A stretch of DNA of 64,000 bases, taken from positions 392,460,001 to 392,524,000 of the forward strand of contig OZ024740.1 in the NCBI GenBank assembly GCA_964016885.1, in the 5' to 3' direction. Positions within the stretch are counted from its first letter, which is position 1, and every line of letters begins with the position of its first letter. Shown here one piece after another: positions 1 through 64,000 of this stretch. Below the pieces are notes generated by a model. The model was not told the origin of the DNA. It saw only the letters and a program-made list of their open reading frames with translations, and made no database searches. Source of the stretch: Eledone cirrhosa. Lineage: Eukaryota. A program made the position numbers and the translations under genes.

Positions 1-120
1 AGAATCAGTTCCCGTATGAGCAAGACAAGGTCAACCGACCAGACACTGCCCACAACAGAACCCATCTAACCCATGGTAGTGTGGAAGAACGGATGTAAAA
101 CGGTGATGATGATGATGATG
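1..120 (+). mobile_element. 3' end of RTE-tailed SINE/LINE with (GAT)n tail
   Basis: Near-identical to 19112-19217; ends CCCATG...GTAAAACGGTGATGATGATG like the tails at 13015-13162 and 15210-15291 (-). Confidence 0.75.
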
Positions 121-769
121 ACACACACACACATATATATGTATATATATATGCCAACCACATTTACAGCATGGACTGAGTGTTTTTTTTATCGCAACAC
201 CAAAATTACCACTTTACAATGTAGACTGGGTGCTTTTTGCCATGACATCTACACACAGCACTGTTAAAATTGGTACATTTGTACAAATTTGGTACTATTT
301 GCCCTTAATTTGACTTTTCTGAATGTTTGGTACCATGTTTGGACTTTTTGGTATGGTTTAGAGATGGTACTTGCTTTGTGAATTTGGCTTAATTTATATT
401 CTAAAATCGTTCAGTGATTTATCAGCTATAACAATTTTTATGTCGAGAAGCTATCCATTAAATGTCAGATTTCACTAGATGTCCATAACTCTTCTGCATA
501 TTATTTCAAATCAGTAACCAACCATTATCTGTACCATCCTGGTAACCAACAATAATGCACTATTCGCTCAAAATCTATCAGTGGACGTTTTATTTGAATA
601 GATTCCACTAACAACATGCAAGGACATCTAAATATAGATAGAGCAAGATGAATCCTTGGAAGACAACCATATCAGTTCAGTTTAAGCAGTTGTGTCATGG
701 CGTGCTTTGGTGATGTCATCTTTCAATATCTGAACTGTTTTGCTCTTTGAGAAACATTTTGAACTCATT

Positions 770-960
770 ATGGGTGAGAAAAAGGTGAATATAGAATATT
801 ATTCTGATAGGGACAAAAACAACACACCTGAGAAGAAAAAACAAAAATCCATTTTCTATGGATGAAAAGTTACGTCAAAATTATTAAATGATGAGAAATT
901 TTCATCATGGTTGGAATTGAATAAAAACCATGCAACTAAATGCTATTGTAAATTCTTTTT
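770..960 (+). pseudogene. possible decayed N-terminal zinc-finger fragment of a hAT-like transposase
   Basis: Translates to KLLNDEKFSSWLELNKNHATKCYCKF, resembling the W..WL...YCK.C motif at the start of hAT transposases; no downstream DDE domain seen. Confidence 0.35.
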
Positions 961-1492
961 TCTATTATTTGGATTTTTCCTGTAAATAGGCAGCTGGTTT
1001 ATAACAAAAATAATAATAAATAAATAAAGATCATAATTGTGATTTGGATAACAAAAAGGATGAATGCCATATGTTGAACTTTTGAAGAGCTTTGCATAAT
1101 TTTACTGTTCTGCTTATAGATAGTATTTGTAAAATGTGTGTCAGCTGATCAGTTTCTATGCCTGAAAACCCTAGCTTTTCCATATTGTCACTTAGGCATT
1201 TACTAATATAGACAAATGCACCAATAATTATAATCACTAGCAGAAAAACCACCCTTCGGGCAGTTTTCTGCTAGCATATGTAGTGTGCATATTGATATTA
1301 TATGCAAGTATATATGCATGTGGATATGATACATCAAATAAAATCGTAATTGACAATATCCACAGAAATTGAACGAAGACTACGTTACACTCTCTTATGT
1401 AATCAGTAAAGTAATCCATGATACATTAAAAAAAGACGATATTATATATAAACTGCATTAGGAGAAAATTAGTGACGGAAATATATGAATGT

Positions 1493-1670
1493 TTATTTAA
1501 GTGATCGCTAACCGGAAGTATTGACATTTGAAAATTTTAAAGAAGTGATTCTTTAAATAAGTAATAAAATATATTTAATGAACAGCCACGAAATTTAGTA
1601 GATAAATTATGTAATATTCATTCATTATTTATTCAAAGTAATCCAACTTATTTTACAAACGAGATAAAAA
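1493..1670 (+). repeat. dispersed repeat, left copy of an inverted pair (partner 3110-3287)
   Basis: TTATTTAAGTGATCGCTAACCGGAAGTATTGACATTT...TTCAAAGTAATCCAACTTATTTTAC closely matches the reverse complement of 3110-3287. Confidence 0.8.
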
Positions 1671-2651
1671 TATATATATTCTGGATGCAGTCCTGCACTC
1701 CTCCCTTTATTATAGTTTAGATTGGTATAAATGTAAATTTATAGCCTGTGGAGGGAAGCTAAATATTCCGAAGTAATTGTCTGTAATTATTCCCATTCTT
1801 ACTGATTTGGGAAATGACTGTTCATGATTTTTCTTTTCTCTCCCAAACAACTATTTCTATCTACAACATATCACAATTCTTGTTTGAAGCCATATGATTA
1901 CAGTGAATTCCATTCCCCCTCCTTCTAAAGTCAGTGAATCTGAAGCATTGGGCCTAGTTATAAGAAATCAATAAGCAACTTTGAGCATGCATTATGAAGG
2001 AGTGGAAACATTGGGGGGGGGGGGGGGGGACTGAGTCTACAGCTTGATTTGAAATCCCAGTTGGAATCCTTTTCACTTAACATTGCTAAATATTTTTTGA
2101 ATGTCACACTTCCCTAATTACTCACCGTTATTCATGCATGTATAAGAAATTACTATCAATACTTTTAGAATTATTCAAAATTAAGTCAAGTAGATTGAAT
2201 GAAACAGTACATCATTGGACATTTATGTTATTAATGCCCTTGGGAGAGGCAGTCACATGATCTCATTCCCCCTCCATTATAAATATGAGCTCTTATGACA
2301 AAGAAGAAATAACACCAATATCATAAAAGCTGGAGAAGGCAGCAGAGTGACAGAAATCATTGTGTAGTAGAGAAAATAGCCTAGCAATTATTTTTCTATA
2401 TTAAGTTCAATCTCACTGATGTTGACTTCAGCTTTCATTCCTTTGGTTTCAAAATAAGTACAGACACATAAGTACTGAGGTTGTGGATCATAACTCTAAT
2501 TTTTTTAGGGGGTGGCATTGTTGGTGTAGGAGGGGGAGAAGCAACAGGCAGAAAGGTGGGAATGTATGTAATATATATATATACATATATATATTACATA
2601 CATAATATACCTTACTAACACATTACCTGTCAAAAATTACAGGGTTTACAG

Positions 2652-2968
2652 CAGAGGTTCTCAAAGTGAGCGCTACTGCCCCCTGGCGGGTGCTGGGGCC
2701 CAAGGGGTGAGATAGAGATGATATAATAGTATATTAAATATCAAATGATACATATTATATATAAATATAGTAAAATAAAAAATATATAATATTTATTTAT
2801 ACATAGTATATATTATATTATTTATTATATATAAATTAATGATTTAATTTATTATATATTATTTACAATTTGCGTGTAGGCAGGTCTCTCTGGAAATAAG
2901 GTTGGGGACACTGAGGGTATTACGCAGCTGTAAGGGGCGCGGTGGCCCCAAAAGTTTGAGAACTTCTG
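2652..2968. mobile_element. hAT (Charlie/Buster-like) MITE
   Basis: TIRs CAGAGGTTCTCAAA / TTTGAGAACTTCTG; 8-bp TSD GTTTACAG (2644-2651) / GTTTATAG (2969-2976); AT-rich interior. Confidence 0.85.
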
Positions 2969-3109
2969 GTTTATAGCAAAACATTCTCTGCTGGAATCCT
3001 TAACTTTCTCATTCTTGATACTCCAACTATACCATATTTCATTTTACACTGATTTCAGTCAATCTAAACTATAATAAAGTAAGGAGCGCGGGACTGCGTA
3101 TGGTTTATA

Positions 3110-3287
3110 ATTTTTTTATCCCATTAGTAAAATAAGTTGGATTACTTTGAATAAATAATGAATGAATATTACATAATTTTTCTACTAAATTTTGTGGCTG
3201 TTGATTAAATATATTTTGTTTATTTAAAGATTCACTTCTTTAAAATTTCTGAAATGTCAACACTTCCGGTTGGCCATCACTTAAATA
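3110..3287 (-). repeat. dispersed repeat, right copy of an inverted pair (partner 1493-1670)
   Basis: Reverse complement of 1493-1670; directly abuts the Tx1 LINE fragment. Confidence 0.8.
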
Positions 3288-3975
3288 ATATGTAAGTGTT
3301 TGCCACCTCCGCTTGACCTTTCAAGGATAGTTTGCACTCTGTCCACTTCTGGGTGACCGCAAATACCTTGGCCGTGACCTCGTTCCAGTTTTTCTCCATC
3401 TGGAGGTCCGGACCGAACCAGACCCCGAGCAATTTCACCGGTCCTTCCGTCCAGCCTCCGACGACGTTGTCGGACATCAGTTTGCCTCTCCACGTTCCGA
3501 GTTGCAAACTGACAGACTTGTCCAGGTTCAGTTTTACTACTGTGAGCCTTTCGTATTCCTGCAATAGGTTGCCGATTGCCCCAATTTCCGAGGTTTCCGA
3601 CACCATTACCGTCACGTCGTCGGCATAAGCTGACGCCGCTTTCTGCAGTCCCGGTTCTAAAGGGATGCCCTGCAGAAGCTCCAACTTCTGCAGTAGTGGC
3701 TCTAGAGTCAGTATTTACAGAATAGAGAGAGGGCATCCCTGTCGGATGGAATGCATCATTGCGAACGGCTCCGATAGGTAGCCGTTCACCTTGACCATCG
3801 AGCAGATGTTGGTGTGCATTGCTTTGATCCAGCCCCTGAAGACAGGTCCGAAACCGGCCACCTTGAGAACCGCTTCCAAGTATCGATGGTCGACCCTATC
3901 GAACGCCTTAGACAGATATAAATTGATCAGAACTCCACCGAAGCCGGGTTTACACCCCACCCTCTCTATGATGGG
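3288..3975 (-). mobile_element. L1/Tx1-clade LINE reverse transcriptase fragment (frameshifted)
   Basis: Motifs KAFDRVDHRYLEAVL, VKVNGYLSEPF, IRQGCPLS, AYADDVTV, VKLLGVWF, LSLKG across ORFs 3715-4086 and 3277-3684. Confidence 0.9.
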
Positions 3976-4165
3976 TAAGTAGACACATAGACAGGCAGGT
4001 AGACACATAGACAGGCAGGTAGATATATAGATAGATACACAAACAGATAGGTAAGTAAATAGGTAGGTAGATGGACAGACAGACATAGATGTATAGCTAT
4101 CGATAGAAAGTACACTTTCTAACTATAGCTATATACCTATCTATCTGTCTATCTACATAGATAGA
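3976..4165. repeat. degenerate (ATAG/ACAG)n microsatellite
   Basis: Visible tetranucleotide periodicity. Confidence 0.7.
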
Positions 4166-6239
4166 ACAAAGGCAACAAAGAAATATAAAGCATAAACTAA
4201 ATACCTTACTTCACAATATAATATTGTCCCTCTCCATTCTGTGTTCTAATGTCTAGCTGAGTTTAACTTTGCCTTTCTATGATAAATAAAATCACTAACC
4301 AGTAATATATCAAACTGGAGTTGGTTTAACCAATTATGCTCCTGTAAAAAATATATCAATTTTCTATGGAAAACAGCAGAATTTAATGCTATATAGCTAA
4401 TAAGCACATTTGACTATGAGCATTGCATGGCATAAGTTTAGTGGTTCTGATTTTATTGTGGGATATTAAAGCTTTAGACCAAACATGTTAGGTATCTGCC
4501 TCTATGAAACATCACTAACATTATGATAGTATGTGAATTAACAAACAAAATTAAATGTTTATTAAAGAAGGTGTACTTTACATTTCAAATTGGTATTGTG
4601 AATGGCAAAAACTAAGAAAAATTTATTCGACAGCATAACAGGAAGAAAACTAAAATATTTCGAACATTACTATAAATTGGTCAAATATACAGAAACAGAA
4701 AGCAGCATTGGAAAGGACTATAAATGCCATAAATGAGAGGAAAAGGAGGGAAAGAGCAAGGACCACTAGACAAAGGAAGAAAGAAGGAGGATGAGGAGAG
4801 GGTGACATACACTATACTAAGGATAGCTGCAACCCATGGACCAAATGACAAAGGAAAGACACTACCTTATAAAATTTAACCAATATGATTACATTTCAAA
4901 AGTAAATTCCTTTTAAAATTTAAATTCCATGTTACTAACCCTTATATTGTTAAATTTCTGCTAAGACCTTTACAGAGTCCAAAATGTGATGTCTTTAAGA
5001 CCTTTAAATATTTACTAAGCATAAAAAAATTCTTCCTGTTCGTTTGAAAAATTAATTTGTTCCAACTTTATAACCTTGATAATTGTTGGAACTCGCCCTC
5101 AAAATAATATAAAAACAATTCTTTAAAATATCAAATATGAAAAAACAATTATTTTAAAATCATTTGCATCTATGTGTATGTGGTGTTTGTTTGTATATGT
5201 GTACATATTTGGACATGATGGTTGGAATGCAATGTTAATGTTTAAACTGGTCTTCACTTGTCAAATCTCTTATAATCTTCACCTTTTAATTCTTCATTAT
5301 GGTATTTCCATTTTTTGGCATATATCCCATCTAAAATGACAGATGTAAAAAGAACATTAATATCTGTCTAATTCATTACTAGCCAGTGTCAAGCACTAGA
5401 TCTTTTGAAGGCAAAAATACATTGATAACTCATGATCTTTTGCCCTCATCTATTTGCAGTGCTTGTATAACTCTTTTTACCATTTTGCTCTTTTCATTTC
5501 CTGTTGTCTCTCATTCAGGTTCTCTCTCTATCTCTCTCTCTCTCTCTAGTTAAACAGCCACAATAATAATTTTTTGCTTTAACTATTGTACAATTCTTTA
5601 TCTTCTGAAGCACATAAAAGAAGCATAAGAAATAAACAAAATACCCCACCCCCATATATATATATATACACATACATACATACATTTTGATGACTAAAGT
5701 ATTAGAGATTTCCAGCTACACAAGACCGTAGAAAAATATGAATGGAGAACTGAGACAATGGCAATAATAATAAGCTATTTTATAAGTATATATATATATG
5801 GTGGTTGTTTGCTCCTTGCAGAGTTTGACCTCTTCTTGTACCTATAATTGCTCTTCCTAGCCAGAGATCCTAAGTGACATTTGAGCCCTGAAAGGCATTT
5901 GAAGAGCTGATTGCAAGTATGCAGCAATGTTTCATTTCAGCATTGGCTCCATTTTCCACTTATTTATTGTGAATATTCAAGTGCCATTTCAATCCTCCTC
6001 ATGGCTTGCAGGTTCTTTGACAAACATGGCATTGAAATTGGTTATCTAGTCATAAAGAACATTTAAACAAAGAATGAGAATCCCAATGATAATCCTATTA
6101 ATCCCATTTTTATGAACTTTACATTTTGTTTCGGCATGCTGTCAAACCCCAAATCTTTAACATCACTCCAAATCGTAGCTCACCATGCTTTCCTATCATC
6201 CGTAAGACTTTTGTAACAAAGTTAAAACATTTCAAATTT

Positions 6240-7060
6240 TATTTATAGTCTTTGTATCTTTTCTTTAGCTTACTATTTTTTCACTTTCCCAACATAAGCT
6301 CATCATAAAATAAATTGTTAGAATGCAGTCATCATCCATATAGATGCAATGGCCTATCCATTACAGTTGATTCCTAATAAACATGGCTTGGATTGATGTG
6401 GTCCTAGCTTCAGTGAGAACCTCAGTGTCAGGATAGAGTGAGGACCAGCTTATTCTGAGTATATGGCAGAGGCATTTCTGGTGAAAACTTTCCAATATTT
6501 TCACATGGCCACATGTATATTGTCCAAGTTTCAGACAAATACAGCAGTGATGAAAGAGCAAATGAGACTTACACCATGATCTTAATGTCACCTTTGATAA
6601 GGCACTGTGACCAAATTTTAGATTCTAGGCAGTCAAAGGCTTTTTTGCTCCTCTTTCAATGCAAGAAGTGATTTCCGTGTAAGTTTCCATCTACATGTAC
6701 CAGGCTACTCATGTATTCAAAAGAAGTCACAACTTTAAGCACTGTGCCTTTAACCAGTATCTGAGGTGCATTAATTTGTTCTCCAAGGGTAGGTTGATGC
6801 ATTGCAACAGTTTTTTTTCAAATTAAATGTGAGACCAAATACGTCAAATGTAGAATCAAATGCACTAAGGTTCTGTAAGCCTTGCTCAGTGTGACCTACT
6901 AGGTCAGTGGTTTGTGTATAAAAGATCACGTACCAAAGAGGTAAAGAGTTTGTATTTGAAGTTCATTCTTGTTAGATTAAACACACTACCTAAAGAGCAG
7001 TATTATATATAGATAACATCTGTTGAAATTACAAATGCATTTGATAGCATAGCTGCAATA
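6240..7060 (-). mobile_element. decayed RTE-BovB-like LINE fragment (RT C-terminus)
   Basis: ILESFHQKCLCHILRISW...DTEVLTEARTTSIQAMFIRNQL followed by WIGH; many stops and frameshifts. Confidence 0.75.
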
Positions 7061-7062
7061 TA

Positions 7063-7248
7063 TAATTGTTTCTACTTTTGGCACAAGGCTAGCAATTATC
7101 CCAGTGCATTACTAGTGCTTTATTTTATTGACCCCATAAGGATGAAAGGCAAAGTTAACCTCGGCGGGATTTGAACTCGGAACGCAAAGGGCCGTAACTC
7201 TATGCTGCAAAGCATGGTGTCTGATGCTCTACCGATACTGCCAGTCTC
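7063..7248 (-). mobile_element. tRNA-derived SINE
   Basis: B-box GAGTTCAAATCCCGCCGAGG on the minus strand; second copy at 54121-54302. Confidence 0.8.
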
Positions 7249-7329
7249 AAAATATGAGAAGAGTGTTGCTGTTTCAAGATCCCTTTGTTTAACACCATTT
7301 TTAACCAGAAATGATTCCGATAGGGTTTG

Positions 7330-8360
7330 CCAACGACCACATTCCTAGTATATAGAAAGGAAAACAGGACCCAGATTCCATCATGGAAATGGCCTTGTTC
7401 AGTGTGCAGAATAAGAGTAGGTAGAAATTACATCCTATGTCCCAAATAATATAAACTATTGGTACACAAGAGACATAGTGGAATCTCAGGCAAACTAGTA
7501 AAGAACATAGGTTAATATGTGGCTGATGCACAGGTACAATAAGTAGCAAGAGCTCTTTCAAATGCCCAGAGGACTCAGTAGAAGTAGTAGATAGTTTCTA
7601 TTACCTGGGTGACCAAATTAGCAGTGGAGGAGCGTGTTCCAAAAACACAGTAGCTAGAGTGAGAATGAGATGGAGAAAATTCAGGGAGCTACTGCTGCTG
7701 CTAACTACGAAAGGTTTTTCCTTCAAAATGGAGGGCAAATTGTATGATGTATGTATATGAACAGCAATGTTTCATAGTAGTAGTCCTGTGAAGATTGGAT
7801 GCTTCCATGCTTCGATGGATGTGTAATAGTAATATACATGAACGGCAAAGCATAAATGAACTGAGAGAGAAACTGGGCATAAGATGGATCAGATGCAGTA
7901 TACAGGAGAGGAGATTGCATTGGTATGGACATGTGATGTGTATGAAGGATGACAGCTGTATAAAAAGGTGCAGAGCATTCAAAGTTGATGGAAGCTATGG
8001 AGTAGGAACACCTAGGAAGATTTAGGATGAGGTGTTGGCCATTCACAATTGCACTTCTCAAAGGCGATGACCCAAGACTGTGATCTTTGGTGTTTTCAAT
8101 AATATAGAAGACCTGCCTTCCTATGTGCCAAGGTTGAAGCATACATCTAGTATGCACCACCTTCCCCTCCATCACCCCTTTCCTACACCTCCCATGCTGT
8201 ACCCCCCCCCATGCCCCTAGATCTACCTCCCCACCCAAGTCCTCCATTCACACTGTAAAGTGGTTGTTTTGGTGCCATGACAAAAAACACCTAGTCCACA
8301 CTGTACAGTGGCCATGTAGGTGTCATGACAAAAAGCACCCAGGCCACACTAATGCCATCA
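7330..8360 (+). mobile_element. RTE-clade LINE 3' fragment
   Basis: MLRWMCNSNIHERQSINELREKLGIR...ERRLHWYGHVM; same family as 38883-40791. Confidence 0.85.
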
Positions 8361-9877
8361 ATACATGGTGCTTTATTGTTATTACACTTTTTTTACAGTT
8401 GCTGCAATACCATCTTGTGTTGGCTCAACAGGAAGGTAATTTCTTCAATTATTCTCATATTTACAATTGTCTATTGAGAAGATCACTTTTGTATGGACAT
8501 GACATCAGTAAAGAGCTGTTGTTCATCAACAGATCTCACTAGGATGGTGGTTTGTCTTATGACATTCCCAAGCTAATCCAGTACCAATTTCCAAAGAATA
8601 ATATAGACTAAGAAAATGGTGAACAAGTGTACTACCTAAATACATATTGGAATATAAACCTCATCATCATTTTACATACATGCTGACATGGGTTAGACAT
8701 GTTATCACAGTCCAAGACCAGACTGGTTGAAGAATCACATCTTGCTCATATGTTCCATATTTGGTTTGATTTCTATGGCAGGATGCCCTTCCTAACACCA
8801 ACCACTTTACAAGGAGAATTTCATTGTGTTGCCAGAACTAGAGAGGTTATGTACTTGGCAAGACTGAAGAGTACTGTCTACTCTATACTGTCTCTGTTTG
8901 ATTACCAATTTAACTATTTAGCCTTTTCTTTTTGGGGATACCCTTTAACCCATCACACTATTGAAAAATTATTATTTGTAATAAATGTTATTGAAAACAA
9001 CATCATGAATATTTAAACAGGTTAAGTTTTTATATAAAGCAAAATAGAATGTTAAAGTTAAAAGAACATTTTGCCTATACAAAAAAAAACTTATGCACTC
9101 TTAAGCAGTTCTTAAAAACAGGTTATGGGTTGTTTTGGTGAGGTTTATTTATCATATGATAGCAATCATTAAATCAGAGGTATGCAAAGTATTTTTGTAG
9201 GCATATCAACAAATAGTACACATATTAGTTAAAACTCTTCTTACACATGATGTAACAACAAATTAAGAACAAAAACAAAATAAAGCCATCCAAGCTATCA
9301 GTATCAACTTCAAGACATGGTAAAAATGAATGTTAAACAACTGATGATGATGATAGTAGTTGTAATTATTGGCCATGATACTAAAGTTGGTTGTAGAGAT
9401 GACAGTTATGAATGAGTGGGCAGAATGAAGGGATGAAGTGATAAAGATTGTCAGTGATGATGGTAATAATGATGATGGTTGTGGTGGTGATGGTAGCAGT
9501 AATGGTGTAGTGTTGTAGCACCAGTGATAGTTGTAACTATTTCCACTTGGATTATCTATGTAAATAAGGAAGCAAGCAAAATTTCTTAAATATTGCAATA
9601 GGAATATTATCATGAGAATTAATAGTTAAAATCTGTTGGGTTTAAGTGAATGTTATTTTTATGTAATTCCAAATGAGTTGATATAGCAGAATAACTTTCC
9701 AAATCTACAAACATTTCTTGCACATGTTCACTAGAAAAAACAGTAAGTGGTATTTAGCAACCAGCATTGGAGGGTGAGAATGGCCCCATGAATTAATTAG
9801 ATGCCACAAACAGAAAGATTGTATCATGAATGATGGGTTACAAAGTCGTAACTGTTTTCTCTTTTAAAAGGCACTTA

Positions 9878-10088
9878 CCATATATACTCAAATGTAATTC
9901 CTCTGCCTCCATTTTATGTCTGAGAAATAGGCAAAAAATTTATTTTAGCACCTCATTTATGTAGAATTTTGAAGTTGATGGAAATCAGCAAAATATTAAC
10001 CTTGAATATAAGGCAACCACCATTTTATAACTGATTTTTTTTTTTTTTGTCACACATTTCTCGGCTTGTATATGAGAATATAAGATAA
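9878..10088. mobile_element. decayed pogo/Tigger-like MITE
   Basis: Starts TACCATATATACTC, ends CTCGGCTTGTATATGAGAATATAAGATA; interior AACCTTGAATATAAG...TGTCACA shared with 56112-56544. Confidence 0.5.
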
Positions 10089-10499
10089 CTGTAATTGTTT
10101 CAATATACTAAGCTGGAAAATGTCTGTTAACCACACCGAACCATAGATATTTATTTCTAGAAAATCTAACCATTGCTCTGCTCATCACTGCATCTTGCCC
10201 TGTATAAAAACAGTACACAACAGACTACAGCTCTATAATCAGATACTTGATAATTCCATGATCATCCATGACAGTAAATACACTTCACTTCTGATTTGTC
10301 TAAGACTACCAAAATGAGAACACAGACAATCTTCTAATGTATGCTCTGCCCCATCTCCAACATTACTAAATCTTGTAAAACATCCACTCCAAAAAGATTC
10401 ATAAGACTTTGCACTGCTGCTGTATAGATTAAAACCAAAGCCTGCAACATCCAAAGTAAATTATCTAATCACAAAGAGAAATTTCATCCTTTGCAATTC

Positions 10500-11567
10500 A
10501 TTGTTTGTCTTCCTTTCTCTCAGAGATACTCCACTCATTCACCAGACAATTTTCATTTCTCTTCTTTCTATCCTTCTCTTGATCGCATAAGTCATGACAT
10601 TTCTCACAAATGCAGTATACACCTTTCCATTTAGTTTCAGTGAAACTTCCCTCTTCATTAGTACACCACTCAGTTCCTGAAAGTTCTATACACATCTCAC
10701 TCTAGATACTGTCACAGAGTCTGATCCACCCTCGTCATTCAATATGCCTCCAAGATAAAATGTTTTCATACCTTCCATCTTCACACTATTCCCAAGATCC
10801 AGATCAACATCCTCTTCATACACAATTTACACTTTACATCATTTAATAATCCCTTCACACCACTACATTTTCAGTGTACCAACCCATCTAATGAATATCA
10901 TACATTTAACAGAGTTCACTTCAACACCATTCCGGCAGGCCACCTTCCTTTCTTCCTCCAAATCAACAAACACACCAAATGTTTTACCATTTGCCATCAC
11001 CTTCATCTTTCCAATATTCACCTGCATACCATTTGCCTCCATATATTTCCTCCACCTATTTATCTTTTCCTTCAGTCCAACCATACACTTTACTATTAAC
11101 ACCAAGTCATCTGCATAGAGCAACTCTCATGGCAAACTCTCCTTTACCTCCATCACAACTACAATAGTAATGGGCTTAATACTAATCACTAATACACTTC
11201 AGCCTTCACTTCAAACTTGTCACTGGTCCTGTCCTTCATCCTTATAACTGTACATGCTTTTTCATACACTGTCATCAATATACTAACTAACCATTCTCCC
11301 AAGTCTCTTAATGACCATGTCTCGAAAGCTTCCTCCAAATCAACAAACTCAAAAGACAAATCAGTCCTCTTGTCTCTGTATTTCTCCTGCCACTGCTTCA
11401 TAATAAAAATTGATGTCATTCCATTTCCTGGTACAAATCCAAATTCTATTTCATCAATCTTCACTCTTTTCCTTAACCTTTTCTTTAACATTCCTTCCAG
11501 TACCTTTATTCCATGCTCTATGTGCACCAGTCTAGAGGATCACCTTTACCCTTGTACAGAGAGATGA
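10500..11567 (-). mobile_element. decayed RTE-clade LINE RT fragment
   Basis: KIDEIEFGFVPG, FVDLEEAF, LYADDLVLI, QVNIGKMKVM in ORFs 11189-11527 and 10863-11123. Confidence 0.85.
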
Positions 11568-12950
11568 GAGTATGCAATTCCCCAAGATGGCTAACCTTGA
11601 GCAATTATTGAAGAACATTGAGACAATCGAACCCCATCAAGGTATTTTTCATACTCAAGAATTACCTATCGATTCCTAAGCTACTATATATGTTCAGGGT
11701 TAGCCCATCTGACAGATCTTCGTCATGTCTCCAATGCTTTGATGACCTAATCTTCAAGAAACTCGAGTGCTTGGTCAATTTTAGACTCTCTCCAGAGTCT
11801 TGTGGTCAGGCTGTGTTGCCCAAGTGATTTGGAGGCCTTAGTCTATGTAAACGTTCGTCCCTTTCTCTCCCTTGCTTGCTCCACATGGTGGGTAACATCC
11901 TCTCCTTTCCAAGATGAATTAGTTCCAACAGGGAGGTGGCTGAAACTCTTTTACGATGGAGAGAGCTGGGTTTGTCTGTTCCTGACATGGTAGAGGACAG
12001 AGAGTTTGGGACAACATACATTCGAAGGACACCTTTGACACTTTCTTCGACCAGTCTGATCAGTTCTCAAGGTGCTGCCTACTGACTGCTAGCATCAAAT
12101 ACTTAAGAGACTGGGTTGATGCCCTACTGGTGGCCAACATCGGTAGTCTACTCAGTTTGGACGAGCTTCATGCCCTCAGAGTGGGAGCCGATGTCTCTAT
12201 GGGACTGAAATGTCAGTGTGGTAGGCTCATCAACTCCACAGGCCTTCATGGTCTATTTTGTCGTCTGAATGATAGTTGCTTTGCATATCACACTGAGCTA
12301 AACCTCATCATCAAGAGGGCTTTGGCTCAGGCAAACATCCCCTCAATTTTGGAGCTGTCCAGAACTGAGAGGAAAAGACCTGACAATCTTACCCTGTACC
12401 CCTGGATAAGAGGCAGGTGTCTTATCTGGGACATCACAGTAAGTGACTATTTTGCTTCTTCCCATGCCCTGGATGCTGCAGTTAAGGCGAGAATTACTGC
12501 TTCAGTAGTCGAATGTAACAATATTCTGAAAGACCGAGATCTGCCAGTTAACTACCTCCTTTTCCAGCTTGTGGCATTCAAGACGTTTGGGGGAGTTGGG
12601 TCGCTGACTGCGAGGTTCTTGTCATTAATGGCAGCTCACCTAACCAAGGTAACTGGTGATGCTCGTGAAGGTTCTTTGCTGTTCTAGCGCATCAGCTTTG
12701 CCATTACCCGAGGTAATATTGCGAATGTGCTGACTTGCTTCAAAAATTAATAGAGAGGTTCTAGAGTTCCTCGCGATAACGTCAAGCTTTTGTTCTGGCA
12801 GCAGTTCGTTTGTCCACCCCTTTCACTTGCTTTTTGATGCATGTGGTCCAAAATGTGTGTATTACCTGCTTGTTTTTTTTCCTTTAATCCTATATCTCAT
12901 TTGTACATATGTCCTGAACATTTATGTAATTATATCCTTAATAAAATGAT
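11568..12950 (+). mobile_element. CRE-clade (restriction-like endonuclease) non-LTR retrotransposon, 5'-truncated
   Basis: LKNYLSIPKLLYMFR, zinc knuckle CQCG...HGLFC, KRPD...PW.RGRCLIWDITVSD (PD..D endonuclease), FKTFGGVG; AATAAA near 12940. Confidence 0.85.
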
Positions 12951-13010
12951 TACTTAAGTTCTATAACTGCTTTGGGAATTGGAGAAACAGGATCAATAGT
13001 ATTTATTATA

Positions 13011-13162
13011 CACTGTAAACGTGGTTGGTGTTAGGAAGGGAATCCAGCCGTAGAAAACCTGCCAGACAGTCCTATACGAACGAGACATGGTCACCCGACC
13101 AATCTTGCCTCAAGTAGGACAATTCCCGTCTAAACCCATGCTAGCGTGGAAGATAGACGTTA
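13011..13162 (+). mobile_element. intact RTE/SINE 3' tail with (GAT)n
   Basis: CACTGTAAACGTGGTTGGTGTTAGGAAGGG...CCAATCTTGCCTCAAG...AAACAATGATGATG; an uninterrupted reference for the Merlin target site. Confidence 0.8.
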
Positions 13163-14436
13163 AACAATGATGATGATGATGACTGATCATTTAAAGAGAA
13201 TTTTAGATATGGAGCCAAATTCATGAAAGATTGGGAGAATATTGTAAATTAAATAAAATAAATTATCTGGTGGTTATTATTGTTTAACCTTATAATCAAA
13301 GGTGTTCTAACAGGGATCATCCTGTCTTCCCAGACATTTATCTCAGACCACATTATCAAGTATCATCGGAGAGGGGAGATAACTCTGATCCACTTTCTGA
13401 CGAAATATGAAAACATGCCGCATTCCTAAAAATTGGAAATGAACAGAAATATGATAGCTCTCTATGAAAACCATATACAAGGAAAAAATATCAGAAATAT
13501 TGAATCAATACAACGGAAAGCTTTCAACTGGGAAAACTAATTATTTAGATACGAGTACATTAGTTATGTCCTTAGAAATGAGAACAAACCAAAGACGTTA
13601 TCACTAAATACAAAATCTTGGAAGGTGCACTGGTAAGTAGATCATGAAAACTAATGGGAACATAACGTGGCCTATAATACCATAACTGGTAACTTAAGGG
13701 TCACAATAAACACTGATGCCAAAAAGCAATTATTTTTTAACCGGATCCTTAACAAGAGTGCCTAAAAGTAATACACAATTGTGACAAACTCTAATGCTAG
13801 CATTTAACCGAAACATTTTTCTTTCCATATACAGTGCACACCCTTGGCATATGACTAAGTATGATCCCTCTTACAGAGACCTGGCAACTTGAGAATTTAG
13901 ACAGAAATTAAATTCAAGTATTTTCCAATAAAGTATGGAATTTTATAAGATATTTTACAACAAACAACAACAGAACGCCACACGCGTACATGTGTCTTTA
14001 CAAAGAGATAGATAATTGGATTAGATAGATTACACAAATGACATGTAGCCCAAAACAAAAAAAAAACGCAAATCCTTCTCCACCCCACCTTTTTAAAGAT
14101 ACGTTATTTAAGAACATAAATTTATAAACAATTCTGAACAAAAAGTAAATAGCTATACACGACATAAACAGAACGTATCTCTTCATATTAGGTATATCGA
14201 GACAATGACACAGTTTCAATACCCTATAAAAAGAATTTTATTTAATTTATATGAATAATGCCCTTGGGGAAAAAGGTGAAAGTCACATTTCGTTTTATTA
14301 TCACATTCTGAAATATAGAACTATTGTATTTACTGAAGAACATTTTTCACTTTAGAATAGTTACACATATATATATATAGTTCAAGGAAACGACAAACAG
14401 AGGTATATATATATATATATATATATATAAACTTAC

Positions 14437-14552
14437 CGATGCGGCATCATGTACACTAAGAAGGCTAATCGTTGAATTGACCACCGAGCTTGTCGTAGTC
14501 GAGGTAAACTCAAAAAACTCCGAGAAACAAATATCTTAAACATGGAAGACAT
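14437..14552 (-). CDS. candidate first coding exon of a host gene; mitochondrial-presequence-like peptide
   Basis: ATG at 14552 gives MSSMFKIFVSRSFLSLPRLRQARWSIQRLAFLVYMMPH, ending at a consensus donor CG|GTAAGT; R/S/L-rich with no acidic residues; non-repetitive CpG-rich context. Downstream exons not identified. Confidence 0.45.
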
Positions 14553-14990
14553 GATTGTGTTGCTAAAGCGTGTTGTTGTAACAACCTCACTTTTATTTCC
14601 GGTGTACTCGATTAGTTTTGTCAGCTGATTGTCATGGTAATTATTATAAACACTAACAAAATAACCTGCTAGGAATAACAGCCAAATCCCAGTCTTAATT
14701 ATAATTGCAGCGGCGCTGCGTGTTAGAAATGTATGTGTGTAGTGTCTAACGGAAACAACTCGAACCAGTCGATGAAAGGTTGTCACGCCTCTCTCCCCTC
14801 CGTTCATCAGCTCTGTCTCTCCGATGTGCAGAACTTCAGGCATATTCCACCTCGTGGTTCCAGCGGACAGAAAAGCGAAAGCGTTACCTTGGGGGATAAG
14901 GAGGGAGATGCGCTGAGAGGGCGATTCAAAATTGCGGCGCTCATTCCTGTGGGTGGCAAACTCCGTCCCGACAGCAGTAAGGAGGTGAGT
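14553..14990. promoter_or_regulatory. CpG-rich candidate bidirectional promoter and plus-strand first exon (donor GAG|GTGAGT at 14984/14985)
   Basis: Local GC/CpG enrichment with no recognisable TE similarity, a TTTCCGG ETS-like motif, and outward-facing consensus donors on both strands. Confidence 0.4.
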
Positions 14991-15209
14991 CGAGGACCCA
15001 GGACACTATAGAAGTTTCTCGCGCTATAGGTTATAGCAATACAATTATTTCAGCATTGTATCATTAATTGTCATTATCAAAATTTTGATTCATTAATACT
15101 TCCTTATATACAATGTTTCTGTATTGTTTTTCCTATTTGTTTTCTTTGCTTAATAGTATGAACTATTCTAACAAAAATATATGTTAATTTCCTAACACTG
15201 AGAATGAAA

Positions 15210-15291
15210 TATCATCATCATCATCATTTAACGTCCATCTTCCACGCTTGCATGGGTTTGGACGGGAATTTTCCCACTTGAGGCAAGATTG
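15210..15291 (-). mobile_element. displaced 3' terminus and (GAT)n tail of the RTE LINE at 38883-40791
   Basis: Matches the reverse complement of 13098-13162 up to GGCAAGATTG, where the Merlin TIR begins; the sequence resumes after 38882. Confidence 0.85.
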
Positions 15292-15523
15292 GGCACTACA
15301 ACGCTATTAGCTGTCAGTCCAAACAGGCGAGGGTGACGTCACTCGTCAAACATCGTTTATTTCCGTATTACTACCACGCGTAAGTGGAGTTTTCACGCGT
15401 TTTTTGGAGAGAGAGGGGGGGGGGGGGGCGAGACTTAAAAGGGCCAAATTAGAAAACAAACAGAAAACAAGTCATGGTTATAAAGCATATCGATGTAAGT
15501 GGAGTTACTTAAATGAAAATATA

Positions 15524-15542
15524 GGTGGCCCTTAAAAGGGCC
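15524..15542 (-). promoter_or_regulatory. histone-mRNA-type 3' stem-loop downstream of the Merlin transposase
   Basis: Minus strand GGCCCT-TTTA-AGGGCC-ACC, ~134 nt after the transposase stop, in sense orientation; a truncated duplicate lies at ~15434-15450. Confidence 0.6.
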
Positions 15543-15676
15543 AAATTAGAAAAATTTAAGTTAATTAGAAAACAAGTCATGGTTATCAAATAAATTTGAT
15601 TTATTCATTTATATTTTCATTATTCACCAACCTTATTCAAAAGCATGTTTAGAAACATTTTTTTCACCAACTTTAT

Positions 15677-16554
15677 TCAAATGCATGGAATCAGATGACG
15701 GATATGTTCTAATAACTTTTGGAAAATTTCTCCTTTAAATTCATACGGCCACATGAATTCAATGAGATGGGTTTGAAGCAAATTTCTGGCTGTCCCGTTT
15801 TCCCTTTTATTCCTATTTTTTACGTGTTTCCACAAGCATTCTATGTGATTCGTTGTGGCAAATGTTACTGGATCAACAAAATTGATCGAATGGTTCACCG
15901 TCAAATGTTGATAGCCTAGCTGATCGATCGTATTATAGGAACGCCATAGATCAGATATTATGGTTGTCCCTGGCAATATACGATCCTGTATAATGGTTAA
16001 AAGTGTCTCCGCTGTCCTGTCTTCTACTGCTACTAAAATACATCTTCTGGTACTTCTTTCTAAAGCACCAAAAACCCACTGTGTTTTCACAGAATAGCCA
16101 CGATGGTATTTCCTTCTCACGAATGCGTTTTCATCAATCTCGACAATTCGGTTTGGCCCGCCAAGCTTAATGTTTTGTGCCACATAGTACTCTGCACATA
16201 CATCACCGCAAAAATTTCGCCAATCTGCTACGACCACATTCGCGATACGAGATTTTCTGAAATCTTCTTTTGCCCAAAAATATAATATATCAACTATTTG
16301 TTCACACTTCAAATTGCTATTTTCTAAAAATGTGCCTTTTCTAATAAAAACCTGTTTTCTACATGGTCTTTTACATGACCAGATAATCCCATCTGACATT
16401 TTGTTTCGCTACTTCCAACATACGTTGACTACATGAAGGGCAGACCTTTTGTGTATTCAGAAGTCCTTGAATGTTCAACCAATTGACGGTATCTGCTGTA
16501 GTAGCGGTAGCGATGGTTAATTCCCTTAACACTTGGATATATTATAGAACTCAT
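15677..16554 (-). pseudogene. Merlin / IS1595 (ISXO2-like) DDE transposase, frameshifted near the N-terminus
   Basis: GGPNRIVEIDE, RKYHRG, QWVFG, ILPGTTIISDLWRSY, HLTVNHSINFVDP, TNHIECLW; N-terminal CPSC...WSC..PC zinc ribbon reached via frameshifts from the ATG at 16554. Confidence 0.92.
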
Positions 16555-16829
16555 TTTTCAACTTGCAGATGCGTGTATTATCACAAAGTGAAGATAAAAG
16601 TTTATTTATTTACACGTGGTGTTGGCGATGATTGTTGCTGATTGGTGGGGATTGTCTCCATGGGGACTGTATCCATGCTTTTGAATAAGGTTAGTGAAAA
16701 TAATTTGTTTTCTAAACATTTCATAAATATATAGGGTTGGTGATAAAAATTTGATAACCATAATTTCATTTAAGTTAACTCCACTGTTGGTGAAAATGAC
16801 TTGTTTTTTATATTGATAACCATAACTAT

Positions 16830-16971
16830 GAAAATATGTGACGTCATTCGTCAACCTTCCCTTACTTTCACTTCTGACAGCTAATACCATGAACTGTAAA
16901 AATACAGTTCATGGTATTAGCTGTCAGAAGTGAAAGTAAGGGAAGGTTGACGAATGTCGTCACATATTTTC
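16830..16971. repeat. ~140-bp near-perfect palindrome built from Merlin TIR-like sequence
   Basis: Arms GAAAATATGTGACGTCATTCGTCAACC...CTGACAGCTAATACCATGAACTGTA and its reverse complement, with a 4-nt A loop and one mismatch. Confidence 0.9.
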
Positions 16972-16991
16972 TCGTGTGTGTGTGTGTGTGT

Positions 16992-17808
16992 GCAAATTTC
17001 AATAATATTAAGACACCCTAATGGGGGTTAAACCCCCTATAGTGAAAAGTTTGACCAATAAATGGAACAAGATTTTACGAACTCCTCCTATGGTTTTGGA
17101 GATAGACCCCCATAACCATATATATTCTGAAACTACATTGCCCAGGGTACTTGTATAAGTATATTTCATTTTAATCAAAGGGTTCATCGGGGGCACAAAA
17201 CGGCCGCTGAAACTTTACCTTCGATTTATATGAAATTTAAACCATAGGTAAACGACAAGATATGATGCCTATTCACATCATTTCAGCAAATTTCAATAAA
17301 ATTACAATACCCTATTGGGGGTTAAACCCCTATTAGGGTTGGTTCACCAGGGGGCACAAAATCCCCGCTGAAAATGTTTTCGGTTCGATTTATATGCAAT
17401 TTAAACCATAGATAAATGAAGAGATATGATGCCTATTCACAAAATTTCAATACTATAAGATACCTTAATGGTGGTTAAACCCCCAATTAGGGTTCCCCAG
17501 GGGGGTACAAACCCCCGCTGAAAACTTTTCCCTTTCGATTTATATGAAACTTAAACCATAGGTAAATGACAAGATATGATGCCTATTCACAAAAAAATTA
17601 TTTACAAGAAACAAAATAATAAGATTTAATAATGCAATTTTGATTTGATATATTACAAAAAATGATGTTTTCCAATTTTTCATGCATTATATTTTACATT
17701 AAGTAATATTGAGTTTTTCTCCATAAATTATATCAGATTTAAAATCAATCATCATTTTCTTACAAAAAAAATGTGTGAAACGCAGCAAGGCGCTGGTAAT
17801 TCGGCTAG
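16992..17808 (+). mobile_element. non-autonomous Helitron-like 3' part with ~155-bp tandem repeats
   Basis: Three to four copies of GGTTAAACCCC...CCGCTGAAA...TTCGATTTATATG...GATATGATGCCTATTCAC; ends with hairpin CAGC-AAGGC-GCTG then CTAG|T. Confidence 0.65.
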
Positions 17809-17857
17809 TATATATATATATGTGAGTGTGTGTATATATATATGTGTGTGTGTGTGT

Positions 17858-18830
17858 GTTCATTATGTAGGAGAGGTGTAGGTAGAAACTCCATCCTCTG
17901 CCCCATATGCAAACTATGGGTACACAAGAGATGTAGTGGGATCTCAGGAAGTTTAATTAAGAATGTAGGCTTTACATGTAGCAGTTACACCAGGACAGTA
18001 AGCAGCAAACAATCACTGAAAACAAGTGACATCAAAGTCTGGGAGGACTTGGTAAAAATACCGAATTAGCAGCGGAGGGGGGGGGGGTCTGAAAGAACGG
18101 GATGGAAGAAGTTGAGGGAGCTACTGCCACAGCTGGATACAAAAGGCTTTTCCCTCGGAATAAAAGGTAGACTGTATCATGTGTGCATATGAACGGCAAT
18201 GTTACATGGTAGTGAGAGCTTGGCGCTGTGTGTAGAAGACTTGTGTAGATTAGAAAGGAATGAAGCTTGTATGCTCCGATGGATGTGTAATAGTAATATA
18301 CGCGAACAGCAAAGCATAAACAAACTGAAAGAGAAACTAGGCATAAGAGGAATCAAATGTTGTGTGCAGGAGAGGAGATTATGTTGGTATGGACATGTGA
18401 TTCGTATGAAGGATGACAGCTACATAAAGTCCCAGAAAGACTTGAGATGAAGTGATAAAAGCCGACCTTGCCCAATTGCACCTCTGAAAGGCAATGACAC
18501 AGGACCAAGATCTCTGGCGTCATGAGGTAATACAGAAACCCCAATTTCCCACGGGCCCAGGCCAAGGCTGAAACATACATACAGTATGCACCACTCCATC
18601 CCACCCGCCAATATATCTTTCATGAGAACAGGCTGAAACACTGTAAAGTGGTCGTGATGGTGACACGGTAAAAAACACCCAGTCCACACTGTAAAGTAGT
18701 CGTGGAGGAATCACAACAAAAAACACCCAGTACTCATTGTAAATGAGCTTGGCATTAGGAAGGGCATCCAGCTGTAGAAACCAAGCCAAAATCAGTTCTT
18801 TTTGAGCAAAACATGGTCACCTGACCTAAC
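17858..18830 (+). mobile_element. RTE-clade LINE 3' fragment with 3' UTR
   Basis: CRRGVGRNSILCPICKLWVHKRCSG and MLHGSE...LERNEACMLRWMC...ERRLCWYGHV. Confidence 0.85.
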
Positions 18831-18845
18831 ATTGCCAACAATAGA

Positions 18846-19217
18846 AGGCACATGGCTCAGTGGTTGCAATTGAAAGGTTGTGAGTTTAATTCTCGGACCA
18901 GGTGATGTGTTGTTTCCTTGAGCAAGACACTTTATTTCACATTGCTCCAGTTTACTCAGCTGTAGAAATGAGATGATAGGACTGGGGTCCCTATCATTCC
19001 ACTATAAAGTGGTCGTGGAGGTGCCACAGCAAAAAAAAAAAAAAGAACACCCAGCATTTACTGTAAATGAGGTTGGTGTTAGGATGGGCATCCAGCTGTA
19101 GAAATCAAGACAGAATCAGTTCCCGTATGAGCAAGACAGGGTCAGCCGACTGGACACTGCCCTCAACAGGATAACCCATGCTAGCGTAGAAGAACTGACA
19201 TAAAATGATGATGATGA
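18846..19217 (+). mobile_element. tRNA-derived SINE with conserved core and RTE-type tail
   Basis: A-box TGGCTCAGTGG, core CCTTGAGCAAGACACT, RTE 3' tail ending ATGATGATG; inverted partner at 19625-19925. Confidence 0.75.
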
Positions 19218-19289
19218 AATATAACAGAGTTTTATAGCTTGCTTGAAGCATTGATGAATAGGAAACACAAATTTAAATTTTGAAAACCA

Positions 19290-19620
19290 AGTTGAGGGCC
19301 TTTGAACCCCAGGCTATTGCAATAGCTGCTCCTGATTTTAGATGTGGAAGACGGGACCTTTGGTACGACACAGTGACGTCCTGTTCGAGAATTGGTCCAG
19401 CTCTCGATCCTAAAGTTTGGTTTTAGTTCCCCCCCAGGATTTTCCATATGTATATCATTGCATATCTCTCCCATCTTCATTCCGAGGAGTAGAGTTTCAG
19501 TTCTTTTAGACTCTCCCAGTAGTTTATCTCCATCGTGGCAACCTTCTTGGTGTAGCTTCATTGGATTGCTTCAAGCTCCATGGTTAGTTTGATACTATGG
19601 GGGTGACCACAGCTGGGACA
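19290..19620 (-). mobile_element. CR1/L2-like LINE RT C-terminal fragment
   Basis: Decayed WSP motif and NSRTGRHCVVPKV...YCNSLGFKGPQL resemble CR1-type C-termini. Confidence 0.55.
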
Positions 19621-19624
19621 TTCA

Positions 19625-19925
19625 TTTCATTTTACGTCCACTTTTTCCCTGCTTGCAAGGGTGGGACGGGAACTGATTCTGGCTTGATTTCTACAGCTGG
19701 ATGCCCTTCCTAACACCAACCTCATTTACAGTGTGGGCTGGGTGCTTTTTCGCCATGGCACCTCCACGACCACTTTGCAGTGGAATGATAGGGACCCCAG
19801 TCCTATCATCTCATTTCTACAGCTGAGTAAACTGGAGCAATGTGAAATAAAGTGTCTTGCTCAAGGAAACAACACATCACCCGGTGTGAGAATTGAACTC
19901 ACAACCTTTCGATTGCAAGGCCAAT
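19625..19925 (-). mobile_element. tRNA-derived SINE (same family as 18846-19217, opposite strand)
   Basis: Reverse complement of the 18860-19110 body. Confidence 0.8.
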
Positions 19926-19940
19926 GCTCTCTCTCTCTCG

Positions 19941-19969
<29 letters not shown>

Positions 19970-19976
<7 letters not shown>

Positions 19977-20920
19977 ATAATAATACATATGAAGACTAAA
20001 ATCTAAAGAGGCCTCAATAGGGATAAATATATATCAATTATATAAGAACCGTAGAGCAAATATTCATTAAAATAACAGATTAAAGTTTAAGCAAAGAATT
20101 GGCTGCTTTCACCCTTAATGGGATCTTCTGAAACTAAAAAAAAATAAATAAATCTGTGAACGCAGAAGTAAATATTTCGAAAAACATTGCAACCGAAGGA
20201 AGACAGGAAGACGATACTTTGGTTCGTGGAGACGTAGTTTTAGGTATTTCTTCCTGCTTGGTACGGGTATGTTCTTTGTAGAAATATTCAGATGTTTCTG
20301 CATGATGAATATAAGTCAATAGAGCCAAATAGTAATAATAAATTTGAAGACTAACATCCAAAGAGGGCTCGATAAGGATAAATATATATCAAATATATAA
20401 GAACCGTCGAGCAAATATTTATTAAAATAACAGATTAAAGTTTAAGCAAAGAATCAGCTGCTTTCACTCTTAATGGGATCTTCTGAAATTTAAAAAAAAA
20501 AAAATCAAAAAAAAAAAAAAAAATCAATCTGAATGCAGAAGTAAATATTTCGAAAAACGTTGCAACCGAAGGAAGACAGGAAGACGATGCCTTGGTTCAT
20601 GGAGACGTAGTTTTAGGTATTTCTTCCTGCTTGGTACGGGTATGTTCTTTGTAGAAATATTCAGATGTTTCTGCATGATGAATGTAAGTCAATAGAGTAC
20701 TCAATCAAGGGAGCCAAATAGTAATAATAATAAATTTGAAGACTAACATCCAAAGAGGGCTCGATAAGGATAAATATATATCAAATATATAAGAACCGTA
20801 GAGCAAATATTTATTAAAATAACAGATTAAAGTTTAAGCAAAGAATCGGCTGCTTTCACCCTTAATGGGATCTTCTGAAACTAACAAAATCAATCTGTGA
20901 ACGGAGAAGTAAATATTTCT
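19970..20920. repeat. tandem array of a ~360-390-bp unit (about 2.6 copies), Helitron-related
   Basis: Units start near 19972, 20331 and 20720; the block AAAATAACAGATTAAAGTTT...GGAAGACGAT also occurs at 45419-45580 inside a Helitron. Confidence 0.85.
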
Positions 20921-21049
20921 AAGCCGACCTTTCTCAATTGCACCTCACAAGGGACTAACACACGACCATGACCTCTGGGTCACACAGTAATACAGAAAAC
21001 TCGACTGTCCACAGGAACATATAGACAATATTTGTTTTCCTTTGTTTTT

Positions 21050-22368
21050 TTATGTCCTATCAACTAATCCAACCTCCAAAATGCTTGACTATTTTTTTAG
21101 CATATTAACAACAAATATGATTTCCACTGCAATTAAAAATGACTAGCTTTGTGAATGGTTTTTCCACCCACTTTCTTGCCTTCATTTTTCTACAAAGTTA
21201 ATCATTGATAGGTTTCAAAGTTATATTCATTCATAATATGTGAAAAAAGTAGTCAACTGCGAGCATTTGTGTGATGTAAATGGTAGGAGTAGGTGTTCTT
21301 TAATAAATTTACCATATGGTGAAGTATGGTTATATGTCCTATCAACTAATCCGACCTACAAGATGCTCGCAGTGTATTATGCTTTTAGCATATTAACAAA
21401 AAATATGACTTCCGCTGCCATAAAAAATGACTAGCTTTGTAAATGGTATTTCCACCCACATCCTCCCTTTTTTCTACAAAGCTAGTCATTTTCATCAGGT
21501 TTCCATGTCATAACCATTGATAATATGTGCATAAAATAGTAATTTGCGAGCACCTTTTATGTCAAATTGGTTGGTAAGCACAAAAAAAAAAAAACAATTG
21601 CCAGATGAAAATTTGTCACACCAAAATCAATAGCTTGGTGTGATGTAGTATGGTGTGGTTTGGTGAGGTTTCTACAAAGATAGTCATTTTCGACAGGTTT
21701 CCATGGCATAATTATTGATAAGTAGAAAAAAATAGTCAATTGGGAGCACCTTTAATGTCAGATTGGGTGGTAAGCACACACACACAAAAAAAAAAAAAAA
21801 AGGAAACGGGAAGAAAATGTTTCACACCAAGATCAATAGCTTGGTGTGATGTAGTATGGTGTAACTTGGTATGGTGTGGTTTGGTGAAGTTATGAAATGG
21901 AAACCAATTGTAAACGATAGATTCCCATGTCATATTCATTGATAATGTGGGAAAATAGTCATTTGCAAGCACCTTTGATGCTAGTTTGAGGTAGTAAACA
22001 CAAAAAAAAAAAAAAAAAAAAGCAGGTAGCAAATTTGTCACATTGATATCCATACCATGGTGTGATGTAAATGGTACGAGTAGGTCTTTTGTAATAAATT
22101 TACCATATAGTGAAGTATGGCTATGGTGTGGATTGGGGTAGGTTAATGTGCTGTGGTGTGCTTTGTTATAAGTGAGGATTTAAATTTCCACTTTGAGTTA
22201 TGTTAGAAAATGGCTAGCTTTGTAAATGGTATTTCCACCCACATCCTCCCTCTTTTTTCTACAAAGCTAGTCATTTTCATCAGGTTTCCATGTCATAACA
22301 ATTGATAATATGTGCATAAAATAGTAATTTGCGAGCACCTTTTATGTCAAATTGGGTCGTAAGCACAC

Positions 22369-22399
<31 letters not shown>

Positions 22400-25300
22400 C
22401 CAGATGATAATTTGTTGCACCAAAATCAATAGCTTGGTATGATGTAGTATGGTGTGGTTTGGTGAAGTTTCTACAAAGATAGTCATTTTCGACAGGTTTC
22501 CATGGCATAATTATTGATAAGTAGAAAAAAATAGTTAATTGGGAGCACCTTTAATGTCAGATTGGGTGGTAAGCACACAGACAAAAGAAAAAAAAGGAAA
22601 CGGGAAGAAAATGTTTCACACCAAGATCAATAGCTTGGTGCCATGTAACTTGGTATGGTGTGGTTTGGTTTGGTGAAGTTATGAAATGGAAACCAATTGT
22701 AAACGATAGATTCCCATGTCATATTCATTGATAATGTGTGGGAAAATAGTCATTTGCAAGCACCTTTGATGTTAGTTTGAGGTGGTAAACACAAAAAAAA
22801 AAAAAAAGAAAGCAGGTAGCAAATTTGTCACATTGATCTCCATACCATGGTGTGATGTAAATGGTAGGAGTGTGTGTTTTGTAATAAATTTACCATATAG
22901 TGAAGTATGGTTATGGTGTGGATTGGGGTAGGTTAATGTGCTGTGGTGTGCTTTGTTATAAGTGAGGATTTAAATTTCCACTTTGATTTATGTTAGAAAA
23001 AAATTTTCATTCATTTTTGCATGTGCTATCAACTTCCAAGATGCTCGCAGTGGACTATGCTTTTAGCATATTAACAAAAAATGACTAGCTTTGTAAATGG
23101 TATTTCCACCCACATCCTCCCTCTTTTTTCTACAAAGCTAGTCATTTTCATCAGGTTTCCATGTCATAACAATTGATAATATGTGCATAAAATAGTCATT
23201 TGCGAGCACCTTTTATGTCAAATTGGGTGCTAAGCACAAAAAAAAAAAGAAATTGCCAGATGAAAATTTGTCACACCAAAATCAATAGCTTGGTGTGATG
23301 TAGTATGGTGTGGTTTGGTGAAGTTTCTACAAAGATAGTCATTTTCGACAGGGTTCCATGGCATAATTATTGATAAGTAGAAAAAAAAAAGTCAATTGGG
23401 AGCACCTTTAATGTCAGATTGGGTGGTAAGCACACACACACAAAAAAAAAAAGGAAACGGGAAAAAAATGTTTCACACCAAGATCAATAGCTTGGTGCGA
23501 TATAGTATGGTGTAACTTGGTATGGTGTGGTTTGGTTTGGTGAAGTTATGAAATGGAAACCAATTGTAAACGATAGATTCCCATGTCATATTCATTGATA
23601 ATGTGTGGGAAAATAGTCATTTGCAAGCACCTTTGATGTTAGTTTGAGGTGGTAACCACGAAAAAAAAAAAAAAAGCAGGTAGCAAATTTGTCACATTGA
23701 TCTCCATACCATGGTGTGATGTAAATGGTACGAGTAGGTCTTTTGTAATAAATTTACCATATAGTGAAGTATGGCTATGGTGTGGATTGGGGTAGGTTAA
23801 TGTGCTGTGGTGTGCTTTGTTATAAGTGAGGATTTAAATTTCCACTTTGAGTTATGTTAGAAAAAAATTTTTTCCTTCATTTTTGCATGTGCTATCAACT
23901 TCCAAGATGCTTGCAATGGACTATGCTTTTAGCATATTAACAAAAAATATGACTTCCGCTGCAATAAAAAATGACTAGCTTTGTAAATGGTATTTCCACC
24001 CACATCCTCCCTCTTTTTTCTACAAAGCTAGTCATTTTCATCAGGTTTCCATGTCATAACAATTGATAATATGTGCATAAAATAGTCATTTGCGAGCACC
24101 TTTTATGTCAAATTGGTTGGTAAGCACAAAAAAAAAAAGATTGCCAGATGAAAATTTGTCACACCAAAATCAATAGCTTGGTGTGATGTAGTATGGTGTG
24201 GTTTGGTGAAGTTTCTACAAAGATAGTCATTTTCGACAGGTTTCCATGGCATAATTATTGATAAGTAGAAAAAAAAAAGTCAATTGGGAGCACCTTTAAT
24301 GTCAGATTGGGTGGTAAGCACACACACAAAAAAAAAAAAAAAGGAAACGGGAAGAAAATGTTTCACACCAAGATCAATAGCTTGGTGCGATGTAGTATGG
24401 TGTAACTTGGTATGGTGTGGTTTGGTTTGGTGAAGTTATGAAATGGAAACCAATTGTAAACGATAGATTCCCATGTCATATTCATTGATAATGTGGGAAA
24501 ATAGTCATTTGCAAGCACCTTTGATGTTAGTTTGAGGTGGTAACCATAAAAAAAAAAAAAAAGCAGGTAGCAAATTTGTCACATTGATCTCCATACCATG
24601 GTGTGATGTAAATGGTACGAGTAGGTGTTTTGTAATAAATTTACCATATAGTGAAGTATGGCTATGGTGTGGATTGGGGTAGGTTAATGTGCTGTGGTGT
24701 GCTTTGTTATAAGTGAGGATTTAAATTTCCACTTTGATTTATGTTAGAAAAAAAATTTTCATTCATTTTTGCATGTGCTATCAACTTCCAAGATGCTTGC
24801 AATGGACTATGCTTTTAGCATATTAACAAAAAATATGACTTCCGCTGCAATAAAAAAATGACTAGCTTTGTAAATGGTATTTCCACCCACATCCTCCCTC
24901 TTTTTTCTACAAAGCTAGTCATTTTCATCAGGTTTCCATGTCATAACAATTGATAATATGTGCATAAAATAGTCATTTGCGAGCACCTTTTATGTCAAAT
25001 TGGTTGGTAAGCACAAAAAAAAAAAGAGATTGCCAGATGAAAATTTGTCACACCAAAATCAATAGCTTGGTGTGATGTAGTATGGTGTGGTTTGGTGAAG
25101 TTTCTACAAAGATAGTCATTTTCGACAGGTTTCCATGGCATAATTATTGATAAGTAGAAAAAAAAAAGTCAATTGGGAGCACCTTTAATGTCAGATTGGG
25201 TGGTAAGCACACACACAAAAAAAAAAAAATGAAACGGGAAGAAAATGTTTCACACCAAGATCAATAGCTTGGTGCGATGTAGTATGGTGTAACTTGGTTT

Positions 25301-26270
25301 GGTGAAGTTATGAAATGGAAACCAATTGTAAACGATAGATTCCCATGTCATATTCATTGATAATGTGGGAAAATAGTCATTTGCAAGCACCTTTGATGTT
25401 AGTTTGAGGTGGTAAACACAAAAAAAAAAAAAAAAAAAAAGCAGGTAGCAAATTTGTCACATTGATATCCATACCATGGTGTGATGTAAATGGTAGGAGT
25501 GTGTGTTTTGTAATAAATTTACCATAAAGTGAAGTATGGTTATGGTGTGGATTGGGGTAGATTAATGTGGTGTGGTGTGCTTTGTTATAAGTGAGGATTT
25601 AAATTTCCACTTTCATTTATGTTAGAAAAAAAATTTTTCCTTCATTTTTGCATGTGCTATCAACTTCCAAGATGCTTGCAGTGGACTATGCTTTTAGCAT
25701 ATTAACAAAAAATATGACTTCCGCTGCAATAAAAAATGACTAGCTTTGTAAATGGTATTTCCACCCACATCCTCCCTCTTTTTTCTACAAAGCTAGTCAT
25801 TTTCATCAGGTTTCCATGTCATAACAATTGATAATATGTGCATAAAATAGTCATTTGCGAGCACCTTTTATGTCAAATTGGGTGGTAAGCACAAAAAAAA
25901 AAAAAAAAAAAAAAAAAAATTGCCAGTTGAAAATTTGTCACACCAAAATCAATAGCTTGGTGTGGTTTAGCGAAGTTTCTACAAAAATAGTCATTTTCGA
26001 AAGGTTTCCATGGCATAACAATTGATAATATAGATAGTCATTTTCGACAGGTTTCCCTGTCATAATTATTAATGTGAAAAAAAAAAGTAAATTGGGAGCA
26101 CCTTTAATGTCAGATTGGGTGGTAAGCACACACACACAAAAAAAAAGGAAACGCGAAGAAAATGTTTCACAAGATCAATAGCTTGGTGTAATGTAGCATG
26201 GTGTAACTTGGTATGGTGTGGTTTGGTTTGGTTTGGTGAAGTTATGAAATGGAAACCAATTGTAAACGAT
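21050..26270. repeat. satellite, ~880-bp unit x ~6, with internal ~200-250-bp subrepeats
   Basis: Anchor CTAGCTTTGTAAATGGTATTTCCACCC recurs near 21430, 22215, 23085, 23975, 24860 and 25740; each unit has three GCACCTTT...polyA...GGTGTGATGTA subunits. Confidence 0.95.
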
Positions 26271-26460
26271 AGCATGGTGTGATGTAGTATGGTGTAGTTT
26301 TTTATGGTGTGGTTTGGTTTGGTGTAGTTTGGTATGGTTTAGTTTGGTGTAGTTATAACATGGAAACCTATCATAAATTTACCAAGGTATGGTATAATCT
26401 GGTTTGGTGTAGTGTAGGTTAGTGTAGTGTGGTGTGTTATTGTGTTGCATCGTATAGCGT
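26270..26460. repeat. degenerate (GTGTG/GTTTG)n pentamer repeat
   Basis: 5-bp periodicity; similar blocks at 30165-30385, 32195-32265, 32560-32928 and 34065-34345. Confidence 0.8.
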
Positions 26461-26554
26461 GATTCTCTTTAAATTAAAATCATTAAAATGTAATGCCTAT
26501 CTTCTATATCTTAAAGAGTGACCTTAAATGTGATTGCAAATGACTTTTTTCTCT

Positions 26555-29500
26555 GGGTTAATGTTAGATTTAGGGTTAGTGTTAGGGTAAGTTTAACTGT
26601 TAATGGTAAGTTTATTGTTAGTGACTGTGTTACTGTTAGCATTACTGTCACTGTTAGTGTTACTGTAACTGTTTGCGTTACTGTCTGCATCAGCGTTAGC
26701 ATTTGCATAAGCGTCTATGTAAGCTTTTGTGTTAGTGTCTATGTAGACTGGTGTTAGCATCTGTGTTAGTGTTTGCGTAAGTGTCAGCATCAGCGTCTGC
26801 ATTGGTGAGTGATTGTGTCAGCATTTCCCTTAGCGTCCGAGTCAACATTAGTGTAAGCATTAGTGTTTGTTTCAGTGCCTGCGTCTACGTCAGCTTCTGA
26901 GTCACCATTATCATTAGCGTCCGCGTCAGCACTTGTGTCAGTGTCAGCGTTTGCATCAGCGTGCACGTCAGCATTTGCATTAGTGTTTGAGTTAGTGTTT
27001 GCGTCAGCGTTTGCATTTGTGCAGGGGTTAGCATTTGTGTCAGCATCTGCATCAGCATTCACATTAGCATTAGCGTTTGCGACAGCATTTCCTTTAATGT
27101 CTTTGTCAGCATTTCCGTTAGCGTCTGTGTCAGCGTGTACGTTAGCTTCTACGTCAGCGTTTCCGTTAGCATCTGTGTCAGTGTTTCCGTTAGCTTCTAC
27201 GTCAGCGTTTCCGACCGCATCTGTGTCAGCGTCAGTATTTACATCTACATCAGCGTCAGCGTTTCAGTTAACGTTAGTGTTTACGTTAGCGTCTGTGTCA
27301 GCGTTTATGTTAGAGTCTGTGTCAGCGTTTACGTTAGCTTCTACGTCAGCGTTTCCGTAACATCTACGTCAGCGTTTTCCGTTAGCATTGGCGTTTCCAT
27401 TAACCTTTCCTGTGGCGTCCGCATCATTGCAGCGTCTGCATATCCCATGTAAGCGTTAACTTCAGCATTTGCGTCAGCGTTAGCGTTAGCCTTAGCCCTA
27501 GCGTCCGCATTCGCATTTGCTTTAGCGTCAGCATACACGTCAGCGCCCGGCAATACTGCCTCAACATTTGCGTCAGCGTTAGCTTGGCTTTGGCTTCAGC
27601 AATCCGCATCAGCAATTGCGTTTTGGAGATCAGCTTCGGCGGTAAGGGTAAACGCTAACTTCTACGCCTGCTTCTACGTAACAACTACGTCAGAGTTTTG
27701 TTAGCTTCTACGTCAGCGTTTACGTTAGCTTCTACATCAGCATCTACATTAGCTTCTACGTCAGCGCTTACATTAGTGTCTGTGTCAGCGTTTGTGTTAG
27801 CTTCTACGTCAGCGTCTGTATTTACATCTACATCAGCGTCAGCGTTTACATTTGCGTCTGTGTCAGCGTTTACGTTAGCTTCTACGTCATCGTTTACATT
27901 AGCGTCTGCGTCATCGTTTACGTTAGCGTCAACGTGTGTTAGCATCTGTGTCAGCGTTTATGTTAGTGTCTGCGTCAGTGTTTATATTAGCATCTGCGTA
28001 AGTGTTTACGTTAGCATGTGGTAACGTGTGTTAGCATCTGTGTCAGCGTCTGCGTCAGCATTTTCATTAGTGTTTGCATCAGTGTTTCCTTTAGCTTCTA
28101 CGTCAATGTTTACGTCTGCGTTAAGGTTCCCATTAGCATCGCTGTCATCGTTTGCATCAGCATTTGCGTTTGCTTTAACATCTGCATCAACATTTGCGTC
28201 TGTGTTTGCATTAGTGTCTGCATTTGCTTTAGTGTTTGTATCAGCGTGAGCATTTGTGTCAGTGTCCACGTCAGCGTTAGAGTGAGTAGCATTTACATCA
28301 GCGTGTGCATCAGTCTTTGTCAGCATTCGCCTTTGCACCTGCAACAGTATTCACCTTAGTGTTTGTGTCAGCATAAGCGATTGTGTCAACATTTGCGCTA
28401 GCGTTTGTGCCAGCCATCTTCGTCAGTGTCAGCGTTAGTGTTTCCATTAGTGTTCGTGTTTGATTTTGTATTAGTGTTAGCATTTTTGTTAGTGTTAGTG
28501 TTTGTGTTAGTGTTCAGGTTAATGTTGACTTGGTTTTCTGGTTAGTGTTAGTTTTCAGATTAGGGCTCGTGTTACTTTTAGTGTTAGTGCTCAGGTTAGT
28601 GGTTTATGGTAGTGTTAGTGTTCAGGTTAATGTTCGTGTTAATGTCAGTTTTAGTGTTAGTGTTCAGGTTAGTGTTTACGGTAGTGTTAGTTTTAGTGTT
28701 AGTGTTATTTTTTCCATTAGTGTTAGTCTTTGTTTTTCTGTTAATGTTAGTGTTTGTTTTAGTGTTGAGGTTAATGTTAGCTTAGTTTTCTGGTTAGTAT
28801 CAGTTTTCGTGTTAGTTTTAGTGTTAGTGTTCAGGTTAGTGTTAGTGTTTTTTTTAGTGTTAGTTTTTATGGTAATGTTAGTGTTAGTGCTCAGATCAGT
28901 GTTACTGTTTATGGTAGTGTTAGTTTTGGTGCAAGTGTTTAGGTTAATGTTAGTTTTAGTGTAAGTGTTCAGGTTAGTGTTAATGTTAGTTTTAGTGTTA
29001 AGGTTAGTGTTAGAGATTGTGTTAGTGTTTGTTTTTGTGTGAATATTTGTGTTAGTATATCTGTTAGCATAAGTGATTGATGTTTCCATTAGTGTTAGTG
29101 ATTGTGTTAGCGTTAGTCTTTGTTTTTGTGTTAATGTTAGCATTAGTATTTCTGTTAGTGTTAGCATGAGTGTTTGTGTTAGTGTTCAGGTTAATGTTAG
29201 CTTAGTTTTCAGGTTAGTGTTAGCGTTCAAGTTAATGTTAGTTTTAGTGTTAGAGATTGTGTTAGTGTTTGTTTTTGTGTTAATATTTGTGTTAGTATCT
29301 CTGTTAGTGTTAGTTTTAGTGTAAGTGTTCAGGTTAGTGTTAAAGTTAATGTTAGTGTTAGTTTTAGTGTTAAGGTTAGTGTTAGAGATTGTGTTAGTAT
29401 CTCTGTTAGCATTAGTGTTTGATGTTTCCATTAGTGTTAGTGATTGTGTTAGCGTTAGTCTTTGTTTTTGTGTTTGTGTTAAGGTTAGCGTTAATGTTAG

Positions 29501-30125
29501 CATTAGTATTTCTGTTAGTGTAAGCATTAGTGTTTATGTTAGTGTTCAGGTTAATGTTAGCTTAGTTTTCAGGTTAGAGTTAGTGTTCAAGTTAATGTTA
29601 GTTTTAGTGTTAGTGTTGAGGTTAGTGTTAGAAATTGTGTTAGTGTTTGTTTTTGTGTTAATATTTGCGCTAGTATCTCTGTTAGCGTTAGTGTTTGTTT
29701 TAGTGTTGAAGTTAATGTTAGCTTAGTTTTCTGGTTAGTATCAGTTTTCAGATTAGTGTTTGTGTTACTTTTAGTGTTAGTGCTCAGGTCAGTGTTAGTG
29801 TTTATGGTAGTGTTAGTTTTAGTGCTAGTGTTCAGGCTAATGTTTGTGCTAATGTTAGTTTTAGTGTAAGTGTTCAGGTTAGTGTTAGTGTTTGTATTAG
29901 TGTTTACGGTAGTGTTAGTTTTAGTGCTGATGTTAGTGTTAGTGTCAGTTTTAGTGTTGGTGTTCAGGTTAGTGTTTGTGTTAGTTTTCTATTTAATGTT
30001 AGTTTTCAGATTTTGTGTTTGTGTTAGTTTTCATGTTAGCGCTAAGTTCACTGTTAGAGCATGTGTGAGTGCAAGTGTTAGGGTAAGTTACTTTTAAAGT
30101 TCGGTTTTAGCTTAAAGTTAGGTTT
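26555..30125 (+). repeat. 3.6-kb degenerate hexamer array (TCAGCG/TTAGCG then TTAGTG), telomere-like
   Basis: 6-bp periodicity with strong GT-strand bias; TTAGGGTTAG near 26570 and TTAGGG near 30078; a ~340-bp higher-order duplication (29080 vs 29421). Confidence 0.9.
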
Positions 30126-30460
30126 TCTACTTTCCAGGAAAAAAGTTGATCCTCTCTAACTCGAATGGTGTGATATAGTGTGGTAAAGTATAGTGTTTCA
30201 TAGTCTTGTGTGGTGTTGTCTATTGTTGTATAGTGTAGTATGGTATATTGTTTCATAGCATGGTCTGATGTGAGGTTGTACAGTGTTTCGTAGTGTGGTG
30301 TTGGATAATGTGGTATGGTATAATGTTTGTCAGTGTGGTGTGGCATGGTATGGTATAGGTTGATGTAGTGTGGCTTAGTTTGATTATAATAATACAAATA
30401 ATAATAACAATAATAATAGTAATAATAATTGTTCTTCTTGTTCATTTTCTTTGTTTTCTT

Positions 30461-30695
30461 CTGTGCCTTTGACTTCTTCTATGCCTTTGACTTCTTCTAT
30501 GCCTTTGACTTCTTCTATGCCTTTGACTTCTTCTATGCCTTTGACTTCTTCTATGCCTTTGACTTCTTCTATGCCTTTGACTTCTTCTGTGCCTTTGACT
30601 TCTTCTGTGCCTTTGACTTCTTCTGTGCCTTTGACTTCTTCTGTGCCTTTGACTTCTTCTGTGCTTTTGACTTCTTCTGTGCTTTTGACTTCTCT
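30461..30695. repeat. 18-bp minisatellite (CTRTGCCTTTGACTTCTT) x ~13
   Basis: Near-perfect tandem copies. Confidence 0.95.
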
Positions 30696-31136
30696 GCCAT
30701 CTAAATACCAAAAACGAAGAATGTAAAACATATATGTTGCCTATCTCTCAGACTTTACAAAGTGCTGAGGAGATAAAATTAATTTAAAGAGCAGTGTGCT
30801 CATGCACTGTGATGCTATAATGTAGCTTATAAGCTATTTCATAACTAAAAAACAATGTCAGACATCAACAAAAGTATATACAAATATCTTTGAATATTTA
30901 AGTTAAACTTAAATAGATCGTATCTACAGGTCATTAGGTTATGGCTGAACTAAGATCATATCTATAAATCATTAGGTTTAGACTGAACTGAGATCATACT
31001 TTCTTCTTCTTTTCGTCATCTTCGTTTCCCCATGTCTTCTTTGTCTTTGTTATCATTTTCATTTTAGTCGCCTGCTTCGTCGTCTTTTTCTTCTTTTCCA
31101 TCTAAATATAAAAAAAAATTGTAAACAAATATATAG

Positions 31137-32111
31137 ATTTCTATTTATTGCCACTAGGGCGCAAAAGAAGGGGACAAATACAAGGGGGGAGTTTTCACAA
31201 AAAGGCGAGTAAAGAAAACAAATAACAAATATAAAATTAACAATAAAGTCCTCAATAGGGAGGGGGCGTGTGGGGGGTTGCACCCCCCCCCGAAAAAAGT
31301 CTGCAACCCCTTCTCCTCAGGAGCACAGAGAGAGGGTGCTCCCTCGTTCCTTCCTTTTTTCTACCTACTTTCACCCACCTTTCATAAAAACGACTGGGGT
31401 TGAGCATCTCTCTCCATCCTGATCCTTCTTCCGAAATGATATCGGAAGAAACAGATCAGTTGTTGGCCAGAGAGAAAGGTGCCTGACCCGAGCCCTTTCA
31501 GACGCATCCACCATACAACCTCCTTTTTACACACAGAAATACCGCCTCTCCATTTTTGAAGGGGGAGGCGGCTTAATCGTTACAATGGCCTCGGTTGTCA
31601 ACCAGATCGGTCCCACCCGTGATAGCAGTCGTTCGACATAGCCCCACAGATCGGCTACGCCCGAGCAGTGTACCAATGCGTGTGCAACGGTTTCCTCGTC
31701 GCACATGCATCTGGGACAGATCTTTTTGGCGGGGTCCCTACCCGGGCGCCCGTGTCTGTAGAGCTTTTCTCGAATGGGTAGAGCCCCTCGGTAGCACTGC
31801 CAGGCCAGGGACTTCTGGAAGTTGTTCATAGGTCCTGGGCTGAATGTCCTACCGAACAGGCTGGCCAGTTCGTCTTCCTCCATGTCTAGAGCTTCTCCGA
31901 GGGCGGCGTCGCACCTGCTGCATATCAGCCCTCTATAGAATGTCGCGGTGGAGTCTCCACTGATAACCAGGTCCACCTGCCAGAGGGCCGTGAGCGCCTA
32001 GGCACACTCAGTGTGCCAGGCGCCCAGTTTTCTCGGTCTTTGCTTGACCCAGGATTGCAGCTCGGTGAGTGAGACGAGTCTGGGAAAGGTTGTCTCACAA
32101 ACGGGGCCCAC
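31137..32111 (-). mobile_element. 5'-truncated L1/Tx1 LINE with 12-bp TSD
   Basis: zf-RVT-type C-terminus FQKSLAWQCYRGALPIREKL...CPRC...ETVAHALVHC; AATAAA at the 3' end; TSD ACAAATATATAG at 31125-31136 and 32112-32123. Confidence 0.9.
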
Positions 32112-32927
32112 ACAAATATATAGCTGATCTCTCAGACTTTCACGAAACACCGAGGAGATACAGTTAATATAATGAGTGGGGAGCTCATATATATATATGG
32201 TATAGCATGGTGTTATGTGGTCTGGTGTGGTACAACATTGTGTGATGTGTGGTATGATATGGTGAGGCAGAGGAGGGGGACAATGTTAGATTAATGTTAC
32301 AATACACATATAACATCCACATGTGATGAGAAAGGGGAAACAGTGTTTAACTAATTTTAACATTACATGTAGCATCCATCTACAGGTGATTAAGTTAAGA
32401 CTGAGGTGTAATCATATGAAAAGGTCAATTTAAAACTACACTGAGATTCTGCTTAAAATGATGGTCAATGAAGTGTTTACTTACTCAGATCCTTTGAAAT
32501 AACTTTCTTTCTCTTACTGTAACTGGACATACCTACGAAATAGAAAACAGTCGAATAGACAGTGGTGTGGTGTAGTGTAGTGGACAGTGGTGTGGTGTAG
32601 TGTAGTGGAGTGTGGTTTAGTGTAGTGGACAGTGGTGTGGTGGAGTGGAGTGTGGTTCAATGTAGGGTGGGGGATATGGTGTAGTGGAGTGTAGTGGGAT
32701 GTAGTGTGGTAGCATGTGGTGTGATGACATGTGGTGTGATGTGGCGTGGCGTGGTGAAATGTGATGTAATGAAATGTGGCATGGCGTGGTGAAATGTAAT
32801 GTGATGTGATGAAATGTGGTGTGGCGTCGTGAAATGAGGCGAGACAAGACGAGACGTGATGTGATATGGTGTGGTGTGATGTGGTGAGATATGGTGTGGT
32901 GTGGTGTGGTGTGGTGTGATGTGATGT

Positions 32928-34062
32928 GAAATTTTTTCATCCTATTTTTCATGTGCTATCAACTAATCCAATCTCCAAGATGCTTGAAACTGACTTTTTC
33001 CCCCCAGGAAAACGGCGTGGTGAGGTGGTTCCCCCTTCACCCGGATAACCCCTGCTTACTCGGAATTTTCTCTTTGATTCTATTTTCATGCATTATCAGT
33101 GAATATGACTTCCAAACCAGTCAAAAACAACTAGCTTTGGAGAAAGAGGAGGGAGAGGGGAAGAGTTTTGCAGATCTACACTCCACTCACATGTTGTGGG
33201 ACTTAATCATTTTCGGTATATTTCCTGTGCTATTTCCTACGCTATTTCCTATGCTAATTCCTACGCTATTTCCTACGCTATTAATTAATCTGACCTCCTA
33301 GATGGTTCCAACCAACTTATTTTCCTGGGTAGGGTTTAGGGTTGGGGTAACGTTTAGGGTTTAGTTTTAGGGTTGGGGTAATGTTTAAGGACTAATTTTA
33401 GGGTTGGGGTAATGTTTAGGGACTAGTTTTAGGGTTGGGGTAAAGTTTAGGGTTTAGTTTTAGGTTTGGGGTAAAGTTTAGGGTTTAGTTTTAGGTTTGG
33501 GGGTAATGTTTAGGGTTTAGTTTTAGGGTTGGGGTAAAGTTTAGGGTTTAGTTTTAGGTTTGGGGTAATGTTTAGGGTTTTGTTTTATGGTTGGGGTATA
33601 GTTTAGGGTTTAGTTTAAGGGTTGGGGTAATGTTTATATTTAGATTTAGCTTGGTTTGGTTTAGATTTAGAGTTTAGGGTTGGGGCTAGATTTAATTTTA
33701 TGTTTAATTTAGTTTTAGTTTCCAAATCCCAGAAAAAAAATTGATTCGGAGCAAATAGAAGGTCAGATTAGTTGATAGCACTCAAAAGGAGACCGAAGAA
33801 AAATCATTAGGGTATATATCTGAAAAACGACAATGGTTTTTCCACCTGCTTTACCCCTCCTTTTTCCTAGAACAACTAATCATTTCCAACTGGTTTGGAG
33901 GTCATATTCGTTGATAACATACGAAAAATCTTAGAGAAAACTCTGGGGTTAAATGAGAGAAGTGCATCCACCTAAGTTTTCCATGAAGAGAGAGTCAATA
34001 ACAAACATCTTGGAGTTCGGATTAGTTGATAACACATGAAAAAAAGATTATGAAAAAATTTT
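32928..34062. repeat. foldback structure: ~350-400-bp imperfect inverted arms around a telomere-like array
   Basis: Left arm TTTTTCATGTGCTATCAACTAATCCAATCTCCAAGATG mirrors right arm CATCTTGGAGTTCGGATTAGTTGATAACACATGAAAAA; AATATGAC.TCCAAACCAGT and TAATCTGACCT are also mirrored. Confidence 0.8.
33328..33720 (+). repeat. ~30-bp tandem repeat of TTTAGGG/TTGGGG telomere-like motifs
   Basis: Repeated TTTAGGGTTTAGTTTTAGGGTTGGGGTAA(T/A)G. Confidence 0.9.
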
Positions 34063-34553
34063 GGCTGTTATGTGGTGTGGAGTAGTGTGGTGTGTTTTTA
34101 TGTGGTTTGATGTAGTGAGGTGTGTTTTTATGTGGTGTGTTATGGTGTTATGTGGTGGGGAGTAGTGTGGTGTGTTTTTATGTGGAGTGTTGTGTTGTAG
34201 TGAGGAGTGGTGTGTTGTGGTGTTATGTGGAGTAGTGTGTAGTGTTGTATGTTCTTATGTGGTGTGATGAAGTGTGGTGTGGTGCGGTGCACTGCGATGT
34301 GGTGTGGTGCAGTGTGGTGTTGTGTAGTGCGGTGCAGTGAGGTTCTTCATCTTTATCTTTCTCTTCTTCATCTTTGTATTCATCTTCTTTGTTTTGTCTT
34401 CCATCTAAACAAAAAAAAATATATATAAAATATATGTAGCCAATCTCTCAGACTTTTACAAAGCTCCAGGGAGATAAATTTAATATAAGTGGTGTGTTCC
34501 TGAACAGAGATACTACAAAATAGCTTAAAAGCTATATATATATATATATATAT

Positions 34554-34913
34554 AAACGTTTGAATATGTATAATAAAGCCAAAACAATGCAGGTATGGAC
34601 ATAGAAAAAAGAATGCAATTGCATTATAGATACTCTATACTATTATAGATACTCTATACTATTTCCTGTCAGCATGGCTTGGCAAGATATTTAGAACGCT
34701 GGTTTGAGACCTTTATTTCCCTCTGAAGAAGAGATATTATCTCGAAAATTAAGGACATTTAAATAAATCTAAGGTAAAAGACGATTTGTCAACAATATCT
34801 TTTGCAAATGCATTCTTTTTTCTATGTCCATACCTGCATTGTTTTGGCTTTATTATACATATTCAAACGTTTAGACCTCATTACACAATGCTTCAAGTGA
34901 ACTATAACCTCCT

Positions 34914-34915
<2 letters not shown>
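34554..34915. mobile_element. Penelope-like terminal fragment with 70-bp inverted repeat
   Basis: 34554-34623 mirrors 34803-34872; central CTGAAGAAGAGATATTATCTCGAAA motif; flanked by (TA)n on both sides. Confidence 0.5.
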
Positions 34916-34969
<54 letters not shown>

Positions 34970-35915
34970 AATATACACGGGTGTGTATGATTGTGTATAG
35001 AAGATTATATTAATAAAAGGAATTCCAACTTTGTCTGATTTACTCGTTTTATTTACAATCCTTTAAAATTATAATGGTATTAGAATGAAATAGCATGGTA
35101 GAATATTAAGTGTTAATTGAACAAGTAATTTCATGCTTTTACAATCTTCAGGTTCATATCTGTGGTGACAGTCAAGTTTACAATTTTCAACTGTAATGAG
35201 ATGGGAAAAATGTTGTGCCTTATATACAGTGAAAAGCGGCTACAGAATGCTAAATTTTGCAAACTGTATTTCGATCAATAGGTGTGTAGTTTCACTGGAT
35301 TACTGAAGCTGATTGGTTTAGGCATCACAGTTGATTGGGCATGTCTAACGACTTCTATTTGGCCCTATTCAAAGCATCAATTGTTTTGCTATTTTTAGAA
35401 ATGATGAAAATAGCATTTTCTAGGTCAATATATACATATGTTTCTATATGTCTCTTGTGTTGAAAAGGAGGTCAAGTATGTTAAAAATCACTGAATAATT
35501 GCTCCGAAGACTCCAAACCTCGGTTTGGAAGAAACAATTGTAAGCAAATAAATGATTTAAACAGAACTTTGATTCATGTAATCTCTATATACATTCATAT
35601 ATACACTTCTACGAAATGTAATGTAAAAATACCATTTTCTTCTTGTCTCCCCACCCTTCGGTTCATTCATCCATTTATCTGTCTAATCGCCCAGAATCCA
35701 ATCCTACTTTCTCAATGCTATTCTATAATTCTGTCTGGCTGTTCTAAATAATCTTGTGTATTTTAAAATTCCAGTATATCGCTTGTTACTGTTATATGCT
35801 TTATTTAAAACTTCTCCTCGCTCGCTAACTACCCCATACCACTCCCACCCGCCCCACTCTCCACCATTATTATTTGGACCAATCATAAGTCAGCGGCATA
35901 TGCTATCACTTCTGG

Positions 35916-38138
35916 TTGCTTTTCGATATGATGGATGGACTAAGGAATTCTGGAGAGTCTGAAGAATCTGGACACTCAGAGACAATGTCAAAGATAACGA
36001 CAAATTCACCTCATGCTGCCGGACGAAAGGGCAAGGAGTCCTCTTTGTTTCGGCCGCGAATGGCCAACATAACCCCAACCCCATCCCGCTCACCCCTCCC
36101 CGCGCCCCACCCACCAAACGCAATCCAAAACTTCAGAGTTGGTACCATGAATGTAGGCACCTTAAAAGGTCGCTCTAACGAGGTTGTAGAAATGCTTGAA
36201 CGTAAGGAGGTTGATGTTTGCTGTATCCAAGAGACCAGGTGGAGGGGCGGGTCTGCTAGATTCATTGTGGGTAAAAAACGATGCTATAAGCTTTTCTGGG
36301 TGGGAAATGACAATGGGCTGGGTGGGGTAGGAATCATGTTAGCAGAAAAATGGGTGGATAAGATAATAGACGTAAATAGAGTGAACGACAGAATAAGTAA
36401 AATAAGACTTGTTCTAAATAGAACTACTGTGACAGTAATATCTGCGTACGCACCCCAATCCGGACTGCCTGGCGCTATAAAAGACAGATTCTACGAGACA
36501 CTGATGCTCACTGCCTCCCAATTAACCGACAGTGACTATATAATTATTGCTGGCGACCTAAATGGTCACGTTGGACAACATTGTGACGGCTATGACGGAA
36601 TCCATGGAGGCTATGGGTTTGGTACTAGAAATGAGGAAGACTCCAGACTCTTGGAATTCTGTGACGCAAATAACCTAACTATCTGTAACACTAACTTCAA
36701 AAAGCGAGACAATCACTTCATCACCTACAGATCAGGGGAACATACCAGCCAGGTAGATTATATCCTTACCAGAAGACGTGACAGAGTGTCTGTTGTAAAC
36801 ACTAAATCCCTCCCCCATGAAGAATGCACCTCTCAACATAGACTCATAATTAGCGACCTCATAGTCAGGACGAGACGTTCTCGACAACAGAAGAGGACTA
36901 TCCTCAGGAGAAAAATATGGAAGCTAAAGGACCCCACAACCAGTAATAAATTTAAAAGCATATTACTTGATGCTTTCGACAGTAAGGAAGAGCAATTAGA
37001 GTCGTACAATATAGAGGAACAGTAGGGTTTCCTCAAAGCAAACCTGCTGATGGCGACAGATGAAGTCTGCGGCTGGAGCAGGCCTATAGGCAGGAGGAGA
37101 GTAACGTGGTGGTGGAACAGTAAGGTGGAGGAGTCAATTAAGGCCAAAAAGCAGGCTTGGAAAGTATGGCGGGATGGGGGAAGTAGAGAAGACTATCAAG
37201 TGGCCAGGAGGGAAGCTAGGAGACAAGTGTACTTCGCAAGAAGGGAAGCAGAGGAAAGAAAGTTCAAGCATGTTCTACAACACGAGGACCAAAAACGTGA
37301 GGTGTTCAGGATTGCTAGGCAGTGTGTCAAGGAAAACCGTGATATTGTCGGGGAGAAGTGTGTCCTTAAGGATGATGGTGTACTTGCCATCACTGACGCT
37401 GATAAGGTAGCTTGGAAGTGTCACTACGAAAGGCTACTAATAGAGGGACCAGCAGTGCTAGTTGAAGGTAGTATAATAAGTAAGGCAATCAAAGATATGA
37501 AGACGGGTAAGGCGGCTGGGCCTTCGGAAATAGTTGCTGAAATGGTGAAAGCATCTGGAACGGTGGGACACACTATGGTCACCCGGATAGTAAACCAAGT
37601 CATACAGAATGGGGTTGTTCCGAAGGACTGGCGTAGCAGCATCATCATTAACTCTAAAAGAGTAAAGGAGATGCCCTAGATATGGGTAACTATAGAGGCA
37701 TTAAATTAATCGACCAGGTCATGAAGGTCACAGAAAAAGTAATAGCGCAACTAATCAGAGAGCGAATTGATCTAGATGAAATGCAGTTCGGGTTTGTGTC
37801 AGCTAAAAGTACCACAGACGCTCTTTTCATTGTACGGCAACTACAGAAGTGCCTAGCTAAAAGTAAACCCCTATACTTAGCTTTTGTCGACTTGGAGAAA
37901 GCCTTTGACAGAGTCCCCCGTTCCATTATCTGGTGGGCTCTTAAAAAACTAGGTGTTGATGAATGGCTTGTGAGAGCTATACAAGCCATGTATAAAGAAA
38001 CAGTCAGCAAGGTTAGAATTAACAATGAATATAGTGAAGAGTTTAGCATAAAAGTTGGTGTTCACCAGGGCTCCGTTCTTAGCCCCCTACTATTTATTAT
38101 TGCCCTTCAGGCTATAATAGTGGAGTTCAAGACCGGCT
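35916..38138 (+). pseudogene. RTE-clade LINE ORF (APE endonuclease plus RT N-half), 3'-truncated
   Basis: GTMNVGTLKGR, CIQETRW, ISAYAPQ, GDLNGHVG, SQVDYIL, SQHRL (APE); NYRGIKL, MQFGF, FVDLEKAFD, GVHQGSVLSP (RT); one stop at 37023 and a frameshift near 37655; ends before the YADD motif. Confidence 0.95.
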
Positions 38139-38708
38139 TAATAAAATACAATACAGAGGTAATAGAAATTAAATAAATACATACACGCATGCAAATAAGT
38201 ACATACACAAGCATACGCGAAAACACATGCCATAGGTATACAAAACCACGAACATATAACTATGTGTGTGTGTGGGTGCGTGTATACAAATAAATAAATA
38301 ATTAAATAAACGTATATAAATAAATAAACGTAACGGCGATGAATTAGTTTTGCGAGGTTTTTTATATGAAATCGTGTGTCGAAACAAATATTGTTATACT
38401 TGGGGAGGGTCATTTTTGTGTAATATTGCCAGAATTAATAACAGAATACACTCACTGTTTGGTTGGTTTTCCAACAATAAATAAACGTATATAAATACAT
38501 ATATATACATACATACACACATATATATATGTATGTATGAAACTTAATTATTCGTGTAACGTTTTTAATAATTTTTTGATATTACTTACCAATTTCTTAT
38601 CTTTTGCTTTTATTGTCCTGCATTTGTTGATTTGCGTTATTCCCTGGAGAAAAATGGCGCCAAACTTTTCCCTTTGAAAGAATAATGTGATTGTGTTCAC
38701 GTGATATA

Positions 38709-38874
38709 TAGCTGTCAGTCGTGAAAGCAGGCGAAGGTGACGTCATTCGTCATCGTTTATTTCCGTATTACTACCACCAAGTAACTCCACTTACGCGTAG
38801 TAGTAATACGGAAATAAACGATGTTTTGCTTTCATCGGCTGCTTTCGACTGACAGCTAATAGCGTTGTAGTGCC
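38709..38874. repeat. Merlin right end: direct partial TIR copy followed by the inverted TIR (hairpin)
   Basis: TAGCTGTCAGTC...CATCGTTTATTTCCGTATTACTAC is mirrored by GTAGTAATACGGAAATAAACGATG...GACTGACAGCTA. Confidence 0.85.
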
Positions 38875-38882
38875 CAAGATTG

Positions 38883-40791
38883 GTTGTCTTGCTCGTATAG
38901 GACTGTCTGGCGGGTTTTTTACGGCTGGATACCCTTCCTAACACCAACCACGTTTACAGTGAGGACTGGGGGGTTTTTACTGTGTTACCTACACGGCCAC
39001 ATTACAGCGTGGACTGTGTTTTTTTTTTGTCGTGACACCTACATGACCTCATTTCTTTCGGACTGGATGTTGTGGTACCAACATAACTTTACATTGAAAG
39101 GGGTGGTGTGGATGGGGGTGGGGACAGTGGGACGGGTGTGTATTTTTGTTAAGAGATGCCTACTGACTGTGGGTTTCGCTTTGTACTTAGGCAAGGCGGG
39201 TCTTCTGTATTACTGTGTAGCGCCAAAGATCTCGGTCCAGTAACATTGTCTTGGAGAGGTGTAAGTGTGTGAGGTCGGAATTTATCAAGTCGTCCCAGGT
39301 TTTTCTGGGTCTGCCTACTCCGTGGCTACCGTTTATTTTTATCGCCCTGCACTTTTTTATACAGTTGTCGTCTTTCATGCGCATCACGTGACCATACAAA
39401 CGTAGTCTTCTCTCGAGTAAACAACATCTGATTCCTCTTATTCCTAATTTCTCCCTTAGTTCATTTATGCTTTGCCGTTCACGTATATTACTATTACACA
39501 TCCAACGGAGCATGCAAGCTTCGTTCCTCTCCAGTCTGCGTATATCCTCTGCAAACAATGCCCAAGTCTCACTGCCATGTAACATTGCTGTTCGTATGCA
39601 GGCATCATACAGCCTGCCTTTCATTTTTAGAGAGAACCCTTTAGCGGCCAATAGTGGTATAAGCTCTTTGAACTTTTTCCATCCCGTTCTGACTCTAGCT
39701 ACTGTACTTTCAGAGCACCCTCCCCCACTGCTGATTTTGTCACCCAGGTAACTGAAGGTGTCCACTATTTCTATAGTACCATCTGTGCAATGGAATGAGC
39801 TAGTATTTTTGGGCACTTGCTGCTACTTATTGCACCTGAGCACCGGCCACATATAAAATCTATATTCTTAGTTAGCTTACCTGTGATCCCACTACATACT
39901 TTGCATTTGGGACATAAAATGGAGTTTCTGCCTAATCCTTTCCTACACACTGAGCATGGCCATTTCCCAGATGGGACCAGTGCCCTATTTTCCTTCCTAC
40001 AAACTAGAACTTTAGTCTTAGACAGGTTAATTTTAAGGCCTTTTGATTCTAGGCCATGCTTCCATGTTTGGAATTTCTTCTCTAGTTCAGCCATTGATTC
40101 AGCTATGAGTGTTAGATTATCTGCGTATAGGAGTTCCATGGGCAGCCGGTCTTGAACTCCTCTGTTATAGCCTGAAGCGCAATAATAAATAGTAGGGGGC
40201 TAACAACTTTTACGCTAAACTCTTCACTATATTCGTTGTTAATTCTAACCTTGCTGACTGTTTCTTTATACATGGCTTGTATCGCTCTCACAAGCCATTC
40301 ATCAACACCTAGTTTTCTAAGAGCCCACCAGATAATGGAGCGGGGTACTCTGTCAAAGGCTTTCTCCGAGTCAACAAAAGCTAAGTATAGGGGTTTACTT
40401 TTAGCTAGGTACTTCTCCTGTAGTTGTCGTACAATGAAAAGGGCGTCTGTTGTACCTGACACAAACCCGAACTGCATTTCATCTAGATCAATTCGCTCTC
40501 TGATTAGTTGCGCTATTACTTTTTCTGTGACCTTCATGACCTGGTCAATTAATTTAATGCCTCTATAGTTTCCCCTATCTAAGGCATCTCCTTTATCCTT
40601 GTAGCAGTTAATGACAATGCTGTTATGCCAGTCCTTCGGAACGACCCCATTCTGTATGACTTGGTTTACTATCCGGGTGATCATAGTGTGTCCCACCATT
40701 CCAGATGCTTTCACCATTTCAGCAACTATTTCCGAGGACCCAGCCGCCTTGCCTGTCTTCATATCTTTGATCGCCTTACTTATTATACTAC
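38883..40791 (-). mobile_element. 5'-truncated RTE LINE (RT, C-terminus and 3' UTR); target of the Merlin insertion
   Basis: ORFs 40112-40762, 39771-40139 and 39187-39816 with MQFGF, LLYADN, FSYLGD, LHGSETW, GRPRKTW; the 3' UTR continues at 15291-15210. Confidence 0.95.
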
Positions 40792-41104
40792 TAATATATA
40801 ATGGAAAATTGAATTCTTTGTAAATAGTTCAATTTAGCAGGCAAATTATTTACACCAAAATGTATATGTTTAATAATTGGCAATTATTAAAAAAGATTTA
40901 GTTCAATAAAAAAAAAACAAAAAAAAAAACTAGTCTTGGCCCTCGCCTGCTTACCACAATCAGTACTGACACCTTTAACCTGTAACCCTGAAGGGGATGT
41001 TAAGAAGATTGTTGTGACCAGATGTAGTTCATAGTGGTTTCGTTAGTGTGGTGACTAGATGAAAGCGTGTGTAAAAGGTGATGTTTGGTCGGTCAGTTGC
41101 TCAT

Positions 41105-43040
41105 TTCATACCGAGTCTTTATTAGAATATAAGTGTGACTCAATTACACCTTCGTCAACATACAAAACATAAACATAGACATACCGACCATAATTAAATA
41201 TGGAATGATATGCGATGCCCCCCAGCCCCGGTGGTCAGAATGGAGAAGGCGTTTCCCCCGTAGGATGGCAACGGAGACGCGCTGGAAATGCCACTCCAAC
41301 TCGCAGGGCTCACACCTGCGGCTGGCGGGCTCAGCGCCTATGGTGGTGAGTAGGGAGGTAGCCCTAGGGCCGAGGACACCAGAAGTCTCCACTGTGTCGG
41401 TGTTTGCCACTGCGGAACAGGAAGATGGTCGTGTCATCTGGCCTTTTGCCGTCCCCTCGGTCCAGCCCCACCGGCTTGAGCTGGGAAGGGAAGCCTGCAG
41501 CATCCAAGCCATGTTTTATGACCTCGTTGAGGGCAGCATGGCATGGAAGGCAGCCGGCACTGTGGCAACAGGAAAGCAGGTAGAGGCCAAAGGAGTCCAC
41601 GGTGGATCCGAAGCGACATTGGTATGGCTCGCAGATCCGGAGGCCGAGCCTCAAGGAAACGCCGATGTGTAGGCTATTGTTGTCTAGCTGCATGCCTGTG
41701 GAGAAGGAGGGCAGGGCATGGAGCCAGGCACCAGTGTGGGGTTTGGAGGCCGCATGAAAACAAGCAAGGCGGTGCTGGTCGAGCTGGCGCGTGAGCCTGT
41801 CTGAGGCCAGGCTGCACTGGATGGCATCCCAAGTGCTTTGGGGAGACTTGACGTCAACAGGGGGAGAAGGAGGAGGGACGTCTACTGGACTAAGTCCCAG
41901 CCGGTCCCACGTCTTACAGGCGGCCTTATGTTCTCTGAACACAGAGGGTTCTGTTGTGTTTAGAAGAACCCTGCTGACGAGGACGCGGCACGAGGTTACC
42001 GACGAAAGATATGCCGGCAAAGCCAGTCAGATCGGGGACCGGAAGCCAAGGCCGCCATACCTGACAGGTAAAGTGGCCTGTTGCTATTCAATGTCGTCAA
42101 ACTTCACGTTGCATATCTCCTCGGCTACTTCTCGGATACAAGTATCAAGGTCAGCGAGGAGAGATGTGTGAGTGTAGCACGGAGTGCTGCAAATGGTATA
42201 GAGGAGCTTCGGCATGGCGAAGCAGTTCCTCAACAGAAAGAGGGCTGGGTGGCTGTCGATCAAGCCCAGTCGGCTCGTGTGAGTCTGGGGTTGTTGAAGT
42301 CTGGAGCGGATGGTCGGCGGCTGGATCGGTGACCCGAGGATGAGGACATCCTCTTTGGGGGTCACCTGTACCTGGTGGAGAATGGACCGCATGTCCGTGA
42401 CGGAGGCTGAAAAGCTCTCAGCATCATGGCTAACATTCACCACCTCCGACTTGGCCGAGTTGACCTGGAGGCCGATTCCTGCCAGGGCAGGAACCACCGA
42501 TTGTAGGTCATGGCAGACAGTCTGTACGGGCCCACCCAACGTAGCATCATCCAGATACCAAACATTGAGAGGGGGCCGTGATACTCCGGGCAATGTGGTC
42601 TATACCAAGGGCAAACAGGAGGAGTCCCAAAAGGTTGCCCTGTTGGACCCCAGTGGCTGAAGGGATGACTGTATCAGCAGCAAGGAGAATGCTCGGGGCT
42701 CCATACGAGAGGTAGGCAGAGGGGGCTCGGCTGAGGCAGGCATCGAACAGATGGTCCCGGTGTAAGCAGTTGAAGGCATTCCTCATGTCAAGCTTGACAA
42801 TGAGGTGCTTGCAGTCCCTGGATGCCGGTTCCGGTGGGCAGCTGTTGAAGAACTGCCTGGTTGCATGTGCGGCCCCCTCACAGCCACCGGACACGCTGAC
42901 ACCCAGTTGCACCGGACTGAACTCCTCTCCCAGTTCGGGTGTTATGGACCTGCAGACCACCTTGGCAGCCAGCCTCAGGAAGACATTGCCCACAGCGATG
43001 GGGCATATGTCACCCTCTTTCTTCCTGAGAGCAGTGAGGC
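41105..43040 (-). mobile_element. CRE-clade non-LTR retrotransposon, 5'-truncated (RT plus RLE)
   Basis: PIAVGNVFLRLAAK, QLGVSVSGGCE, KLDMRNAFN, GVQQG, WYLDDATLGG, GAWLHALP, DRGDGKRPD; AATAAA at 41118-41123 (-). Confidence 0.92.
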
Positions 43041-43884
43041 TAGCCGAAAGTGGCAATTATTGTAGTAGTAATTCTTTGTTGAATTGATGATTCTGTGAGT
43101 TGTTCTCTCACATAAAAGCACTGTGTGAAAGTTGGTAACTTATGACAAATGAATTGGGTGTGTGTCGAGAGTGGGTCGAGATGCATGGCAGTATTCATTG
43201 CCATAGCTAGTAGTTGATGATTGAAAGTGAAGCTGCCATTAGCAATATTCAACGAACAATAAAGTGATGGGAAGAGACCAAATGGCCTTACCTTTGTCCC
43301 TGGTAAGAGGTAGGTGTGTAGCGAAACCTGTCCACACCGGGTGACATTTTGGGGAGTTATCTCCTTTCGGGCGTCACCTCTTGGGGGTCTTACAGACTCA
43401 TACTTTCTCTTACTCTCTCTCTCTCTTTAACTCTCTTAACCAAGACAGTGAAGTTCATGAAGTTTTCTTTGTAAATATAATTTAATTCTACTTTTACCAA
43501 CAAACAAATAACTACATACTTCCTGCGTATTTTTCATATAGCTTCGGTGTGAGCTATTTTCAATAAATTAATAATATAGCGGCTTGGTGTCATCGTGGTT
43601 CATCATCATCATCATTTTACGTCCGCTTTTCCCTGCTTGCAAGGGTGGGACGGGTCTTATTCATTTATATATATTCATTTTCTGTGTAATCAAGGAACTA
43701 TCATATCATTATCATCTTATTGAACACTTACTCACTTACCTGCACACATGCAACCTCTGGTCTCACTGTATCACACAATAGTGACCACACCACACAGCAA
43801 GCTACAAGTGAGCACGCACGCAACAAACGAATCAACACCACAACACAATCAACTCATCAACAACACGACCAAACAAACCATTGC

Positions 43885-44290
43885 TATAGGTGCCTCGTCT
43901 GGGACGTAACAGTCAATGACTCTTTTGCTCCCTCCCACATCATGGACCTCTCGGTAAATGTGGGGGTCACCCCTTCCGTTGCCAAACAGAATATAATCTC
44001 TAAATACCTGGATTTATCCAGTAATTATTTTGCCCAGCCTGTCGCGTTTGAGACGTTTGGTGGAGTTGGGCCGCAAAGTTCTTGCCATCACTGGCTGCTC
44101 TCCTTACTGAGGAGTCAGGTGAAACCTGGTTGTTTCAACGTCTTAGCCTCGCTATCACCTGTGGCAATGCTGCGAGCGTATTGGCTTGCCTCAAAGTGTT
44201 TAGTTAACCCTTATGATGTGATGTGCGGACGATTGTCGCACTTGATGGTGAATTGATGGTCGTTTTTGCTACTTTAATACTTTTGACAAC
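43885..44290 (+). mobile_element. CRE-clade 3' fragment
   Basis: RCLVWDVTVNDSFAPSH...QPVAFETFGGVG. Confidence 0.8.
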
Positions 44291-44367
44291 ACAGGAAAAC
44301 AAAGTCTAGTGTAATTGTGTGTTATGCTTGTGTGATTTATATATCATGTTATATTCTGTGATGGGTT

Positions 44368-44733
44368 TGTAGCGGTTGTCTCCCTTGTTTTGATTGGTAT
44401 CTAGACGGGAGGTGGAACCCTTTCTGCGACTTCCGGTCAGAGCCCTATAAAACTAACAACTTTAAGCTTCCTTTCTCTCCTTGCCTTTTCGGCACCAGGA
44501 CAAGAGCCTCTCATTTGGCTCTGCCATTAATTTGGCCAACAGGCGCCTGGCGAAGGCCAGGCGCCCTCTGCCAGCCGCGTTTGCCTGGCAATCAAAACGG
44601 TAACTACTAACTTTGTTTCATTCTAACATCTATCTTTGACATGTCAAGTATACTATCTACCGTTAATTAAATATTATACACACAAACCATGTCTCGTTTT
44701 GTTACATTCATACAACCCAGTATCCTCGCTACA
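44368..44733 (+). mobile_element. solo LTR
   Basis: TGTAGCG...CGCTACA termini, 4-bp TSD GGTT on both sides, internal TATAAAA and ATTAAA. Confidence 0.8.
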
Positions 44734-44746
44734 GGTTTATTTACAA

Positions 44747-45878
44747 CTAGCAGTGTATCCCGGCGTTGCACAGGTAAGAACATTGGTAATAGCACCTCCA
44801 ATGAGAAACGTTTATTTGTGAGTGCCTGTTAAAAACTCACGAAAATATACCGACAGGAAACTTGTTTTATTTGGAGAAAATGAAGAAGTTGAAAGTACAG
44901 TTTCGCTGTCTACATACATTGTTCATAGAAATATTGTTGAGCCCCTTCTTTTCATACTCCTCTGTTTTGGCCTTTTAGAGTAAATGTGAAAAAGTCACAG
45001 GTTAAGTTGGCAGAAGGTTCCAGTGTCATAGCAGCAAGGCGCACTCTTTCCACTAAGTTACTCTTTCTCTCTATCCCTGTTGGTGCAGTCCCTTGCGAAT
45101 TTCTCGCGTAGGCCTGGTGTAGATTTGCACCCGATCCATAGACTTGATGCACATGTCCGCTTTGTACGGCTTTTGGAGGAAGGAGTGACCAGCAGTACGT
45201 TGTTCGGTATTATTATGAAAAGGTGTAGCAGAGAATCCTGCGTGAACTAACAGCTCGGGAGGAAACTGCTTACCTCGAAGATTCATTCGCCATCGTTCTT
45301 GTCAATGCTCCGGTAAGCTGGTATTTGTTGGTCTACAGTTAGATGAATGGTGCACAAAGGGTTAATGTTTATTGGCAAGAAGTGCAACTGGGCTGGCTTA
45401 CCTCGCTTATATCATATATTAAAATAACAGATTAAAGTTTAATCAAAGAATCGCTGCTTTCACCCTTAACGGGATCTTCTGAAACTAAAAAAATCAATCT
45501 GTGAACGCAGAAGTAAATATTTCAAAAAACGTTGCAACCGAAGGAAAACAGGAAGACGATACTTTGGTTTGTGAAGACGCTCCCTGGCAATGAACGGAAA
45601 ATAGCGAACATAATATGTCATCAATGTTCGTCAGAATGTCGTAATGCAGACAGCCAGGCATACAGGCAGATATTATAAGAGCGCAACGGAGACGGATAAC
45701 CGGCGCCTAACACCCCTTTAACAACAGAAAATTGAAAAATAAAAGCTGCAGTTAATATCTTTAGACCGCTTATATATAAATGCAAGTTTGAAGTCAATCG
45801 GAGTAGAAATGTGGATTTCTATAGACTTTGCAAAAATGAGGACACACACACAGACAACTACAGTTTTATATATAGAGA
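44747..45878 (-). mobile_element. non-autonomous Helitron, both ends present
   Basis: Minus strand A|TCTCTATATATAAAA... to hairpin CCTGTGCAACGCCGGG and CTAG|T; no TSD; 3' end matches 56014-56109. Confidence 0.85.
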
Positions 45879-45959
45879 TAGTTTATAACTTTGCCTATTA
45901 ATCCGTATGGTGAGTAAATGGGGTCCCACGTGCTGGCCTCCCCATAACAGGATGGTAAG

Positions 45960-46060
45960 GGAGATGCGCTGGAAGAGCCATTCCAACTCGCAAGGCTCAC
46001 ACCTGTGGCTGGCTAGCTCAGTGCCTATGGTGGTGAATAGGGAGGTAGCCCTAGGGCCAA
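45960..46060 (-). mobile_element. short CRE-clade fragment
   Basis: Highly similar to 41273-41371. Confidence 0.7.
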
Positions 46061-46469
46061 AAGCTGAAATAGTCTGAAAAAATGCATGGAACTAACCTTA
46101 GTTGGAATTGAATAGGGGTATGGCTGTCTTGGCTTGTAGGTTGGAGTTGCTCTGCTGACTGCAACAAACTGAACCTGACTAACTACTGGCAACAGGGAGC
46201 AGACCAATTATGAGAGTCCTGTTGTCTTTGGTAATTAGCAGATGGCCCTTGAAAATTGTATTCTTCCAGAGTTTTGCGACATGAATCTCCCAAATCAAAG
46301 GAAGTAATTCATGTCGGGTACCATACAAAAGGAAATCGCTTTTCAATGAAGCCAGAGGTCAGTGTCTGTGGTTGTATGATTTATTTCGCTAACTGGAGGA
46401 ACATATAATTCAAATCTTGCTGTATAGATTTCACTACAACCTTACCAGTTTTCCAGGTCATAACAGGAG

Positions 46470-47460
46470 TTTAAAACTGGCAGTCCATGGGATCTTCTCT
46501 ATGCAGATGATCTGGTCCTTATAGTTGAATCCATAAAAGAACTAGAGAATAAGTTCCGACTATGGAAACAGAATTTGGAACCAAAAGGTCCAATGGTAAA
46601 CTTAGCCTAGCCAAAACTAAAGTACTTGTGGGTAGGAAAGAAGGTAGAACCCTGATACCTTCAGGAAAGTGGCTTTGCTCAATAGGTAGAAAAGGAGTAG
46701 GCATAAACTCCATATGATTTACACAATGTAAATCTTGGATACACAAGTGATATAATGTGATAAAGAGTAGATTAACAAGAAGGAAAAACTTTGTATGCAG
46801 AAGATGCACAGAAGTAATCAAGGGAAGAGCGTCCGTGATTTAAACATTTTCCAGTCACAGGAAGGGTCCATATACAGGACCAGATTTAACGGGAGGCAAA
46901 GGGTCCAATTGCCCCAGGCCCCCTGCAGTGGGGGACCAACCAGTGATGGCCGTACCAATTTATTTGTGCCCTCAGCTGGACTTTTTAGTTTTAGGATGGT
47001 TAGAATTTTTTAATTTAATACCTGTATGTATAACTTTTCAATTCCAATTACTTTCATATGTAAAATTGGGGGTGGGGGTGATGTGTATTCTAATTTGTTG
47101 TGTATGAGGAGTCCCTCAAACCTGAAGTGCCCCCTCCCCCACTGTCTAAATCCAACTCAGTCCATAGAAGTGGTTGATAGCTTGATAGCTTCTGCTATCT
47201 AGGTGACTTAATTAGCAGTGAAGGAGGGTGCTCTGAAAGCATAATAGCTAGAATAAGAATAGGATGGAAAAACTTTAGAGAGCTACTCCCACTATTGACA
47301 ACAAAAGGTTTATTCCTATATACAAAAGGAAAACTGTAAGAGGCTTGTGTGCGAAGTGCGATTCTGCATGAGCTGTGATTGCAGCAGAGATGCATAGACT
47401 GGAGAGAAATGGAGCAACCATGCTTCATTGTATGTAAATGTGAGAGAAAGCATAAAAGAT
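46470..47460 (+). mobile_element. decayed RTE LINE fragment interrupted by a MITE
   Basis: PWDLLYADDLVL, PSGKWLCS and GWKNFRELLPLL-like segments. Confidence 0.75.
46875..47160. mobile_element. hAT-like MITE
   Basis: Ends CAGGACCAGATTTA / TAAATCCAACTCAG (degenerate); 8-bp TSD TCCATATA / TCCATAGA. Confidence 0.65.
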
Positions 47461-48849
47461 GATAAGGCAGATCTGAATCAAATTTTAACTTTTAATTTCT
47501 TCGTTTTGCTTGAATTTTAGAATAAAATGTTAATTCAGATTGATTATGTTAAAAAATTATTTCAAGATTAAACCATAAACTTTCATAATGCTGCTTGTAA
47601 TTTAAATACCCTTGAACTATATATCTTAAGAAGTTGAGTATTGTTGACTAGTGAATCACCTGAAATAGGACTGACACTATGTGATAAATAGGATACACAA
47701 GTAGAAAGATGCCCAAGAATGAAAAAAATAAAAACAAATTCTTGGTGAAAAGCCCCTTTTAATTGTTTCTGTGAAAGAAATGTTTATTGACATTGTTGAA
47801 GCTTTTAAACTAAATGAGAAACTTAATTTAAACATGACTGAATAAACTTTTTATGAAGTAACAAATTAAAAATAACTATGAAAAAATTACAGGTTTTATT
47901 GTAAAAAATACAAGTGTCTTTTGTGGTTATGAAAACGGAAAAGAAACGGTTCTAGGGTCACAGAAGGATGGGAGGGTGATGAGCTCTAGGCCTAGGGCAT
48001 GGCAGTATTGGGGATGCACCCCTCGGACAAGACTGCAAAAGCATTCCCGCGGACAATGGCCAGTGACACCTGTTGCAACAGCCACCCCACCTTGCAGGGC
48101 TCCTTCCCCAGGCTGCTGATGTTCCAATTATGAAGTGAGCCAAAATACTCCAATTTTTACAAGAGTCATAACTAGTATGAACTAATATATCATTATGTTT
48201 ATTTTCCATGCTTGCATGGATTAGATAAGTTATCATATTGAGGCTAGGCAAGTCAGTGACTACATCCTGCTCAGATGCTCTGTTTTGGGTTTGGTTTCTT
48301 TAACAGTGCTTATCCTTTTGGCACCAGTACTACCTCATTACAACCCTAGAGTGTTCAGTGTCTATAGTCAGGCTTGGGGATGCATAGATGGAGTGTATAC
48401 ATGAGGAAGATGCAAGCTATATAGTACTTCCCAGAGAAGGGGTGTACAGACAGTACATCATGAGAGGAAGTGCTGGGTCATAGGGGTGGCCTTGAAGTAA
48501 GTGGATGGTGTCTGACATATTTTGGGATGTACCTGGATTTCAGTGTTAGCTTGGGATGGATGGGAGAAGTGAGCGAGAGATGTGTGTGAAGGAGAAGCAT
48601 AGGTTGGCTGAGAAAGGTGAATCAAATAAGTTTGTCTTAGCTTTCCATACTAGCATTGATTGGAAGAAGAAAGGGAGACAAGGGAAGTATCCTGGCAGGC
48701 AAGGACCTGAATATTGTAGTCTCTATGCTTCTTCTGGTTTAGGGTAGAGAAATGTGGACAGCGGGGGGGGGGGGGGGGGTAGTCAGGAGTATACTGGCAG
48801 GTGGGGATCATCCCCCATATACTTGTTTCATCCCATTTGTGTGGGAAGG

Positions 48850-50110
48850 CAATTTTTCTGTAGTATGGCATATTGCCAGTTAACTCAACCCTGGGTCATC
48901 TCCTTTGTGAGGGTCAGCTGCATGAGGATAGCCTTCACTACATCATCCCAAGTTTTCCTAGATTTTCTCATTCTATAGGTTTCATTGACTTTAAGTGTTC
49001 TGCATTTCTTTATGAAGCTGTCATCCTTCATAAGCGCTACATGTCCATACCAACACTGTTTCCTCTCCTGTATACTGCATCCAATTCCTTTTATGCCCTG
49101 TTTTTCTCTTAGCTCATTGATGCTTTGTTGTTCATGTATTATACATCCATCAGAGCTTGCTCGCCTCATTTCTTTCCAATCTTCATAAGTCCTCCACACA
49201 AATCCACTTTCATGCAGTGTTGCAGTTCACACACAAGCATCATTCAATCTATCTTTCACTTTGAAGGAGAGACTCTTTGTAGCCATCAGTGGTAGTATCT
49301 CCATGAACTTTTTCCAAACAGCTCTCATTCTGGCTACTGTACTTACTTTTAGCTAGGTACTTCTCCTGCTGTTGCCTCCCAAAGAAGACGGCATCCATGG
49401 TACTTTAACCTGGCACAAATCTAAACTTCATCTTATCTAGGCTAACTTGGTCCTTAATCAATTATGCTATAGCTCTTTCTGTGATCTGCATGACCTGGTC
49501 CATCAACTTGATGCCTCTATAATTTCCTCTGTCTACTGCATCTTCTTTGCCTCTGTAGCAGTTGATGATGGTGCTGCTATACCTGTCATTTTGTATTACT
49601 TGGTTTACAATATAGGGGGTTAAAGAGTAACACACTGTCCTAAATGCTTTCAGCACATCTGCAACTATTCCCAATGGTCCAGCTGCTTTGCCTGTCTTCA
49701 TATCCTTAATTGTCTTACTATGCTGCTGATTTGTACAGGTGGTCATCTGTTGGGTTCACTTGGGGCAGATTATCTTCCTCCCAGGCATTCTCTTCATTTA
49801 GCAGTTTTTCATAGTGGCACTTTCATGCTACTTTCTTTTCAGCATCAGAGAGGGCAAGTATGACAATATCATTTTGGACTCATTTTCTCCCTAATGACTA
49901 CAATTTTCCCTGACACACTGCCTCACAATCCTGAACACCTCATGCCTTTGGTCCTCACGTTGCAAAGCTTGCTTACATTTTATATTTTCTACTTCCCTTC
50001 TTGCAAAGTGTACTTGTCGCCTAACTTTTCTCCTGGCAACCTGGTAGTGTTCTCTACTTTCCCCATTCTGCCACTCTTTCCATATCTGTCTTTTGGCCTT
50101 AATTGTGCAC
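48850..50110 (-). mobile_element. RTE LINE fragments with an internal deletion
   Basis: KDMKTGKAAGP, RGNYRGIKLMDQVM, INELREK...WYGHV. Confidence 0.85.
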
Positions 50111-51314
50111 ATAAAGTTGTCAGCTGTATCAACTTTGAAATAAAAAAAGGGCAAAATATATTTTGAACATTATATTTTTTTTATAATTATGACATATATG
50201 TATATACACACTCTGTGTAAACTGGTTGTTGTTAAGAAGGGTATCCAGCCATAGAAAACTTGCCAAACATAGGGTTGAGAGCATTCTTTGGTTATGTCAA
50301 AGGCACAACTACCTCCTTAGTGCTAATGCCATGATAAAATGCACCCAGTATACCCTGCAAAGTGTATGAACACGCGTAAAGAAAATATGGCTCCCAGCCC
50401 ATCAATTTGAGTTGGTTTGTGACGACCCGTTGAACTTATGTTAGGATGGAAAAAAAGGATGTTAGACAGTGATGATGATGATTATTATATAAGTAAGGTA
50501 CTTGATATGTTGATTTGAATTGTATATGTCATTTCTAGAATCCTAGCATAGGTTGATGTTGCTGTTATATATGCTAAGATATATTTTTACTTCCATTTTC
50601 TGACAATTCTTTAAATACAATAAATTTACAACCTTTCTCCACTTAGAATTCTTAGCCATGACCAAAGTGTTAATGTTAGTAAGTACTGTTACTTGATATT
50701 TAGGAAAGGAGTAGGTAAGAACATGATATATAATCAAGACACAAATTAGTACACAAAAGGTGCATTAGAATCTCTGGCAGGTTCATAGGAAATCTGAATT
50801 GCAGATGTGATAAATATTGAAGAGTAGTTAACAGTTGGATATATAGAAAATGATGTTCATAAACTTTCTAGATAGCTTCATTAGGCAAAGTTGATAGTCC
50901 ATTATCTAGGTGTTATTATAAGTTCTTTCTTTTTTAGAAGGTATGCATGTGTGTGAAAACATAGCGGCTAGAGTAACGAGGGGAAGCAACAAAGGGTTGC
51001 TATTTTATTACAAAGGAAGTCTGTATGAGATAGGCCTGAGATCTGTAATGTTGTATAATTACCAAAACATGAGAATTTTATGCAGACAATCTATAGAAGC
51101 TGGTGAGAAATAAGGCATTTATGATTTAACGGATGTATCATGTTAACCTGCATTTAATAACACTCATGAAATAGTGCTGGTATTTAAAAAATGCACACCA
51201 AATGCTGAATGTAAAAAAATTCTGTGCTCTCAGATGAGGTAATGAATGACTGAGAATAATTGTGACAAACTATATAGAAAATACATACAACAGGAAATCT
51301 TCACCACCACCATC

Positions 51315-52850
51315 ATCATCATCAATCATTATCATCATCTGCATTTCTATGTTTACATTGGTTAGATGAGTCATCTCTAACATAATGTGCTTACATTCGT
51401 TGCATTTATTTATCATCTCTGTTGTGAGCAACAGTGATTTAAAATCAACTCTCATCACTTCTGCCAAGATCTTCCTTGGTCTTCCTCTACTGTTATTACC
51501 TTCCACTGAGATTTCCTGGTACTTCATAACCCAACGATCATCATCCATATGCATCACATGTCCATACTAATGCAGTCTTCTCTCTTGTACACTACATCTG
51601 ACTCCTCTTATGTCCAGTTTTTCTCTCAACTCATTCATACTTCATTGTTCATGCACATTAAGACTGCACATCCACCAGAGCATGCTTGCTTCATTTTTCT
51701 CCTACATTAACATATCCTCTGCATTCACAGACCATGTCTGACTTCCATGAAATATTGAACATTGCACACAAGCATCATACAGCCAGTCTTTCTTTGTTGT
51801 CAACATAAGTAATATGGAGCCTTCCTGGAATGGAAAAAGTTTATTTTGTTGATGTTCTTTCTGCCAACTATCCCTGTACATCTGATACTTACAAAGTCTA
51901 CCATTTTTGTTAGTCTGCCTGCTATCTCACTATACCTCGTGTGTACTCAATATTAACATTGCGTACAACATACTGAGTTTCTCCCTACTCTTTTCCAACA
52001 TATTAAGCAAGGCCACTTTTCTGATGAGATCAATATTCTATCTTCTTGCCAAAACTAAAACTTTGATCTTTACCAAATACACTCTGAGCTCTTTTGATTC
52101 TATGTTCTATTTCCACAACTGGAATTTCTTCTCAAGTGTTTCAACACATTCAGCTATAAAAACAAGGCTGTTAGCATACAGAAGCTCCCATGAGTAGCCA
52201 GTCTTAAATTCCTTTGTTATGGCCTGGAGAAATATAATAAACAGGTGTGGGCTGAAGATTGAGCCCCGATGAACACCTACCTGCCCATTGAATTCCTTAC
52301 TAAACTCATTCGCTACTCTCACTTTAGGGATAGCTTCTCTGATAATTCCTTTACACCTAGTTTCCTTAAGGACCGCCAGATGACAGATCATGATAGTCTG
52401 TTAAAAGCATTCTCCAGATCAATGAAAACTATTGTGGCTTACACTTAGCTAGGAACATCTCTTGTAGATATTTCTCTAAAACCAAATTATATCTCATCCA
52501 ATTTGACTCTTTCACTAATTAATTGTACTAAAACACTTTCTGCTATTATCATTATCTGGTCCATTACTTTCATCCCACTGTAGTTGCTGCTTTCTAGGGC
52601 ATCACCTTTTTCCTTGTGACAATGAGTATACTACTATGCCGGTCACTGTGTGTGACCCATCATGTACTGCCTGATTTGTCTTGTGGGTGACTAGTTCAAC
52701 TCCTATGACTCCAGATGACTTCAACATCTCAGTGACTCTCTCCGATGGTCTTTACTGTTTTTCATCTCCTTGATTGCTTCCTTGACCCTATAATTGTCAG
52801 TTTGTATTGTTGGTCCCCCTGTTGGGTCAGTTGGAGGTAGTCCCTGCATG
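51315..52850 (-). mobile_element. decayed RTE LINE 3' part with (GAT)n tail
   Basis: GVHRGSIFSP, WELLYAN, RGRPRK. Confidence 0.8.
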
Positions 52851-53184
52851 CATTCAGGACAGCTCTCTGGTTTGAAGCTAACTGCTTCCTTTCCTCAAAT
52901 CTATCTCAGAGATCTTGAAAGACAAAGTCATGGTGGGGAAAAAAAAAAACCCCTATGAGTCAAACGTCCAAACAAATATGTTTAAATCTATTAAAGTGTG
53001 TTACACTGTGTATATATTTAAACTGGCCTGTGTCATGGAAATTCCATAGTTGAATTTGAAACAACCATCAATTATAAAGGAGAAACATGACATATTAAGT
53101 GTTTTTTTCGGGGTTTTTTTTGCCATTATCTGAATGAATTTTATTAAGGTGTAACCGTCAACATAATATTACAAATAGAAAGAT

Positions 53185-53512
53185 TTAAAAAAACACACAA
53201 GCAGGTAATACATTACATCTAGGACCACATACAACAAAAGGCAGGCGAAATGGGCGGACAAACGAACAGCTGCCAGAGCAAAAGATAGCAATATCGCGAA
53301 TAGCACTGGGAAACCTCCCTAATAATTCTTGAGGCAAGCCAGCACGCTCGCAGAATTACCTTGGGTGATGGCGAGACTGATGCGCTGGAACAACCAAGCG
53401 TCCTCATGAGTATCACCAGTTACCTCTGTTAGACGACCGCCAGTGAAAATAAGAACCTCGCAGTCAGTAGCCCGACTTCCCCAAATATCTCGAGCACCAC
53501 AGGCTGGAAAAT
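53185..53512 (-). mobile_element. CRE-clade 3' fragment (family of 11568-12950)
   Basis: Reverse complement resembles 12560-12880 including the 3' UTR (GTTCGTTTGTCC, TATTACCTGCTTG). Confidence 0.75.
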
Positions 53513-53607
53513 GTGTTTTATTTATAAGTTATACGTACGCACACAAATTTATTTATAAGTTGTAGTATATATATGCACACAAGTAATATAATGAAAACTG
53601 ACTGAAA

Positions 53608-53770
53608 CTCCTCAGCAGCCAAAACGATGGCTTGATAATGTCAACCTATGGACTGGACTTGATCTTTGCTCTTTAAACGCTGCTGTTGGTGATCGAACTT
53701 TGTGGGGATAAATATCTCATGTTGATGCGCAGTCTGCAACTGGCGGAATTTAGCGTCAAAGTAGTAGTAA
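53608..53770 (+). mobile_element. RTE-X-like LINE 3' end
   Basis: QPKRWLDNVNLWTGLDL...DRTLW followed by a short (GTA)n tail. Confidence 0.6.
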
Positions 53771-54040
53771 AAGAGACCAGTATTACATTAGATAGGCTGG
53801 TATAAGTTGCCAGTCTATCTCAAGCCACGGGAGAAAACTCTTTCATTGTTGTTTCCCTTGATTGAGTAAAACAAAAATAAGCTGATATTTGTCCAGTTTC
53901 TAGATAACCGTTTAACTTATCTCAACTAGGCATCTTTAACCCATAAAACAACAACAATACACAAACAAACCTACACACACACACAAGGTGGGCCAAAAGT
54001 CATTTCTTATCTATTTTCATTAATAAAATATTACAAATTA

Positions 54041-54400
54041 CCGTATTTCCCGGCGCCGAAGACGCTTCGTCCTCGAGGACGCACCCTAAATTTAACAACT
54101 AAAATTTTGAAAAAAATAATTGTTTCTACTTTAGGCACAAGGCCAGCAATTACCCAGTGCATTACTGGTACTTTATTTTATCGACCCCGTAAGGATGAAA
54201 GGCAAAGTCAACCTCGGCGGGATTTGAACTCAGATCGTAAAGGGACGTAACTATGCTGGAAAGCATGGCGTCCGACTCTCTACCGATACAGCCAATTCAC
54301 CGAAAAAAATAATAAACAGCCTTCGGCCTTCAGGACGCTTGGTAGATGTTTGAGACTTATTTTAGTGAAAAAGTAGCGTCTTCGACGCCGGGAAATACGG
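54041..54400. mobile_element. pogo/Tigger-like MITE with TA TSD
   Basis: TIRs CCGTATTTCCCGGCGCCGAAGACGC / GCGTCTTCGACGCCGGGAAATACGG flanked by TA. Confidence 0.9.
54121..54302 (-). mobile_element. tRNA-derived SINE nested in the MITE
   Basis: Same family as 7063-7248; flanked by duplicated AAAAAAATAAT. Confidence 0.85.
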
Positions 54401-55277
54401 TAACTCAAAACTAATTTTCTTGGAGGGTGTATTTTTCCATAATCGTGTTTTTATTCAACTTTAATCTGAAAGAAAAAAAAAATATTTTAATAATAAAAAA
54501 ATTATGAATTTTTTTTTTAATAGGAAGTGACGTTTGGCTCACCCTATATACAACAATAGATAATGTTTTTTTAGGGAATTGGTCCCAGGATTACTTACTC
54601 CAGTAAGTACCACCGGATCCCAACTACTAATTTTAATAGAAAGAAGATATAGAAGAACTTTCATACAATTTCTTTTTTGTGAGAATTATCTCTCTCTACA
54701 TTCGAAGTAATAACTGAGGCATGAAGAGTTTCTCAAAACGAGTATCAAAATAACTTGCATTTATTGTATATATACCCTTTTGAATTGTATATATATATAT
54801 ATATACAATTCAAAGGGGTATATATATAATTAGACATAGTCACATATACATACTCAGGCACGCCTGGACTCACTCAGGCACACCTGGACTCACCCAGGCA
54901 CGCAACTCAAAATTGCACACACTCATGTCATAGCGGAAACCTCGACTTACTGGAAGAGAATCTTACGTATGATCATACATCGAGAGAAATAGTCCTCTGT
55001 GTTATCATATCGTAATCCGATACCGTAACCCCAACGTTCAGCCATCCATACACAACAGTTCGAAATACATGATCACAACTTTGTATATTTATAATTTCTT
55101 CTAAATGTTACACACACAGATGCATACACAGTTATACGATATATTTTTTTCTCTCTTCAAATTTCTCTGTACTCGAAATGCGGGCGCAGTACCCACATTT
55201 TGTGTTTTAGGACACGCTTCTGGAATCAGATTTCGCTACCCCTTTTGTAATCAATCGCTGCTCTTGCATCGATCTAA

Positions 55278-55730
55278 TGTAGCGAAATCTGTCCGCGCCT
55301 TGAACCTTGGGTGACACCTAAAGGTCAAACTCTAGGTCACCACCCTTTCGGCACGGACAGGTTCATGCGTGGGCGATCCCTCAAGGTGGGAGACAGAAAG
55401 CTACAGGTATATAAAGCTTATATTTCCCACCTTACATATAGAGAGATCGGAGCATTACGCTAGCAACAAGCTATGTAAAGATCACCGCTATCTACAGGCC
55501 ACAGTGGTCTACAGTCAACTACAGGCCATTATTCTCTCTCTCACTATGGTCTCAGACTACACCAGTCTCATGAACCAACAACAAAAATAACATGGTCAAC
55601 CTTCGCAACTCATGTTAACTTGTTTATGGTTCTTTTTGATTGAAGTGAAGTAAACCTTTATATATAAAGTAAATCATTTATTCTTGTTATAATCAATTTA
55701 ACAACTACTAAAACCATTTCATTAAATATA
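55278..55730. mobile_element. LTR-like repeat, copy 1
   Basis: Begins TGTAGCGA; direct repeat of 56626-57092. Confidence 0.65.
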
Positions 55731-56013
55731 CACATATATATATATACACATATACATATACATAAATATACACATAAAAATCTATCTATCTAACTAGGGC
55801 GGGTAAAATTCCCGAGATCCATGGATGAGTTCTCTGCAGTGGTCTCTGTCCCTCATTATCGCTGCCATGTCCTGTGTCTCCAACAGACCAGTGTCTGTCC
55901 TTAGGGCATCAACATGTTAACTTCGGTCTTCCTCTTCCAGCGTGTCCATGCAGGGGCTCCCATAGGAGCACTGAGTGCAGTGTCAACTCCGGATGTCGGT
56001 GAGCATGTCCAGT

Positions 56014-56109
56014 TCGTGAGTTTTTAACAGGCACTCACAAATAAACGTTTCTCATTGGAGGTGCCATTACCAATGTTCTTACCCGTGCAACACCGGGATA
56101 CACTGCTAG
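56014..56109 (+). mobile_element. Helitron 3' end
   Basis: Reverse complement of 44747-44843; CCCGTGCAACACCGGG hairpin and CTAG|T. Confidence 0.8.
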
Positions 56110-56111
56110 TA

Positions 56112-56544
56112 TATATATAAACTCGTTTATAAGCCGAGGCAGGCAATCAACCCATTATGTTTAGATGGTGTGGTTTTGAAATTCTCATGAGAGGAGAATA
56201 TATTTATGAAGTTTTAATATTTTGATATTTAACGTTTTAAGTGTCGTTTAGAGTATAGTTTGTTTCACAACTTCATTATGTAATTATTTTTTTACCAATT
56301 TCCAACTATTTTGAAGGCCATATTTATTCAAAACATATAAAAAACAATAGAAAATATGAATTTCACATCGAAAGTGAAATTCACCTCCAAAGTGAAACCA
56401 GTATAATATTCACCCCTAAGGTGAAGATATTTTAGCACCTTATTTACATAGAATTTTGAAGTTGACAAAATAGCAACCTTGAATATAAGCCAACTTTCCA
56501 TTTTACCATCAATTTCTTTTTTCTTGTCACATATTTCTTGACTT
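56112..56544. mobile_element. pogo/Tigger-like MITE
   Basis: TATAAACTCGTTTATAAGCCGAG ... CTTGACTTATATACAAGTATATACAGTA; related to 9878-10088. Confidence 0.55.
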
Positions 56545-56625
56545 ATATACAAGTATATACAGTAGGTTTAATCAGCTCTGAATTAACCATTAAGCAAAAT
56601 AGACATGTTTATAGACATATATATA

Positions 56626-57092
56626 TGTAGCGAGATCTGCCCACGCCTTGAACCTTGGGGGATACCTAAAGGTCAAACTCTAGGTCACCACCCTTTTGGT
56701 GTGAACAGGTTCATGCGTGGGCCATCCTCTCAAGGTGGGAGACAGAAAGTGACAGGTATATACAGCCTATATTTTCCCACCTTAGATACAGAGAGATCGG
56801 AGCACCACGATAGAGACCAGCTATGTAAAAGATTCACCGCTACCTTCAGGCCGCAGTGGTCTTCAGTCAACTACTACAGACCATTACTCTTTCTCACTAT
56901 GGTCTCAGAGTACACCAGCCTCATGAACCAACAACAAAAATAACATTGTCAACCTTCGCAACTCGTGGTAACTTGTTTATTGTTATTTTTGACTGAAGTG
57001 AAGTAAACCTTTTTATATGAAGTAAATCGGCCATTCTTGATATAATCATTCTAACAATTTCTAACTACAAATACCCCTTCATTAAATATATA
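56626..57092. mobile_element. LTR-like repeat, copy 2
   Basis: Begins TGTAGCGA; direct repeat of 55278-55730. Confidence 0.65.
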
Positions 57093-58092
57093 TGTTGGGT
57101 CACTCTTGTAGTACTGGTAACATGTAACCCAGTACAACCTGTCGTATGGTCGGGTTATCGGCGACTAAACCGGCAACCCTACCAAGTTTCTTTGACGAGG
57201 AGGGTGATTTTCGACACCCTGCAGGACAAAACAACATAACCTGACAAAGGACGGAAGAACTAATAAGAGTCAACGGCCATCCAAAATTATGTAAATATGT
57301 ATATACATGTATGCATGTATATATATGTATATACATGTATGCATGTGTATGTATATGCGCGGGGACATAGAAATAATCGGGCTGGTTACCCGATGGCGCA
57401 GTTAAACCGCTGGGAGTGAAGGACACCTAGCCTTTGTCAGGGCATTCTTCTAGGAGGAGGCAACTCGGGAAACTGGGATAACTCCGATATAAAACCTGCG
57501 GCTCAGTAGTTACCGATGATGTTGATCTTTTCTTCTTTTTGGGTTATAGCTACTGTTGCTCAGAGAGTGGGATTGGCTCAGTGCACAGTCTTTCCTCACT
57601 TTAAAAAAAATGTTCATGCACATGCATTGCACGATAGCTTTAACTGATAATTATTAATAATGTTATATCGTTCAATGGCCATACTCGATAACGAGGGGGC
57701 AGCCATCACACACACACACATACATATATATATAAAACAAAGAAACTGTGGTAAGGAACCGGATAGACCATAACGCACCAGAGTACTCGATACTTAGGGT
57801 AGTAGAGTGGGTAATAGGAAAAGAGTCAAGACCCGACGGCTGAGCTCCGGCCGTTTTGATAACTACATCCGAACTAACCCAGCAGTATTAAGGTGGCAGG
57901 AACTTAGCTGAACTTATCAAGAGGTACAGTCCATATATGGGTATGCAGTCAAAATAAAAAAAAAACAGAAGCATGAAATCAAACAATCCTAAGAATTTGT
58001 TGTTTTTCTTGTTTGTCACGGGGAGTGATCAATGCTTTGGGGATGTAATGTACATGGTTAAATTCCTCCATAGCTGCTGGGTTAGTTGGGAC

Positions 58093-58300
58093 GTGCGGTC
58101 CATTCTCCACCAGGTACAGGTGATCCCCAAAGAGGATGTCCTCATCCTTGAGTCACCGATCCACCCGCCAGCCATCCACTTCACCTTCAGGTCCAGGCTC
58201 CAGCAACTCAAGACCCTCACTAGCCAACTGGGCTTGATTAACATCCACCCAGCACTCTTCCTGTTGAGGAACTGCTTCGCCATGCCGAAGCTCTGCCATA
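58093..58300 (+). mobile_element. CRE-clade fragment (family of 41105-43040)
   Basis: RSILHQVQVIPKEDVLIL...HPALFLLRNCFAMPKL, nearly the same as ORF 42084-42593. Confidence 0.85.
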
Positions 58301-58304
58301 CCCT

Positions 58305-58613
58305 TCGTATCAGGTGGCGTCCCAGATGTGGGATCTACCTCCTTCGAATGGGAAGAAGGTGATTCCCTCGGGATGCTTGCCATCTCTGCGGTGTGCAGGC
58401 CGAACTTGTCAACAACCACCCCGCAATGGCATTTATGTGATTCACACACGTGGAGGCCGAGGCGTTGGGCTACTCCGATGCGAGTGCACTCATCACCAAG
58501 AAGGATACCACTTGATGAGGAGGGCACCGGATTGAGCCACACGTCGATGTTCGGTTGACAAGCGAAGCGGAGGCAAACGAGGCGGTGATGGTCCAAGCCA
58601 GACTCGATAAGCC
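58305..58613 (-). mobile_element. CRE-clade fragment split by the Gypsy insertion (continues at 62264-62555)
   Basis: WLNPVPSSSSGILL...RIGVAQRLGL.VCESHKCHCG; the upstream part with a WQQVKLPARLGGLG-like motif lies beyond the element. Confidence 0.8.
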
Positions 58614-59114
58614 TTTAGAATGTTGGTATCAGTGTATATATATTATTAAGAATGACAATAAATGCAGGTGAGTGTTGTGACATGGTTTTACTTCACAGAA
58701 GTCAAATAAATTAATAGCAATAATGTTTACCACATGTTGATGGTCAGTTGGTCACAACTCCCAGACTGGAGCGTATAGAGAAGAGAAGAAATCTTCTCTT
58801 GGTAAGGTTCAAGTGGTCCTTTCGGTTGCCGGTGCAGGAAGTGAGAGAGTAATGCCTTGATGTTCTCAAATATAGTCCCCAGGGGGACGCAACTCCATTT
58901 AGTACATGGATCTGCCACTGGGAGTCGTGACCGTCACAAAAGGATGCAACTCCTATACGTATCTGCCACTGGGAGTCGCGAGCGTCACAAAGGGACGCAA
59001 CTCCTATACGTGCTGAGTTACAGCCGTAAGGGGCCGCTACAGTATCCTCCTCCAGACGATAGGTGAAAAGCCCGAAGGTAACTGTAGCGAACCCACAAGC
59101 ATGGGCTCCCAGCA

Positions 59115-59715
59115 CAGGCATGAAATATTAACGCAAAGGTACATGTATAAATCAGGCATGAAATAGTAACGAAAAGGTACATGTATAAATCAAGCATGAA
59201 ATAGTAACGAAAAGGTACATGTATAAATCGGGCATGAAATAGTAACGAAAAGGTACATGTATAAATCAGGCATGAAATAGTAACGAAAAGGTACATGTAT
59301 AAATCGGGCATGAAATAGTAACGAAAAGGTACATGTATAAATCAAGCATGAAATAGTAACGAAAAGGTACATGTATAAATCGGGCATGAAATAGTAACGA
59401 AAAGGTACATGTATAAATCAGGCATGAAATAGTAACGAAAAGGTACATGTATAAATCGGGCATGAAATAGTAACGAAAAGGTACATGTATAAATCAAGCA
59501 TGAAATAGTAACGAAAAGGTACATGTATAAATCGGGCATGAAATAGTAACGAAAAGGTACATGTATAAATCGGGCATGAAATAGTAACGAAAAGGTACAT
59601 GTATAAATCAGGCATGAAATAGTAACGAAAAGGTACATGTATAAATCGGGCATGAAATAGTAACGAAAAGGTACATGTATAAATCGGGCATGAAATAGTA
59701 ACGAAAAGGTACATC
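59115..59715. repeat. 38-bp minisatellite x ~16 inside the Gypsy element
   Basis: Unit C(A/G)(G/A)GCATGAAATAGTAACGAAAAGGTACATGTATAAAT, head to tail with no spacers. Confidence 0.95.
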
Positions 59716-59749
59716 TGGTAAAGGTACAACAAAGGTAAATCCTGTATGG

Positions 59750-60830
59750 CTTGAACTCGCTAAGGGAGCGGCCTAAAACCTTCGCCGTCGATGAGGTGGC
59801 CTAAAAATTTTAGCGAAGTGGAACCGAAAACACACTTTGCAGGATTCACACGAACGCGGTAATCCTGAAGTCACCGAAATAAGAGATGCACGTGGCGCAT
59901 ATGCTCTTCCGGAGAGGAACTAGCGACCGACGAGAAGATCGTCTATGTATGCATAAACGAAGTCCAGACCACGAGTGACTTCGTTTAGGAACCGCTGAAA
60001 AGTGCTAGCGGCGTTCCTGAGTCCGAAAGGCATGGTAAAACATTTGAGGGATCCGTAAGGAGTTGTAATCGCCGTTTTCGGAGTATCCTCCTTCCTGACC
60101 GGAATTTGGTGGTAAGCCCCCACTAAATCTAGTTTTGAGAAAATCTTACACCCCTGCAATGAAGATGCGAAATCCTGGAGATGGGGGATGGGATACCTAT
60201 CCGGGACGGTCATAGCATTTAACCTCCTATAATCCCTAGTGGGTCTCTAGTCGCCGGAAGTCTTGGGAACCATGTGTAACGGTGAAGCCCAAGGACTCGT
60301 AGATGGGCGAATAATGCCCAGCTGCAGCATATGGTCGAACTCAGACCGTGCTCCCTTTAATTTGTCCGCCGGTAAGTGGCGTGGACGCGAAAACACTGGA
60401 GCACCGGTGGTGGAAATGAAATGTTCAGTTGAGTGTGTTGACTCAGTGACTCTAAAATTTCCATCGGTGAGCTCCGGGAAAGAACCTAACAACGAATGGT
60501 AGGCGTCTCCAGCGGCAGCGATGAAGAATATGGGGCTGACTGTTGGAGCATTGGCTTTCCGGCCACGAACTTAAAAATCGGTGATGTCATCCACCAGGCG
60601 TTGGCCACGGACGTCCACAGTCAAAGAGAAGTTGTGGAGGAAATCTGCTCCTAAGATAGGGTATGGCAAATCGGCAACCGTAAAAATCCACTTAAAATCC
60701 CTACGAAGATTTAAGAATTTGAGAGGAAGCGAGATTTGCCCGTACGTTTTATAGACGAGTGATTAACGGTCTGTAGAGTAACGGATGACTCCACGGGGGT
60801 ATCTTTCAGACAATGGACCGGCCAAATACT
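59750..60830 (-). pseudogene. Gypsy pol remnant (protease C-part plus reverse transcriptase)
   Basis: [60 protein letters not shown]; stops and frameshifts. Confidence 0.9.
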
Positions 60831-60928
60831 ACTGGGAAACAGCGGCAAGGGCTTCGCTGCCTCCAGCACCCGTGACTTCGAAAACTTTGTCCGCGGAGGC
60901 TGCAAGCTGATCCACTGTGCAAGTATCC

Positions 60929-61351
60929 CTAATGGGGGTCAAAATTGCCTGTACGTTGGTCGGTAGGCGCGAGAAGAATGGCAGTTTCCGCTACCGACCC
61001 CTCCGTTAGGGCCTTCACTCGCCTTAGGAGGTTCGATGGGGTGCCATCACCGATATGCTCCAGATGGACCAGAGCCCTAAATTTTTTTTCTGCGGACTGT
61101 GCAGTCCGGCTGAGTATTTCAGCCTTCAGAGACTTGTACGTCGCGTCGGTGGGTGTCTCTAACACCAGGTCCTTAATCGCTGGGATAAGTGCCGGCGGAA
61201 TCGCACTAAGGACTAGAGGACGTTGTTGTACCTCCTCGATTCTGTTCGCCTCGAAAAATGCTTCGAGATGGGCGAACCATAACCTTACGTCACCCGTGTA
61301 TGTAGGTAGAACAGAATGAGATGCCATTGGTATACCGTAGGTAATCTGCAA
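60929..61351 (-). pseudogene. Gypsy gag remnant
   Basis: LPTYTGDVRLWFAHLEAFF...YKSLKAEIL...IGDGTPSNLLRRVKAL, typical of CsRN1-like gag N-termini. Confidence 0.8.
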
Positions 61352-63428
61352 AAAATCGTCTCCGTTTGGAAAAATCTCTCCAACACAAGGGAAAAGGAAA
61401 ACAAAATCGCTTGTTTTTCTCTGTCAAACAACTGGACAGGAAAAAGAATGCATCCGAGACAGCATGTAAAGGAGCGACTAACCGAGCGATGTCATTAACA
61501 AGGTATAGGTAGGGAATTTAAAACTAAAACCAACATGGCGGACGATTTTGCGCCCAAAACACTATTGATGGAGAAGAAAGCCGCCATCTTGTCATCCTCA
61601 AAAATTTTAGCCAGAGAAAAGAAGAAAAAACATTCATACAATTGTATGGAAGCTAGCAGCAATATCTTTTTTTTTTGTGTGTGTGTAAATAAATGGAATG
61701 TTCGCTTTGCACATATGAGGAGTTTGATTGTTAAATGTTACAGATAAAGATGCTGAAATCAGTAAAATACAGCCAGATCAGAATGAAGCGTGTTGTTCTG
61801 TATTAAATGTTTTATTCTTTCTTTTTTTTTTTATACACATGGTACCGTTTCCTATTTTTTTTTTTTAAACGTCAGGTCACCAATTTAGAATGTTGGTATC
61901 AGTGTATATATATTATTAAGAATGACAATAAATGCAGGTGAGTGTTGTGACATGGTTTTACTTCACAGAAGTCAAATAAATTAATAGCAATAATGTTTAC
62001 CACATGTTGATGGTCAGTTGGTCACAACTCCCAGACTGGAGCGTATAGAGAAGAGAAGAAATCTTCTCTTGGTAAGGTTCAAGTGGTCCTTTCGGTTGCC
62101 GGCGCAAGAAGTGAGAAAATTAATGCCTTGATGTTCTCAAATATATAGTCCCCAGAGGAACGCAACTCCATTTAGTACATGGATCTGCCACTGGGAGTCG
62201 CGACCGTCACAAAGGGACGCAACTCCTATACGTGCTGAGTTACAGCCGTTAGAGGCCGCTACAAGCCTGACAGAAGACCTGCATTTGCTATCCCAGTTAC
62301 ATTGGACCATAGTATACTGGGGGACAGAGAGGCCTTCGCGTGTCCAGTAGGTCAGTGCCTGTTCAAGCTCTGGGGCCAGGTCAGGTTCAGTCGTCTGGAT
62401 GAGACCCTCGCTGACGAGAGTGCGACTGGAGAAGATGAGGAGAGGTAGGCAGGTAGAGCCAGATCCGTAGCTGATCGGAAGCCGAGACCACCCAACCTCG
62501 CTGGGAGTTTCACCTGTTGCCAGTCTGCGCTATCGAAATTGACACTGACTACTTTGTGTTCGTTCTAGATGTATCTGTAGCAATAATTTGAACTTTTTTT
62601 TTATGTTAGCTCAGAGTGACTACACATTCTGACCCCTAGGCAACATGGAAACTCTTTTCTTTTGTTTTAAGACCTAGCTTCACCCAGTCTGGAGAAAGGG
62701 GTTAATTGGAGCTTATCAGAGATCAAGTAGCTTCTTCATTCATTTTGTTCTCGTCTCTCAAAGGGGATACACCACATTTAATTTGTTCCAGAAATCAGGG
62801 AGATGTAGTCGCTACACCCAGACATCCCGGTCTTATCGACAATGACCAACTAGCTTTATATCTATTGGCACTTCGACAAAAGTTACTCTACACACAACTG
62901 TAAATATCATCTTTTGAACTATTTCACACACGCATACACAACAACACAGCCTTGTTTTCCTATTCTATTACCAATAGCTTAATAGCAGGTTATTAAATTA
63001 AAAAATATATTTAAGTAGCGATTCGTTTTTTATTTCATTACCTATGCGATCAGCTTACCAAAGGAATCTGTGGGTATAGTGTAGTGTGCGGTGGCCGGAG
63101 GCTGGGGAGTGCTCGACCGGAAGGGCCAGCAGGTCTGCCTCTCTCTAGGGTGGTCAGCGAACGTGGTGGACGTCAGTTTTGGAGCTCCCGGTTAACGAGT
63201 TGGATTGTACGCACGTGGGAGAGGAGAAACCAGCCATGGGATTAGCGGTGCCTGCGAAAATGGTAAGTGAAGTAGCTTTTTCTAACCACAAGCTATTTCG
63301 GCACTGGAAACTGAGATATAATTGAAAAAAAAAAAAAAAAAAAGAACTTTCTCGAAAACAAAGCTACTGGAAAAACAGAGAGGAGTCTGTTGTTTTTTTT
63401 ATTACTTACCGCAGGACAAAATTAGGAT

Positions 63429-64000
63429 ATGGCGACGAGATTACGAATGAGCGGAGAAGCGATTAGAGCATTTACCGGTGAAGGCGATGTTGTCGCTTGG
63501 CTGCGAAAAGTCCGGCTGGTCGCAAGCTTACAGAAGATAGATGTGGCTGGCCTCATGGCACTGTACTTCGAGGGGGATGCGTTGGCACTCTTCCTAGAGA
63601 TGGATGAACACAGCCAAAGGGATGCGCAAAAGATTGAGAGGCGTATGATGGAAGCGTTTGCGGAAGGACCGTTAGCCGCTTTTGCTAAGCTGGCAAGGAT
63701 TAGATGGAACGGTGAACGCGTTGACATTTTCGCAGCGGAAATACGGCGATTGGCCATGTTGGCTGGATATCAGGTGGAATGCGAACGCACGGTGCGGTTG
63801 GCGTTCATAAATAGATTTCCAGACGACATAGCGGTGAAACTGCAGCAAGTCCCGGGTTACAAGGAAATGGAGATGCGTGCACTGGTGGAGCAAGCCGGCA
63901 TCATAGCAGAAGATGCCAAGAAGAGTGTCGCGGCGATAACAATGACAGAGGCCCAAGGCAGCCGGCAGCGAAATGGTGAAAGGGAAGCAACCACGGCACG
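63429..64000 (+). CDS. gag-like ORF of a second Gypsy-type LTR retrotransposon, open to the window end
   Basis: MATRLRMSGEAIRAFTGEGDVVAWLRKVRLVA...LYFEGDALALF...GERVDIFAAEIRRLA...LAFINRFP; no stop in ~190 codons; absent from the ORF track because it runs off the window. Confidence 0.75.
   Translation, partial: MATRLRMSGEAIRAFTGEGDVVAWLRKVRLVASLQKIDVAGLMALYFEGDALALFLEMDEHSQRDAQKIERRMMEAFAEGPLAAFAKLARIRWNGERVDIFAAEIRRLAMLAGYQVECERTVRLAFINRFPDDIAVKLQQVPGYKEMEMRALVEQAGIIAEDAKKSVAAITMTEAQGSRQRNGEREATTA

Follow-up and report, generated by a model that had tools for sequence, protein, structure and literature searches.

Two matching Merlin-type ends lie 23.6 kb apart in the genome of Eledone cirrhosa, and the question is whether they bound a single transposon that moved with its whole interior or a small one in which repeats gathered later. 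The locus was studied within a stretch of 64,000 nucleotides (hereafter the window). Our analysis indicates that the 23.6-kb segment very probably belongs to a family of giant Merlin DNA transposons present in many copies, and that it likely moved whole by cut-and-paste.

The element is 23,583 bp long, and there is not a single N across the 64-kb window. Its terminal inverted repeats (TIRs), at 15292 and 38874, are perfect over 28 bp and 84.6% alike out to about 100 bp; an earlier reading of this DNA, made from the sequence only, had their pairing and spacing right and their length, given as 27 bp, one base short. An exact 8-bp target-site duplication on both sides was recovered as described there: the left copy (15284..15291, plus strand) lies within the 3' tail of an RTE LINE, and the right copy (38875..38882, plus strand) stands where this tail picks up again. 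The 8-mer is absent elsewhere on the plus strand of the window, and a single reverse-complement match lies at 13100. The flanks, 15211–15291 and 38875–38990, are consecutive segments of a single RTE 3' tail; beyond the right flank, from roughly 39179 onward, the RTE body continues in minus-strand orientation. The intact RTE copy at 13011–13180, cited as the uninterrupted counterpart, does contain a single 8-mer, but with about 10 additional bases after it. Four fetched loci provided seven intact RTE-tail copies closer to the flanks, one of which spans both without interruption (96% and 93%) and carries the 8-mer once, so that the insertion does interrupt an RTE 3' tail.

The segment is not alone. 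There are 37 inward-facing end pairs 15–45 kb apart on contigs C1–C4, against 0.24 expected, and no outward-facing pairs at this spacing. The giants range from 18 to 44 kb (median 28 kb), with dozens of intact copies. The 37 pairs comprise 26 with a perfect 8-bp duplication, one with an exact 9-bp duplication, seven with one or two mismatches and three without duplication; one perfect match sits in an AT microsatellite, and for three further pairs the match required a second TIR nearby. Two of the 37, both on C3, are segmental duplicates of other pairs. Exact TIRs on C1–C4 are unpaired in 100 of 216 cases. On C5, four copies at even spacing may also be segmental duplicates.

The flanks of different copies gave no cross matches (28 flanks compared), so the sites are unrelated. 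All 13 whole copies are nevertheless colinear with the interior of the window element, each with its own deletions and insertions, and 17.5 kb of the 23.6 kb is present in at least seven of the 13. Some copies with large interior deletions still have exact duplications. The interior and the outer ends behave as one unit with one duplication, as in a composite transposon or macrotransposon. The proposal that the cargo moved with the ends is borne out by other giants that have the same interior and different target duplications. The finding named in advance as fatal to it, namely that all other copies are about 2 kb and every interior block has its own insertion signature, did not appear: the other copies are giant. 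Mean pairwise distances are 0.027 for the transposase (n = 24) and 0.021–0.039 for five cargo blocks (n = 11–22); cargo and transposase thus diverge similarly, by about 3% between copies, pointing to a single burst. The copy tree is star-like, with weak support, and does not separate the subtypes described below. Four sequencing runs (short contigs) were compared with 14440–19900: sequence from a further sample of this species falls in both the transposase bins and the cargo bins, another species yields two short pieces of cargo, none of the short pieces listed bridges an end, and no RNA run holding element sequence is among the runs listed.

The left end (15292..15600, plus strand) is composed of the GG-starting TIR, with its 28 perfect and about 100 imperfect base pairs, and a subterminal region, and is common to all 13 whole copies. 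A broken Merlin transposase gene follows on the minus strand (15677..16554; PF12762, E 4e-18); this remnant is the chief evidence from the interior and is not mentioned in the earlier reading. Since the gene lies 385 bp inward of the left TIR, the family transposase probably acts on these ends. Compared with an open 302-aa copy at locus L042 (PF12762, E 7e-19), the window gene has deletions of 14, 2, 14 and 1 nt; it is dead, with a 243-aa C-terminal frame containing the DDE motifs still open. Full-length open frames are found at L042, L044 and L058. The three acidic positions (D, D, E) are present in the window and L042 transposases and in most of six homologues. The Zn_Tnp_IS1595 domain (PF12760) scores 13.7 bits, below its cut-off of 25.4 (E 0.061), yet the N-terminal part contains four largely conserved cysteines. 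The nearest named proteins are from Octopus bimaculoides (79%) and O. sinensis (73%).

The transposase is carried by a minority subtype, which includes the window copy. Among 20 fetched transposase loci, 14 continue into the giant interior, four are fold-back dimers and two stop at a hairpin; none is a compact transposase element with an ordinary second end. Over the 24 loci examined, the transposase is seen only in giants or their derivatives. This fold-back hairpin (16830..16971; 142 bp, −81.7 kcal/mol, z −24.8) consists of two inner-end motifs without the terminal 13 bp of the TIR and meets the cargo at a (TG)n run. It is probably the inner end of the transposase unit in a crippled form.

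The right end (38706..38874, minus strand) is a self-complementary mini-Merlin of about 170 bp, with an intact outer TIR and an inner TIR lacking its first 14 bases or so. In the majority subtype the left end is a complete miniature Merlin, and its complete inner TIR is followed by the same sequence in 10 of 10 whole copies; the junction of this TIR with that sequence has 87 exact matches. This complete miniature element at the start of the majority subtype suggests a composite origin, and the two ends appear to derive from separate small elements. No inner TIR is seen at the majority-subtype right end, so that the presence of two whole elements is established for one side only. The inner TIRs of the window-type right end and of the transposase unit are truncated. 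A predicted parent junction, with at most one mismatch allowed, gave no match, and no donor locus was found. Four satellite-bearing C2 regions without exact TIRs (200 kb) were considered as the parent and proved to be rearranged or end-less copies.

We propose that small Merlin elements came to flank a repeat-rich stretch of host DNA, that their inner ends were lost or bypassed, and that the outer pair was then used. The 302-aa family transposase would pair the two outer inverted repeats, and the giant would move as one unit by cut-and-paste. Most copies have no transposase and would be mobilized in trans by the subtype that carries it. Gap repair or jumping during replication may have raised the copy number, and would also account for mosaic ends, fold-back dimers and small derivatives. 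On balance, we favour the reading that an animal here has a natural macrotransposon family of high copy number, in which mini-Merlin ends captured more than 20 kb of DNA devoid of genes and the giants, rather than compact elements, became the main long mobile form and the source of transposase. A possible but less probable origin for the same family is that the cargo is filler DNA, acquired by template switching during repair of a single excised Merlin, as in the Pack-TIR/FoSTeST route. Five mosaic copies with a majority left end and a window-type right end (C1:5.55, C1:52.71, C3:63.56, C3:252.54 and C4:318.36 Mb) and the fold-back forms point to template switching, and the right-end type without an inner TIR also fits. 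However, a composite is expected to leave just what is seen, a complete left inner TIR with constant downstream sequence in the majority subtype and a truncated right one of the window type, and fillers in animal Pack-TIRs have a median of 224 bp (PMC8277862).

The cargo begins with a shared part (16972..21020) found in 10–13 of the 13 whole copies. It contains a unit with internal repeats of 160–260 bp, putatively a Helitron-like 3' end, a presumably CR1-like fragment, RTE and SINE debris and a 390-bp duplication. An 880-bp satellite built from subunits of about 200 bp follows (21021..26272), with about 5.7 units here, 0–5.0 in 13 other copies and an array of about 21 kb in an end-less copy on C2. 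Degenerate telomere-like hexamer arrays with periods of 6, 12, 18 and 24 (26273..30380; G/T-rich on the plus strand) come next, and satellite and telomere-like arrays are thus found inside the element as first described. On the minus strand, 30381..31136 holds two K/E/D-rich blocks, each resembling an acceptor plus an exon, and an 18-bp minisatellite; a third such block lies at about 34343–34420. The 3' fragment of a Tx1/L1-like LINE (zf-RVT; 31137..32123, minus strand) has its own 12-bp duplication. Its site is filled in four and empty in eight of the 12 whole copies that have it, so it entered a sub-lineage and was then copied along. As a clock for the order of the subtypes this insert was abandoned, a transposase-type copy (L050) having the empty site.

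Further towards the right end, 32124..34552 (in 10–12 of 13 copies) consists of GT-rich arrays and a unit in which 195-bp inverted arms, 70% alike and related to the satellite, surround a 31-bp telomere-like array. At 34553..34915, a (TA)n run holds an insertion whose inverted arms measure 71 bp; this insertion is present in none of the 13 other copies and is likely a true post-transposition nest. The last large block is an RTE LINE (35604..38138, plus strand) that encodes endonuclease and reverse transcriptase with stops, is 3'-truncated here by a deletion and is restricted, at this position, to a sub-lineage of the copies.

No cargo gene was found in the giant family, the ORFs of at least 130 aa in 14 giant copies having been read by eye. 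A Pfam search with the frame of the 18-bp repeat and the D/A/N-rich frame gave no match, and the seven window ORFs scanned contain transposase and LINE domains only, with no PolB, packaging ATPase, capsid or herpesvirus genes. That the cargo is kept for a function, either as a hidden gene or RNA or through telomere-like or chromatin features that aid escape from silencing, is unlikely. The three exon-like blocks, the reading of the hexamer arrays as N/T/D/A-rich peptides and the persistence of a size that should lower transposition efficiency (PMC6431247) speak in its favour. Yet the acidic frame of one block has a shared stop in all 11 copies that show the block (the basic frame stays open over some 30 codons), the longest stop-free frame of the arrays varies from 103 to 330 aa over 14 copies with no long ORF maintained, large parts are deleted in copies, some of them still with exact duplications, and Rfam gives one borderline match in the element.

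It is very improbable that a small Merlin inserted and gathered some 22 kb of repeats later, or that segmental duplication or assembly errors made the family: 658 bp unique to the window copy, its longer satellite, private LINE and LTR inserts in others, and the C3 and possible C5 duplicates would fit, but the same debris with the same breakpoints recurs in copies whose chromosomes and target duplications differ, and the shared colinearity and unrelated flanks refute pure nesting for the bulk of the interior. Of the two models first offered, the cargo model holds; nesting took place as well, both before the burst, as the shared debris indicates, and during it, as in the Tx1-like insert.

The idea that the element disperses satellite DNA is supported on C1, where 16 of the 20 loci containing the satellite word are no more than 40 kb from an exact end marker of the family, although the area so defined makes up just 0.7% of the contig. 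This provides a worked case of a transposon that spreads a satellite, which then expands locally; if the reading favoured above is correct, giant Merlins seeded a new satellite across chromosomes. That Merlins spread proto-satellites is an idea already present in PMC8101967.

Members of the Merlin superfamily, related to IS1016/IS1595, have GG-starting TIRs of 24–462 bp and 8–9-bp duplications; Merlin and IS1016 are stated to lack a Zn_Tnp_IS1595 domain (PMC8101967). The present family has a 28-bp GG-starting TIR, an 8- or 9-bp duplication and DDE_Tnp_IS1595 with D, D and E, and shares these features and internal tandem repeats with the zebrafish elements Merlin-1_DR and Merlin-2_DR. It differs from them in its length of 18–44 kb, in captured LINE debris and in the inner ends of other elements. 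In a Repbase table that gives repeat coordinates and no lengths, the highest values are about 10.3 kb for Merlin-1_DR and 13.7 kb for Merlin-2_DR (PMC8101967), so that the window element is about twice as long as the longest Merlins in it. The family is a Merlin of unusual size, Merlins of 10–14 kb being already in Repbase. No report of a giant Merlin was found in the literature searched, a search that did not extend to Repbase and Dfam themselves.

In maize Ac/Ds macrotransposons and bacterial composite transposons, the outer ends of two nearby elements likewise mobilize the intervening DNA; excision of one Ac macrotransposon of 28 kb leaves a footprint of 8 bp (PMC9910405). Those cases are alleles in maize stocks moved by a hAT enzyme, or bacterial composites usually with selected genes (PMC9587614), whereas here a natural animal family has dozens to more than 100 copies and cargo that is gene-free as far as found. 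Animal Pack-TIRs (e.g. Ssk-FB4) and plant Pack-MULEs are also TIR elements that took up host DNA and multiplied it through repeated transposition. The 370 Pack-TIRs have a median of 224 bp captured and are multicopy in 1.4% of cases, and Merlin is absent from the main text (PMC8277862); the present cargo exceeds this about 100-fold, and neither a parental copy nor the source of the exon-like blocks was found. KolobokP, which is composite-like and mollusc-rich, also has ends that are small TIR elements able to stand alone (PMC9587614), but these are terminal repeats in direct orientation, about 450 or 660 bp long, around a coding interior with a homing nuclease, whereas here the ends differ and the interior is non-coding.

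Polintons, Teratorn, large Helitrons and the 16–20-kb Chondrus CACTA elements belong to the same size class of giant DNA elements, set at more than 20 kb (PMC6431247); large Helitrons capture DNA through rolling-circle read-through, and the others owe their size to many ORFs. The only element-encoded protein found here is the 302-aa transposase. Cut-and-paste is thought to become sharply less efficient once the cargo exceeds about 6 kb, and useful genes are taken to explain natural giants (PMC6431247). Dozens of 18–44-kb copies with clean duplications and no cargo gene found make this limit testable in a natural family. If our reading is correct, a 302-aa enzyme moved units of about 25 kb more than 100 times in the course of a few million years. 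Among the transposase copies, the open ones are candidates for a small vector enzyme for large cargo. Repeat pipelines would likely break such elements into LINE, satellite and simple-repeat labels.

The sole Rfam match in the element is the histone 3' stem-loop (RF00032), at 34.0 bits, which equals the gathering threshold. The motif lies on the coding strand 115–159 nt past the stop codon in 21 of 23 transposase copies, with an ordinary poly(A) signal upstream of it; no report of a histone stem-loop within a transposase gene was found in the literature searched. It also occurs at both ends of the element, in either orientation, and in derivatives that are non-coding (608 exact matches). A role as a working mRNA 3' end is judged unlikely, and the match is likely a coincidence.

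Within the 64,000-nt window of the 3.0-Gb genome (G000:C1:392,460,001-392,524,000), the same 8-mer occurs at 15284-15291 and 38875-38882 and encloses 23,583 bp of DNA. The inverted termini of this segment are perfect over 28 bp, with imperfect similarity out to about 100 bp. Its flanks are successive pieces of one RTE 3' tail and are joined in eight intact copies of that tail, one of which carries the 8-mer once, with no gap. The matching ends, the exact 8-bp duplication and the splitting of an RTE 3' tail by an insertion, all claimed in the sequence-only reading, are thus real. A Merlin transposase remnant (Pfam PF12762) lies on the minus strand just within the left end; four deletions separate its catalytic part from the start, and the most similar named proteins come from Octopus bimaculoides (79%) and O. 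sinensis (73%), which makes an octopod host likely. The observation is well supported, and larger than could be seen from the window, since it concerns a whole family of giant elements.

The exact 26-bp end is present at 303 sites in the genome (154 forward, 149 reverse; none for the reversed control). Positions were listed for 274 of these, completely for contigs C1-C4 (216 sites), where pairs were counted. There are 58 inward neighbour pairs closer than 200 kb: 14 at less than 3 kb, one at 3-15 kb, 37 at 15-45 kb, with a median of 28.1 kb, and six at 45-200 kb; 100 sites have no partner. Under random placement 0.24 inward pairs are expected at 15-45 kb (maximum 3 in 2000 runs), against the 37 observed, and neighbours at this spacing include no outward and nine same-direction arrangements. 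All 37 giant pairs were inspected for target duplications, which are exact in 27 (8 bp in 26, 9 bp in one), carry one mismatch in six and two in one, and are lacking in three; in this tally three matches depended on a second TIR close by, one sits within an AT microsatellite, and two pairs represent segmental duplicates of two others. Matches in the genome number 105 for an exact cargo word and 87 for the majority-type left junction, which suggests a family of about 100-150 copies, or about 0.1% of the genome, although exact words undercount and some loci contain the cargo word more than once. Four copies apiece, 130-215 kb apart, are found at C5:12.47-13.05 Mb and on contig C211; these are likely segmental or tandem duplicates bearing one insertion.

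The order of the window's interior is common to all 13 whole giants fetched for comparison, each with private deletions and insertions. Of its 23,583 bp, 17,515 bp are present in at least seven of the 13 copies, 22,118 bp in at least three, and 658 bp in none. No cross-matches were found between the flanks of different copies (28 flanks, from the 13 copies and the window). This common interior between unrelated flanks upholds the proposal that the cargo moved as a unit. Transposases differ by a mean pairwise distance of 0.027 (24 copies); for five cargo blocks, counting hits with 82% identity or more and 70% cover or more, the means are 0.021-0.039 (11-22 copies). The tree of copies is star-like, and its support is weak. 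Other RTE pieces in the window match the RTE fragment at 17857-18428 at just 68-78%, yet this fragment differs by about 3% among copies, so it was already aboard before the burst that spread them, as had been suggested for some of the cargo. On the Octopus clock given in the available text of PMC13282606 (a distance of 0.09 for 25 My), a borrowed and rough calibration, about 1.5% per copy would date the burst to some 4-5 My. The evidence is good for a family of giant Merlins, most of them non-autonomous, that transported about 20 kb of repeat-rich DNA.

Left arm type could be assigned for 36 of the 37 giant pairs, one being left unclassified. The arm bears the transposase in four, including the window copy, and consists of LINE debris in 32, where it measures about 5.4 kb in whole copies and lacks the transposase wherever seen. 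Among 20 further transposase loci, drawn from the best matches of the transposase search, 14 run on into cargo, two end at a hairpin and four are fold-back dimers, about 3 kb long, with the left-type end on both sides (L048, C1:45.54 Mb; L053, C4:282.85 Mb; L054, C2:298.10 Mb; L055, C28:102.76 Mb). The dimers' duplications are exact in two and have a single mismatch in one; a 9-bp duplication borders a 7.5-kb deletion form, and miniature derivatives, each flanked by its own target duplication, make up the majority of the small pairs fetched. Full-length open transposase frames of 300-302 aa are present at L042, L044 and L058; that of L059 is full-length without a start codon. Residues 39-64 of the L042 protein form a four-cysteine cluster, below the Pfam cut-off, that resembles the IS1595 zinc ribbon, a domain that Merlins are described as lacking in the available text of PMC8101967.

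A complete inner TIR followed by the same downstream sequence is found in all ten whole majority-type copies; in nine of them the miniature Merlin that it closes measures about 340-420 bp, and in the tenth the TIR is displaced by a 4-kb insert. This constant arrangement marks a single ancestral insertion. At the window-type right end lies a self-complementary miniature of 170 bp with its inner TIR cut short. The transposase unit terminates in a fold-back of 142 bp, in which the inner TIR motif is retained without its terminal 13 bp, and its junction with the cargo falls at a (TG)n run. The simplest reading would be a composite origin in which the inner ends were crippled or bypassed and the transposase came to pair the outer ends, much as outer ends are paired in the maize Ac macrotransposons described in the accessible part of PMC9910405. 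Capture of the cargo as filler during repair is a possible alternative, because an inner TIR is missing from the majority-type right end, a search for the predicted parent junction and four candidate regions yielded no parent locus, and some copies mix left and right end types, which shows exchange between subtypes.

Pfam searches of seven window frames gave transposase and LINE domains only, and the hexamer arrays contain no long reading frame across 14 copies. Three exon-like blocks rich in K, E and D occur in the cargo; a stop in the acidic frame of one of them is common to 11 of 11 copies. Sub-lineages of copies acquired an RTE and a Tx1-like piece flanked by a 12-bp duplication of its own, and both were afterwards copied along. 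Private inserts of 4-5 kb, with ORFs that are presumably gag/RT/integrase-like, are present in the left arms of L021 (C1:5.55 Mb) and L027 (C1:84.92 Mb). Recurrence of the cargo word at intervals of 6.5-7.5 kb, seen at C1:140.41-140.44 Mb and at C2:164.2-164.4 Mb, suggests that a block inside these copies was duplicated in tandem. Copies differ in how much of the 880-bp satellite they contain, between 0 and 5.7 units in the 14 compared, and the satellite's word has 328 matches in the genome. The giant family is its main carrier on C1, since 16 of 20 satellite loci there (18 when the subterminal motif is also counted) lie near family ends, no more than 40 kb from an exact end marker for the 16, a zone that makes up 0.7% of the contig. 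An array of this satellite, about 21 kb long at C2:12.726-12.747 Mb (L126-L128), lies inside a copy in which no TIR was found. A single breakpoint pattern is common to three rearranged relatives (C2:10.6, 11.67 and 12.70 Mb), which have the look of segmental duplicates.

By its TIR, target duplication and DDE domain, the characters used in the available text of PMC8101967, the giant family is Merlin. The same text notes internal tandem repeats in Merlins, proposes that Merlins may spread such repeats, and implies in a table minimum lengths of 10.3 and 13.7 kb for zebrafish elements. Recently active Merlins of O. vulgaris average about 2.6 kb (11 insertions, 28,998 bp; accessible part of PMC13282606). 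No Merlin family above 20 kb was reported in the literature listings, a search that lay outside Repbase, Dfam and most subscription papers. Animal Pack-TIRs, as far as the available text of PMC8277862 describes them, are small and almost all single-copy, whereas the giant Merlins have about 20 kb of cargo and many copies. KolobokP is composite-like, as proposed here, but its content is coding (available text of PMC9587614), and the size of the giant elements reviewed in the accessible part of PMC6431247 is mostly due to genes. The majority-type left arm opens with a complete miniature Merlin. A further precedent is provided by the foldback-flanked composite elements of Drosophila.

An Rfam match to the Histone3 stem-loop at 15503-15547 (minus strand), 134 nt downstream of the transposase stop, scores exactly at the threshold. 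It is probably due to chance, because its palindrome recurs as a subterminal motif in both ends and in the miniature copies (608 exact matches) and a poly(A) signal is located upstream of it. Outside the element, the window contains a 68-bp near-perfect palindrome (54763-54830), a 38-bp minisatellite of 15.8 copies at 96% (59115-59714), and 350-bp direct repeats, 97% identical and about 3.3 kb apart (58614-58960 and 61884-62233), which may be LTRs.

Follow-up and report, generated by a model that had tools for sequence, protein, structure and literature searches.

A Merlin element with a stem-loop behind its transposase

The window (the whole 64-kb stretch of Eledone cirrhosa DNA that was analysed) contains a transposable element of 23,583 bp (15292-38874) with CAAGATTG at both ends. 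Its features, by position in the window, are as follows.

15284-15291, plus strand: left copy of the 8-bp target-site duplication (TSD), CAAGATTG
15292-15400, plus strand: left terminal inverted repeat, which starts GGCACTAC
15434-15445, minus strand: truncated second hairpin copy (5′ arm and loop only) within subterminal repeats
15480-15526, minus strand: 47 nt from downstream of H4, covering the cleavage site and the region of the downstream element, 47/47 identical to the donor H4 gene with one base missing
15527-15542, minus strand: histone 3′ stem-loop GGCCCT-TTTA-AGGGCC, attributed to capture from a host H4 gene
15543-15547, minus strand: 5′ flank AATTT, transposon-derived, replacing the donor's ACACC through a deletion ending at the stem base
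15600-15605, minus strand: AATAAA with a U-rich tract behind it, a predicted poly(A) signal 72 nt past the stop and ~60 nt upstream of the stem
15672-15677, minus strand: a second AATAAA, which overlaps the stop codon and is unique to the window copy (family majority AATAAG)
15677-16554, minus strand: Merlin (DDE_Tnp_IS1595) transposase gene, a 300-aa intronless ORF in intact copies
16764-16785, plus strand: what is left of the H4 cassette mirrored into the 5′ arm, where a 27-nt deletion took the antisense-facing hairpin that most copies carry
16830-16971, no strand assigned: inner end of the core, where a truncated terminal repeat forms a perfect inverted repeat of 69 nt and joins core to cargo
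16972-38819, no strand assigned: cargo of the 23.6-kb composite, mostly colinear with other copies (LINE endonuclease and reverse transcriptase pieces, tandem repeats, Helitron-like piece)
38820-38874, minus strand: right terminal inverted repeat, which ends GTAGTGCC
38875-38882, plus strand: right copy of the TSD, CAAGATTG

The transposase matches PF12762 (E 4e-18, 66.3 bits) and is thus of the Merlin/IS1595 type; the copy in the window is frameshifted within its first ~55 codons, and a 240-aa ORF remains (15677-16399). The complement of GGCACTAC is found at 38867-38874, within a matching right end at 38864-38874. The available text of PMC8101967 gives termini starting with GG and a TSD of 8 or 9 bp as Merlin hallmarks. 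The element, with its DDE_Tnp_IS1595 transposase, GG termini and 8-bp TSD, belongs to the Merlin superfamily. It shares with the Merlins described there (IS1595/IS1016-related, with a ~300-aa DDE_Tnp_IS1595 transposase, GG termini and an 8-bp TSD) the imperfect long arms and internal tandem repeats, but differs from them in forming 7-63-kb composites, a span far above theirs, with common cargo and a histone 3′ cassette; the word 'histone' is absent from the main text of that paper.

A search of the same genome (3.0 Gb) returned 30 loci of the close Merlin family, of which 22 cover the whole 1.7-kb core and were counted, while eight partial loci were dropped. The 22 copies are 97-99% identical to a majority sequence with one intronless 300-aa ORF, and the hairpin-bearing family is young. 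This ORF is intact, together with the hairpin, in copies L004, L005 and L016; the copies with an intact ORF are found at G000:C3:15.91 Mb, C3:18.18 Mb and C14:33.51 Mb. All full copies start GGCACTAC, the DNA to their left is unrelated, and in the other copies left and right ends can be paired by position at distances of about 7-63 kb; four of six paired ends examined have an exact 8-bp TSD.

Colinear cargo of 1.9-16.7 kb is common to the window and five other copies. At its inner end the cargo starts with a repeat-rich piece (16972-17810) that closes with a small hairpin and CTAG-T, which we take to be Helitron-like; the same piece is common to many family copies. A tandem array at 21359-26028, with a unit of roughly 870-890 nt, differs in copy number between elements, and broken LINE endonuclease and reverse transcriptase ORFs at 35928-38176 are ~96% identical in three of five other copies examined. 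A further reverse transcriptase piece (40112-40762) lies outside the element. The foldback at 16830-16971 runs for more than 1 kb into a mirrored transposase copy in four loci (L018, L020-L022). The genome also holds a second, distant Merlin family (L138-L167), with many open frames of 325-341 codons, that is possibly recently active.

The sequence-only reading of this locus had described a perfect histone-type stem-loop in sense orientation ~134 nt past the Merlin transposase stop, and the letters, the fold and the Rfam score all bear this description out. Read from 15542 to 15527, the minus strand is GGCCCT-TTTA-AGGGCC, followed by ACC; the predicted folding gives the stem as drawn, and 134 nt separate it from the stop TGA (15679-15677). 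In the hairpin, with its 6-bp stem and 4-nt loop, the conserved G-C (stem position 2) and U (loop position 3) are kept. Scoring with the Rfam Histone3 model (RF00032), as had been proposed, gave 34.0 bits (E 4.7e-6), exactly the gathering cut-off, and this is the single Histone3 match in the whole window. A bare 16-nt pattern that we assume to be the histone stem-loop consensus matches once in the window versus 0.10 times expected, and eight of 100 shuffles contain a match; by itself the pattern is weak, borderline evidence.

A histone H4 gene as the source of the stem-loop

The donor comparison set consisted of 22 host stem-loops behind H3, H4 and H2A, collected from an H4 search (21 matches). 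Among them, an H4 gene at G000:C7:67458180-67458488 (67.458 Mb), in an H3-H4-H2A cluster, is identical to the element at 47/47 nt past the hairpin with a 1-nt gap, versus 39 identical nt for the next-best H4 paralog. The loop is TTTA in the element and TTTC in the donor; TTTA also occurs in three of the 22 host histone genes. Within a 20-kb donor region the match extends over 63 nt (E 1.6e-24), and a chance hairpin is ruled out by this match to one H4 gene. No Merlin ends were found within 10 kb of the donor H4.

Related elements retain more of the same gene. L034, the one element of its kind found, keeps the last H4 codons, the stop, the UTR and the ACACC flank, and its best match is the same donor (score 218 versus 140). 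In subfamily B (eight copies aligned) a truncated transposase is joined to ~530 nt of donor spacer and the hairpin is lost, and miniature elements keep the flank, the hairpin and ~300 nt in both arms. The transposase-coding family retains 63 of ~640 captured nt, almost exactly the stem-loop and downstream element. By this sequence evidence the hairpin and the DNA that follows it are captured H4 DNA, not mimicry: the proposal that the transposase transcript mimics a histone 3′ end gives way to an origin by capture, given the 47/47 nt, the H4 codons and the spacer.

Two other origins were considered and rejected. Convergent mimicry is ruled out since neutral spacer and H4 codons came along, and donation of the hairpin by the element to H4 is ruled out since all H4 paralogs have the hairpin and the donor is without Merlin ends.

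The same origin overturns the earlier remark that no clear U7-binding element follows the hairpin. What follows it is the downstream region that belongs to the host H4 gene itself, donor-identical bar one missing base, and is therefore whatever E. cirrhosa uses as a downstream element. Judged by eye, AAGT and GATATG-like motifs that follow most host H4 stem-loops are also present in the donor-derived region of the element. A GAT(A/G)TG motif lies 30-40 nt past most host H4 stem-loops (L082-L097, by eye) and may be part of the E. cirrhosa downstream element.

The host encodes SLBP: two exons match PF15247, at 62.6 and 35.2 bits. A U7-like candidate with an Sm-type site and a 3′ hairpin lies on the minus strand at G000:C3:314686447-314686503 (L061 1501-1557); it scores 29.7 bits, below the cut-off of 34, and is the sole candidate to come out of 65 sequences scored. 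It pairs no better than shuffled sequences do, whether with the downstream regions of the 22 host stem-loops (mean z -0.2) or with the element (z +0.5), and it is therefore not validated as U7. No description of U7 in molluscs was found in the titles and abstract starts of the open-access literature. Beside one host H3-H4 pair, a 5S rRNA gene lies ~1 kb away (L087 2959-3077, G000:C14:42.77 Mb).

Substitutions between the donor and the captured DNA amount to 4.5-4.6%, and the capture is therefore recent. The subfamily B copies are the top BLAST matches, so that their divergence of 1.4% is biased low, and the divergence of the miniature elements (1.5-12.7%) is inflated by mixed structures and was left out. 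Comparison of L034 with the window family points to one deletion that joined the transposon UTR straight to the first stem bases, making AATTT; from such sequences we infer the order of the deletion events that gave this flank. In an 18-row tree, whose inner forks are weak and whose bootstrap is not settled, the family transposase DNA is 0.12 changes per site from subfamily B and the cassette is unchanged. From an unchanged cassette and spacer beside a diverged transposase we infer a recent recombination between arm and ORF, in which H4-bearing arms would have been transferred onto the transposase lineage. Long-term conservation of the cassette was rejected as a selection signal, since the divergence of the element from its donor is only 4.5% and the non-functional spacer is equally unchanged between subfamilies.

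The element is a TIR transposon that carries host-gene DNA whose parent locus can be identified, and after the capture it was multiplied by transposition (562 exact copies, unrelated left flanks, TSDs); it falls within the definition of a multicopy Pack-TIR. In the available text of Tan et al. 2021 (PMC8277862), the multicopy Pack-TIRs of animals, such as Ssk-FB4 of Drosophila melanogaster and Pack-hAT-N8_XT, likewise hold host gene DNA in a TIR transposon, were likewise amplified by transposition far from the parent gene, likewise have short cargo and are likewise attributed to template switching or gap filling. The present case differs from them in its cargo, an RNA-processing signal that is found mirrored in both arms and follows a transposase which some copies have kept intact; the word 'Merlin' is absent from the main text of that paper. 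No description of a transposon-borne histone stem-loop was found in the titles and abstract starts of the open-access literature; supplements of the papers cited here may list Merlin or histone cases.

Placement and copy number of the hairpin

The sequence-only reading had proposed to follow position and orientation across Merlin families. Within the family both are fixed, with a perfect hairpin behind the transposase (3′ arm) in 18/22 copies; sister and other Merlins do not carry it. The hairpin was absent at 6/6 sister-subfamily loci (61-87% protein identity), among 20 further loci fetched, and within 1.5 kb of 28/28 transposases of other Merlin families (35-53% identity). A perfect hairpin is also present in the 5′ arm, antisense to the transposase, in 14/22 copies, and the two face outward. 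Both arms are perfect in 11 copies, the 3′ arm only in seven, the 5′ arm only in three and neither in one; the window shows one hairpin because the 27-nt deletion removed the front copy. The 3′ hairpin is deleted in 0/22 copies and the 5′ hairpin in three. Behind its hairpin the 3′ arm retains 47 nt, including both motifs common to host H4 genes, and the antisense 5′ arm 30 nt. Other subterminal modules are mirrored alike, also in sister elements that are without the hairpin.

This mirrored arrangement raises the possibility of a role at the DNA level, in which the hairpin would be a subterminal module that aids end pairing, binding of transposase or host factors, or foldback rearrangement and cargo capture. 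Such a role would suit a hairpin that is found at both ends, inverted, and in transposase-free miniature elements, as well as the deletion breakpoint at the stem base and the many foldbacks and long cargo of the family. However, sister subfamilies and subfamily B transposed without the hairpin, the 23.6-kb element has none at its true right end (the window has one Histone3 match), and the inner hairpin was lost in 3/22 copies. We regard a DNA-level role as quite improbable.

Genome-wide, the hairpin followed by ACCTATAT is present in 562 exact copies (control 0). The AATTT flank precedes it in 99 of the 100 exact matches listed first, and the ACACC flank is intact in 65/562, donor included. 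Copies with ACACC reach Rfam scores of up to 42.3 bits, equal to real H4 genes, and transposase DNA was found within 1.5 kb of 0/30 sampled from these 65. A genome-wide Histone3 search, in which 75 candidates were scored, returned real H4 ends and, for the most part, back-to-back pairs in miniature elements that are palindromic and have the same arms. Such copies account for the preponderance of transposons when this genome is scanned for histone stem-loops, with 562 exact copies versus about two dozen histone gene ends. At G000:C18:4.9-12.7 Mb lies a dense cluster of miniature elements, each a palindrome of ~600 nt that contains two intact H4 stem-loops; several of these elements have common flanks, and the cluster is therefore partly a segmental duplication.

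With so many copies, the cassette might act on RNAs other than the transposase mRNA, by terminating antisense or read-through transcripts that leave the element, or, at its hundreds of insertion sites, as a cryptic U7 site or SLBP decoy in host pre-mRNAs. The outward orientation of both copies and the number of exact copies, 65 of which retain the host flank and score up to 42.3 bits in Rfam, are in keeping with this, but a side effect of that kind would explain neither origin nor retention, and on the sequences we hold it to be very improbable.

Passenger DNA or a histone-type 3′ end

The 3′ end of replication-dependent histone mRNA (RF00032; SLBP, U7 snRNP) is matched in the element by a host-type 16-nt stem-loop and the donor's downstream region. 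The element differs from it in having an AAUUU flank, 134 nt between stop and stem, an upstream AATAAA and a non-histone ORF. As had been noted from the letters, the flank is AATTT rather than A/C-rich with adenines, and the comparison with the host sharpens the point: A is present at -3 in 21/22 host stem-loops, and U at -2 or -3 in 0/22. According to the available text of PMC10388802, a secondary source on this point, the minimal SLBP site of wild-type affinity includes two 5′ adenines. The reported AATAAA signals between stop and hairpin number two, at 15605-15600 and at 15677-15672, the second overlapping the stop; the first is intact in 19/22 copies, and an AATAAA in the UTR occurs in one of 22 host histone genes (an H4). 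The distance from stop to stem is 134-144 nt in element copies versus 24-40 nt in 21/22 host genes, the exception being an H4 with 114 nt. In the available text of 10.64898/2026.10.14.759114, a distance of 25-60 nt is critical for regulated decay and the metazoan median is 30. By sequence, then, the element resembles a functional histone 3′ end but departs from it in two respects, the flank and a stem-loop that lies more than 60 nt past the stop and behind a poly(A) signal. The host H4 exceptions mean that neither the UTR AATAAA nor the long distance absolutely forbids a histone-type end.

Across the 22 copies, substitutions amount to 1.14% in the 3′ hairpin, 1.35% in the downstream 47 nt, 1.05% in the UTR and 1.50% in the ORF. 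The hairpin mutates like its neighbours and gives no signal of selection, in a comparison of low power, as copies are not expected to show selection after insertion.

The reading we favour, at roughly three chances in four, is that the element is a multicopy Pack-TIR that captured an H4 3′ end, that the hairpin is probably a passenger and that the transposase mRNA probably ends at the predicted upstream poly(A) signal. A Merlin element would have copied ~640 nt of H4 at G000:C7:67.458 Mb, comprising the last codons, UTR, stem-loop and ~560 nt of spacer, most likely through template switching or gap repair. The arm would then have been mirrored to the other end by foldback, as with the rest of the lineage's subterminal DNA, and deletions would have trimmed the captured H4 DNA differently in each subfamily; in the transposase-coding family one deletion, ending at the stem base, would have taken the A/C flank that SLBP reportedly needs. 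Host-encoded repair and transposase may have spread the cassette to hundreds of sites. Polyadenylation of the transposase mRNA would take place upstream of the hairpin, at the signal predicted from sequence alone.

Donor identity, the intermediates, presence in both arms, loss of the flank, the AATAAA, the stop distance and the hairpin-less sisters make a passenger likely. Against it stand the minimal stem-loop and downstream element that were kept, in sense, behind an intronless ORF, which is a post hoc observation; the 47 nt with both H4 motifs in the 3′ arm versus 30 nt in the antisense 5′ arm; and the deletion of the 3′ hairpin in 0/22 copies versus the 5′ hairpin in three. A passenger would represent a clean, datable multicopy Pack-TIR of an animal, the genome still containing both the donor and the intermediates.

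The rival reading is that the cassette was retained because it is functional. Transcripts would pass the AATAAA and be cut after the hairpin by SLBP and U7, giving an untailed, S-phase-biased transposase mRNA, and the transposase would be placed where cut-and-paste gives net copy gain. The sense orientation and fixed position of a perfect stem in 18/22 copies, the host-type loop, the intact downstream region of H4 itself, the intronless ORF that is intact with the hairpin in L004, L005 and L016, and an SLBP encoded by the host all fit such a role. So does the share of the young family (97-99% to majority) in the exact copies, most of which belong to it (AATTT in 99/100 among the matches listed; 562 in total versus 65 with ACACC). 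However, the flank is without the -3 A present in 21/22 host genes, AATAAA lies upstream in 19/22 copies, and the stop distance of 134-144 nt compares with the 25-60 nt of regulated decay given in the available text of 10.64898/2026.10.14.759114. The mirrored antisense copy is without any such role, sister subfamilies spread without the hairpin, and a capture as recent as 4.5% leaves no long-term conservation to cite. We judge retention for this function unlikely, and it is likewise doubtful that a trimmed, stolen H4 cassette makes an S-phase-timed mRNA and was thereby behind the recent burst of this Merlin family of giant, cargo-carrying elements.

The suggestion that the hairpin limits transposase expression to S phase therefore finds no support, given the mirrored antisense copy, the lost flank, the AATAAA, the stop distance and the sister and other Merlins without it. 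On balance the feature is real and its origin solved, and an S-phase function appears unlikely. Nothing apt on S-phase transposase expression was found in the titles and abstract starts of the open-access literature. Histone mRNAs are the sole untailed cellular mRNAs known, according to the available text of PMC4604434; if the cassette were functional, the transposase mRNA would, within the literature searched (titles and abstract starts), be the first cellular mRNA outside the histones whose end is made by SLBP/U7, and would provide a direct mechanism coupling cut-and-paste transposition to replication. Copies with an intact ORF and the cassette, together with sisters without it, offer a natural test for histone 3′ processing of a non-histone mRNA.

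One family copy (L023 1429-1506, G000:C2:321.57 Mb) is inserted ~60 nt behind an H3 stem-loop in an H4-H3-H2A cluster; as one of 30 loci, this insertion at a histone cluster possibly reflects chance, or a liking for histone loci.
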